64,000 bases of DNA from Leucoraja erinacea (taxonomy: Eukaryota): contig NC_073409.1 in assembly GCF_028641065.1 (NCBI RefSeq), forward strand, positions 20,212,001 through 20,276,000, in the 5' to 3' direction. Positions 1-64,000 of this stretch are shown piece after piece. The notes under the pieces were generated by a model. It did not search any database. It was not told where the DNA came from and saw only the letters and a list, made by a program, of their open reading frames with translations. A program made the position numbers and the translations under genes. Numbering within the stretch: position 1 is the first letter of the stretch; every line of letters begins with the position of its first letter.

Positions 1-368
1 GGGTAAAATTATGAGGGGAATAGATAGGTCATTTATCCCCAGGGTAGGGGAATACGTTTAAGGTTAACAGAGAAAGATTTAATAGGGACAGCTTTTTCAC
101 ACAGAGCCTGATGGGTATATGGAACGAGCTGTCAGAAGTTGGGTCAGGTACAATAACACCATTTAGACAGTAACATGAAACGTTGAGAGGGATATTGTTC
201 AAATCGGGATAAAGGGACTAGCGTAGATGGGGCATCTTGGTCAGAATTAACGAGTTGGGCCAAAAGGCCTGTCATGTGCTATCAGACTCTGACTGATTTG
301 CAGAGTACTTCCAGCAAATTGTTCCAGTTTCGGCATTCACAAAAGTGTGCTTTAGTAAAAGTACAAAC

Positions 369-505
369 CTGTTTGACACAGTCTCCAAAATCATTTCAGA
401 TACACTGCATTGAGCAGGGATCAAATCCTGGAGAAATTTTGAATTCTGCTGGAACAGTCTATCCTTAAAACTTTTAATAGTCGATGTTTTTAGAAATTCA
501 AACAC
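369..505 (-). CDS. FANCI: FANCI coding exon 11 (VFEFLKTSTIKSFKDRLFQQNSKFLQDLIPAQCSVSEMILETVSN..); gene continues left of window
   Basis: 137 nt, tttttag acceptor, AG|gtttgt donor; LKTS..KSFKD....SKFLQ conserved. Confidence 0.94.
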
Positions 506-3500
506 CTAAAAAGAAAAATAAACAAAATCATCAACAAAATCTACCTCCCATAAATGTAAATCCTGTGCACACTTTAGCCATGTCAGCAACGAGCTTTGTT
601 CAATTAAGTTCAGATAACCAATGTTGAAGATTGTAGATATTTTTAATTATCTTGGAATTAACAAGTGTAAACAGTAGAATTGCACAATTGAAAGCAAAAC
701 AATTCCTGATATCATGTTCAATTATGGCTCAATGTCACCAAGGCCATGAAACTGAAATAGATTGCCAATCTGAACCGTCACCTATCCATGTTCTCCAAGA
801 ATGCTACCTGACCCGCCGAGTTACTCCAGCACTGTGTCGCTTCCCCAGAAACGGATCATTGACTTCAGAAAGGGGACGTCAGGAGACCAAACGCCAGTTT
901 TCATCAGTGGGCCGGGAGTGGAGAGTGTTAGCAGCTTTAAATTCCAGGGAGTTAACATCTCGGATGACACGTATTGAGCCCAGCACATAGATGTAATCAT
1001 GCAGGCACGGAAATCGCTATCAAAACATGAGGGGGGGTCCGGGGGTACACAATTTTTTGGCGGCCACGCGGGCATGCGCACACTCTCACACACACGCACG
1101 CGAGGCTTCGGAGGCCGCAGGCCCTGTGGACAATGCTTTCGTCTCGCTGCTACTAACAGGAAGGAAGTACAGAAGCCTGAAGTCCCTCATCACCAGGTTC
1201 AAGAATAGATACTTTCCTACAATCTTTATGTTCTTGAACCAACTTGTACAACCCTAATCCTACTTTGACAACGGGGCGTTAGACACCTCTTACACAACTT
1301 ACTTTTTTTCTAGTTGTGTTTTGCGCTTTCTCTTTGCAATCTATTCTTTTCACTGTTCTTACAGGATTTGTGCCATTTATGTGTAATTTATGTCTTTGTA
1401 TGTTGTCTGAGTCTATGTTCCACTGATTCTGTTGTACGCTCAATTTTCATTGTACTTGTACCTCACCGTATTTGTGCTCATGACAATGAACGACTTTACC
1501 TCAATCCCAATTTGCATTGCAAAGCAGATAAACCCAGACTTTCTATCTTGACAACATTCATGCTGTATTATGGTGGCTAATTTATTCCATCTATTTCATA
1601 TTTTATTCATATTTTATTAATCTGGATACAAAACGACAGTGCGCAGAGTTCTAACGCTATTTAAATGTAGTCAAATAAATAAATGAAATCTTGAGGAAAG
1701 CAGGGGAATATTAAAACAAAGATATTTGCCTGTGTAGAATCATTCTATTCTCGCTGTACAGTAACCATCTGATAAATCAGATAAACAGACTGAATAACTA
1801 GGATTATTAAGCAACCTCATTCACTGCTTCCAATTGGACTATAACATATTACGGCCCAATGGATTATTGGCACTTTATTTCACATGCACCTCGATACAGT
1901 AAAAGTCTAATGAAAGATCCCGATTTCTTGATTAGTACGGATGTCAGGAGTTATGGGGCGAAGGCAGGCGAAAGGGGTTAGGAGTGAGAGATAGATCAGT
2001 CACGATTGAATGGCGGAGTAGAGTTGATGGGCCGAATGGCCTAATTCTGCTCCTATCACTTATGGCCCAAAACATCACCTATTCATATTCTCCAGGGATG
2101 CTGTCTGACCGGCTAAGTTACCCCAGCACTTTGTATCTTTGTTTGTAAACCAACATTTGCAGTTCCTTGTATGCACAGTGAAATTCTTAAGAACAATCAG
2201 ACAGAAGTGTAATAGTTGTAATGTTAGATCAACGGACTTCATAGAGACAGCACACAGAGTCACCACGCTTCCCTTCAACTTCTTAATAGTACAGTCTTAT
2301 CTTGGCCTTTTCAAAGGTGATTTCAAAATATTAATTCAGAATGTAGTGAATCGTACCATTCAAAATGTAACTAATTGACATAAAATTTGTTTCTCTTGTA
2401 ATTCTGGGAGAAGATCAGCTAAGCAATGAGGATTAAGGCCCATGAGTTCCAACTCAAGATTCCAACAACAACAATATCAGAGGCGAAACGCAAATTGGAA
2501 GAACAGCATCTCATATTTCGCTTGGGCAGCTTACAGCTCAGTGGTGTGAATATTGATTTCTCTAACTTCAGGTAGCCCTGGCAATCCCTCTTTCTCAATC
2601 CCTCCCCAACTTCTCATTTTCACCCTGCAAACAGCTTACAATGGCCTGTTTCCTTTATCATCATTACTTTTTTGCATATCTTTCTTTCATTGTTCTTTAT
2701 TCCTCCACATCATCATCCATATCTCTTGTTTCCCTTATTCCTAACCAGTCTGAAGAAGAGTCGACCCGAAACGTCACCCATTCTTTTTCTCCATAGATGC
2801 TGCCTGTCCAGATTTTTGTTTCCATCTCCTGCCCAATACTCCACTGTGAATGACAGACAAAGTACCAGGCACTTCATAGCAAATTCAGAGAGTTTCTGCC
2901 CAGCTGTTATCAGGCAGCTGAACCATCTTACCAACAACTAGAGAGCAGTCCTGAACTACTATCTACCTCATTGAAGATTCTCGGACTAACTTTGATCGGA
3001 CTTTACCTTGCACTAAAGGTTATTCAAGTTATTCCCTTTATCATGTATCTGTACACTGTGGATGGCTCGGTTGTAATCATGTATTGTCTTTCCAGTGACT
3101 GGTTAACACGCAACAAATGCTTTTCAATGTACCTCGGTACACCTGACAATAAACTAAACTCAAACTGGCCTTACACAAGTAATCACGGACATTAACCTCA
3201 TAACTGTGATCCCACAACTCAGAGAACAGAGATTGTGGTGTGCGTGTTGGGCAGAAGGTGAGACAGGGACATCAAAAAAGGACTGTGGAGAGGATAACAG
3301 ATAATGGGAATGGTGATGGGAAGGGGTTAGAGATGATCTGGGTGAACAGTGGAACTTTAGCATGGCCTGGGAATACTTTTTAATTAATTTCTAGACCTAT
3401 ATCCTTGACATCACTAATCTAATGTCTAACGTTATGATGATTCAGTGTGAATATAAGATTCGTTGTCTGCTCTCAACTCAAGTAGATTTTAAGTTAAACA

Positions 3501-3524
3501 ATTAATTACTCAAAATAAACGTAC

Positions 3525-3617
3525 CTGATCCTCAAATCGGTGTATCCTTGCTACCGAAAGCAAGAGAGCAATACTAAAAGAGCAGAGAACCAAACTAGTG
3601 TCCCCTTGCTGCCCAGC
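3525..3617 (-). CDS. FANCI: FANCI coding exon 10 (AGQQGDTSLVLCSFSIALLLSVARIHRFEDQ)
   Basis: 93 nt, gtctag acceptor, CAG|gtacgt donor; FSIALLLSV.RI.RF conserved. Confidence 0.95.
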
Positions 3618-3729
3618 CTAGACAGGGGACAAACATAAAACAAGGCTTTTATTAGTCAGAACAATTTTACTTCATTTTAAATACATAAATAGAATTTTGT
3701 CGGAAAACCCTATTTTTCTCCAACATTTT

Positions 3730-4397
3730 TGTTCCTTGAAGGTGGCGTCACAGGTAGATAGAGTGGTCAAAAAAAGCTTTAGGCACATTGGCCGTCGTAA
3801 CTCACAGTAGTGAGTTCAGAGGTTGGGTGGTCATGTTGCAGTTACATAAGATGTTGGTGAGGCCGCATTTACAGTACTGTGTTCAGTTCTGGGCACCATG
3901 TTATAGGAAAGATGTTATTCAGTTGGAAAGGGTGTAAAGAAAATTTAGAAGGATTTTGCCAGGACTCGTGGGTCTGAGCTATTGGGAAAGTTTGAGCAGG
4001 CTCTATTCCTTGGAGCGCAGGAGGATGAGGGATGAACATATAGAGGTGTATAAAATCAAGAGAGGAATAGATCGAGTAGATGCACAGAGTCTCTTGCCCA
4101 GAGTAGGGGAATCAAGAACCAGAGGACGTAGGTTTAAAGCGAAGGGGGGAAAGATTTTATAGGAATCTGAGGGGTAACTTTTACCACACAAAGGATAGTG
4201 GGTATATTGGACGAGCTGCTGAAGGAGGTATTTGAGGCTGGGACTATTGCAATGTTTAAGAAGCAATTAGGCAGGTACATCGATAGGACAGATTTTGAGA
4301 AATATGGGTCAAGCGCAAGCAGTGTAAATGGGACAAGTTGGTCAGTGTGGGCAAGTTGGGCCAAAGGTCCTGTTTCCATACTGTATGATTCTATGTC
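3730..4397 (+). mobile_element. CR1 LINE 3' fragment (others at about 1-290, 8480-8715, 11261-11795, 11850-12175, 12960-13335)
   Basis: LYSLERRR..RTRG..LWN-type CR1 ORF2 C-terminal peptides and 3'UTR. Confidence 0.85.
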
Positions 4398-5523
4398 TCT
4401 ATTTTTTTTTGTCCAGTTGATGCAGGGAACCTGCTGGCACCAGAGCGACTATTAATACCCCATAAAAATTATAATTCAAAGAAACGAGACATCAGTGACG
4501 TTAAAAGAAAAATTGCATATGGTGAAAGAGAAAGACACTGTAAATACCATATGCAGTGGATGAGGTAAGACAAGGTGCACATGGACCTCTGTCTCACATA
4601 GAAATTAGGTGCAGGAGTAGGCCATTCGGCCCTTCGAGCCTGCACCGCCATTCAATATGATCATGGCTGATCATCCAACTCAGTATCCCGTACCTGCCTT
4701 CTCTCCATACCCATAAATCCCCTTAGCCACAAGGGAAAACATCTAACTCCCTCCAAAATATAGCCAATGAACTGGCCTCAACTACCCTCTGTGGCAGAGA
4801 GTTCCAGAGATTCACCACTGGCACCTGGAAGGACTGCCGAGATCTCTGGACAGAGGCGAGCGAGGAGATATATGGACAGGTGGTTGCAGGGGAAACTACC
4901 TGAGAGGGGGTGGTTTGGGTGGGATGGGATGAGTGAACCAAGGAGTTGCAGAGCGATCCATCTCTGTGGAAGGCAGAAAGAGGTGGGGATGGGAGGAAGT
5001 GACTGGGTGTGGGATGAACATTGAATTCACCAATTTCAGGTTACTAACCTACAAACAGCACCTCCTTTACCCCCACTCTTTCCTGCACCCCATATAGATT
5101 CACACCTGATTCTCCCCTTCCCCCTCTATAAGCATTCCTTCACAATTCGCATCTCTTACATACTTACCTTGCACTTGTTGTCTTTTTATCTCTGGCCTTT
5201 GTCCAACCATCTGCCTATCAAACCACCCCTCACTTGGTTGTATCCACCTATCACCTGCCAGGCTGTGTCCTGCCCCCACCTCTCTTCCAGCCTCCACCCT
5301 AAACCAACTCGCTGCACAAATTCAAGTTCAACCAGAGTCTCCAAACTGCAAACAGTTTCTGTATTCATCTCCTCTCTCATTTGCAATCTGAAGATTTTTA
5401 AATCCTATTCCAACATTACCTTTGTTGTTTCATCTCAAATGTTTCACAAGCTTAATGGTGTACTGCACAGCTGCCATTATATATTTTGGCAATAACGATA
5501 AAGCAGAAACGAGACCAACGGAC

Positions 5524-5656
5524 CTTCAGATATTTGATGAGTTCACGGCCCAGGTCATGGTCCAATTTGATAGCAAACACAATGTGAAGAATGATGGTTC
5601 CCTCTACATGACGGAGCTGATCTTTTGGCACAGAGGCAGCCTCCAACTCCATGGAC
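5524..5656 (-). CDS. FANCI: FANCI coding exon 9 ([44 protein letters not shown])
   Basis: 133 nt; [19 protein letters not shown] identical to FANCI motif; AG/GT boundaries. Confidence 0.96.
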
Positions 5657-6129
5657 CTTGAAAACAAAGCACAACTCAGCACGTTAAAAGGAACAGTGAA
5701 GCAATTTAGAGAATAGGAAAACCAGAATTTTGATAATAACCTAGTTAATAATGAAATATTTTATGTATTTTATTAAGTAAAGATTAATTTGGGTTTTGGG
5801 TTCTGAGTAAATGAAAGCTTTGAAATTTGGGTTCTGTGGAAGGGCAGGGTTATCAGTAAATTGGAGGCCAGCATTCAAACTGCATCCAAGCTGCTTCCTG
5901 TTGTGCCCAAGCAAAATATATTGACAATGGTGAGAGGGGATGTACTTGCTGAGAAGGTTCTGGCTTCTGTAAACACAAGCCTTGGGAGAGGATGAGCTTC
6001 CTGAGAAAGTGGTATTGTCTAATAGCAGGAACTTCTGTGGGCAACTGATAAGGATCCTTACATTGTTTAAGAAGGTACTGCAGATGATAGACCTTTGACT
6101 AACTTCCTGTTATTTGGGGGTTTTGTAAC

Positions 6130-6999
6130 TAAACCGGTAGGCGGCGCGGCTCTGGCCAGCAGCGGCCTCTGCAGTCTGTCCGCGTTTTTATTATTTTCTG
6201 TCTGTGCTTTAATGTAGTTTTTGTTATTTTTTGTCCAACATGTGTGTGTGGGGGGGTGGGGGGGGGGTGGGAAGTGGGGGGAAGCTTTTTAAATGTCTCC
6301 CTGCACTGGAGACCCGACCTTTTTCTCGTCGGGTTCCGTTGTCGTTGAGGCCGCAACGAGGAGCGGCCTCCAACAGGAAGAAGCCGGGGACTCAGGTGCC
6401 GACTCACCGTTGCCGTCGCGGAGCTGGCCGAGACCGGAGCGGTGGAGGAACGCTGCTGCTGCTGCTGCTGCTGCTGCTGCCGATGCCGCTGCTGAGTCGG
6501 GGGCTGCTGCTGCGGGTCTGCGGACAGCGGCGCCGGGAGCCCGCGGCTCCCTGGAGAGAGACCGCTTTTCGGGGCTCCTGCAACGGAGAATTCTCCCGCC
6601 CGAGTTGCGGGGTTGGGGAGCTCCTGGAGCGGGGCCTCACTACACCGCCCCGCGCGGCTGGAATGGCCGCGGGTACTTGCGAGCGCACACTGGGGGCTCC
6701 AACACCAAGACCCGGTGTGCGACCTCGCACCACCCGGCGTGGCTTCAATGGCCGCGGGACAATCGCCATCGCCAGCCGGGGGCTATGACTTTGACTCTGA
6801 CATCGGGGGGGGGAGAGTGCAGTGGAGAGATAAGGTTTTTTTGGCCTTCCATCACAGCTATGTGATGGATGTTTATGTAAAATTGTAATTATGTTGTGTC
6901 TGGGTCTATTTGTGTGTAATGTATGGCTGCAGAAACGGCATTTCGTTTGGACCTCTAGGGGTCCAAATGACAATTAAATTGACTCTTGACTCTTGACTC
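6130..6999 (+). mobile_element. GC-rich non-autonomous retroelement with (CTG)n tract and (GACTCTT)n tail
   Basis: Ends in hairpin TTTGGACC-7nt-GGTCCAAA, ATGACAATTAAA and tandem tail, resembling the Rex1-type 3' end at about 62110. Confidence 0.55.
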
Positions 7000-7836
7000 T
7001 AAAGTTTGTGATCGATATAACCATAGCATGAGAAGTATTGTATTAGTGACAAGCATGCTTTGAATGGGTAGAGCTGTGATTGATATGTTAGACGTCATTG
7101 CTGCAATTTTGTATGAACATGTGACTGTTTCCAAAACAGTATAAAAGATGGTGTATGTCTTCATTCATTAGAGTGATGGCCGGGGAGGAGTTAAGTATCT
7201 GCTGTATGCTTGACTTTGTATCTCCTAGCACTCTCTAGCTAAATGATCATTTATGCTTGTATTGGTTTTACCTAACTTATTGTAGTTGGCTGTTTTAAGA
7301 AAATGAACCTTAACAATGTCTGCAATAGTTATGAGGCTAAGCAGAAAGAGAGAGGGTATGTGTTGAATGTGGTGGGAAAGTAACAAGTGATTGCACTTTA
7401 TCTCCATCAAGTCATTCACCGTGTAAGGAGAGCATCATACTCAGATTTTTTTTTAAATTTAGTTTAGAGGTACAGCGCGGAAACAGGCCACTCGGCTCAC
7501 TGAGTCCGCAACGACCAGCGATCCCCTACACTAACACTATCCTACACACACTGAGGACAATTTACAATTTTACCAAGCTAATGAACCTATAAACCTGTAC
7601 GTCGTTGAATTGTGGGAGGAAACCGGAGCACCAGGGAAAACCCACGCAGGTCACGGGGAGAACAAGAATGTACAAACTCCGCACGGACAGCACCCGTAGT
7701 CAGGATCGAACCCGGGTCTCTGGCGCTGAAAGGCAGCAACTCTACCACTGCGCCAACATGTACTATGCTCGCGGTCTTGATAACAAAGGTAGACATCAAC
7801 CTTTAAATGGTTAAGTGAGAAATAGTTAAAACTCAC

Positions 7837-7922
7837 TCAGTTCCCATCTGTTCTTCTTTTTGCAACTGATCCTGCTGATGGAAAAATTTTATGATTCCTT
7901 CCAAAAGAATTTTCTTACAGCC
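7837..7922 (-). CDS. FANCI: FANCI coding exon 8 (GCKKILLEGIIKFFHQQDQLQKEEQMGTE)
   Basis: 86 nt, taacag acceptor, GA|gtgagt donor; similar to human GSRKSVLEGIIAFF. Confidence 0.93.
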
Positions 7923-8089
7923 CTGTTAAGAATAAGAGAAATAATCACTAAAGTGCACTGACCGTTTTAATTTTTCAATTCCAACTGCAACGCTTTGAAT
8001 ATAATCATCCCACCACAAATCCCAAGCATCATCGTGAAGGACTTGTGTCATCGTCAATCTTAGATTGCCACACAACACCACCACCTTAC

Positions 8090-8213
8090 CTTGGCAGAGA
8101 GGAGGAGTAACTGGTAGACAAGTGGAGGAAGCTCCTGCAGATCCAACCTGGGAAACATCTTCTCCACTTTCATCATAACAAACTGAAGCTCTTCTGTACT
8201 GACAGGTACATCT
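8090..8213 (-). CDS. FANCI: FANCI coding exon 7 (DVPVSTEELQFVMMKVEKMFPRLDLQELPPLVYQLLLLSAK)
   Basis: 124 nt, ctgtag acceptor, AAG|gtaagg donor; LQE.PPLVYQLL motif. Confidence 0.96.
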
Positions 8214-8316
8214 CTACAGGAATGGGAGTGAACAAGAATGGCCATAGTGTTTATTTAATGAGGAGATGATTATTAAAATGAAGTGATTAAGCTGTTCAAA
8301 TCAGACAAATTTTAAC

Positions 8317-8358
8317 CTGAACATGGATGCGAGGTGAATCACACATTTCGGATCCCAC
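8317..8358 (-). CDS. FANCI: FANCI coding exon 6 (WDPKCVIHLASMFR)
   Basis: 42 nt, tttttcag acceptor, AG|gttaaa donor; similar to human WDQQYVIQLTSMFK. Confidence 0.92.
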
Positions 8359-8729
8359 CTGAAAAATATTCAAAACATTTACATTTCAAAAATGTAGTCA
8401 CACCATTCATCTAGCCAAGAAGAATTCCAAGAAACTGTTTAAACACAAAAGCATTATAGCAATGTTATATTACAAGGTTATATAGGAATCTTTTCACACA
8501 AAAGCTGGTGGATGCATGAAATAGGCTGCCGACGGAGGTAATTGAGGCTGGGATTAACCCAACGTTTAAGAAGTATTACCGCAGGTACATGGATAGTACA
8601 GGGTTTTGAGGGATATGGGCTACACTCAGGCAAGTGGAACTAGTGTAGATGGGGCATGTTGGTCAGTGTGAGCAAGTTGGGCCAAAGGGCCTGTTTCCAT
8701 TCTGTTTGACTCTATAGCTCGTACAACAG

Positions 8730-9235
8730 CTGAAGTTCCCACAGCACATTGCCACGACCACCCACAGGCCAGATATCCTCCAAAAACATCGTCTTGTTGG
8801 AACTGACAGTGCCGTGGGAGGACCATCTGGAGGAGGCCCACGAGAGGAAGATGGCCAAGTATGAAGAGCTGGTCATAGGCTGCCGCAAGCAGGGCTGGAA
8901 GGCAAGGTGCATTCCCATCGAGGTTGGCTGCAGAGGTTTTGCTGGGCAATCGCTCCACAAAGCCTTGAGCGCACTGGGCATCAACGGAGTGGCAAGGAGA
9001 AGGACCATCTAGAACACCACAAAGGCAGCGGAGAAGGCCTCGAGATGGCTATGGATCAGGAGAGAAGGTCCATGGGGAGGAGCGAATGCCACCTAAACAC
9101 AAGTCGTGGTCTGATCAACCACGACTGGGTCGCCTGGGTGAGGGTGTCTGATGTTGAAAGACCCGAAACACCCAATGACCCCAGGTTACATCACTGATGA
9201 TGTGTTCAGGAGCATCTATAGATGTATTTGCATCA
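8730..9235 (+). mobile_element. 3' fragment of a restriction-like-endonuclease non-LTR retrotransposon (HERO/R2-group-like)
   Basis: VLLELTVPWEDHLEEAHERKMAKY..IEVGCRGF motif typical of RLE domains. Confidence 0.75.
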
Positions 9236-9824
9236 ATACTCCATTTCTAGGCTGAATCAGTAGGCTCTCAGATGGACACAAAATGCTGCAGTAACTCAGC
9301 AGGACAGGCAGCATCTCTGGAGATAAGGAATGGGTGACATTTCAGGTCGAGACCCTTCTTCAATCAGTAGACTCTCAGTTGAGTTAGTCCTTGCATGACA
9401 CTAAACCAATTGTGGAAACAGCAATTGGACTATGTATCAGGGAGCTCCTGTAATGATTAGTCTATAGTTACTCCTTTTACATATTGTTTCTGCACATGCT
9501 GAATAAAACAGAGACAGATCTCCTCGGGCATTTTGAGAGCAATTACCCACCATTCAAATTACTGAATGGTACTGAATGCTCCTGCAACGTTGCCCTGGAG
9601 TTAATGGTGTTTTTGGAACAGTACTGCAAATTATACCAGGGTTTGAGATTTACAGAAAATGCTGCTGATTAACATTTTTTTAATTGTCTTAAATTAACAA
9701 AAACCTCAAGTACAATAGATTCAATTATTAGGTGGCTAATTGCTTCTCAGTTAAATATCAAATTTCCTAAAATAATTCCATCTAGATGTAGTATTTCCGT
9801 ATAGCCAGACATGTTGCTACTTGC

Positions 9825-9882
9825 CGACTGGAGCAGAGAGTATTTATCACTTGCTTCTTGTATTCTTCACCACACAACTGAC
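9825..9882 (-). CDS. FANCI: FANCI coding exon 5 (GQLCGEEYKKQVINTLCSSR), GC donor
   Basis: 58 nt; ttttgccag acceptor; the only in-frame donor is CG|gcaagt; similar to human [20 protein letters not shown]. Confidence 0.92.
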
Positions 9883-9999
9883 CTGGCAAAACATACACAG
9901 AATAAAAACAATGTAATGTTATACATAACAAGCAGCAATAATCCCTTAAAGGTAGATCATTCAAATAACAATAAAGTTTTACGCAGGATTATGGTACAT

Positions 10000-10763
10000 A
10001 ACCATATAATATAACCATATAACAATTACAGCACGGAAACAGGCCATCACGGCCCTACATGTCCATGCCGAACAAATTTTTTTCCCCTTAGTCCCACCTG
10101 CCTGCACTCATACCATAACCCTCCATACCCTTCTCATCCATATGCCTATCCAATTTATTTTTAAATTATACCAATGAACCTTCCTCCACCACTTCCACTG
10201 GGAGCTCATTCCACACCGCCACCACTCTGCGTAAAGAAGTTCCCCCTCATATTACTCCTAAACTTCTGTCCCTTAATTCTGAAGTCATGTCCTTTTGTTT
10301 GAATCTTCCCTATTCTCAAAGGGAAAAGCTTGTCCACATCAACTCTGTCTATCCCTCTCATCATTTTAAAGACCTCTATCAGGTCCCCCCCTTAACCTTC
10401 TGCGCTCCAGAGAATAAAGACCTAACTTATTCAACCTATCTCTGTAACTTAGTTGTTGAAACCCAGGCAACATTCTAGTAAATCTCCTCTGTACTCTCTC
10501 TATTTTGTTGACATCCTTCCTATAATTGGGTGACCAAAATTGTACACCATACTCCAGATTTGGTCTCACCAATGCCTTGTACAATTTTAACATTACATCC
10601 CAGCTTCTATACTCAATGCTCTGATTTATAAAGGCTAGCATACCAAAAGCTTTCTTTACCACCCCATCTATATGAGATTCCACCTTCAAGGAACTATGCA
10701 CGGTTATACCCAGATCCCTCTGTTCAACTGTATTCTTCAATTCTCTACCATCTACCATGTACA
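10000..10763 (-). mobile_element. CR1 LINE 3' fragment; same subfamily at about 25446-25945(-) and 44190-45402(+)
   Basis: LYKALVRPNLEYGVQFWSP; (AACCATAT)n tail on the plus strand. Confidence 0.9.
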
Positions 10764-10798
10764 TGCTTCACTTCATGCAGTTAACTAACTTTGCCTAC

Positions 10799-10952
10799 CT
10801 TCACCATAGCTCAGGCTTTCTTGAGAGGCCAGAACTGTAAGTATCGTAGGGAAGAGATCGAGCGATTTGCCATTCATAATGCTGCCTCCTTTTATGGCAT
10901 CAACATACAGGCTTGCCAGTTCAGCCAGAGTAGCTCCAGGCAAGTGATGAGC
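10799..10952 (-). CDS. FANCI: FANCI coding exon 4 (AHHLPGATLAELASLYVDAIKGGSIMNGKSLDLFPTILTVLASQESLSYGE-G)
   Basis: 154 nt, ttttag acceptor, G|gtaggc donor; AHHxPG..NGKSL conserved. Confidence 0.95.
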
Positions 10953-13900
10953 CTAAAATCATGACCACAGGTTATTTTTTTTGTAAACCAGCACTTGCAG
11001 TTCCTTGTTCACAGGTTCATAAGTAATAGGAACAGAATTATGCCATTCGGCCCATCAAATCTACTCCACCATTCAATCATGGCTGATCTATCTTCTCCTC
11101 TCAACCCCATTCTCGTGCCTTCTCCCCATAACCCCTGACAACCGAGACTAATCAAGAATCCGTGCCTTAAAAATACCCAATGACTTGGCCTCCGCAGCCA
11201 TCTGTGGCAATGAATTCCACTGATTCACCATCCTCTGACTAAAGAAATTCCTCCTCATCTCTGGTGAGGCCACGTCTGGAAGATTGTGAGTGGTTTTGGG
11301 CCCCATAATCTGAGGAGGGATGTGCTGGTGTTGGAGGGTCCAGAGATTTACAAGAATAATCCCAGGGATGAATGGGTTAACAGACGAGGTGCGTTTGACG
11401 ACACAGAGCCTGTACTTGCTGGAGTTTAGAAGAATGAGGGATGATCTCGTTGAAACCTACCAGATAATGAGAGGACCAGATAGAGTGGATGTGGAAAGGA
11501 TGTTTCCAGAGTCATGGACCAGAGGGCACAGCCTAAAAGGACATGCCTTTAGAATGGAAATGAGGAGCAATTTCCTTAGCGAAAGGGTGGTGATTCTGTG
11601 AAATACATTGCCACAGAAGGTGTGGAGATCAAGACATTGGGTATTTTTAAAGCGGAGATTGATAGTAAGAGCCTCAATGTTTACGGGGTGAAAGCTGGTG
11701 AACGGGGTTGAGGGAGTAAAATAGATCACTCGTGATCGAATGGTGCAACAGACTCAATGGGCCAAATGGCCTAATTATGCCCCTATGTCATATGGTCTCC
11801 TCCGGTAATTTGTTCCATAAGTGAAAATGTTGCTCCTCAGATTCGTATCAATGTTGGGCGAGTCCAGAACCAGGGGCCACAGTCTTAGAATGAAGGGGAG
11901 GCCATGTAAGACTGAGGTGAGAAAAAACGTTTTCACCCAGAGAATTGTGAATTTGTGGAATTCCCTGACACAGAGGGCAGTGGAGGCCAAATCACTGGAT
12001 GGATTTAAGAGAGAGTTCGATAGAGCTCTAGGGGATGGTGGTATCAAGGGATGTAGGGAGAAGGCAGGCAAGGGTTATTGATTGGGGACAATCAGCCATG
12101 ATCACAATGAATGGCGGTGCTGGCTCAAAAGGGCCGAATGGCCTCCTCCTGCACCTATTTTCTATGTTTCTATGTAACTTGCCCCTCTCACCTTAAACCT
12201 ATGCCCCTGTGATTCTCCTGCCCTGCTGGTTTTGTTAATTATTTATTTTAATCAAACTTTTAGCTGCAAGATTGCACAAGATACCAAAAGAACAAACCCT
12301 CTGATGAATCATAATCCCACCAACATTCCCACTGCTTCATCTTCTTTCACCGGAAGCACCCGTAATGATCTTGTGAACGACTTTATTCTGTGAATTCAAA
12401 TGACTTTCACAATAAACTACCCAATACCAGTTTTTCTAGCGTTTATCCATCGGGCCAATGCTGCAACTTAACTCTTGTAGTGAAACTTTACACCAGCTGC
12501 TTTCTTCTTAATACTTTTCATTTGTCCTGACTCAGTTTATATGCTTCAAATCTCCCCCAGCTCACTTTAGCTTTACATTTGGCTTTAAACTTGTTACTAA
12601 ATTGGTAAAGATGTTCTATATTTTCTTAAAATGTTGCACACTGTTTGCCATGTCTGTGTCCTCTTCAAAGTATTTGGGCGAACTTAACTCTGCTTAAAAA
12701 GCCACGTAGAATTGTACGACTCCATGATTAAAACTGTTGGCACAAGGCAACACGAGATGGCCCATAGAACCTCCAGTCTGTTTAGAAGGTAGAAGGCATT
12801 TATGTTGCAAGATTATTTCACACATATTTATGACTATGATTTATAACATATGATGAGCATTTGAAGACACTGGGCCTTTACTTGCTGGAATTGAGATAGA
12901 ACAAAACCATTTTGTTGCACTGAAAAGTGCAATGACAATAAATTGAATCCAATCCAATGAGGGGGAACCTCAATGAAACTTACCAAATAGTGTACAGCCT
13001 GGATAGAGTGGTTATGGAGAGGATATTTCCACTGGTCGGAGATTCTGTGACCAGAAGCCATAGCCTCAGAATAAAAGGATGTTCCTTTAGAAAGGTGATA
13101 ATGAGGAATTTCTTTAGTCAGAGGGTGGAACTCACTGTCACAGACTGCTGTGGAGGCCGTCAATTGATATTTTTAAGGCGCGGATTGGCACATTCCTGAT
13201 TAGTAAGGGTGTCAGGGGTTACGGGGAGAATGCAGGAGAATGGGGCTGAGAGGAAAGATAGATCAGCCATGATTGAATGGCAGAGTAAACTTGATGGACT
13301 AAATGGCCTAATTCTGCTCCTAGATCTTATGAACTTAGAACCAACTACAAGAATTACCAAACCACACAAGTAGGTGTATGCTACATTTTTTTTTATCTGC
13401 ATTCACTATGCAGATTTCTAGCAGCGGATCCTGAAAGAGGTAGCATACAAGATTTGAGAGTCAAAGGTTTAATTTACCAATAAAATATGGACTTTAATTC
13501 CTAATCAGTAATTATTGCGCATATGTCCTTTTCCTGTATCATTCCTGATAACTTTTAGTACATTTTCTTTGAGTTGGGGAGGGTAAAATGGGTGCTGTGG
13601 CTCCATTCAGTCTGGAGGGGTGGACCAATTAACTTCAACGATTAATCTTTTGGCAAGGAAGCATTGCATGGCAAGGAATCCTCAGATTGTTATGGGAATG
13701 CTCATGGGGCAGGAGGTAAATGTGTCATTCACAAGCTCTGAGATCATATCACTATCTCAAAAATTGATCTTTAGATTTTGGTTTATTATTGTCACGTGTA
13801 CCGAGATACGGTGAAAAAGATTGTTTTATATGCGGTCCAATCAGATCAGATAATACGCTACATAAAAATAATCAAACTCAAATAAAACATGTAGAGCAAA

Positions 13901-14759
13901 GGGGAAGGTGCAGAATATAGTCTCAGCATTGTAGCGCAACTGTTCCATAGGCAAAGTCAATTGTCTGCAATGGGGTAGAGGTGAATAGAGCATTACCCTA
14001 GCTTATGGAAGAAGTATTCAGCAGCCTGATAAGAGGGGAAGAACCTGTTCCTGGTGGTGCGCACTTTCAAGCTTCTGTACATTTGCCCAGTGGGTTGCAG
14101 ATAGGAGGAGGAATGACTGGGGTGGGACAAGTCTTTGATTATGATGGCTGCTTTCCGAGGCATGTGAAATGTACAGTCAATAGTGGGGAGTCAGGTCTGT
14201 GCAATGAATTACAACTACGATTTCTTACTATAATTTTGAAAATGGTCATTATGGGATACAGGCAAGAGCCAGAAGTTTACGCGAATCCCTTGAAATAATT
14301 CAAACCCCATTCAAACAGGCTTCTGGATAGGAAAGATTTTGGGAAAAATAAATCAAATATAGGCAAATGGGACTAATTTAGATGGGCATCTTGGAGAACA
14401 TAGATCAGTTTGGCCATAAGGCCTGTTACTGAGATGTACGAATCTGACTATTTATATCCATGATATGTTAGCTCACTAAAGTGCCAATTAACTTCAGCTT
14501 TTCATTTGCATTCTCCACCTCTTTAAATCTTTCACCAGTGAAGCAAGTTATTTTGTCCATTTATTTCATACGCTTAAAACAAAATCTGCTCCATGATTTA
14601 TCTCCTATCAGAAAGAAAATAAATCCTTCTTCATTAACCTTTTGTTGGTGCAAAGTACTCATTGTGTGAAAGTAGAATGAACTTCATGTGCTATATGACA
14701 GTGTAAATGTTTACATCCTACCTGCAGAAGTAGAATTTCTACTCATGATATAATTACAT

Positions 14760-15366
14760 CACAAGTTCATAAATTCATAACACATAGGAGCGGAAATAGG
14801 CCATTCGGCCCATTGACCGCCATTCACTCATGGGTGATCTATCTTTCCCTCAACTCAATTTTCCTGCTTTCTTCTCGTAACCTTTGTCACCCAAACTAAT
14901 TAAGAGCGTGTCAATTTCCTCTTAAAAAATATCCAAATACTTGGCCTCCACAGCCATCTCTATGGCAGTGAATTCCACAGATTCGCCACCAACAGGCTAA
15001 AGAAGTTCCTCTTCACCTCCATTCTAAAGGTACGTCCTTTTATTCTGAAGCTGTGCCCTCTGCTCCTGGACTCTCCCACTCATGGAAACATCCTCTCCAC
15101 GTCCACTCAATCCAGGCCTGTTATTCAAAAAGTTAAAATGAGATCCCCCCCCCCCCCCACCCCCTCATCCTAAACACCAGCGAGTACAGGCTCAGAGCAG
15201 TCAAACAGTCGTCATACGTTGTTGACCCAATCATCACCAGAATCATTCTCGTAAGCCTTCTCTGGGCCTTTGTAAACTCTAGCCCATCCCTCCTCAGATA
15301 TGGGGCCCAAAATTGTTCACAATACCCCAAATGTGGTCTGACCAGTGCCTTATTGAGCGTCAACAT
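14760..15366 (-). mobile_element. CR1 LINE 3' fragment interrupted by the Tc1 element
   Basis: LVRPHLGYCEQFWAPYLR; Tc1 sits at the TA in caacatTAcatccc. Confidence 0.85.
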
Positions 15367-15368
15367 TA

Positions 15369-16994
15369 CAGTGCCCTCCATAATGTTTGGGACAAAGACC
15401 CATCATGTATTTATTTGCCTCTATACTCCACAATTTGAGATTTGTAATAGAAAAAAAAATCACCTGGTTAAAATACACATTGTCAGATTTTAATAAAGGC
15501 CATTTTTACACATTTTGGTTTCACCGTGTAGAAATTACAGCAGTGTTTATATATATATAGCCCCCCCCCCCCCATTTCAGGGCGCCATAATGTTTGGGAC
15601 ATAGCAATATCGTGTAAATGAAAGCAGTCATGTTTAGTATTTTGTTGCATATCCTTTGCATGCAATGACTGCTTGAAGTCTGCAATTCATGGACATCACC
15701 AGTTGCTGGGTGTCTTCTCTGGTGATGCTCTACCAGGCCTGTATTGCAGCCATCTTTAGCTTATGCTTGTTCCCCTTCAATTTTCTCTTCAGCATTCAAA
15801 AGGCATGCTCAATTGGGTTCAGATCGGGTGATTGACTTGGCCACTGACAAATTTAAAACCCCCTTTGAAAACCCCCTTTGTTGCTTTAGCAGTATGTTTG
15901 GGATCATTGCCTTGCTGCAGAATGAACCACTGGCCAATGAGTTTTGAGGAAATGGTTTGAACTTGAGCAGATAGGATGTGTCTATGCACTTCAGAATTCA
16001 TTATGCTACTACCATCAGCAGTTGTATCATCAATGAAGATAAGTGAGTCAGTACCTTCAGCAGCCAAACATGCCCAGGCCATAACACCCCCCCACCATTG
16101 TGTTTCACAGATGATCTGGTATGCTTTGGATCTTGGGCAGTTCCTTCTCTCCTCTATACTTTGATCTTGCCATCACTCTGATATAAGTTAATCTTCGTCT
16201 CATCTGTCCACAAGACCTTTTTCCACAACTGTGGTTGCTCTTTTAAGTACTTCTTGGCAAATTGTAACCCGGCCATACTATTTTTGCGGCTAACCAAAAG
16301 ATCTTGCAGTAGCCTCTGTATTTCTGTTCCTGAAGTCTTCTGAGGACAGTGGCCATTGACAAATCCATACCTGATTCCTAGAGTGTTTCTGATCTGTCAG
16401 ACAGGTGTTTGGGAATTTTTGTTTATTATAGAGAGAATTCTTCTGTCATCAGCTGTGGAGGTCTTCATTGGCCTGCCAGTCCCTTTGCGATTAGTAGGCT
16501 CATCAGTGCTCTCTTTCTTCTTGATGATGTTCCAAGCAGTTGATTTTGGTAAACCGAAGGTTTGGCTGATGTCTCTAATGGTTTTAATCTTGTTTCTCAG
16601 TCACATAATGGCTTCTTTGACTTTCATTGGCACAACTTTGGTCCTCATATTGATATAAACGTTTCCAAAGGTGATGGAAAGACTGGAGGAAAGAATAGGT
16701 GCTGAGATATACCTTGCATTACGGAGGCAATTAAACACACCTGAGCAATTACATACACCTGGGAAGCCATGTGTCCCAAACATTATGGTGCCCAGAAATG
16801 GGGGGACTATGTATAAACACAGCTGTAATTTCTACAAGGTGAAACCAAAATGTATAAAAATACCCTTGTATAAAATCTGACAATGTGCGGTTTAACCACA
16901 TGTAATTTTTTTCTATTACAAATCTCCAATTGTGGAGTACAGAGGCAAATAAATAAATGATGGGTCTTTGTCCCAAACATTATGGAGGGCACTG
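15369..16994 (-). mobile_element. Tc1/mariner DNA transposon, IR/DR type, decayed transposase (about 16648-15634)
   Basis: TA|CAGTGCCCTCC...GGAGGGCACTG|TA; about 230-bp TIRs each with two CCATAATGTTTGGGACA-type direct repeats; transposase remnants GRP, QQGNDPKHTAK, C-terminal GYATKY*. Confidence 0.95.
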
Positions 16995-17183
16995 TACATC
17001 CCTACATTTACATCAGGATACCAAACACTACCACGTTGCTGAGCCCATGGGTCTGTTTTCATGCTTAAAAGCTTTGCATTTTTTATGGGCCGTGGGAGCA
17101 GGGTTTGGTGAATAATTACTGCTGAATACATTTCAAATATGAACATTTCTTAGCTGTAAACTATCGTGCTTTTCATAAGTTAC

Positions 17184-17314
17184 CTCAAGCATCAGCAAAC
17201 CAATCATGTCTGTTGCTATATCTGATTGAAGGTCTCCTGATTCAACCAGCTGCATGCAGTGTTTATAAACAAAAAGCCTGCAAGCAGCTCCTTCATGTTT
17301 AGAACAAGGGGAAC
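17184..17314 (-). CDS. FANCI: FANCI coding exon 3 ([44 protein letters not shown])
   Basis: 131 nt, AG/GT boundaries, phase-consistent; [21 protein letters not shown] conserved in FANCI. Confidence 0.95.
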
Positions 17315-17849
17315 CTATCGAAGAAAAATAAAAGGTCGTAGTTTAGTTTATTATTGTCACATGTATCGGGGTACAGTGGAAAGCTTTTGTTTGCGTGCTA
17401 TCCAGTCAAGCATCCACATATAAAGGATAAGGGGTGCAATATATAACATTGAAGTCTGATAAAGTCCAATTAACGATGGTTCAAAGATCACCAAAGAGGT
17501 AAATGGGAGGTCAGGACCACACTTGTTCTGAGGACTGTTCAGTTGCCAGATAACAGCAGGGAAAAAATTGTTCCTGAATCTGGAGGTAACCGTTTTCAAA
17601 CTTCTGTACATCTTGCCTGAAGGTAGATGGGAGAATGGGAAGTGACTGGGATGAGACCGGTCCTTGATTATGGTGGTTGCCTTGTTGAGGCAGAGTGGTG
17701 TAGATGGCGTCAATAGTTATTCAGCATTATGACATTTTAATTAATTAATTAAGATCTAAGAATCAAACGGTCGGAATGAATGAGACCATGATTCAAATTT
17801 AGTTTTCTTTATTACATGGAACCATAGAATACAGTGTTACAGCACTGGA

Positions 17850-18530
17850 AGTCATTGCTATGAGAGGCTAGTTATGGAACGCATTAAATCCAGTTTATCA
17901 AGCAGCTTTGACCCGCTGAAGTTCACCCGCCGCCAAAATAGGTCCACGGATAATGCTTTCTCCCTGGCCCTACATTCATCTCTGGAACACCTGATAAGAG
18001 AGACACCTTCATCAGACTTCTATTCATAGACTACAGCTCTGCCTTTAACACCATTAATCCTATTCAAGATCATCACCAAATTCAGGGGACTTGGTGTCAG
18101 TACTCATCTCTGCAACTGGATCCTCAACTTCCTGACCAACAGACCACAATCAGTGACGATAGGGGACAAATCATCATCAACAATAAGAAGTTGCAGAGAC
18201 TTGTGGACATAGCCCAGAACATCACACAAACCAATCTCCCTTCCATTTATTCCATTCACACCTCACACTGCCTTGGCAGTGTCAACCAACATAATGAAGA
18301 AAGAGTCGCACCATGGCCACTCCCTCTTCTCCCCTCCCACAGCAGGGCAAAAGGGAGAGGCGTGTGGAAATTCAGGGACAGGTTCAACCCAGCTGTTATC
18401 AGGCAACAAACTAAACCATCCTACCAACAACTAGAGAGCAGTTCTGAACTATTATCTACCTTATCGGAGAACCTCAGACTATCTTTGATCGGACTTTACT
18501 GGTTTTATCTAGCATTAAATGTCATTCACA
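17850..18530 (+). mobile_element. Rex1-like LINE fragment (inverted related piece at about 17340-17713)
   Basis: Degenerate RT ([18 protein letters not shown]) and 3' region. Confidence 0.7.
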
Positions 18531-18716
18531 TTATTCCTTTTTATCATGTAATTGAAGCAGGGAACATTCCAACATTTAAGAAAGTTAGACAGGTACATGG
18601 ATAGGACTGGTTTGGTGGGATTTGGACTAAACGCAGGCAGGTGGGACTAGTGAAGCTGGGACATGTTGGCAAGTTGGGCTGAGGGGCCTGTTCCCACACT
18701 GTATCACACGGCCTCG

Positions 18717-19050
18717 TTGGCGGTGAAGCCTCGCTGCGGCGGCGATGCCTCACGGGTCGACGGTCATGGGGGAACCGCCATAAAGGGGAAGGGGAAGAAC
18801 AATGGAGGACCCGGCGTGGGTGGACTGTCGTGAGTGGGAGAACAATGGACAATAGAGGTAGGGTGGGTGGGGTAAAGGACAATGGGGAGCCAGCATGGGG
18901 GAACTGCTGGGGGGGAGGAGGGGGGTGACAAAAGGGGAAGTTTTGTAACTTTGTCAGTGCCGTAGGTGGCTGCTATTTGTATAAATTGTGTATGCAAGCA
19001 AAGCATCTTACTGTGCCTAATCACATGTGACAATAAAGTATTCCTATTCC
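18717..19050 (+). mobile_element. Short GC/purine-rich SINE-like element; related inverted copy at about 25056-25390
   Basis: Shared GAACAATGG..GACCC.GCGTGGG core and TGTGACAATA..(CTATT) tail. Confidence 0.55.
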
Positions 19051-19588
19051 TAAAAGTCTATGTATCTGTACATTCAACAACTCTGGACAGCCTCGATTGT
19101 AATCATGTATTGTCAGTCCGCTCACTGGTTAGCATGCAACAAACGCTTTACACTATCTCAGTGCATGTGAGAATGAATTAAATTAACATACCTTGCTAAC
19201 TAGCTTGATTCGATTTTTAAGTAAAAAGAGTATGAAAAATCGGAACAGCACAATTTTGAAATGAGGGGGAAAAACAGTGCTAGGCAAAGAGACATTTCAG
19301 GTAACATTGTTTGTAAAGATTATTTTAGCTGTATGAAGTAATTTATTTCGTGAAATAACCTCACCCACACTGGTGCTCATGGGGACAATGATCTATACAG
19401 TAATGACAAAACATTGGGACCAGTTATACAGGTTTACTATCCAAGATAGGCCTAGCTTGACTGAATCTGTCATGTTCAAACTATATTAATGCATTTATAT
19501 GGCTGAAAACAAGCATCAACATTTTATTAGCCATATGCAGTAAACAGATTTATGTCAATCAATCTATCACAGACTGGGAGGGACCAAC

Positions 19589-19661
19589 CTTTAAAAATAG
19601 CTCTGACAAGCATTCCAATATCCTTCCCTTTCAAAGCATGTGTTGTTATCAAAGCGCCAAT
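19589..19661 (-). CDS. FANCI: FANCI coding exon 2 (IGALITTHALKGKDIGMLVRAIFK-G)
   Basis: 73 nt, tttcag acceptor and G|gttggt donor; similar to human ..KGKVAGALLRAIFKG. Confidence 0.93.
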
Positions 19662-20138
19662 CTGAAACAAACGCAGAAAGTAAATTTTGATTAAATATCT
19701 ACAGGTTAAGGATTATATTATTGGAGCTTATGCTATATGCCATATCATTCGTAAATTCATAAAACCAGTCATAAGAAGTGTGCCGAAAAAAATCGTCAGC
19801 TATTCATGTTCTCTAGAGATGCTGCCTGAACTGCTGGCTTACTCCAGCAATTTGTGACAATTTTGTAAACCTTGTTTCTATATTCATAAAATAATTCTCA
19901 TTACAATCTCGCTTCAAATAGTTATACCAAAGCACGTAAGTATGTGTTGGAATGAAGTGATAGCAAAGTATTTAATCTATAATTAGTGGTTTTGGAGGAG
20001 AAAATAAAGCACAATATTTGTATCGATGAAATGTTTATTTAATTGCAACATTTACAAGACTTGACAGAAAAACATTAATCTTAATATAAAAATATTTTTA
20101 TCACATTACTGATTTGAGAAATTGTGACAACTCATTAC

Positions 20139-20222
20139 CTCATTCTCTTTCATCTGTTGCAGGCATTGCTGCAATCCCTCTGTATCTTCACCTGCAGCCA
20201 AATACAGAATCTTCTGATCCAT
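20139..20222 (-). CDS. FANCI: FANCI first coding exon (MDQKILYLAAGEDTEGLQQCLQQMKENE); exon incl. 5'UTR 20139-20244
   Basis: ATG at 20222; matches vertebrate FANCI N-terminus MDQKIL.LAA; 84 coding nt; acceptor tttcag before 20244, donor GAG|gtaatg. Confidence 0.95.
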
Positions 20223-21780
20223 CCCTTCTCACTTACAAGCGATACTGAAATTATTGAATGTTACCTTTACAAAAAAAAAAGTATTTTGTGAACATGTTGT
20301 TTTACAGAATGTCCCAAATATCACCAAAATATCTCAGCTGCATTCACTTCCAGTAAGCCACGACAACACAAAACATCCTTTTAGAAACTTAGAAAAATAG
20401 GTGCAGGAGTAGGCCATTCAGTTCATCGAGCCAGCACCGCCATTCATGGCTGATCATCTAAAATTGCACAATACTCCAGGTGCAGCCTCACCAGGGCCTT
20501 GTACAACTGCAGTAGGACCTCCTTGCTCCTAAACTCAAATCCTCTCGCAATGAAGGCCAACATGCCATTAGCTTTCTTCACTGCCTGCTGTGCCTGCATG
20601 CTTATTTGCGAATGACAAGATGAAATACTAGATCGAAGATAGACACAAATAGCTGGAGTAACTCAGCAGGTCAGGCAGCATCTCTGGAGAAAAGGAATAG
20701 GTGAAGTTTTGGGTCGAGACCCTTTTTCACTCGCCAATTGGTCAGAATATAAATCAAGAATTTGGACCACAAGAGGGACACTAGTACAGAATTTAGGAGT
20801 AGTTTGTAAGGAACTGCAGATGCTGGTTTACACCAAAGATAAGACACAAAAAACTGGAGTGACTCAGCAGGTCAGGCAACATCTCTGGAGAAAAGGTATA
20901 GGTGACGTTTCCGGTCGAGACCTATCTTCAGGCAGTCAGGGAGGAGGAAACTTGCCAACATAGAAAATAGGTGCAGGAGTAGGCCATTCGGCCCTTTGAG
21001 CCTGCACTGCCATTCGATATGATCATGGCTGATCATCCAACTCAGTATCCCGTACCTGCCTTCTCTCCATACCCCCTGACCCCTTTAGCCACAAGGGCCA
21101 CATCCAACTCCCTCTTAAATATAGCCAATGAACTGGCCTCAACTACCTTCTGTGGCAGAGAATTCCACAGATTCACCACTCTCTGTGTGAAAAATGTTTT
21201 CCTCATCTCGGTCCTAAAGGATTTCCCCCTTATCCTTAAACTGTGACCCCTTGTTCTGGTGATGTGTTCATGTGAAGTCTACACTATAAGGGTTGCTGTC
21301 TTATATTTACAATAGATCAAATTTTGCTCTACTTGCTCTCTTTATTTATTTGAAGGAAGGAACACTTCAATGAGGTGTTAACATCATATAACATTATACA
21401 TTGACAAGATAGTGCAGGTCATCTACATCTTTAGCATTAAGAGTAATATAAAAAACCATGTTAGTAATATGATGTTATTATTAATATAATTACTAACATG
21501 ATGTTAGTAATTGGGGGATTTCGCAGGAATTCAAAGTATATAACTCAAAATAGTTCAAATTATAATTTCTGAAGAAGGGTCTCGACCCGAAACACAAGTA
21601 TTCCTTCTCTCCAGAGATGCTGCCTGACCCACTGAGTTACTCCAGCATTTTGTGTCTATTATAACGTAATCTGCAACTATTTCTATGAATACTACTTACA
21701 TAAATAAATGAGTTTGAATGATTCAAACACCCGTGAGGAAGAACAGATTTTTGAATTCTGATGTGACTAGAAGCATTAAC

Positions 21781-22330
21781 CTGCTCGGTGCTGTATTTCA
21801 TGTGTGGTTTCAATGTCATTCAGCGCCTCAGCGCTGCTGGTGTCGCCTTCACCGCCGCCATCGCCTTCCCGCGCAAACCCCCCGCCGCCCCATTGGCCAG
21901 CGCCCAACGCCCCCGCCGCCCCATTGGCCAGCGCCCAACATGGCTTTCTCCCCATTGGTCAGAGCACAACGACCCCTCACTTCCCATTGGCCCCCGCTCC
22001 ACGGCCCCAGCATTCCCATTAGTCGCCGTCCCACGGTACTCTCTCCCCATTGGCTGTCGCCCCCAATCTTCCTATTCGCCGCAACTTTCTGCCGTCCCAT
22101 TGGCCGCAGCCCCACGTCGACCTGCTTTCCCATTGGCCAGCGCCTCACAGAAAATCACAATGAGCAACCGCTGCCCGCACGCCGCACGTTCATTGGTCCA
22201 GCGCCAGCCGCGGCCGGCGGCCGCTGATTAGCTCCCGGCCAGCCCCGCCCCCAACCCCTCGCTGGGTGTAGCTGTCAGTCACCCCCGTGCCTAGTGACGG
22301 GCTGTCCGGGCCATGCAGCCCCACTGCAAG
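21781..22330 (-). promoter_or_regulatory. FANCI: FANCI CpG-rich promoter with CCAAT (NF-Y) array, E2F-like site and probable non-coding exon 1
   Basis: CpG-rich segment about 1.5 kb upstream of the ATG exon; ATTGG at 21892, 21923, 21954, 21986, 22049, 22099, 22132, 22192; TTTGCGCGGGAA on the minus strand at about 21866-21877; candidate donor CAG|gttaat at 21781 (exon 1 is inferred). Confidence 0.75.
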
Positions 22331-22688
22331 TAGTGAATGCGTGTCATTCAATAAAACTGCAACCCAACCCCAACTAACAGATTTACACCTCAATGACACT
22401 CTGCAATGAATTTAAAATTCCCTGGCATGATTTTAAAATGCATGCCAGGAAAAAAAAAAGGATTTAAACGTTACTTCAATGGTACTTCATTGTTACCTGC
22501 AGTACAGACACAAGTTCACAATCAGCGCAATGTCCGGGCTATAATGAATGAATGAATGAATGAATCTGATTCCAGGTCCCTCAGCTCTCATGTTGTGCTG
22601 GCTGAAATGGATGGACCACATCGAAAAGAGGTGCAAAACATGGGTTTGGGAGATATTCCTATCACTAAAAGTCAGGGCACATTTCATC

Positions 22689-22761
22689 GGGCCAGTGGCG
22701 CAATGGATAACGCGTCTGACTACGGATCAGAAGATTCCAGGTTCGACTCCTGGCTGGCTCG
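22689..22761 (+). tRNA. tRNA-Arg(ACG)
   Basis: 73-nt GGGCCAGTGGCGCAATGGATAACGCGTCTGACTACGGATCAGAAGATTCCAGGTTCGACTCCTGGCTGGCTCG; canonical vertebrate Arg-ACG sequence, intact A and B boxes, T-runs downstream (22766, 22780). Confidence 0.97.
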
Positions 22762-23291
22762 AAACTTTTGTTACAATCAGTTTTTTTCCTCACTCAATGT
22801 ACTTTTCCATTTTCTACCGCTGTTCTATTACCGTTATGTTTTACAAGCTCTTTTACATTTATGTAATTGGTTGTAATTTCTGTTAGGTGACATAATTTAA
22901 TATTTGTGGACTAAGATCCAATAAACTAGCATCTCATAAAGTCACAAGGTCATAAGTGAGAGGAGTGGAATTAGGCCATTAGGCCCATCAAGTCTACTCC
23001 ACCATTCAATCATGGATGATCGATCTCTTCCTCATGACCCCATTCTCCTGCCTTCTCCCCACAACCTCTAACACCTAGTGTTCCTTGTTTCTACATTGTG
23101 TCCAATAATGTAATGCCTGGGCAAATTACCCATTATGTTTGCTGAAAAGTGTCCTTCAGAAACATATGTGTATTTTTGTTTGAGAATGATAACAATGCAT
23201 TTTCTAGATGATACTTAACTTGGCATCATGTTTGGCACAGACATTGTGGGCCGAAGGGCCTGTTCCTGTGCTGTACTGTTCTACATTATTA

Positions 23292-23372
23292 TATTATAGA
23301 ACCTGCAAACTCCACACATTGCTTGTTGTGCTACACAACAAGCAATGTGTGGAGTTTGCAGGTTCTATAATA
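23292..23372. repeat. Perfect inverted repeat, 39-bp arms, 3-nt loop
   Basis: 23292-23330 is the exact reverse complement of 23334-23372. Confidence 0.95.
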
Positions 23373-24295
23373 ATTATAGATTTTGCAGGTTCTATAATAA
23401 TTATAGAATATAGAACAGTATAGCTCAGTGTGCAGGGAGTGGATAAGAAAGTGGGATTGCATAGAACTAGTATGAATCGGTGATCAATGGTCTGGACTCG
23501 GTGAAATGATGGGCCAGTTTCCATGCGGTATCTTTCAATCAAACAATCTCCAAAGCAAATTATACCTGTCTTTGCAATCTGTGCTCAGTAATATATTTGA
23601 TACCGTTAATCCTGTTGCAGTGTTAGAAAAAGAATATTATCTATCACTCAAAATAAAACGTTTTTTAGAGAGACAGCGTGTAAACAGGCCCATCTGTCCT
23701 CTGAGTCCATGCCGACCAGTGATCATCTCATATAGTAGCAGTATCCTACACTCTAAGAACAATTTACAATTTTACTAAAACCTTTTAACCAAAAAAGCAT
23801 TTGGAATGTGGGAGGAAACCGGAGCACCGGGAGAAAACCCACGCGGTCACATGGGAAAACGTACAAATTCCACAAGGACAGCACCATTAGTCAGGACCAA
23901 ACCTGGGTCTTTGGCGCTTTAAGGCAGTGACTATATCGCTGCGCCACCGTGCCATCCCCAAATTGACATGTACATTGACAATGGAACAATGAAATTCTTA
24001 CTTGCAGCAGCTTAACTTTTAGATACAAGTCAAGTCAAGAGAGTTTATTGTCATGTGTCCAGGATAGGACAATGAAATTATTGCTTGCTGCAACACAACA
24101 CAATATAGAAAGCATAAATACAGAACAGTTCAGTGTGTTTATATAGCATACACCATATATATACACATAAATAAACAGATAAAGTGCAATAGGGTGTTAT
24201 AGTTCAGAGTTTGTTTGATGGCGAGTTTAATAGCCTGATGGCTGTGGGGAAGAAGCCATCAGGCTTCTTGAGGAGGGGTGAGGAGAGGGGGAGGG

Positions 24296-24960
24296 GGTTC
24301 ACTTGCACCTCCTCCAACCTCATATTCTGTATCCGCGGTTCCAGGTGTTGACTCCTGTATATCGGTAAGACCAAACGCAGGCTTTCCGATCGTTTCGTTG
24401 AACACCTCCGCTCAGTCCGCCTATACTTACCTGAGTCTGAAGAAGGGTTTCGGCCCGAAACGTTTCCTATTTCCTTCGCATCCATAGATGCTGCTGCACC
24501 CGCTGAGTTTCTCCAGCACTTTTGTCTACCTGCTAAACACTTTAACTCCCCCACCCATTCCCACACTATCGTCCTGGGTCTCCTCCATAGTCAGAGTGAA
24601 GCCCAGCGCAAATTGGAGGAACAGCATCTCATATTTCGCTTGGGCAGCTTACACTCCAGCGGTATGAACATTGACAACTTCAAGTAACCCTTGCTCTCCC
24701 TTTCTCTCCATCTCTCCCCCTTCCCAGTTCTCCGACCAGTCTGACTGTCCCACTGATTACATTGTATTTCTGTTTGACCGTTGGCACCGTCTCCCAGCTA
24801 TTCTACATTTTCCTTGATCTGCATCTCTTTTGACCTCTTACCCTTCCTTATCTCTCCATCCCCCTCTCCCCTGACGCTCAGTCTCAACCCGTCACCCATT
24901 CCTTCTATCCAGAGACGCTGCCTGTCCCGCTGAGTTACTCCAGCACGTTGTGTCTACCTT
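24296..24960 (+). mobile_element. Penelope-like element fragment
   Basis: LLYIGKTKRRLSDRFVEHLRSV..LEEQHLIFRLGSL; internal hammerhead-bearing repeat at about 24433-24530. Confidence 0.8.
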
Positions 24961-25117
24961 CAGTGCAAAACCAATGTCCATCGTGCAACCAGAGGCACAA
25001 TTCAAAGATGATCATAGTTACAGAGGTTCGTGTTTGTGCAGTGATCAACACCCTTACAATAGAATAGAATAGAATACTGTATTGTCACATGTGTATTGGC
25101 ACTTACAAAGTTATAGA

Positions 25118-25150
<33 letters not shown>

Positions 25151-27752
25151 TGCCAGATCCCCTTTATTCTTCCCTCGCTCCCCACGCTGGGTCCCCATTG
25201 TCCATTGTTGTTCTTCCCCCTCCCTCACGACACCCCCCCCCCCCCCCCCCCACTCTGGGCCCCCCCATTGTTCCTTCCCCCGGCGGCGGCGTCTTCACTT
25301 CCACGTGGTTCGTCCTCATCCGTCGGTCGGCACCAGCATCGGCTGCCACACCGACCTCTCCACTAATGCTGCCGAGTCCTCTCCGGCCCCTGAAAGATTA
25401 ATTAAAAGTATTTTCCATTGGGTTCACAATTCCAGCTTCTAAGCTATATAACCATACAACAATATAACAATCACAGCACGGAAACAGGCCATCTTGGCCC
25501 TTCTAGTCCGTGCCGAACACTTACTCTCACCTAGTCCCATCTACCTGCACTCAGACCATAACCTTCCATTCCTTTCCCATCCATATACCTATCCAAATTA
25601 TTTTTAAATTATAAAATCTAACCTGCCTCCACCACATCCACTGGCAGCACATTCCACACAGCTACCACTGAGTAAAGAAGCTCCCACCCATGTTACCCCT
25701 AAACTTCTGTCCCTTAATTCTAAAATCATGTCCTCTTGTTCAAATCTTCCCTACTCTCAATGGAAAAAGCTTATCCACGTCAACTCTGTCTATCCCTCTC
25801 ATCATTTTAAAGACCTCTATCAAGTCCCCCCCTTAGCCTTCTGCGCTCCAAAGAATAAAGACATATCTTGTTCAACCTTTCTGTGTAACTTAGGTGCTGA
25901 AACCCAGGCAACATTCTAGTAAATCTCCTCTGTACTCTCTCTATTTTTTTGACTGGTTTGATTTTTTACTTTTGATCACATTTTTAAATGTTGATAAAGC
26001 TACAGTCAAACGATTTGGGCTTTCCAGAAATGTCTGCTTTTTTTTAAATATAGAGGTTTCAGCATTTACATTATTTCTCTTTTACGTAACTTGGGAGATT
26101 TTCCAGACAACCTACTTACACAAAAATCAGAGCAAGTAGGAATGAAAAGTCGAAAAGGGTTAATCTTGCTTTCAACCACTGAAGGAGTTAATACCGTCAA
26201 AATGGTCTGCAATGTGGGAGTGGGGATTGGAAAAACTGCTTTCAAACAGAACAATTAACGTTTAGATTTTTAATTCAAATCACAAACTGGGTTAGTCATT
26301 TGTTTAACAAACAAAAATGAGATAAGCTTTCCCCTCCCCCTTAAGACATAGAGACCGTTGCCTCGAGGTAAGTTAACAGCCTCTATGTTTAAATATGTTT
26401 ACATACTGCAGGATTGAGATGTAAGCAACGTACATGTTAACTTAGAAACATAGAACCCGTTGAACAAATGTCCTGATCCTCGAAAGGAAAACTAGGAGAT
26501 TTCTTACTTAGGACGTAAAATCTGAACTTTACTCGAAACGATCAAAGTGCAGCCTAACTTTTCAAAGAGTTCACAGTGTCCCACTCAGGTCATTTGTTTA
26601 TTGGAGTCCAGTGTGACCTGTAACTTTGCTGTTGGTTTACAAGTAAACAATTCCATGTACGGCCGCCATTGTGGACGTGTGTGTTAAAACTCTGGCTGCT
26701 TTTCTTGTCCAGCTTCCTTTCCGTTTTCTGAAGGGAAGCTTTGGGCAGCTTTGTTCGGCAGGTGATGAAGCAGGCCACTAACATTGAGCTGCAGAATGGG
26801 ATTCTCCTTCATATCATTGTGGATTTAGGAGAGCAAGCTTAATATATAAAACAATTTTATTTCTGGTGCAAGTTTCTTCTGCAAAGTTCAAAAGAAAAAG
26901 TGATTTTCTAGGAAATTTGTTCGGTAGCTATTGTAATCGGACTGAAGAAGGATCCCGACCCAATTCGTTGCAGATGCTGCCTTGGTTCCTCCAGCACTGT
27001 TTTGTTGAAAGAGCCCTGTTTCTGCAGAGAAGGAACGGAACGTATCCACCGTGGATACGACATTCCCGTCCTTAAAGTGACTATGTGTGTGGCTGCATCA
27101 AGCTGTGCAGCGTCTTTATCAGCGTCGTTGGTTAGGCTGCGCTTTTTATTTAAGTATTACCTGCGGTACTGGTCTCATTACAGGAAGGATGAGGAGGCTT
27201 TGGAAATTGTGCAGAGGAGGTTTGCCAGAATGAATGTGGAGGAAGGAACTGCAGATGTTGGTTTGACACAAAAAGCTGGAGTAGCTCAGCGGGTCAGGCA
27301 GGATCTCTGGAGAAAAGGAATAAGTGACGTTTCGGGTCTAGAGATGGGGCTCGGTCCTTTTCTCCAGAGATCCAGGAGTGCAGGTGCATGGTTTCTTGAA
27401 GGTCGATTCACATATAGATAGGGTGATCAAAAGACTTTTGGCACATTGGTCTTCATCGTTCAGAATATTGAGTATAGGAGGTCATGTTGCAGTTGTATAA
27501 GACGTTGGTGAGACCACTTCTATAATATTGTGTTCAGTTCTGGGCGCCATGTTATAGGAAAGATATTGTCAAGCTTGAAAGGGTTCAGAGGATATTTATG
27601 AGGATGTTGCCAGGTCTAGAGGGTGTGAGCTATAGGGAGAGGTTGAGCATCATGAGAGGAATAGATCAGGTAGATGCCCAGAGTAGGGGAATTGAGAACC
27701 AATGGACATAGGTTCAAGGTTAAGGGGAAAAGATTTAATAGGAATCTGAGGA

Positions 27753-28845
27753 AGACAAAAATGCTGGAGAAAGTCAGTGGATGAGGCACCTTCTATGGAG
27801 CGAAAGAATAGGTGACGTTTTGGGTCGGGCCTTTCTTCAGACTGATGTGGGGTGGGGGGACGGGGTGGAAAGAAGAAATGAAGAGGCAGAGACAGCGGGC
27901 TGTGGGAGAGCTGCGAAGGGGAGGGGAAGGAGTGAGAAAGCAAGAACTACCTGAAATTGGAGAAGTCAATATTCACACTGTTGGGGTGTAAGAGGGGGGT
28001 TGTGGTGGGAGGGGGTTGTGGGGGGATGTGGCAGTATGGGCGGGAGGTGTCGGGGGGAGGGAGGGAGGGGGGGGGGTGTGGGCGGGAGGGAAGGAGCTGT
28101 GTTTGGGTGTGGGCAGGGGAGGGGGGGTGTCGGGGTTGGGGGCACGGGGGGGGTATGTGTTTTTGGGGGGGGGAGAGAGCTCGGTGAGAAGACGGGGGTT
28201 GTGTATCAAGGGGGAGGGGGGCGGCAGGAGCCAGCGAGGGGGACCAGAGGGGAAGGGGCTGGAGCTGACGGACTCCCACCGGGTGCTGGTAGCTGGATGT
28301 TCTCCACCGCCGGGTTCAGTGTCTCCGCTTTCCGTTGGGCAACATCAGCAACATCTCCAACTCCGCTCCGCGCTGGGTGGAGCCCACAATAGTCCACTGT
28401 TGGCTGTGGGCCAGGTGATAATAATGAGTGAAACTCAACAAGACCACTGTGAAACTCGTACAATGAAAAGGGTGGGAGAGGGATGGTGAGAGAGAGGATG
28501 CAAGGGTTACTTGACATTAGAGAAATCAATATTCATACAGCTGGGGGGGTAAGCTGGCCAAGCAAAATATGAGGTGCTGTCAGCTGTTCCTCCCATTTGC
28601 ATTTGGTCTCACTCTGACAATGGAGGTGGCCAAGGACAGAAAGGTCAGTGTGGGAATAGTTGGGGGAGTTAAAGTGTTTGGCAACCGGGATATCGTATAG
28701 GCCAAGGTGGACTGTGAAGATGTTTAGCAAAACGATCGCCCAGTCTGTGCTTGGTCTTGCCAATGAATAAGCGTCAACTCCTGGAACAGGGGATACAGTT
28801 GATGAGGTTGGAGGAGGTGCAAGTGAACCTCCGCCTCACCTGAAA
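27753..28845 (-). mobile_element. Penelope-like fragments with intervening G-rich low-complexity segment (about 27990-28260)
   Basis: GIY-YIG remnant (PVAKHFNSPNYSH..KWEEQ) and terminal repeat. Confidence 0.7.
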
Positions 28846-28959
28846 GATATGGCTCTTTTTAAACTTCTCTTTGGTGCTGTTCTGCCTCTGGGTTTGACAC
28901 TGTCTCTCTAGCTAGATCAGCACCCTGCTCTACTGCAATCCTAACAGCTCCTTATTGAA

Positions 28960-29283
28960 CTTCCCACGGCCACTGCTCCGCCTCTGGGTATAAAATAGTC
29001 CTCTACGCCCTGTGGGCTTTCCCAGGGGTACACATTGAGGCAGGCATACACCGCTGTTGAAAGATGATCAGCTCGATCAAACGTCCATTTTAAATTGACC
29101 ACATCCTGCAGGACTTCAAGTTTAAACATTCCAGACTGTCCTTGAGAAAAAGAAACTGCGTTCCTTTTCACAAAGGCAACCACTCTGTAGTGGGGGAAAG
29201 GGCAGAGTTTACAAACTAGCACCACTGCATGTTGAGGGAACAAAGCCTTTGTTTAAACCCCTCAGACCGCTTGGTCATGTAAG
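28960..29283 (+). promoter_or_regulatory. Possible promoter and first exon of UGT copy A
   Basis: CTCCGCCT then TATAAAA (about 28989), donor AAG|gtaggt at 29283, about 560 bp before the coding-exon acceptor. Confidence 0.3.
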
Positions 29284-29871
29284 GTAGGTGAAAGACAAAT
29301 TGCTGGCATTAATATAAAGTGAATCATATGTCAGTGAAGTGATGTGTTTGACACAGCGAATGGCAACTTATGACTGTACCGTTTGGCGAATTTGCAGACT
29401 TTCTGAAGAAAATATATATTTGAAATCAAAATATTGACAGTCGGCGCAGACTCGGTGGGCCGAGGAGCCTGTTTCCGTGCTGTATCTCCAAAGTAAAGTT
29501 AGGTGAATCATATAATACTATGCATTAATACAATCAAGCCATACTCAAGTACAATTGAGGCCCTTCTTCAGACTGATGCTTGCCCATCCCACTGAGTTAC
29601 TCCAGCATTTTGTGTCTACCTTTGATGCCTTCTCTCCAGAGATGCTGTCTATCCCGCTGAGTTACTCCAGCATTTTGTGTCAACCTGAAATATCACCTAT
29701 TCCTTCTCTCCAGAGATGCTGCCTGACCCGCTGAGTTACTCTAGCTGTTTGTGTCTATCTTCGGTTTAAACCAGCATCTGCAGTTCCTTCCTACACAAAT
29801 TATGTTATTGTCGTCACCAAAACACTTTTTTCCAATTTCCCAACAGAACTTGCAGATCGCCCACTCTCAAT

Positions 29872-31473
29872 ATGAAACATTCAAACTGGCGGAGTGAATT
29901 ACTGGCCATATTTGTTCTTTGTGCCATTATCACCCTGTCATCACCAATAAAGATATTGGTTGTACCTGTCGATGGAAGTCACTGGGTCAATATGAAAATC
30001 CTAGTGGAAGAACTGAACCTTCGTGGACACAAAATTACTGTGGTTCATCCCTCAACATCCTGGTATATCAAAGAAAAGCCTGATCTTTATCAATCCATTG
30101 TGGTCCAAATGGAAGAATGCCTTGGGAAAAACAAAACAGAAGAAATAATACAAGGTTATCTACAAAAGGTACTGACAGCCTTAAGGTATGGGATGACACC
30201 GTGGGCATATATTCAGGTGCAATATCAGATGTGGTATGCCTTGTATTACTATCATCAATGTGCTGGACAGATCATTGTTGCAATATTTAAAAACAAAGTT
30301 GTATTAAATCAAATTGAAGATGCCAACTTTGACTTGGTGCTTACAGATCCTGCTTTTGGTGTAGGTCCAATTCTGGCTTCTTACTTCAAGCTTCCAATGG
30401 TGTACAACGTACGGTGGCTCCCTAACAAGGAAGCCCACTTACTCTCCGCCCCATCACCACTCTCCTACATCCCCATCACCGGTTCACATTTGACGGATAA
30501 AATGACCTTCCTTGAAAGGACATGGAACGTCGTTCTGAATCTAAATCAGATCATTATTTCGGAATTCCTCATTAACCCCATTTACAATGAACTCTGCCAC
30601 CGGTACCTGGGGCCAAATACAGACTTTCAAGGAATTCTTCTGAGCTCTGATGTGTGGCTGATGAGGGTGGATTTTGTGTTTGAATTCCCAAGACCCACCA
30701 TGCCAAACATTGTGTACATCGGAGGCTTCCAGTGTAAACCAGCACGGCCTCTGGCAGCAGAGTTTGAGGAGTTTGTTCAAAGCTCAGGGAAACATGGACT
30801 TGTTGTAATGTCAATGGGAACTATTGTCAGTTTCTTGCCAATGGAGATTACAATAAAAATAGCAGAAGCTTTATCTCAAATCCCCCAGAAGGTTATCTGG
30901 AGATATGATGGTGAGACCCCTCCCAATATAGGGAATAATACACTGCTGGCAAAATGGATCCCTCAGAACGACCTGCTGGGTCACCCCAACACACGAGCCT
31001 TTGTTTCACACGGAGGCACCAATGGGATTTATGAAGCCATCTACCATGGGGTGCCAGTGATCGGCATACCTCTGCTTTTTGACCAGTTTGACAATTTAAT
31101 TAGACTCAAATCCCGAGGAGCAGCAAAAGTGATCAACGTTGCAACCATGCATTCCACAGATCTGTTACAGGCACTCAACGAGGTGATAAACGGCACATCT
31201 TATGGGGACAACATGAAGAGACTCTCCGTTCTCCATCGGGACCAGCCAGAGTCGCCAATGGAGAGAGCCGTTTTCTGGGTTGAGTACGTTGCCCGACACA
31301 AAGGAGCGGGGCATTTGCGCTCAGAATCCCACCGACTCCCCTGGTACGCTTACTATTGTGTAGATGTGATGATCTTTCTGTTGTCTGTGTTACTCCTGCT
31401 CACTGTGCTGGTGGTTGGAACACTGAAGAAACTTTGTCGTATTGCACTGAAGAAAAAGCAAAAAATTCATTAA
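29872..31473 (+). CDS. UDP-glucuronosyltransferase, single-exon CDS (UGT5-like), copy A, 533 aa
   Basis: Signal peptide, DGSHW catalytic His, UGT signature WIPQNDLLGHP..HGG.NG..EAIYHGVP..PLLFDQ, C-terminal TM helix and dilysine tail; polypyrimidine/AG acceptor just upstream (about 29847). Confidence 0.95.
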   Translation: MKHSNWRSELLAIFVLCAIITLSSPIKILVVPVDGSHWVNMKILVEELNLRGHKITVVHPSTSWYIKEKPDLYQSIVVQMEECLGKNKTEEIIQGYLQKVLTALRYGMTPWAYIQVQYQMWYALYYYHQCAGQIIVAIFKNKVVLNQIEDANFDLVLTDPAFGVGPILASYFKLPMVYNVRWLPNKEAHLLSAPSPLSYIPITGSHLTDKMTFLERTWNVVLNLNQIIISEFLINPIYNELCHRYLGPNTDFQGILLSSDVWLMRVDFVFEFPRPTMPNIVYIGGFQCKPARPLAAEFEEFVQSSGKHGLVVMSMGTIVSFLPMEITIKIAEALSQIPQKVIWRYDGETPPNIGNNTLLAKWIPQNDLLGHPNTRAFVSHGGTNGIYEAIYHGVPVIGIPLLFDQFDNLIRLKSRGAAKVINVATMHSTDLLQALNEVINGTSYGDNMKRLSVLHRDQPESPMERAVFWVEYVARHKGAGHLRSESHRLPWYAYYCVDVMIFLLSVLLLLTVLVVGTLKKLCRIALKKKQKIH

Positions 31474-32176
31474 GTTTTCTCCTTTAGAATTGGGAGAATG
31501 TTACATTTTGTAATTTCATTTTTTCAAACAATTTTTAATCATAGTTTCTCCAAGACTCCAAATAACGTTCCTCTCGCAACCCATTCCCTTTACAGCGATT
31601 GAGAATTGTATTAATGCCTATTCAGAAATTATAACAGATATTTGCTGTGTAGTTGCCAACAGCAAACAACTGTACATGAATTAAATGTGACAAAATGGAT
31701 ACGATTTTCAAATATTATTCAAACAAAATCTAGAGAACAGTTCACACGTGTCAAGAAGCTATATTGAGAATTGTTGTTCCGAATTCTCACGATCATATTG
31801 TCTATTGGTAAATATGTACACCACATTGTTTCTCAGTTTTAATATGTTTGATTTCTCCATCATAACTTTCATTGGAGTTGCCTTCCACAGCTTGCCATGC
31901 TGAAATTTTGTCTCTTCATTGAATTTTGGACTGCACTTTTTCACAACTATGACTAGAATTAGCTGTGTCAACAGACTTGCAATATTTTCTTACAAGAAAG
32001 GAACTGTTTTGGCCTATTGAGATTATTGTGTGTAGGTTCACAGTGTAACCCATTCAACAAAGATAAAGGAAAAGTATAGCACAGGAACAGCACCTTCGAC
32101 CCACAATATCTGCGCCAAACACAATGCTAAGATTAACTGATCCCCTCTGCCTACATGTGATCTATATTCCCCCATT

Positions 32177-32810
32177 CATAGAAACATAGAAACATAGAAA
32201 CATAGAAAATAGGTGCAGGAGTAGGCCATTCGGCCCTTCGAGCCTGCACTGCTATTCAATATGAACATGGCTGATCATCCAACTCAGTATCCTGTACCTG
32301 CCTTCTCTCCATGTGATCCCTTTAGCCATAAGGGTCACATCTAACTCCCTCTTAAATATAGCCAATAAACTGGCCTCAACTACCTTCTGTGGCAAAGAAT
32401 TCCAGAGATTCACCACTCTCTGTGTGAAAAATGTTTTCCTCATCTCGGTCCTAAAAGATTTCCCCCTTACCCTTAAACTGTGACCCCTTGTTCTGGACTT
32501 CCCCAACATCGGGAACAATCTTCCTGCATCTAGCCTGTCCAACCCCTTAAGAATCTTGTAAGTTTCTATAAGATCCCCCCTCAATCTTCTAAATTCTAGC
32601 GAGTACAAACCGAGTCTATCCAGTCTTTTTTCATATGAAAGTCCTGACATCCCTGGAATCAGTCTGGCGAATCTTCTCTGTACTCCCTCTATGGCAAGAA
32701 TGTCTTTCCTCAGATTAGGGGACCAAAACTGTACGCAATACTCCAGGTGTGGTCTCACCAAGACCCTATACAACTGCAGTAGAACCTCCCTGCTCCTATA
32801 CTCAAATTCC
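32177..32810 (-). mobile_element. Young CR1 3' fragment; closely similar copies at about 4597-4820(-), 20959-21260(-), 37749-38298(+), 57179 onward(-)
   Basis: RPHLEYCVQFWSPNLRKD..; (CATAGAAA)n tail on the plus strand. Confidence 0.92.
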
Positions 32811-33027
32811 CTGCATGTCCATGTGCCTATCCAAAAGCATCCTAAACTCCAGCATCATATCTGCCTCCATCACCACCCTTAGAAGCGTCTTCCAGGAACA
32901 CACTGTCCACTAAATGTAAAATAATTGCCTTGTACATGTCCCCTAAATTTTGCCCAGTTCACCCTAAAGCTATGCCATCATGATCTTTGACATTTCCACT
33001 TTGGGAAACAGGTTCTCCCTGTCTGTA

Positions 33028-33245
33028 GACACAAAAAGTTGGAGTAACTCTGCGGGTCAGGCAGCATCTCTGGAGAAAAGGAATAGGTGACGTTTTGGGT
33101 CAAGATCCTTCTTCAGACCTGAAGAAGGGTCTCGATCCGAAACGTCAACTATTCCTTTTCTCGAAAGATGCTGCCTGACCCGCTGAGTTACTCCACCTTT
33201 TTGTGGCTATCTTTTGTTTAAACCAGCATCTGCAGTTCCTTCCTA
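33028..33245. mobile_element. Inverted pair of Penelope terminal repeats with hammerhead motifs
   Basis: Arms about 33028-33117 and 33119-33205 are imperfect reverse complements; CTGAAGA at 33119, GAAACGTC at 33139. Confidence 0.75.
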
Positions 33246-36240
33246 CACTTTTTCATATGTGCTATCTGTACCTTCCCATTCTTGCAGTAATTTCCCCTCC
33301 ATCCTATTCTCTCCATGGTCCTATCAACTCGCCCGCAGATTGTTCCATTATCCTGTACATAAGTGGTAGTTTACAGTCCCCAAACGCCATTGGGATTAGC
33401 AAGGGGAAACATAGTCATTGGAAGAATGTGCAAAACCTCACACAGACACTGCAGAAGGTGAGGATTGAGCCCTGGACACAGGGATTGTGAGTCAGAAGTC
33501 CCACTAGCTGTACCTCTGAACTGACTGCAGTGAATGGATTTGAGAGAGTTCAGGAGTGTTTGATTTGTTCTTGAAAGTTGCGTTGTAAGTTGCTTTAGAG
33601 ACTACCATTACGTCGATGAATTTTTGATCATGTCAGCTTATTGTTTAGCTTAGGTTAGAGAGACAGCACAGAAACAGGCCCTTCGGCCGACTGAGTCCAC
33701 GCTGACCAGTGATCCTCGCACATTTACACAATTCTACACACACTGGGGACAATTTTTGTATTTACACCAAGTCAATTAACCTACAAATCTGTACATCTTT
33801 GGAGTGTGGGAGGAAACCGAAGATGTCGGAGAAAACCCGCGCATGTCACGTGGAGAACGTCCTGAACCATCCACATTGAAACTACAGCCAAGAAAGCACC
33901 AATGCCTTTTAGAAGACTAAGGACATTTTTGGCAAGTCTCCAGCAAATCTTACCAACCATTGAAGTTGCACCATTAACCGTGATCACAAAATCAAAACTT
34001 GGTTTGACAATAGCTCTGACCAACTCTGCAAGAAATTGCAGAGAGGTGTGGATATACCCAGTCCCTCACAGAAACCAACCTTCCTCCCATTGATTCCAGT
34101 TACACTTCACGCTGCTTCGGAAATATCTCCAACTCAATCAAGGACCATTTTATCACCAGTCATTCTCTCTTCTCCGGCCTCTTCATCGCATTTTCTCTGT
34201 AACATTTTAACTTAGTTTAATTTAGAGATACAGCATGGAAACAGGATCTTCGGCTTACCGAATTCGTGCCGACCTGCGATTCCCGCGCATTAGCACTATC
34301 CTACACACTCTCGGGACAATTCGCAATTATACCAAGACAATTAACCTACAAAGCTGTACGTCTTTGGAGTGTGGGAGAAAGCCAGAGCTCCCGGACAAGA
34401 CTCACGCAGGTCATGGGGAAAATAACCATATAACCATATAACCAAAATGTCTAAACTATGTACAGACAAGCACCCGTAGTTTGGTCTCTGGTTCTGTAAG
34501 GCTGGAAGTCTACTGCTACACCACCGTACCACCCAATTGTAACTCTAACATTGTAATGCTGTAACACTGTATTCTAGTTTTCTCTTGACACTACCTGTTG
34601 CAGTACTTCATTGGCCTCATGTGTGGTATAGTTTGACTTGACTAATAGAAAGCAATCAAAAGCTTTTCTCTGTACCACTGTATACATGACAATAATAAAC
34701 AATACAATTGTGTTGGTATATTACATTATAAGAAGCATAGCTCGGGTAGCCATTACCTTTTTCTAAGGGTGGAAAGGAAATGTCAAAGACTAGAGCGCAA
34801 GGCTTAAAGGCGAGAGGGACAAAGTTTAAAGGGGATGTGCAGGGCAAGTTTTGTTGCAGAGAATGGTGGGTGGCTGGAACGCACTGCTATGTTGGTGGTG
34901 GAACTAACGAGGTTTTTAAATAATCACATGGATATGCAGAGAATGTGGGAAAGTTGGTGAGCGTGAATAGTTCTTCATAAATGCTTCATACATAAGGGAG
35001 AGGATATTAGTTTATTTTGCCAACATGTTCTGCAAAGACATTGAGGGCTGAAGGGCCTGTTCCTGGACTGTACTGTTCCATGTTTAACTGTGGCCTCCTC
35101 ATTCTAGACTCTCGCATAAGAGGAAACATCCTCTCTGCATCCACCCTGCTAAGATCGCCTTTTCTCCAATTCTTCCTGCAAAGGTGGACTATTGTACACC
35201 TCCCCATATCCTCTTTGACAAAGTAACTAGCATGTTAGATAACAAGGAAGCGAATGGATGTAGCATATTCTATTATCCAAAATTTGGTCTGTGAAGTGCC
35301 CCATAAAAGATTACCGCATTAGATAAGCACCTATGGACTTGAACATAATAGGTTAAATCCAGGGGATCAGATATAGGGCTTTATGTGTGGGCCAGTCATA
35401 TTGTCAGTGCAGAGGGACTAGGAGCAAGGCCAAGTGTGCATCCAGAGTCAAGGTCTGGAATAGTGTGCAGTCAAAGCTGGGACAATGGGAGTGTTCAGCA
35501 TTGGGAACATAAGCAGGTAAGCAGCTATGATCAGGGTAGAATTGGGGGCCAGGTGTAAGGCTGGACTCAGGGTCAGGAATGAGAGAAGGTATGCAACTGG
35601 AGTCAGGGTCAGGAGTAGTACCAGGTGTGCAGTGAGACCCAGGTTGGTCAACATGGGTCAAGTGCTTGATTATAATCTGATTTCCATACATGAATATACT
35701 AAGATCATTCATGTGCTGCACCTGTTGATCAGAGCCTAGCTCTACCGTGGAATGTAATTAGGAACATAATTTAGCTTAACCTTATTCATAGCTAATCCAA
35801 TTTAAAGCATAAATATTGCATTCAAGTGGGAGTTAAAAGACTTGCTGCAGTATGTACCAGGTTGCACAATTTCAAGCTGAAAACTGCAAAAGCTTCGTAC
35901 CAATGACACCCATTGTATAAACTTTCAGAGTGCAGTTAATTAAGTGCTGCACACTGGGGTTACAGAACACCAACGTAAATCCCAGGAGCTTTAGTATTTC
36001 TTAAAGTACAAGGTGATTATAAAAATATAAGAGATTCAGGAATACATATTGCAGAAGTAAATCTGGCATCCTTGCCTCGTCTGGGTTAGGGTTGACCTTA
36101 GACCAATCTGCTACAATGTGGTTGATTTTTGACTGCCCTCTCTACTCCTTTGTGTTAAACCACTCTGCAATGTTGGATATCTCCAACACGTAGAGTTCAA
36201 GAGATCACAAAGGTTTCTCACCATCATATTATGGGTGGAT

Positions 36241-36304
36241 TCCATCCATTCCATCCATCCATCCATCCATCCATCCATCCATCCATCCATCCATCCATCC
36301 ATCC
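36241..36304. repeat. (TCCA)n microsatellite
   Basis: Direct inspection. Confidence 0.95.
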
Positions 36305-36829
36305 TTGTTATCTTCTGGTTTGCATGTTTTTTCTATTTGCGCAAAAACATCTTCCCATTCCTCTGTGCTGCATGTGCAGCAATTTTTGTTTCGATCGACT
36401 ATAACGACTATACTGAACATCTCCTACATTGAGCAGAGCAGTTAATTATCAATAACTTTCTAATAATATTAAACTGTTTCCATAGAGAAAATTAACTCCA
36501 GCAAATGGACACAAAATGCTGGAGTAAATCAGCGGGACAGGCACCATCTCTGCCAAGAAGGAATGGATGATGTTTTGGTTCGAGACCTTTCTTCAAGGTG
36601 GTCTGAAGAAGGATCTTGACCTGAAACATCGCTCATTCCTTCTCTCGAGCGATGCTGCCTGTTCTGCTGAGTTACTCCAGCTTTTTTTATGTCTATCGTC
36701 GGTGTAAACCAGCATCTGCAGTTCCCTCCTACACATTCACCCCTGTAAGTCTGTGACCAATATCTACCATCAAATTCCTGAGGTGTCAACTCAGTGGCGC
36801 CTTTGCAAGAAACACACAGATGTAGGGGG

Positions 36830-37008
36830 AGGGCAGTGGGCGGAGTTATTTGAAAGTTCATCCATGCAACAATATTTTCGGGTATTTCTCGGAATCTCGA
36901 GCTATAAACTGTTTGCGACTAAAAGCAGCGATGACTCAGAGGAAACAAGCCAACTAGACTCATCGTCAGGGGCAACAGAAAGCGAGCACGGATGTGAATA
37001 AAACAGTG
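36830..37008 (+). promoter_or_regulatory. Candidate promoter and non-coding first exon of UGT copy B
   Basis: GC box GGGCGGAG about 36838, TATAAA about 36903, donor G|gtaagg at 37008; non-repetitive CpG-containing patch 3.2 kb upstream of the coding exon. Confidence 0.45.
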
Positions 37009-37446
37009 GTAAGGATATTAATATTACGCAACTGTATTTTGGATCAGCCAGTTGAAAGGTGCCAAAGAATATTTCTTTGCGGTGAAATCAACGACCAGGA
37101 AGTTAAAAACCTTCTCTCAGATCAGTAAGTACCAGATATTTGTTGCAGAAGACAAAATGTCATGTCGACTACCTTATATTATTAAAGAAATGGTTTAGCT
37201 TCGGGAACTTTATTGAGAATTTAGGAGAACTGCTGAAGTGAAAAATGCTAGACATTGTTGTGTGCAGAATTGGGAGTTAGATCAGCATCTGAGACTGAGG
37301 TGTTGTCCCGCTGGAGGCAATATTAAACAATTCTAAATTCGGAAGGAAGGTCCCCACCAAAATGTTACCTATCTCTGCCCTCCACAGATGCTGCCTAACT
37401 TGCTGGATCACTCCAGTACTTGGTGTTCTATGTAAGCAGTTGCTTG

Positions 37447-37700
37447 AAGGGCCTTCCTCACTTGGCAATTTTTTCGGCGACTTGCCGGCGTCATTGACGT
37501 ATCAAGGTCGCCGAAAGATTTTGAACATTTCAAAATCCAGCAGAGACAAAAACAATGTTGCAACACTTGAGGAAACACCGTGCGTCAATACGCCATCAGG
37601 CCGCGTCACTGCAGCAACACGGCGTAACTTTTTCGGTGACCTGATACGTCACTCCATAATGCCGGGAGTCACCGAAAAAATCGCCGTGGGACAGGCCCTT
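37447..37700. mobile_element. MITE with terminal inverted repeats (PIF/Harbinger-like)
   Basis: AAGGGCCT..CACTTGGCAATTTTTTCGGCGACT at left mirrors AGTCACCGAAAAAATCGCCGTGGGACAGGCCCTT at right; superfamily is inferred. Confidence 0.65.
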
Positions 37701-37748
37701 TAGTCTCCACAATTCTTCGATTTTTTGCATTAGATTAGCACACAACTT

Positions 37749-38298
37749 GCGTTTTGGTCTCCAAATCTGAGGAAGGACATTCTTGCCATAGAGGGAGTGC
37801 AGAGAAGGTTCACCAGACTGATTCCTGGGATGTCAGGACTGTCTTATGAAGAAAGACTGGATAGACTTGGTTTATACTCTCTAGAATTTAGGAGACTGAG
37901 AGGGGATCTTATAGAAACTTACAAAATTCTTAAGGGGTTGGACAGGCTAGATGCAGGAAGATTGCTCCCGATGTTGGGGAAGTCCAGGACAAGGGGTCAC
38001 AGCTTAAGGATAAGGGGGAAATCCTTTAAAACTGAGATGAGAAGAACTTTTTTCACACAGAGAGTGGTGAATCTCTGGAACTCTCTGCCACAGAGGGTAG
38101 TCGAGGCCAGTTCATTGGCTATATTTAAGAGGGAGTTAGATGTGGCCCTTGTGGCTAAGGGGATCAGAGGGTATGGAGAGAAGGCAGGTACGGGACTGAG
38201 TTGGATGATCAGCCATGATCATATTGAATGGCGGTGCAGGCTCGAAGGGCCGAATGGCCTACTCCTGCACCTAATCTCTATGTTTCTATGTTTCTATG
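37749..38298 (+). mobile_element. Young CR1 3' fragment
   Basis: Open ORF2 C-terminus nearly identical to the full-length element; (TTTCTATG)n tail. Confidence 0.92.
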
Positions 38299-38744
38299 AT
38301 TCTAACCTCACTGTCCTGCGGTTGTGAAGTCTCAGTTTACTGCAGCATTCCTTCATACACTGCCCTGTGTATTGCAAAGCTTTGTTCCTTAAACTGAAGC
38401 TGCATTTCCCTATTCCTGCTCAAACTTGTCACTCTTTGAACACCGGCCAAAAGCATGAACTAGAAACATTATCTGCTGAGTGGAAAAGCCTATTCCCGCT
38501 TCCAATTCATATTTGCATGTCATCCAAATTCAGCTCTGAGAATCTACCTAAAGCACACATTAGATTTAGTTTAGTTTAGAGATACAGAGCAGAAACAGGC
38601 CCTTCAGCCTGCCGAGTCCGCGCCGACCAGCAATCCCCGCACACTTACATTGTCCTACACTAGGGGCAATTTACAATTTTTACTGAAGCCTATTAACCTA
38701 CAAACCCGTATGTCTTTGGAATGTGGAAGGAAACCGGAGCACCC

Positions 38745-39697
38745 GATGATTTAGATGAAGGGATTCAAAATTACATTAGCAAATTTGCAGGTGAGTCAAA
38801 GCTGAGTCGCAGTGTTAACTGTGAGGAGGATGCTATGAGAATGCAGGGTGAGTGCAGATGAATGGCAGATGCAGTTTAATGCAGATAAATGTGAGGTTAT
38901 CTTTGGTAGCAAAAACAGGAAGGCAGATTATTATCTAAATGGTGTCAAGTTGGCAAAAGTACAGCGGGATCTGGGGGTCCTTGTTCGTCAGTCAATGAAA
39001 GTAAGCATGCAGGTACAGCAGGCAGTGAAGAAAACGAATGGCATGTTGGGCTTCATAACAAGAGGAGTTGAGTATAGGAGCAAAGAGGTCCTTCTGCAGT
39101 TGTGTAGGGCCCTAAAGACACCACACCTGGAGTATTGTGTGGATTTTTGTTCCCCTAATTTGAGGAAGGACATTCTTGCTATTGAGGTAGTGCAGCGTAG
39201 GTTCACAAGGTTAATCCCGGGATGGCGGGACTGTCATACGCTGAAAGAATGGAGAGGCTGGGCTTGTATACTCTGGAGTTTTGAAGGATGAGAGGGTATC
39301 TTATTGAAACGTATAAGATTATTAAGGGATTGGACACACGAGAGGCAGGAGACATGTTTCCGGTTGGGGGAGTCCAGAACCAGGGGCCACAGTTTAAGAA
39401 TAAGTGGTAAGGCATTTAGAATGGAGATGAGGAAACATTTTTTCACACAGAGAGTTAAGAGTCTGTGGGATTCTCTGCCTCAGAGGGCAGAGGGGGCCAA
39501 TTCTCTGGATACTTTCAAGAAAGAGCTTGATAGGGCTCTTAAGGATAGTGGAGTCCGGGGATATGGGGAGAAGGCAGGAATGGGGTACAGATTGTGGATG
39601 ATCAGCCATAATCACATTGAATGATGGCGCTGGCTTGAACGGTCAAATGGCCTACTCCTGCACCTATTGTCTATCGTCCATTGTCTATTGACTATTG
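38745..39697 (+). mobile_element. CR1 3' fragment; related piece at about 43036-43601(-)
   Basis: WQMQFNADKCEV..; (CTATTGT)n tail. Confidence 0.9.
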
Positions 39698-40191
39698 TCA
39701 CCCAGAGAAAATCCACACAGGTCACATGGAGAACATATCAACAGCACCCGCATTAAGGATTGAGCCCAGGTCTCTGGCACTGTAAGGCAGCAACTACTGC
39801 TGTGCCACCGTGCTGCCCCTATTCATATTTGCATGACGTCCATATGGGAATATGAATGCACCTAAGGCACGGGCATCCGGAGCAGGCCGTTGAGGCGGGG
39901 ACTATCACAATGTTGAAGAAATAATTGGACAGGTACATGGACAGGACAGGTTTAGAGGGATATGGACCAAACACAGGCAGGTGGGACTGGTGTAGTTGGT
40001 TGGTGTGGGTAAATTGGGCCAAAGGTCCTGTTTCCACTCTGTATGACTCTATGACACACATTTGATTTGGTTAATGTAATGTCAAGAAAGCGCCCAACTG
40101 TTTCTAAATGTTGTGTTTTGCCAATGTGTGTTGCTTACTAACGTGTCTGATCAATTCTGCAACAGGATCGGTGCTATTTTCTATTTCCAGC

Positions 40192-41790
40192 ATGGGTAAT
40201 CCTGGATGGAAAGGCAGATTTGCATTTGTTCTTTGCATCACCATCACCTTGTCTTGTCCAATTACTCGAGCAGCTAGAATATTGGTCGTGCCTGTTGATG
40301 GGAGTCACTGGATCAATATGAAATGTTTGATAGAAGAGCTGAACCTTCGTGGCCACAGCATCACTGTGCTCAGTCAGTCAACGTCCTTGTATATCAAAGA
40401 GAGCCCCGACTTGTATCAATCCATTATGATTCAAATGCCAAGAGAATATGAAAATTACAACGTGATGGAAAATATTGTACAAAAAACATTAGAAAACTTA
40501 CAGGAAGGCTCGACAGTCTGGGGAAAAATTAATCTCCAATATGAAATGTTGATGTTTTTGTTTGAGTATCATCAATGGGCGAAAGAGATTATCAAAGCAT
40601 TATTCGAAAACAATAGCTTGTTGAACCAACTTGGAAATGCAAATTTTGAGTTAATACTTACAGATCCGGTATTTGGTATGGGGTCAATGCTTGCTTATTA
40701 TTTAAAACTGCCGCTGGTGTACAACGTTCGATGGCAAGTTGGTGGGGAAGGTCATTTACTCACTGCCCCCTCACCACCTTCCTACATCCCACGCACTGGC
40801 TCACATTTGACAGACAAGATGAATATTCTCCAAAGATCACAAAATGTCCTGCAAACTCTTAATGAGTTCCTGATAATAGAGCTTTTGGTCTATCCACGTT
40901 ATAATGAAATCTGCCAACAGTATCTGGGACCAGACACAGACTTCAAGTCGATTCTCCTCAGAGCTGATGTGTGGCTGATGAGGGTGGATTTTGTGTTTGA
41001 ATTCCCAAGACCCACCATGCCAAACATTGTGTACATCGGAGGCTTCCAGTGTAAACCAGCACGGCCTCTGGCAGCAGAGTTTGAGGAGTTTGTCCAAAGC
41101 TCAGGGAAACATGGACTTGTTGTAATGTCAATGGGAACTGTGGTCAATTCCTTGCCAATGGAGATTACAATGAAAATAGCAGAAGCTTTTGCTCAAATCC
41201 CCCAGAAGGTTATCTGGAGATATGATGGTGAGACACCTCCCAATATAGGGAATAATACACTGCTGGCAAAATGGATCCCTCAGAACGACCTGCTGGGTCA
41301 CCCCAACACACGAGTCTTTGTTTCACACGGAGGCACCAATGGGATTTATGAAGCCATCTACCATGGGGTGCCAGTGATCGGCATGCCTCTGCTTTTTGAC
41401 CAGTTTGACAATTTAGTCAGACTCGAATCCCGAGGAGCAGCAAAAGTGATCAACATTGCAACCATGCACTCTACAGATCTGTTGCAGGCACTCAATGAGG
41501 TGATAAACGGCGCATCTTATGGGGACAACATGAAGAGACTCTCCGCTCTCCATCGGGACCAGCCAGAGTCGCCAATGGAGAGAGCCATTTTCTGGGTTGA
41601 GTACGTTGCCCGACACAAAGGAGCGGGGCATTTGCGCTCAGAATCCCACCGACTCCCCTGGTACGTTTACTATTGTGTAGATGTGATGATCTTTCTGTTG
41701 TCTTTGTTACTCCTGCTCACTGTGTTGGTGGTTGGAACACTGAAGAAACTTTGTCGTAGTGTTTGTGGGAAAAAGCAAAAGACTGAGTGA
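40192..41790 (+). CDS. UDP-glucuronosyltransferase, single-exon CDS (UGT5-like), copy B, 532 aa
   Basis: Same motifs as copy A; start MGNPGW at 40192 is homologous to copy C start; AG acceptors at 40165 and 40190; AATAAA at 41833. Confidence 0.95.
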   Translation: MGNPGWKGRFAFVLCITITLSCPITRAARILVVPVDGSHWINMKCLIEELNLRGHSITVLSQSTSLYIKESPDLYQSIMIQMPREYENYNVMENIVQKTLENLQEGSTVWGKINLQYEMLMFLFEYHQWAKEIIKALFENNSLLNQLGNANFELILTDPVFGMGSMLAYYLKLPLVYNVRWQVGGEGHLLTAPSPPSYIPRTGSHLTDKMNILQRSQNVLQTLNEFLIIELLVYPRYNEICQQYLGPDTDFKSILLRADVWLMRVDFVFEFPRPTMPNIVYIGGFQCKPARPLAAEFEEFVQSSGKHGLVVMSMGTVVNSLPMEITMKIAEAFAQIPQKVIWRYDGETPPNIGNNTLLAKWIPQNDLLGHPNTRVFVSHGGTNGIYEAIYHGVPVIGMPLLFDQFDNLVRLESRGAAKVINIATMHSTDLLQALNEVINGASYGDNMKRLSALHRDQPESPMERAIFWVEYVARHKGAGHLRSESHRLPWYVYYCVDVMIFLLSLLLLLTVLVVGTLKKLCRSVCGKKQKTE

Positions 41791-41924
41791 GATTTTTTTC
41801 CCTTGGTATATTTTGTTTTTTCAAATGAATCAAATAAAGTTTTTGATGCAGAGTCTCCTTTCCATAAAGCATGAATTCAACAAATGCTAATAAAAGCCAT
41901 AAAGGTGAGTGAAATAACAACCTT

Positions 41925-43030
41925 TCAGTTCAGTTCAGTTTTATTTATCATATGTAGGTTAACACAGGGTCAACGGTACAATGTGTTTGACAAGACAACG
42001 GGCCCCTCAGCAATGATATTACAAGGATAAAATTAAGGGGAAAAAAAGATAAGATAAAAGTGACATTGGTAGGTAAGAGACAATATTATATAAAATAATC
42101 AACATATATGATGTGTTTATGAGTTCAGAAGCCTGATGGCATGATAATAAAAACTGTTCTTAAGTCTGGTGGTACATGCAGCCATGCTCCTGTATCGTCT
42201 GCCTGACAGTAACAAGGAGAACAGTCTGCGTGCTGGGTGGCTGTGGTCCTTGATGATGCTGTGTGCCTTCCGCAGGCACCGCCGGTGGAAAATGTCCTGA
42301 ATGGCCGGGAGACAGTTGCCAGTGATGTGCTGTGTGCCCCCTTCACCACTCTCTGTAGTGATTTGCGGATGTGGGCAGAACAGTTCTCGTACCAGACTGT
42401 GCTGCAGCCCGTCAGCAGGCTCTCGATGGTGAATCTGTAGAAGTTTGTGAGGATGCTGGCGTTCATGCCAAACTTCCTCAGTCTTCTCAGGAAAAAGAGC
42501 CGCTGGCAGGCTTTCTTTGTTATTATGTCCGTGTGCAGTGACCAAGAGAGGACTTCAGTGATGTGCACACCGAGGAACTAGAAGCTGCTGACCCTTTCAA
42601 CCTCAGCATCACCGATGTGGATGGGGAGGTGTCCACTCCCCTGCTGTCTCCTGCAGTCCACGATCATCTCTTTAGTTTTGCTGACATTGAAAGAGAGGTT
42701 ATTTTCCTGGCACCAGCTGTTTAGTGCCTTTACCTCCTCTCTATAGGCCTTCTCATTATGGTCTGTGATGAGGCCCAGGATGGTCGTGTCATCAGCAAAC
42801 TTTGGGATGATGTTAGAGTTGTGCTTAGCAGTACAGTCGTGCGTGAACAGGGAGTACAGGAGAGGACTGAGCACACAGCCCTGTGGTGTGCCTGTGTTAA
42901 GGATCAGTGAGGAAGAGGCGTGGCTGCCAATTCTCACCACTTGGGGCCTGCCCGTCAGGAAGTCGAATATCCAGCCACAGATGGGGGTCTCCAGTCCAAG
43001 ATCAAGGAGCTTGGGGACGAGGTTCAGACA
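41925..43030 (-). mobile_element. Rex1/Babar-like LINE 3' fragment (RT)
   Basis: [29 protein letters not shown]; QRLFFLRRL..; short tandem tail at about 41925. Confidence 0.85.
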
Positions 43031-43601
43031 TTAAACAATAGACAATAGACAATAGGTGCAGGAGTAGGCCATTCGGCCCTTCGAGCCAGAACCGCCATTC
43101 AATGTAATCATGGCTGATCATCCCCAATCAGTACCCCCCGTTCCTGCCTTGTCCCCATATCCCCTGACTCTGCAATTTTTAAGAGCCCTATCTAGCTCTC
43201 TCTTGAAAGCATCCAGAGAACCTGCCTCCACTGCCCTCTGAGGCAGAGAATTCCACAGACTCACCATTCTCTGTGAGAAAAAGTGTTTCCTCATCTCCGT
43301 TCTAAATGGCTTACTTCGTATTCTTAGACTGTGGCCCCTGGTTCTGGACTCCACAACATCGGGAACATGTTTCCTGCCTCTAGCGTGTCCAAACCAATCC
43401 TGAACAATCTTATATGTTTCAATGAGATACCCTCACATCCTTCTAAACTTCAGAGTGTACAAGCCCAGCTGCTCCATTCTCTCAGCATACGACAGTCCCG
43501 CCATCCCGGGAATTAACCTCGTAAATCTACGCTGCACTCCCTCAATAGCAAGAATGTCCTTCCTCAAATTAGGGGACCAAAACTGCACACAATACTCCAG
43601 G

Positions 43602-46484
43602 CGTGTCTGCAGTCACATGGTGGAAAGAATAAATGGAACATTGAAGGTTAATATAAATAATATTTGTGTAATTACAAAGTTGAATTGGATCGATGCCCTG
43701 CCATTGGCACTGAAGAGATGTTGCATGCAAAATAACCGAATAACCCACATAACACCACATGAGATGTTTACTGGCCGACCTATGTAGGTGGCACAATGGA
43801 GAGGTCTCGACAAGGGACCGAGTTTGGAACAGTTAGAGGTAGAATTTAAGAAGTATATGCAAACAGTTAATTATGATATACAAGTCTATTTATGCACAGG
43901 CAAAGTAAATGCTGTTGGAGGTGGACCAGGAGGAAGGACCCTTTAAACCTGGAGACAAGGTGTATTTATGAACTTTCCGAACCACCCACTGATGATCAGG
44001 TAGAAGGTTGATCTACCTGGTGCCATTTCAATCCTTACATGAGGGCTGTCCCGCAGGAATGAATAGATAATAGCCCTGAGGTAAGTGAACAGGAGGACAA
44101 AGAAGTGAGAGAAGAGTAGAGTTTTAACAAGAACGTTGTTTGACGTCAGTGGTGGGCAAATTAATGGAATGGATATTTAAAGATAATATATATATAAGAA
44201 TCTGGAAAAATTGGGTCGGATTAGGAAGAATTAGCATGGATTTGTGACTGGAAGGTCATGTTTGACAAATCTTGAATTTTTTGAAGAGGTTATTAGGGAA
44301 ATTGATGAGGGTAAAGTGGTAGATGTTGTCTAGATGGACTTCAGTAAGGCCTTTGACAAGGTTCCACACTTAGGAGTAGCCAGATGGATTAAACAGTGGC
44401 TGTATGGGAGATGCCAGAGAGTAAGGTGGATGGCTGTTTGTCAGGTTGGAGGTCAGTGACTAATGGTGTGGTAAATTGGATTAAAAGTGTAAATGTAGAT
44501 GATACTAAGATAGTTGGTGTTGTAAATAATGAAGTAGATTTTCAAAGTCTACAGAGAGATTTAGGTCGTTTGGAAGACTGGGCTGAAAGATGGCAGATGG
44601 AGTTTAATGCTGATAAGTGTGAGGTGATACATCTTGGAAGGACAAATCAAAATAGGACGTACATGGTAAATGGTTGTGAATTGAGGAGTGAAGTTGAACA
44701 GAGGGATCTAGGAATAACTGTGCATAGTTCCGTGAAGGTGGAATCTCATGTAGATAGGGTGGTAAAGAAAGCTTTTGGTGTGTTGGCCTTTATTAATCAG
44801 AGCATTGTGTATAGAAGTTGGGATGTAATGTTAAAATTGTACAAGGCATTGGTGAGGCCAATTCTGGAGTATGGTGTACAATTGTGGTCGACAAATTATA
44901 GGAAAGATGTCAACAAAATAGAGAGAGTACAGAGGAGATTAACTAGAATTTTGCCTGGGTTTCAGCAACTAAGATACAGAGAAAGGTTGAATAAGTTAGG
45001 TCTTTATTCTTTGGAGCACAGAAGGTTAAGGGGGGACTTGATAGAGGTCTTTAAAATGATGAGAGGGATAGACAGAGTTGACATAGATAAGCTTTTTCAA
45101 TTGAGAGTAGGGAAGATTTAAAGAGGACATGATTTGAGAATTAAGGGACAGAAGTTTAGGGGTAACATGAGGGGGAACTTCTTTACTCAGAGAGTGGCAG
45201 CTGTGTGGAATGAGCTTCCAGTGGAAGTGGTGGAGGTAGGTTAGATTTTATAATTTAAAAATAAATTGGAAAGGTATATGGACTGGAAAGGAATGGAGGG
45301 TTATGGTCTGAGTGTAGGTAGATGGGACTAGGTGAGAGTACGTGTTCGGCAAGGACTAGAAGGGCCGATGTGGCCTGTTTCATTGCTGTCATTGTTATAT
45401 GATTAAGATAATGTGAGTTTTTTGGAGACAATAGTGACTATGAGATTGGTGTAAATAAGGTGAGAATAAGGGGTGTATGTGTCTTGTTTGGGGAACAATG
45501 TTTCACCTTCATACGTAATAATACTAGCCCGGAGGGGTCTTTCACTAAAGCCATGGATAAGTTAGTGAGGTTAAAAGAAACATAGAGTTAAGACATCAAT
45601 TGTGTGGGTGGCTGGAGAGCATGTTGGGGGGTTTGGGGAGAATGGCTGATTCAAATTGGTCTGACCATTGGGATCGTACTACTTTCAGTGGCAATAATGT
45701 TGTGCTGTGTTTTCCCCTGTATTAAGCCCCCCCTGGTGAAAGCTACTGTGAAACAACTGCCAATGATAACGGGTGCAGACGAATCCAGCCCTAAAGGAAA
45801 GTGGATCTCGGTGATAGAGTACTACTACGATTAAGAAGAACTGTTAGGAAAATGTTAAATGAAGCCTGTAAGGGAAGCTGGATCTTTTTTCCTGCCTCAC
45901 GTAATGGGGGTGGGTTTTTGGCCCAGTTTCTCAAGGAGCCAGAGAAAGAAGACTACACAGCATTACGTAAATTTAATTAAACGAGCCTGCATTTTAGGGC
46001 TATATGAGTGATTTGACCTGGGGGATGTGTGTGTAGTTTTCTTTGTCTTTTGAGGCTTTTTAGTCTCAGAGGAGGAAGTTATATAGAAGTTATATAGAAG
46101 AAACAAGTTACTTCTAACTTTTACCAATATGTTTAAAACATTATTTTTATGTGATCAGACATCGGCACACAATCAAGTTGCTTCTTAGTTTTATTTTGCT
46201 TTAGCTAGAACATCATGGTAGGCTCAGAGTTTAAAGTTAAAGGGCAAGGACAGTGAGAGACTAAAGTTAATGAAGCATGCATGCCAAGTAGCCAAAGATA
46301 AGACTGTAATAAAAAGCTGTCTGAATTTATGAATCGGAGAACAATCAGAGAGCGACCAGGCCGTGTTGCCTCTGAATGTTCCAAGCCAAAATTTGTGTGC
46401 AAATAAAGGCTTTTTGTCTTGAAGAATTCTCCGTGTCTGTGGCCTTTTATCCAAACTTTGAGTCTTAAAACCACGACATTAACA
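43602..46484 (+). mobile_element. Endogenous retrovirus remnant (integrase, env TM, PPT, 3' LTR), interrupted by CR1
   Basis: IN: MVERINGTLK..WIDALPLAL..TPHEMFTGRPM, PFKPGDKVY; env: GVCVLFGEQCFTFIRNNTSPEGSFTKA plus TM helix; purine tract AGAGGAGGAAG about 46068; LTR about 46078-46484 with AATAAA, ending TTAACA. Confidence 0.8.
44190..45402 (+). mobile_element. CR1 fragment inserted within the ERV remnant
   Basis: RT and C-terminal ORF 44396-45121. Confidence 0.9.
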
Positions 46485-46826
46485 GAGTCAACATTTATAA
46501 ACATTTTATTCTTTAACAAGAATTAACAGAATTATGAATGAACAGAATTATGAATCTAACCCTATATCACACACACAAACTATTCCCCCGCAACGCTGAT
46601 TACACTGCGAGTCGGGTTACTGAAATGGACGAACAAAAGGCCCCGCTCCGTTGCGTACTACACGTCAGCCCATTGCATTTCGCACGAGTGGCCTATCTTG
46701 CTCCACTACAGGATCTTTGCTTTCACCTGCCTTCTCCCCACATCCCCAGACATCAGCAATAATCAAGAATATGCCATTCTCTACCTTAAAAATATCCATT
46801 CAGATTAGAGAAATCAATATTAATAT

Positions 46827-47137
46827 AGGGCGGCACGGTGGCACAGCGGTAGAGTTGCTGCCCTACAGCGCCAGACTTGGGTTTGATACTGACTACGGGT
46901 GCTGTCTGTGTGGAGTTTGTACGCTCTTCCTGTGACCGCATGGGATTTCTCCAGGTGCTCCGGTTTCCTCCTACATTCCAAAATGTCCAGGGTCGGAAGC
47001 TAATTGGCTTGGGTGAAAATTGTCAGTTGTCCTTTGTGTGTAGGATAGTGTTAACGTGGACGCTGGTTAACGCTGGTTGCGCGAACTCAATGGACCGAAG
47101 GACCTGTTTCCGCACGGTACCTCTAAACTAAACTAAA
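46827..47137 (+). mobile_element. tRNA-derived V-SINE (HE1-like); other copies about 7455-7757(-), 23660-23957(-), 33645-33850(-), 34210-34535(-), 38565-38745(-), 39705-39818(-), 48820-49138(+), 49420-49705(+), 50965-51165(-), 55450-55575(-)
   Basis: GGGCGGCACGGTGGC..A/B-box head, core GGAGTTTGTACGTTCTCCCCGTG..GGTTTCCTCCCAC, (AAACT)n tail. Confidence 0.8.
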
Positions 47138-47203
47138 GTTTGGGTTTGTAAACTGCCCAATGTTTGTCTTGTCTGCAAACTTACTAATCAACCCACCAAA
47201 TCA

Positions 47204-48840
47204 TTTATAAACTCAAATCATTTATATATCCAAATCATTTATATATTCACACGCAGTAAAGGTCCCAGCACTGGTCCTTGTGGAACAACACTGGTCACAG
47301 TGCCCCGGTCAAAACAAAAACTCATCTGCCACTACTCTACTCTCTACTGCCAAGCAACTTTTGAATGTAAAGCCCATACAATCTCTGGATTGTTATAAAA
47401 TCCATCTGGTTCATTGGTATTTGCATTAAGGGAATGTAAAACTCGCTTGATCAGTTTGTATTCCTGGAAGTCTAGGGTAACAGAGTCAGGAGGTTGAACG
47501 TTGTGTTGACTCCGAGGCAATAAGTAAACTTAACTTGTCCTTGTCAACAAAATATTGCCAACCAAACATGCAGCTCGGAATGAAAAATAATCGCATCAAA
47601 GCGAACATTACACAACCAAAGCTCTTATTGGACTTTGTCCCCTTCAACTGTAAAGCGTTGATCACTTTCCCGTGATTGAAATCTCAGCGACATTGGAAAG
47701 GAAACTTCCATCGCGATTGTATTTACCAAATGAACTTTCATACTTGCGGTTAGTTTTAGATAGGGTTTGGGGGCGGGTAAATTGGGTGTTGTATTTGTCC
47801 GTAAGCATTTACCTGTGTTACTCGCGGACAAGTGAACAAGGTGTGAGGGGGCCGGCGTTTTTTATTTCTTGTGTGGATTGGAAGCGGTCGCAGAGTCCCA
47901 GGCTCCAGAGAAGGAGATTGTTTCACTGGTAATTCAGATACCTAAGGTATGTAAATTGAAAACACTTCCAAATTCCCCACAATCTCTGTGTTGTAACAAT
48001 GCATGCTTTCTAGTTACAGTTTCGGCAACGAATAGCAATATTTAATTTTCATTTTATCTTGAACAAACTTGCCGAGAGCTTATTTTTTTTCATACTCGAT
48101 ATTATCTCAACACATATATATTGTATTCTCCATACACACACATTTCTACTCCTAAGATTTCACTCAATAGTCAATATTCCATTCCTGGCCCATTTGACTG
48201 TGTTTTTACTTTTACGCTTTAAACTGAAGCCCATGTTTTGTCTGAAGAAGTGCCTCGAGCTGTTCATTTTGTCCAGAGATGTTGCCTGGCCCGCTGAGAT
48301 ACTCCAGCTTTTTGTGTCTATCCCATCCCATGTTATGTTGTGGGATTCACATACACATTTAGGTTTGTTGCAGTGTTCGCCTGATCTTTGATCAAAAATG
48401 CGAGCTGTTTTAACGATCCCGATAAGGGTAATGCTGTTGTAAACGAACTTAATCGCTAAACCATTTCATCCTACAGTCCAGGCGCCAGCTCTCACACCTA
48501 CGCATTGTTTCCTTGATATCCGTCCTCTTTGATGCCTCCTTTTTCACAGCTTACCCTTCCATCATTACTTTTTTGCATATCGCTAATTCATTAGTTCTAT
48601 ATCGCTCTATATACCGTCTCCTATCTCCCAGTCTAAAGAAGGGTCTCGACACAAAACGTCACCCATTCCTTCTCTCCAGAGATGCTGCCTGTCCCGCTGA
48701 GTTACTCCAGTATTTTGTGCTTGTCTTCATCCTAAAATGCACAAACAGGACTGCCCTGGCAGACCCAATGTTTCTGCCTGCTCCAGCCCCACAGATCTCA
48801 TCTCCAAATTCCTCAATTCAGGGGCGGCACAGTGGCGCAG
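47204..48840 (+). repeat. Segmental duplication unit, copy 1 (paralogue at 61493-63740)
   Basis: Colinear high similarity over about 1.6 kb of mostly non-TE sequence, seen directly. Confidence 0.9.
47560..47946 (+). promoter_or_regulatory. Candidate promoter and non-coding first exon of UGT copy C
   Basis: ATTGG overlapping HNF4-like TGGACTTTG (about 47626), GC box GGGGCGGG (about 47770), strong donor AAG|gtatgt at 47946; duplicated at 62.4-62.8 kb. Confidence 0.5.
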
Positions 48841-49959
48841 CGGTGGAGTTGCTGCCTTACCAGGATCTATCCTGACTATGGGTGCTGTCTGTACGGATTG
48901 TACGTTCTCCCCGTGACCTGCTTGGGTTTCCTCCGGCTGCTCCGGTTTCCTCCTACCCTCCAAAGACGCTCAGGTTTGGAGGTCAATAGGCCTGGTCCCT
49001 AATTCTAAATGGTCCCCAAATGCGTGAGGGATAGTTTCAGTGTGCGGGGATCGCTGGTCGGCATGGACTTGATGGGCCGAAGGAGACCCATGCTGACCCA
49101 TTTCCGTGCTGTATCTCTGAACTAAACTAAATTAAACTACCTTGTCCCCCCTTGTCCAGTTCCTTCGGACTTACATCTGAGACACATCACAAGCTCTTCA
49201 ACACTTCAATAACTTTCAATTCCTATGTCCCCATCGCCTCAGCATGGATGATCAGTATATTCCATCGTTCCCCACTAGGAGGGGCTCAGGGTCATTAAAA
49301 TCTTCCTTGAACAGAAACTAAATCGGTTCTCCTCTACACTCTCCTCCCCCTTCCGAAATCTGTCCTCACCCTCAACAACCTTTCTGTTGACTCCTCTTTC
49401 TTTCTTCAAGTCTTATATTTGGCACGGTGGCACAGTGAGGTAGCGGTAGAGTTACTGCCTGGCAGCGACAGAGACCCGGGTTCAATCCTGACCACGGGTG
49501 CTGTTTGTACGTTCTCCCTGTGACCTGGGTTGGTTTTCTCCGCATGCTCTGGTTTCCTCCCACACGTGCAGGTTTGTAGGTTCATTGGCTTCTGCAAAGT
49601 GTGAATTGACCAGAGTGTGGAGGAGAGCGCGAGTGTACGGCGTGATCACTGGTCGGCGTGGCCTCGGTGGACTGATGGGCCTGTTTCCACGCTGCCTCTC
49701 TCAACATTAAAGTCTATTGGCACTCGCATGGATTACAGCTGTGCCTGTTATGTCAAACAACCCTTGAACCAGGCTTACACTGGCATCATCCCCAACTCTT
49801 TCGTCACATTGACAACAGCATCGGAGCTGCATCCTCCACCAATGCTGAACTCTAGATGCTACCTGTCCCACTGTCCAGCATTTTGTGTCCATCTTTGGTG
49901 TACTTCAGCACTTTAATTTTAGAGTTTTTAATTCTGCTTACTTTCAGTGACTGATGGAC

Positions 49960-50740
49960 AAGGACTCCCAGATCTCATTGTACTTCCCCTTTTCCTAACT
50001 TGATACCATTCAATAATCTGCCTTCCTGTTCTTGCCACCAAAGTGAATAATCTCACATTTATCCACATTAAATTGCATCTGCCCACTCCCCAACCTGTCC
50101 AAGTCACCCTGCATCCTCATAGCATCTTCCTCACAGTTCACACTGGCACCCAGCTTTGTGTCATCTGCAAATTTGCTAATGCCACTTTTAATCCCTTCAT
50201 CTAAATCATTACTGTATATTGTACAGGATACTGAGTTGGATGATCAGCCATGATCATATTGAATGGCGGTCGGTGCTGGCTCGAAGGACCGAATGGCCTA
50301 CTCCTGCACCTAATTTCTATGTTTCTATGTAAATAGCTGCGGCCCAGCACTGAGCCTTGTGATACCCCACTAGTCACTGCCTGCCATTCTGAAAGGAAAT
50401 TGTTTATCCCTACTCTTTATTTCCTGTATGCCAACTAATTTTCTATCCTTGTCAGTACTTTACTGCCAATACCAAGTGCTCCAATTTTGCCCAATAATCT
50501 CAAATGCGGTACCTTATCAACAACTTTCTGAAAGTCCAGGTACACAACATCCACTGGCTCTCCCTTGTCCATTTTCCTTGTTACATCCCCAAAAATTCCA
50601 GAAGATTAGACAACAATGATTTCCCCTTTGTAAATTCCATGCTGACTTGGACCGATTCTGTTACTGCAATAATGTGCCACTATTTTTTGTTTAATGTAAT
50701 TGATTCCAGCATCTTACCCATCACCGATGTCAGGCTAAAT
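49960..50740 (-). mobile_element. Decayed CR1 RT fragment with a short oppositely oriented CR1 3' end nested at about 50222-50329
   Basis: KFADDTKLG on the minus strand; actgtatattgt..aaatagctgc split by the insert. Confidence 0.75.
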
Positions 50741-51500
50741 GACGTCAAGAAAGATAATGCCATTTAGAGGGAAAGATAGACCAGTCATGATTGAATGGCA
50801 GAGTGGACTTGATGGGCCAAATGGCCTAATTCTTCTCCTGGAAATTATGTACATATTTATTTCCTTCAAAATACACTGAACTCTCATTGAAAAATGAAAT
50901 GTGGCCTTAAGCTTTTGGAGAAATATTGCACAACAATTAAAATCCTTTTACTCCCCCCTATTGCAAATTAGTTTAGTTTTGTTTAGAGGTACAGCATGGA
51001 AACAGGCCCTTTGGCCCACCAAGTCCACGCCGACCATCAATCACTCATTTATGCTAGTTCTGTATGATCTCAATTTCCCATCCACTCTTTCTACACTTGA
51101 GGCAATATATACAGAGGCCAATTAACATACAAACCTGCATGTCTTTGGGATGTGGGAGGAAACCGGTGGCGGACTAACTCAGCGGTCGGGCAGCATCCAT
51201 GGTGAACGTGAACAGGTCATGTTTCGGATGCCAACATGTCATGGGCCAATGGAAGGAGAATGGGTTTGAGAGGGAAAGATTGATCAGCCATGCTTGAATG
51301 GCAGAGTAGATTTGATGGGCCGAATGGCCTAATTCTGCCCTGAGAATTTATGAACATGTAATCTATCCCTGACGTGATGAGTTACCTCCCTGAGGTACTC
51401 CAGCACTTTGTGTTTTTATTCTCCTTTTGCCAATGTTTGTCACTTACCAACATTTCTAGTCAATTCTTCAACAGGATCAGTGTGATCATCTTTCCTCAAC

Positions 51501-53115
51501 ATGGGTGGTCTTGGATGGAAAAGCAGATCAAATGTCACATTTGTTCTCGGTATCATCTTCGCCCTGTCTTGTCCAATTACCCAAGCAGCTAGAATATTGG
51601 TCGTGCCTGTTGATGGAAGTCACTGGATCAACATGAAAATTCTAATGGAAGAGCTGATCCCTCGCGGCCACAACATCACTGTGCTTTGTTTCTCCACAGC
51701 CTGGTTCATCAAAGAGAGACCCGATCTGTATCAAACCATCATAGTTCAAGCACAAGATAATTTTGTAGCTCCTGTAAGGAAAGAAATGATGGAGAAATTT
51801 GTGCTAATGTCACTGGACAGGTTACAGAATGGTCACTCACTATGGGGCAACATAATGTTACAAAATGTAATGGTTACGATTATGTACAATTTCCATAGTC
51901 TTTATCAAAATTTCAACATGGCGATCTTTGAAAACAAAACCTTGTTGAATCAACTTGAAAATGCAAACCTTTGACCTAATACTCACAGATCCTATATTTG
52001 CTACTGGGCCAATGCTTGCATATTATTTAAAAGTGCCGCTGGTGTACAACATACGATGGCAGATCAATGGGGAAGCCCATTTTCTCACTGCCCCGTCACC
52101 ACTTTCCTACGTCCCACTTCCTGGCTCACTTCTCACAGACAAAATGGATTTTCTCCAAAGAACAGAAAATGTCATTCACAGTGTAATTCAACACTTGATT
52201 TCTGAATTTATGATGTATCCACTTTATAATGAATTCTGCCATCGGTATCTGGGACCAGACACGGACATCAAGTCGATTCTCCTCAGAGCTGATGTGTGGC
52301 TGATGAGGGTGGATTTTGTGTTTGAATTCCCAAGACCCACCATGCCAAACATTGTGTACATCGGAGGCTTCCAGTGTAAACCAGCACGGCCTCTGGCAGC
52401 AGAGTTTGAGGAGTTTGCCCAAAGCTCAGGGAAACATGGACTTGTTGTAATGTCATTGGGTTCCATTGTCGACTCTTTACCAATGGAGATTACAATGAAA
52501 ATAGTAGAAGCTTTATCTCAAATCCCCCAGAAGGTTATCTGGAGATATGATGGTGAGACCCCTCCCAATATAGGGAATAATACACTGCTGGCAAAATGGA
52601 TCCCTCAGAACGACCTGCTGGGTCACCCCAACACACGGGCCTTTGTTTCACACGGAGGCACCAATGGGATTTATGAAGCCATCTACCATGGGGTGCCAGT
52701 GATCGGCATGCCTCTGCTTTTTGACCAGTTTGACAATCTACTAAAGCTTGAATCCCGAGGAGCAGCAAAAGTGATCAACATTGCAACCATGCACTCCACA
52801 GATCTGTTGCAGACACTCAACGAGGTGATAAACGGCGCATCTTATGGGGACAACATGAAGAGACTCTCCGCTCTCCATCGGGACCAGCCAGAGTCGCCAA
52901 TGGAGAGAGCCGTTTTCTGGGTTGAGTACGTTGCCCGACACAAAGGGGCAGGGCATTTGCGCTCAGAATCCCACCAACTCCCCTGGTACGCTTACTATTG
53001 TGTAGATGTGATGATCTTTCTGATGTCTGTGTTACTCCTGCTCACTGTGTTGGTGGTTGGAACACTGAAGAAACTTTGTCTTATTGCACTGAAGAAAAAG
53101 CAAAAAATTCATTAA
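51501..53115 (+). pseudogene. UGT5-like copy C with a single +1 frameshift (pseudogene or assembly error); 537 aa if corrected
   Basis: ORFs 51501-51974 and 51955-53115 join if one C is removed at 51968-51969 (AAC C TTT GAC versus AAC TTT GAC in copy A); all other motifs intact. Confidence 0.85.
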
Positions 53116-54073
53116 GGTTTATCCTTTAGAATTGGGAGAATGTCTTTTAATTTTTTGCAATTACATTTTAGTAAACAATTTTTAATCATAGTTTCTCCAA
53201 CACCCCACCTAACATTTCTCTCGAAACCCATTCCCAATACAGCTAATGTGAATCTTAATAATGTCTATTCAGAAATTGTAACAGATATTTACTGAATGTA
53301 GTTTCCACTGTCAACCATCTGTACATGAATTAAATGTGACAAAATTGACATGTTTTTGAAATAGTCTTCAAACAAAACCTAAAAAACAGTTCACACGTGT
53401 CAAGAACCTGTTTTGATAATTGTTGTTCCCAATTCCCACAATCATACTGTCTATTGGTACACATGTTCACCACATTGTTTCTCAGTTTCAATATGTTTGT
53501 TTTCTCCATCATTGGAGTTGCCTTCCATGTCTTGTCATGTTGAAAAATTGCCTCTTTCATGAACTTTGTTCTGCACATTTTCCCAACTATGACTGATGCC
53601 TGATGACAGCTGAACCAGTGGGAGAGTCGAGGACCAGAGGCCACAGCCTCAGAAGAAAAGTCCATACCTTTAGAAAGGAGATGAGGAGGAATTTCTTTAG
53701 AGAGACGGGGTTGAATCTGTGGAATTCATTGTCACAGATGGCTGTGGAGGCCAAGTCAATAGGTATTTTTTATGGACGTCAGGGGTTATGGGGGGAAGGT
53801 AGGAGAATGGGGTTGAGAGGGAAGCAAATTGATTGAATGGCGTGAACTTGAAGAATGGCCTAATTCTGCTCCTACAACTTATGAACTTATGAAGACTCAC
53901 TTGGGAATATCCTGCTGATCGTTCATGAATGTTGGATCTAACAACTAGAACTTATTTCTGAACAGCATTGGCAGAAGCAAGTACAAGGGACTGATCTCGG
54001 ATCAGTGTTAAGGGAGATTGAGAAATAAATGAGGAGCTAAATGTTAGCACTGCTGGCAGGAGATTTGACTGAA

Positions 54074-54137
54074 GATGTTGCAGGAACATATGAGCCTGAA
54101 ATATTAATAATTCAGGCTCATATGTTCCTGCAACATC
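54074..54137. repeat. Perfect inverted repeat, 27-bp arms, 10-nt AT spacer
   Basis: 54074-54100 is the exact reverse complement of 54111-54137. Confidence 0.95.
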
Positions 54138-54306
54138 ATCAGTTTCCCATTTACTCATTAATAAATGGGATTCCAGTTGATGTGAAGGCCAGGCCAAATA
54201 TTGTTTGTAAGGAAGATAGACACAAAAAAAGCTTGTGTAACTTAGCGGGTCAGGCAACATATATGGAGACAAGGAATATGTGACATTTAGGGTCGATAGA
54301 TGTCTT

Positions 54307-54343
54307 CAGTCTGAAGAAGGGTCTTGTCCCGAAACGTCACCTG
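54307..54343 (+). ncRNA. Minimal type I hammerhead ribozyme motif in Penelope terminal repeat (representative copy)
   Basis: cagt-CTGAAGA-a-GGGtcttgtCCC-GAAAC-GTC-acctg: both core boxes, stem II, palindromic ACGT stem III, GUC cleavage triplet. Confidence 0.65.
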
Positions 54344-54799
54344 TTCGCTCTCAACTGAGATGCTGCCTGTCCCGCTGAGTTACTCCAGCTTTTTGTGTCT
54401 ATCTTCTGATTGGGAGTCAGCGGAGAGGGTACCGAGAAAGATATGAAAAGGTACATAGAACGAATGAATGAGCGATATGCAAAAAGACAGATCAGAGTCA
54501 GAAACAACAATCAAGGAAAGATTGCGCCCACAATGGTCCATTGTTGGCTGTGGGGAATGTGATAATTAATAATGCAAACAGTGAAACTCAGCAGGACGAC
54601 AGTGAAACTAGTACAAAAACTAGGGTAGGACAGGGACAGAGGGAGGGGATGAAAGGGTTACTTGAAGTTAAAGAAATCAATATTCATACTGCTGGGTTGT
54701 CAGCTGCCCAAGCAACATATGACGTTTCCTACTGCTGTGTACATCTTTTAAAAATGAATTGTCAGTCACCCACTGAAGATGCAACAGCTGTCCCCATAC

Positions 54800-55435
54800 C
54801 ACCTCCCTCGGCTTTGTCCAGGGACCCCGACAGTCCTTTCAGGCTAGACAGTGGTCACTTGCACCTTCTCCAACCTTATCTACTGTATCCGTTGTTCAAG
54901 ATGTGGACTCTTATAAATCGGCGAGACCAAGCGCAAATCATTACGCGGAACACCTTCGCTCAGTGCACCTGAAACTACACGATCTCCCCGTTACTAAACA
55001 CTTTAATTCTGCTATCCATTCCCACACAGACATTTTGGTCCTCGTTCTCCTCCATTGTCAGAGTGAGGCTAAACACAAATTGGAGGAACAGCATCTTATA
55101 TTTCACTTGGGCAGCTTACAGCCCAGTGGTATGAATATTGAATTCTCTAACTTCAAGTAACCCCAGCATTTCCTTTCTATCCCTCCCCCACCCAAGTCGC
55201 ACTAGCTTCTCATTTTCACTCAACAAATGGCGAACTATTCCTGTTTCCTATATGATTGTTAATTTTTTGCATATTTTTCATTTATTGTTCTTTATATCTC
55301 TACAACATCATCTATATCTCTCATTTCTCTTGTCCCAAACCAGTCTGAAGAAGGGTCTCAACCCGAAACATCACCCATTCCTTCTCTCCAGAGATGCTGT
55401 CTGGCTTGCTGGGTTACGCCAGCATTTTGTGTCTT
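54800..55435 (+). mobile_element. Penelope-like element fragment (GIY-YIG endonuclease end plus terminal repeat with hammerhead motif)
   Basis: ..AEHLRSV..PVTKHFNS..KLEEQHLIFHLGSLQPSGMNIEF followed by CTGAAGAAGGGTCTCAACCCGAAAC. Confidence 0.8.
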
Positions 55436-55579
55436 GATCCCGATCATAGAGTTTAGTTTAGAGATTCAACACGGAAACAGGCTCTTTCTCCCACCAAGTC
55501 CGTGCTGACCAGCGATCCCCGCACATTAACACTGTCCTACACACACATTAGGGACAATTTACATTTATACCAAGCCAAA

Positions 55580-55792
55580 GAGTGTTTTAGTTTGAAAATG
55601 CTTGGTAAAAGTGTGTGTTTGGTTTGAAAATGCTTGGTAAAAGTGTGTGTTTGGTTTGAAAATGCTTGGTAAAAGTATGTTTTGGTTTGAAAATGCTAGC
55701 GTTGCCTTGCCTAATTGAAAAGTTGGTTTGAGAATGCTAAAGTTGCCTTCCTAATTGAAAAGTTGGTTTGAAAATGCTAAAGTTGCCTTGCC
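55580..55792. repeat. Minisatellite (32-bp then about 40-bp units sharing GGTTTGAAAATGCT)
   Basis: Direct inspection. Confidence 0.85.
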
Positions 55793-55793
55793 A

Positions 55794-56548
55794 TCTATAT
55801 AATTAAATGTCTCATCTTGACCACTTCCTTTTTGCACTGTATATTGATTTTAGGAAAAACGATACCACGTACGGCTGTGATTATTGGCCATCTTACTGAG
55901 AGTCCCCCTCTGCTCATCAGGTGGTGAGGATTTTTCCCAACGATTAAAAATATAAGAGTAATTATTGTTTGAAAAATGTTGAGATTCTCTATCCTGTCAA
56001 TTACACCATGAAGGTCACGCCCCTTCTGGTGGGAGGGACTATAAAACCTGGAAGTGTGGGTGTGGCTCAGTCTCTGCAAGAAGGGGGAGTGAGAGGTCAC
56101 GACTCTCTGCCTTTAGTGGCCTTGCACCCTGCTTGAAATGGCATGAAACTGCATTTGAATTTGCTGGCCTTGCACCATGCTTGAAATGGTATGAAACTGC
56201 ACTTGAATTTTATGGCCATGCAACCTGCTTGAAATGGTAGGAAACTGCACTCGAATTTGATGGCCTTGCACCCTGCTTGAAGTGGCAGGAAACTGCACTT
56301 GAATTTGGTAGCCTTGCACCCTGCTTGAAGTGGCATTTCAAGGTACAGCCGTGAATAAACTGTCAGCCCACCAGCCTTGAGTGACTGAGCCGCCAGCCCA
56401 AGAATCCATTCAGCCCACAACACTCATATTCGTGCTCCAGAAAGCCCCCACCCCCCGCACACTGGCCACCAATATTGGAATTGGTGGAGAGGTGGAATAT
56501 TCACCCTCCCGTGTGAAGCTGGGCCACAACGGGTCCCACTTAGTCTAG
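55794..56548 (+). mobile_element. Non-autonomous Helitron with internal 48-bp tandem repeat
   Basis: A|TCTATATAATTAAA 5' end; subterminal GGGCC..GGTCCC hairpin, then CTAG|T 3' end; 48-bp units starting 56117, 56165, 56213, 56261, 56309. Confidence 0.8.
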
Positions 56549-56614
56549 TAACAAATAAAATTAGTTTGTTACAATGAGCAGAAAATATGAAAATACAAGC
56601 TGGCAACTCAGAAG

Positions 56615-57178
56615 GTGGATAAAAATGCTGGAGAAACTCAGCGGGCGAGGCAGCATCTATGGAGTGAAGGAAATAGGCAATGTTTGTGGTCAAAACCGTT
56701 CTCCAGACTGATGTGAGGATGGGGGGGGGGGGGGGGAGCAGGAAGAAGAAAGGAAGAGGTGGAGCCAGTGGGCTGAGGGAGAGCTGAGAAGGGGAGGAGA
56801 AAGTTGGGACTACCTGAAATTAGAGAAGTCAATGTTCATACCGCTGGGGTGCAAAGTGCCCAAGCGAAATATGAGGTGCTGCTCCTCCAACTGATGGTGG
56901 TCCTCAATCTGGCCATGGAGGAGGCCCACGACAGAAAGGTTGGATTCAGAATGGGAAGGGGAGTTGAAGTGCGGAGCTGTTCGGCGAAGCGATCGCCAAG
57001 CCTACGCTTGGTCTCACCGATGTAGAGCAGCTGACATCTAGAGCAGCAGATGCAATAGATGAGGTTGAAGAAGGTGCAGGTGAACCTCTGCCGCATCTGG
57101 AAAGACTGCTTGGGTCCTTGAATGGAGTCCAGGGGGGAGGTAAAGCGACAAGTGTAGCATTTCCTGAGGTTGCAAGGG
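56615..57178 (-). mobile_element. Penelope-like element fragment, abutting the CR1 3' tail
   Basis: CSRCQLLYIGETKRRLGDRFAEQLR GIY-YIG motif. Confidence 0.85.
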
Positions 57179-57272
57179 AAACATAGAAACATAGAAATTA
57201 GGTGCAGGAGTAGGCCATTCGGCCCTTCGAGCCTGCACCGCCATTCAATATGATCATGGCTGATCATCCAAC

Positions 57273-60258
57273 TCAGTATCCCGTACCTGCCTTCTCTCCA
57301 TACCCCCTGATCCCCTTAGCCACAAGGGCCACATCTAACTCCCTCTTAAATATAGCCAATGAACTGGCCTCAACTACCCTCTGTGGCAGAGAGTTCCAGA
57401 GATTCACCACTCTCTGTGTGAAAACCTTTCTTCTCATCTCGGTTTTAAAGGATTTCCCCTTTATCCTTAAGCTGTGACCCCTTGTCCTGGACTTCCCTAA
57501 CATCGGGAACAATCTTCCTGCATCTAGCCTGTCCAACCCCTTAAGAATTTTGTAAGTTTCTATAAGATCCCCTCTCAATCTTCTAAATTCTAGAGAGTAT
57601 AAACCAAGTCTATCCAGTCTTTTCTTCATAAGACAGTCCTGACATCCCAGGAATCAGTCTGGTGAACCGTCTCTGCACTCCCTCTACGGCAATAATGTCC
57701 TTCCTCAGATTTGGAGACCAAAACTGTACGCAATACTCCAGGTGTGGTCTCACCAAGACCCTGTACAACTGCAGTAGAACCTCTCTGCTCCTATACTCAA
57801 ATCCTTTTGCAATGAAAGCTAACATACCATTCGCTTTCTTTACTGCCTGCTGCACCTGCATGCCTACCTTCAATGACTGGTGTACAATGACACCCAGGTC
57901 TCGCTGCATCTCCCCCTTTCCCAATCGGCCACCATTTAGATAATAGTCTGCTTTCCTGTTTTTGCCACCAAAATGGATAACCTCACATTTATCCACATTA
58001 TACTGCATCTGCCAAACATTTGCCCACTCACCCAGCCTATCCAAGTCACCCTGCAGTCTCCTAGCATCCTCCTCACAGCTAACACTGCCCCCCAGCTTAG
58101 TGTCATCCGCAAACTTGGAGATATTGCCTTCAATTCCCTCATCCAGATCATTAATATATATTGTAAATAGCTGGGGTCCCAGTACTGAGCCTTGCGGTAC
58201 CCCACTAGTCACTGCCTGCCATTGTGAAAAGGACCCGTTTACTCCTACTCTTTGCTTCCTGTTTGCCAGCCAGTTCTCTATCCACATCAATACTGAACCC
58301 CCAATGCCATGTGCTTTAAGTTTGTATACTAATCTCTTATGTGGGACCTTGTCGAAAGCCTTCTGGAAGTCCAGATACACCACATCCACTGTTTCTCCCC
58401 TATCCACGCTACTAGTTACATCCTCGAAAAATTCTATAAGATTCGTCAGACATGATTTACCTTTCGTAAATTCATGCTGACTTTGTCCAATGATTTCACC
58501 ACTTTCCAAATGTGCTGCTATCCCATCTTTAATAACTGACTCTAGCAGTTTCCCCACTACCGATGTTAGGCTAACTGGTCTGTAATTCCCCGTTTTCTCT
58601 CTCCCTCCCTTCTTAAAAAGTGGGGTTACGTTTGCTACCCGCCAATCCTCTGGAACTACTCCAGAATCTAAAGAGTTTTGAAAGATTATTACTAATGCAT
58701 CCACTATTTCTGGAGCTACTTCCTTAAGTACTCTGGGATGCAGCCTATCTGGCCCTGGGGATTTATCGGCCTTTAATCCATTCAATTTACCCAACACCAC
58801 TTCCCGACTAACCTGGATTTCACTCAATTCCTCCACCTCCTTTGACCCGCGGGCCCCTGCTATTTCCGGCAGATCATTTATGTCTTCCTTAGTGAAGACG
58901 GAACCAAAGTAGTTATTCAATTGGTCCGCCATATCCTGGTTCCCCATGATCAACTCACCTGTTTCTGACTGCAAGGGACCTACATTTGTTTTAACTAATC
59001 TCTTTCTTTTCACATATCTATAAAAACGTTTGCAGTCAGTTTTTATGTTCACTGCCAGTTTTCTTTCATAATCCATTTTTCCTTTTCTAATTAAGCCCTT
59101 CGTCCTCCTCTGCTGGTCTCTGAATTTCTCCCAGTCCTCCGGTATGCTGCTTTTTCTGGCTAGTTTGTACGCATCATCCTTTGCTTTGATACTATCCCTG
59201 ATTTCCCTTGTTATCCATGGATGCACTACCTTCCCTGATTTATTCTTTTGCCAAACTGGGATGAACAATTTTTGTAGTTCATCCATGCAGTCTTTAAATG
59301 CCTTCCATTGCATATCCACCGTCAACCCTTTTAGAATTAATTGCCAGTCAATCTTGGCCAATTCACGTCTCATACCCTCAAAGTTACCTTTCTTTAAGTT
59401 CAAAACCATTGTTTCTGAATTAACAATGTCACCCTCCATCCTAATGAAGAACTCAATCATATTATGGTCACTCTTGCCCAAGGGGCCACGCACAACAAGA
59501 CTACTAACTAACCCTTCCTCATTACTCAATACCCAGTCTAAAATAGCCAGCTCTCTCGTTGGTTCCTCTACATGTTGGTTTAGATAACTATCCCGCATAC
59601 ATTCCAAGAAATCCTCTTCCTCAGCACCCCTGCCAGTTTGATTCACCCAATCTATATGTAGATTGAAGTCACCCATTATAACTGCTTTGCCTTTGTCGCA
59701 AGCATTTCTAATTTCCTGTTTGATGCCATCCCCAACTTCACTACTACTGTTAGGTGGCCTGTACACAACACCCACCAGCGTTTTCTGCCCCTTATTGTTT
59801 CGCAGCTCTACCCATACCGATTCCACATCCTCCAAACTAATGTCCTTCCTTTCCATTGCGTTAATCTCCTCTCTAACCAGCAACACTACCCCACCTCCTT
59901 TTCCTTTCTCTCTATCCCTCCTGAATATTGAATATCCCGGGATGTTCAGCTCCCAGCCTTGGTCACCCTGGAGCCATGTCTCCGTGATCCCAACTATATC
60001 ATAATCATTAATGGCTATCTGCACGTTCAACTCATCCACCTTATTACGAATACTCCTTGCATTGAGACACAAAGCCTTCAGGCTTGTTTTTACAACGCTC
60101 TTACCCCTTATACAATTATGTTGAAAAGTGGCCCTTTTTGATTTTTGCCCTGGTTTTGTCTGCCTGCCACTTTTACTTTTCACCTTGCTACCTATTGCTT
60201 CTACCTTCATTTTACACCCCCCTGCCCCTCTGCTCTTGTACCCATCCCCCTGCCACAT
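57273..60258 (-). CDS. CR1 ORF2p (AP endonuclease and reverse transcriptase) with +1 frameshift at about 57620-57623
   Basis: LNARS, ITETWL, GDFN, SDHN endonuclease motifs; YRPVSLTS, LDFQKAFD, GVPQGSVLGP, FADD RT motifs; extra A (GAAGAAAAG versus GAAGAAAG in the 37797 copy). Confidence 0.92.
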
Positions 60259-61205
60259 TAGTTTAAATCCTCCCCGACAGCAGTAGCAAACACCCCCCCA
60301 AGGACATTGGTTCCATTCCAGCCCAGGTGCAGACCGTCCTGTTTGTACTGGTCCCACCTCCCCCAGAACTGGTTCCAATGCCCTAAAAATTTGAATCCCT
60401 CCCCCTTGCACCATTTTTCAAGCCACGTATTCATCTGCAATATCCTCCTATTTCTGCTCTGACTGGCCCGTGGTACTGGTAGTAATCCAGAGATTATTAC
60501 CTTTGAGGTCCTACTTTTAAGCTTATCTCCTAGCTCCCTAAATTCATCCTTTAGGACCTCATCCCTTTTTTTACCTATATCGTTGGTGCCAATATGCACC
60601 ACGACAACTGGCTGTTCACTCTCCCCCTCCAGAATGTCCTGCAGCCGTTCTGTGACATCCCTGACCCTTGCACCAGGGAGGCAACATACCATCCTGGAGT
60701 CTCTTTTGCGGCCGCAGAAACGCCTATCTATTCCCCTGACAATTGAATCCCCTATTACTATTGCCCTTCCACTCTTTTTCTCCCCCTCATGTGCCGCAGA
60801 GCCACCCATGGTGCCATGAACTTGGCTGCTGCTGCATTCCCCTGATGAGCAATCTCCCTCAACAGTTTCCAAAATGGTATACCTGTTTAGGAGGGAGATG
60901 ACTGCAGGGGACTCCTGCACTACCTGCCTACTGCTTTGCTGACTATTGGCCACCCGTTCCCCTTCTGTCCTCTTACCTTTTACCTGCGGTGTGACCAACT
61001 CACTGTACGTGCTGTCCACGACTTTCTCAGCGTCGTGGATGCTCCAGTATGAATCCAACCGCAGCTCCAATCGTTCAATGCGGTCTGCCAGGAGCTGCAG
61101 CTGTACACACTTCCTGCAAACATAGTCACCAGGGACACCAACCATATCCCTGATCTCCCACATGTTGCAGGCTGAGCAAACCACGGGGCCAATCTCCACC
61201 GACAT
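60258..61205 (-). CDS. CR1 ORF1p: zinc-finger/leucine-zipper plus SGNH esterase domain, 315 aa
   Basis: CxxC..CxxC, heptad LADRIERLELRL, and IVIGDSIV / HIGTND / DGLHL SGNH blocks. Confidence 0.92.
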   Translation of the reverse strand: MSVEIGPVVCSACNMWEIRDMVGVPGDYVCRKCVQLQLLADRIERLELRLDSYWSIHDAEKVVDSTYSELVTPQVKGKRTEGERVANSQQSSRQVVQESPAVISLLNRYTILETVEGDCSSGECSSSQVHGTMGGSAAHEGEKKSGRAIVIGDSIVRGIDRRFCGRKRDSRMVCCLPGARVRDVTERLQDILEGESEQPVVVVHIGTNDIGKKRDEVLKDEFRELGDKLKSRTSKVIISGLLPVPRASQSRNRRILQMNTWLEKWCKGEGFKFLGHWNQFWGRWDQYKQDGLHLGWNGTNVLGGVFATAVGEDLN

Positions 61206-61563
61206 ATCCTACCCCCAATTTAACTATATTAAATATTAAAATACACAAAACTTTATCTGTTAAACTTTACTAATAAATACTGTACCCTTAACTCCCAGAA
61301 TCCTTACCTCCCAGAATCCTTATCTCCCAGAATCCTTAGCCTAAAGGCAAAAATGTAAAAATGTAAACCAATTAGAGGCTTCCTCTGAACCAATCAGAGG
61401 CTTCCCCCAGACTCCTTCTCTGGAACGTTGGCGATTTGGTCGCAGGTACTCCTCCCCTCTCACCAACGGCTCCCTGGGCCTCTCAACTCAACCTTTATAA
61501 ACTCAAATAATTTATATATCCAAATCATTTATATATTCACAAACAGTAAAGGTCCCAGCACTG

Positions 61564-62135
61564 AGACGGTATGTCAAGGAGGACTCTCTCTAACTTCTAC
61601 AGGTGCAAAATAGAGAGCATGCTGAACGGCTGTATTGTGAGTTGGTTCCGGAACTTGAGCGCCCAGGAGCGGAAAAGACTACAAAAAGTGGTAAACACTG
61701 CCCAGTCCATCATCGTCTCTGACCTCCCTACCATCGAGGGGATCTATCGCAATCGCTGCCTCAAAAAGGCTGGCAGCATCATCAAGGACCCACACCACCC
61801 TGGCCACACACTCATCTCCCCGCTACCTTGAGATAGAAGATACAGGAGCCTGAATACTGCAATGTCCAGGTTCAGGAATAGCTATCCCCACAGGAATAGG
61901 TTCAGGAATATTTCCCCACAGCCATCAGGCTATTAAACTCAACTCAAACAAAACTCTGAACATTAATAGCCTATTATCTGTTTTATTTATTCATATGTGT
62001 ATATATTTATATAATGGTATATGGACACACTGATCTGTTCTGTATTCATGCCTACTATATTCTGTTGTGCTGAAGCAAAGCAAGAATTTCATTGTCCTAT
62101 CTGATACACATGACAATAAACTCTTGAATCTTGAA
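61564..62135 (+). mobile_element. Rex1-like LINE 3' fragment
   Basis: TLSNFYRCKIES..KRLQKVVNTAQ..IIKDPHHPGH; tail ATGACAATAAACTCTTGAATCTTGAA. Confidence 0.8.
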
Positions 62136-62379
62136 CCCTGTGGAACAACATCACAGTGCCTCAGTCAAAACAAAATCTCATCCACCACTACTCTCTACTA
62201 TCTACTGCCAAGCAACTTTTGAATGTAAAGCCCATGCAACCTCTGGATTGTTATAAAATCCATCTGGTTCATTGATATTTTTATTAAGGAAATGTAAAAA
62301 TCGCTTGATCAGTTTGTATTCCTGGAAGTCTAGGGTAACAGAGTCAGGAGGCTGAATTTGTCCTTGTCAACACAAAAAT

Positions 62380-62843
62380 ATTGCCAACCAAACATGTAGC
62401 TCGGAATGAAAAATAACCGCATCAAAGCAAACTTTACACAACCAAAGCTCTTATTGGACTGTCCCCATCAACTGTAAAGCGTTGATCACTTTCCCGTGAT
62501 TGAAATCTCAGCGACATTGGAAAGGAAACTTCCATCGCGATTGTATTTACCAAATTAACTTTCATACTTGCGGTTAGTTGTAGATACAGTTTGGGGGCGG
62601 GTACATTGGTGTTGTATTTGTCCGGAAGTCTTTTCCCGTGTTACGCGCGGGCAAGTGAGCAAGGTGTGAGGGGGCCGGAGTTTTGTTTTCTTGTGGGGAC
62701 AGGAAGCGGTCGCAGAGTCAGTGTAGGAGATTGTTTCATTGGTAATTCAGCAGCGGGTGAAGGCACTGCAGCCGCGGGTTCAAGTCCCATCGCAGTCACA
62801 TCTTTCTGACATTCAAATTACATCGAATTCACAGATACCCAAG
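62380..62843 (+). promoter_or_regulatory. Paralogous candidate promoter and first exon (probably of a further UGT beyond the window)
   Basis: Close copy of 47560-47946, with GC box, CCGGAAGT ETS site and AAG|gtatgt donor at 62843. Confidence 0.5.
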
Positions 62844-64000
62844 GTATGTAAATTGAAAACACTTCCAAATTCTCCACCGTCTCTGTGTTGTAACAATGCA
62901 TGCTTTCTAGTTACAGTTCCGGCAACGAATAGCAATATTTAATTTTCTTTTTATCCTGAACAAACTTGCCGAGAGCTTATTTTTTTTCAGACTCGATATT
63001 ATCTAAACACATATATTTTGTATCCTCCATACACACACATTTCTACTCCCCGGATTTCACTCAATAGTCAATAAAATCCAATATTCCATTCCTGGCCCAC
63101 TTGACTGTGTTTTTACTTTTAAGCTTTAAACTGAAGCCCATGTTTTGTCTGAAGAAGTGTCTCGACCTGTTCCTTCTCTCCAGAGATCTTGCCTGGCCCG
63201 CTGAGACACTCCAGCTTTTTGTGTCTATCCCATGTTTTGTTGCGGGCTTCACATACACACTTGGGTTTGTTGCAGTGTTCGCCTGATCTCCGATGAAGAA
63301 TGAGAGCCGTTTTAACGATCCCGATTAGGGTAATGCTGCTGTAAACTAGCTTCACCGCTAAACCACTTCATCCTACCGTGCTGAGTCCAGGCGCCAGCTC
63401 TCACACACCTTCGCATTGGCCACAACGCCACACTCAAGCACAGACTCCAATGTTACAGTTCCCTAATCCCGTACAACCTGTTTCCTTGATATCCGTCCCC
63501 TTTGATACCTCAATTTTCACTGCTTACCCTTCCATCATTACTTTTCTCAGTCTAAAGAAGGGTCTCGACCGGAAACGTCCCCCATTCCTTCTCTCCAGAG
63601 ATGCTGCCCGTCTTGCTGAGTTACTCAAGCATGTTGTGTCTGTCTTCATCGTAAAATCCACAAACAGGGCAGTCCCATTGTTTCTGCCTGCGCCGGCCCC
63701 ACACATCTCATCAACAAATTCCTCAATTCAGGGGCGGTACGGTGATGCATGCCTTATTTTGCAATGTTACAAAATCTTGAGATTTTAAATATCAAGTCTG
63801 CAATTTATCCCATCAGATAAAGCATAAAAATAAGTTTAATTTGACACCCAATTCACTTTCATATCTTTAGTATTAAAACGTGATGGCCATTTTCATACTT
63901 AGCATCTTGTTCCCTATTGCTTTTCCATTGACTTAACTTAAAAGTGTGATCGAGAACAGTCAGCAGCCCATAACTTTCTTAAAAATTAAGAGAATGAAAG

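Follow-up and report, generated by a model that had tools for sequence, protein, structure and literature searches.

A tandem array of single-coding-exon UGT genes in Leucoraja erinacea with divergent 5' halves and 3' halves probably homogenised by gene conversion

Introduction

How do tandem genes that each hold their whole reading frame in one exon come to share one half of that frame and differ strongly in the other? In the spliced UGT1A/UGT2A loci, a variable acceptor-binding N-terminal part is joined to a common donor-binding and membrane part, and the portions of the study cited here report that gene conversion is not prevalent in the Ugt1/Ugt2 clusters of vertebrates, with one exception in dog (PMC1885805). 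The window analyzed here, a 64,000-nt stretch of the L. erinacea genome (NC_073409.1, positions 20,212,001 to 20,276,000), contains three PF00201 genes, all on the + strand (A, B and C). A preliminary description of this DNA had proposed that these genes keep a variable/constant design like that of UGT1A by domain-restricted gene conversion or unequal crossover, without shared exons.

Results

Three window genes mark the left end of a larger array

Gene A (29872..31473, +; 533 aa) carries the oldest type of N-half and is defined by its open reading frame, its PF00201 match and orthologous N-halves in sharks and rays. Gene B (40192..41790, +), likewise an intact frame with a PF00201 match, encodes 532 aa from a conserved Met and has a 3' tail of the type we call TE; an extra in-frame ATG lies at 40108, upstream of a candidate splice acceptor at 40164-40165. 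Gene C (51501..53115, +) is also a single coding exon, with an IH-type tail and a +1 frameshift near 51968. The PF00201 scores are 545, 539 and 468 bits (cut-off 19.5), and five human UGT2B C-domain structures are matched at E-values of 6e-65 to 1e-61. The proteins show the motifs SHW at 36, DPAFG at 159, HGGTNG at 380 and DQFDN at 404, together with a TM helix and a basic tail; the SHW and DPAFG residues may be the counterparts of UGT1A1 H39 and D151 (PMC1885805). The window also holds a long LINE with two large open reading frames and many young 3' fragments.

These three genes are the leftmost members of an array that spans ~285 kb and holds 16 near-full copies, 14 of which are intact (each an unbroken frame of 532-537 aa counted from the conserved Met, wholly in one exon). 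Four of the 16 lie on the opposite strand, and the homogenised tract is common to both strands. The three-gene array first described therefore consists of real genes but represents only 3 of 16 near-full copies, and gene C is frameshifted. Broken copies comprise L014, L016, L017, L019, L028 and L029. In gene C, one surplus base leaves open reading frames of 157 and 384 aa, which reflects either a pseudogene or an assembly error; because its frame is split, the gene was left out of codon-based counts. The only read contig across the site (X2, depth 155, four other differences) lacks the surplus base and probably merges paralogues, and the NCBI model reads through the site and is tagged 'LOW QUALITY PROTEIN'.

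Upstream of the coding exon, an acceptor-like CAG occurs 22-26 nt 5' of the ATG in 16/16 loci examined. In gene A, the candidate acceptor AG (29845..29846, +) lies 25 nt 5' of the ATG, suggesting an upstream non-coding exon; the reads searched contained neither a spliced read nor such an exon for the array genes.

The 3' halves are homogenised at silent sites

Between the ATG and DVWLM, pairwise DNA identity among genes A, B and C is 0.46-0.86 (100-column windows); past DVWLM it is 1.00 in the first window and then 0.87-0.99 up to the end of the TM helix. In gene A, the variable half (29872..30648, +), with the signal peptide and acceptor-binding domain, is delimited by dS and breakpoint analysis, and the homogenised tract runs from DVWL to the end of the TM helix (30649..31441, +). 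The corresponding tracts of genes B (40900..41758, +; alignment codons 234-248 against C and D types) and C (52225..53083, +) have approximate starts. DVWL begins at 30649, 40966 and 52291, at most 2 bases from the positions first given. Synonymous counts agree with the windowed identity in confirming divergent 5' and homogenised 3' halves: synonymous differences between genes A and B number 91/148 in the 5' half and 8/184 in the 3' half (Fisher p 4e-32), corresponding to dS of 1.29 and 0.048, a roughly 27-fold contrast in the direction that had been predicted. Against the 13 other intact array genes, gene A yields dS of 1.21-1.69 (5') and 0.042-0.117 (3'), and young C-type genes are alike in both halves (5' dS 0.04-0.18, 3' dS 0.02-0.12).

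The initial wording 'almost identical' holds for the 3' halves, including their synonymous sites, in the sense of 95-98% identity interrupted by two variable islands. Identical runs between genes of differing N-type reach 248 nt. The islands lie in gene A at SMGTIVSFL (30811..30837, +), a putative loop that includes F321, and around DQFDN (residues ~402-414; 31075..31113, +). Reading them as acceptor-facing lacks support, since the C1 loop is described, in the part of the source cited, as contacting the donor sugar (PMC7419078).

Could purifying selection alone hold the donor-binding half similar? The C-half protein is indeed more conserved even in unconverted paralogues (pN 0.16 versus 0.32). 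We compared the array with two paralogues on another contig, C17, a between-contig control that is near saturation (pS 0.6-0.7). Here dS is 1.37-2.4 in the 5' half (one pair saturated) and 1.17-1.42 in the 3' half, and synonymous differences are alike between halves (112/183 versus 99/153, p 0.57). With both halves near saturation, the 3' silent sites are evidently free to change, yet they are homogenised within the array. Similar dS in both halves, named beforehand as the outcome expected from selection, is not what was found, and we consider this explanation negligible.

The C17 pair L018/L020 shows equal synonymous divergence by half (24/151 versus 24/181, p 0.53), whereas a third C17 gene is 3'-homogenised with L018 (p 2e-6) and L020 (p 0.02); counts in a C17 pair with 3' homogenisation are 37/154 versus 9/166. 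C17 is therefore usable only as an outgroup, not as a negative control. A pair on C20 is too young to inform (5/164 versus 6/180). GC3 is higher in the 3' than in the 5' half in 14/14 array genes (p<0.05 in 9/14), an unpolarised excess in genes that share the tract and are thus non-independent, and lower in 2/2 C17 genes. A PHI-like mosaic test within the C-half gives a non-significant p 0.32 with all 36 informative sites included, and reaches p 0.028 only when 11 CpG-type sites are removed post hoc.

N-halves group by orthologue and C-halves by lineage

Cross-species tests used proteins, as representatives of 90%-identity clusters. The N-half tree recovers an A-type clade of seven (three sharks, two skates, two myliobatiform rays; support 100/97) and a D-type clade of eight (100/99). 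The C-half tree instead has clades by lineage: skates (12 rows, 100/99), myliobatiforms (12 rows, 100/90), orectolobiform sharks (12 rows, 97/90), sawfish (6 rows, 90/90) and Narcine (2 rows, 100/100), with the six catshark C-halves forming a grade without a supported clade. AU tests on 31 rows reject the A-type (p 7e-58) and D-type (1e-5) clades in the C-half and a skate clade in the N-half (p 4e-33); these groups were named once the trees had been seen, and the trees are quick ones under LG+G4. Among 258 C-half columns, 20 split skate from myliobatiform paralogue sets and one follows N-type.

This is the pattern that conversion had been predicted to leave, here seen in proteins only: within the region paralogues are closer than orthologues, and outside it the order is reversed. 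Stingray orthologues of gene A are 81-84% identical to it in the C-half, compared with 94-95% for the skate's own paralogues, which again runs against selection alone. Gene A and its Amblyraja orthologue still pair in the C-half tree (97/87; identity 96% in the N-half, 97% in the C-half), so overwriting is slow.

An assembly or polishing collapse, the other outcome named beforehand as contrary to conversion, might be suspected from the many near-identical repeats, the six broken copies and the one-base frameshift in gene C. However, the array copies are 2.0-4.6% apart in the tract and carry private sites, the same discordance recurs in proteins from other genomes, and a 2015 run yields a contig (X1, depth 6.5) in which 51 nt of A-type 5' sequence lead into 185 nt of shared tract; a collapse thus has next to no probability. 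Expression data comprise five reads in a single-cell run (X24), none inside the coding 5' half, and 23 reads in a polyA run of a related species (X22), which fall mainly on the shared half and are not gene-specific.

The tract is internal and begins within the N-domain

Breakpoints are sharp for gene A pairs (2dlnL 237-277), falling at alignment codon 263-264 in 13/13 pairs. In B-, C- and D-type genes the tract begins 15-29 codons 5' of DVWL, at residues 230-244, near the UGT2-type exon 1/exon 2 junction at residue ~247. Overall, breakpoints differ from pair to pair, and the tract starts ~30-60 codons ahead of the C-domain, nearer the UGT2 than the UGT1A splice boundary. 'Domain-restricted' conversion is accordingly an approximate term: the tract spans the C-domain but begins within the N-domain. 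The parallel with UGT1A as a variable/constant system stands, with the UGT2-type boundary as the closer analogue.

A spliced UGT2-type variable/constant cluster of this kind exists on C3 of the same genome. Together with the breakpoints of the B, C and D types, it would suit an origin of the array as retrocopies of different spliced mRNAs, with the shared 3' half a relic of old constant exons. This history is nonetheless hardly credible: C3 and C7 exons are just 25-60% identical in protein, no split multi-exon source near 95% identity occurs among 30 matches, the copies are tandem and not dispersed, N-halves of ~300 My carry lineage-specific C-halves, and breakpoints vary by pair. Every gene carries an in-frame 3' half of its own, rather than shared constant exons.

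Downstream, genes A and B are again diverged (3' flank identity 0.32-0.41). The IH-type flank of gene A (31474..31954, +) is 82% identical to that of gene C over ~480 nt and not alignable to that of gene B. TE-type genes share 434-919 nt of 3' flank, well beyond AATAAA at +44/+110. N-types and 3'-flank types are shuffled: genes with C-type N-halves may end in either IH or TE, the 3' flank of the B-type gene L002 matches that of the C-type L012 over 434 nt at 95.6% but that of the B-type L003 over only 146 nt at 83.6%, and L005 and L007 have recombinant tails.

Such shuffling and recombinant tails are what unequal crossover and duplication would leave if chimeric genes had spread one C-half. 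As the only process, however, crossover is quite improbable. A tract shared by A and B between diverged flanks needs conversion or two crossovers, and its presence on both strands is unexplained by unequal crossover between direct repeats. With silent sites homogenised and flanks spared, the array shows what is expected of regional conversion. Conversion templated by reverse-transcribed mRNA through the LINE machinery would account for the 3' bias, and the LINE and its young 3' fragments lie in the window. This route is very improbable, as homogenisation is weaker in the 3' flanks, which come in distinct types, than in the coding tract, and TE-type flank sharing passes the predicted poly(A) signals.

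Discussion

Our preferred reading, to which we give a probability of roughly 0.9 (0.88), is that long-running, repeated interlocus gene conversion (or double crossover), with some crossover, has overwritten the 3' half separately in each shark and ray lineage and spared the acceptor-binding half. The contrast in dS and the discordant trees support the preliminary reading at this level. By its N-half tree, one of the four N-half types is older than the shark-ray split, dated to 306 Ma in the source section cited (PMC3692497), while C-halves group by lineage, and the tract is internal to genes diverged on both sides. Protein conservation of the donor half may preserve enough DNA identity for ectopic recombination, which would in turn renew that identity. 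Tracts entering the acceptor-binding half would either be selected against or be kept from forming by divergence, and the boundary may for this reason settle at residue ~230-259. Each gene would encode a glucuronosyltransferase anchored in the ER, with an acceptor range of its own and a common donor-binding and membrane module, and the array would do the work of a spliced variable/constant cluster although no exons are shared.

Whether this architecture is selected concerns its purpose; the mechanism is the same. It may be a passive product of recombination, with the 3' half kept recombination-competent by its conserved protein and the 5' half escaped past a divergence threshold, an account we rate at somewhat under even odds. 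The boundary sits where conservation rises, in the DVWL region, off the domain edge; young C-type genes are little diverged in either half, broken copies persist in the array, and a C17 pair is likewise 3'-homogenised. Against passivity, F321, inside the tract, is present in 4/4 batoid A-type proteins (the other 28 have 27 S and one Y), the same columns hold variable islands in 4-5 of 5 lineages, and a D-type pair keeps a sharp boundary at a 5' dS of just 0.29. The retained F321 and recurrent islands suggest selection against some conversions. Maintenance of the design for its function may be one reading of the array. It is about an even bet that sharks and rays have for ~300 My kept a 'virtual constant exon': conversion would give an intronless array the variable/constant design, with the cut close to the splice boundary of UGT2, that splicing produces on other chromosomes of the same genome, and selection would guard the acceptor-binding halves and single residues such as F321 inside the tract.

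The mechanism itself is known. Fugu protocadherins, in the sections cited, share tandem large exons, divergent 5' and homogenised 3' parts and lineage-specific conversion, and have raised GC3 in the converted part, the direction of the skate excess as well; their large exons, however, are variable exons joined by splicing to true constant ones, with identity above 99% (PMC1852091); in the skate, the converted tract is the constant part of a complete single-coding-exon gene, at 95-98% across all N-types. Mammalian TLR1/TLR6, as described in the part cited, group by orthologue in the N part and by species in a ~300-aa C-terminal region including the TM, through independent conversion (PMC2077338). 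Those are two receptor genes, compared with 14 intact enzyme genes of four N-types, one predating the shark-ray split. Unlike in UGT1A/UGT2A, the common part is copied per gene and non-identical. Our literature search, which covered journals outside subscription, found no report of C-half conversion in UGTs. The array departs from the published picture of vertebrate UGT clusters, birth-and-death evolution with little conversion, and a single genome arrives at one modular detoxification enzyme both by splicing and by recombination. Residues surviving in the overwritten tract are candidate specificity determinants of the donor-binding domain.

The UGT5 genes of teleosts and amphibians are alike in having the frame in one exon, tandem clusters and pseudogenes, and their probable 5' non-coding exon may have a counterpart in the skate genes; the sections cited report them in these groups only, without mention of sharks or of Ugt5 conversion (PMC2819257). 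The same literature search found no paper on UGT5 in chondrichthyans, and no protein named UGT5 occurred among the 120 + 120 homologue matches and the cluster members listed. An NCBIfam search returned sub-threshold bacterial families only. Bony-fish matches are about 52-56% identical, compared with about 30% for UGT1/2-type first exons of the skate's own genome, a pattern that is compatible with UGT5 membership; cartilaginous fishes would then likely join the groups with UGT5-like genes. In this array, orthology is misassigned by full-length trees and by automatic names ('2C1-like', '2A1-like'), and the use of N-halves only is advisable.

Variable 5' and homogenised 3' halves of the window genes

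The window carries three plus-strand UGT genes, A (29872-31473), B (40192-41790, from the conserved Met) and C (51501-53115), the last frameshifted as assembled by one extra base near 51968, giving frames of 157 and 384 aa. In 100-column windows, pairwise identity is 0.46-0.86 as far as the DVWL region; beyond it, in the tract that closes with the TM helix, it rises to 0.87-1.00. Past the stop codon, A and B are unrelated (0.32-0.41) and A and C are about 82% alike over 480 nt. For the intact pair A-B, 91 of 148 synonymous sites differ in the 5' half versus 8 of 184 in the 3' half (p = 4e-32; dS 1.29 versus 0.048), and A against the 13 other intact array genes yields dS of 1.21-1.69 and 0.042-0.117, respectively. 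As checks for artefact, we found that tract copies mutually differ by 2.0-4.6%, that proteins from other genomes also combine variable N-halves with homogenised C-halves, and that in one contig of a 2015 sequencing run A-type 5' sequence continues into the shared tract, which there carries A's alleles.

Extent of the array

Searching the skate's own genome with the shared half returned 30 matches, 16 of which span nearly the whole query at 95-100%; all 16 lie in C33:20.243-20.528 Mb (four inverted), alongside partial copies. Fourteen array copies have intact single-exon ORFs, with four N-half types among them (A, n = 1; B, n = 2; C, n = 9; D, n = 2); L014 (gene C), L016, L017, L019, L028 and L029 are broken. 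The best database match is an Amblyraja radiata protein (97% identity), and two proteins encoded by the genome exactly match entries labelled Leucoraja erinacea, which marks the organism as a skate. Since an acceptor-like CAG sits 22-26 nt 5' of the ATG in 16/16 loci examined, a 5' non-coding exon likely precedes the array genes. Such a candidate exon would resemble the zebrafish Ugt5 arrangement (PMC2819257), and the single coding exon makes UGT5 membership likely; PMC2819257 reports Ugt5 in teleosts and amphibians only.

A second intronless cluster (L018, L020 and L025; G000:C17:20718600-20739900) contributed two paralogues, against which array genes show near-saturated dS in both halves (5' 1.37-2.4, one pair saturated; 3' 1.17-1.42). 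Synonymous differences between A and L018, likewise near saturation, number 99/153 5' and 112/183 3' (p = 0.57). Silent sites of the array are free of constraint. Because the third C17 gene, L025, is itself 3'-homogenised with L018 (37/154 5' versus 9/166 3'; pS 0.24 versus 0.054), this cluster is not a clean negative control. A more distant intronless pair (L026; G000:C20:4649000-4658900), 42-43% identical to gene A, shows about 97% mutual identity at silent sites, alike in both halves, and a degraded copy lies on a small contig (G000:C1486:70300-71500).

N- and C-halves follow different trees

Homologues were taken from 90% cluster representatives (120 proteins listed, 7990 candidates scored). 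The alignment comprised 62 database proteins plus 10 from the skate genome, drawn from the 16 intact ones for which dS had been computed; dropping 10 rows (two identical to own proteins, seven bony fish, one short isoform) left 62. In the N-half tree (213 columns), A-types of three sharks, two skates and two myliobatiform rays form a clade (100/97) that mirrors the species-tree shape, and D-types from skates, sawfish and myliobatiforms form their own (100/99). The C-half tree (258 columns) instead unites rows by lineage: 12 from skates (100/99), 12 from myliobatiforms (100/90), 12 from orectolobiforms (97/90), six from sawfish (90/90) and two from Narcine (100/100), with six catshark rows forming a grade without a supported clade. 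For 31 of the rows, with groups chosen after the trees were inspected, AU tests rejected C-half trees that unite the A-types (p = 7e-58) or the D-types (p = 1e-5), and N-half trees that unite the skates (p = 4e-33). Identity of A to its paralogue B is 58% (N) and 94% (C), versus 68% and 84% to its Hypanus orthologue; same-species pairs from catshark, zebra shark, sawfish and stingray share 47-56% and 89-97%. Twenty C-half columns split skate from myliobatiform paralogue sets, and one follows N-type.

Given a shark-ray split at 306 Ma, as dated in PMC3692497, the A N-half, common to both groups, is at least 306 My old, and homogenisation has run separately in several lineages. It is slow: in the C tree, skate A remains joined to its Amblyraja orthologue (97/87). 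Separately, in a Chiloscyllium cluster (P0045), an internal splice close to the coding exon's 5' end leaves database isoforms without the signal peptide and the region of the catalytic His.

Tract boundary and spliced clusters

The maximum-likelihood breakpoint falls at alignment codon 263-264 (A residue ~259) in 13/13 A pairs and at codons 234-248 (residues 230-244) in B/C/D pairs. Alignment to crystallised C-domains of human UGT2B begins at about residue 288, so the tract starts some 30-60 codons inside the N-domain. Labelling spliced loci by exon pattern, we found a UGT2-type variable/constant cluster (L021-L024; G000:C3:16955500-17005200, minus strand), where about 14 first-exon matches, several broken, lie upstream of five constant exons and two exon types seem to alternate, and a UGT1-type multi-exon locus with long first exons (L027; G000:C7:44000700-44082100, minus strand). 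The UGT2-type exon1/exon2 junction maps to residue ~247 and the UGT1-type first exon ends near residue 296; the tract is therefore closer to the UGT2-type than to the UGT1A cut. Retrocopying from a spliced cluster was ruled out because the own-genome search gave no near-identical multi-exon source.

Mechanism and precedent

Between A and B the tract is internal and its flanks have diverged, and copies on both strands share it; this points to conversion. Genes of different N-type share identical runs up to 248 nt. The two tail/flank types (IH and TE) are shuffled relative to N-types and L005 and L007 carry recombinant 3' tails, so that crossovers or long tracts are indicated too. GC3 is higher 3' than 5' in 14/14 array genes (p < 0.05 in nine; genes not independent) and lower 3' in 2/2 C17 genes. 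Synonymous differences to L018, which are unpolarised, lean to GC in the tract (36-40 versus 18-20) and show no such lean 5' (14-19 versus 12-15), a pattern compatible with GC-biased conversion. Testing for mosaicism within the tract gave a non-significant p = 0.32, and 0.028 once CpG sites had been filtered out post hoc. Two islands remain variable inside the tract (residues ~315-321 and ~402-414), and F321 is held by 4/4 batoid A-types (28 others: 27 S, 1 Y), which together suggest selection against some conversions. The N-halves may be either shielded by selection or diverged beyond exchange.

That the array pattern is real, and a new form of a known process, is well supported. It resembles the regional conversion described for fugu protocadherins (PMC1852091) and for TLR1/TLR6 (PMC2077338), where the 5' part varies and the 3' part is homogenised. 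For vertebrate Ugt1/Ugt2, PMC1885805 did not find prevalent conversion. Our literature search, with most subscription journals and supplements outside its reach, found no report of the skate array or of C-half conversion in UGTs.

Other elements in the window

Two ORFs, 315 and 934 aa long and of endonuclease/RT type, lie in a long minus-strand LINE (57177-61205), which we take to be CR1/L2-like; young 3' fragments of it (92-97% identity) occur near 4596, 20946, 32189 and 37751. A GC-rich stretch at 6140-7000 is probably a repeat element; it contains a (GCT)n run as well as two overlapping ORFs and ends in a short GACTCTT tandem. At 21830-22230, 7.6 kb upstream of gene A, lies a promoter-like, GC/CpG-rich segment with about ten CCAAT-box-like (ATTGG) motifs.
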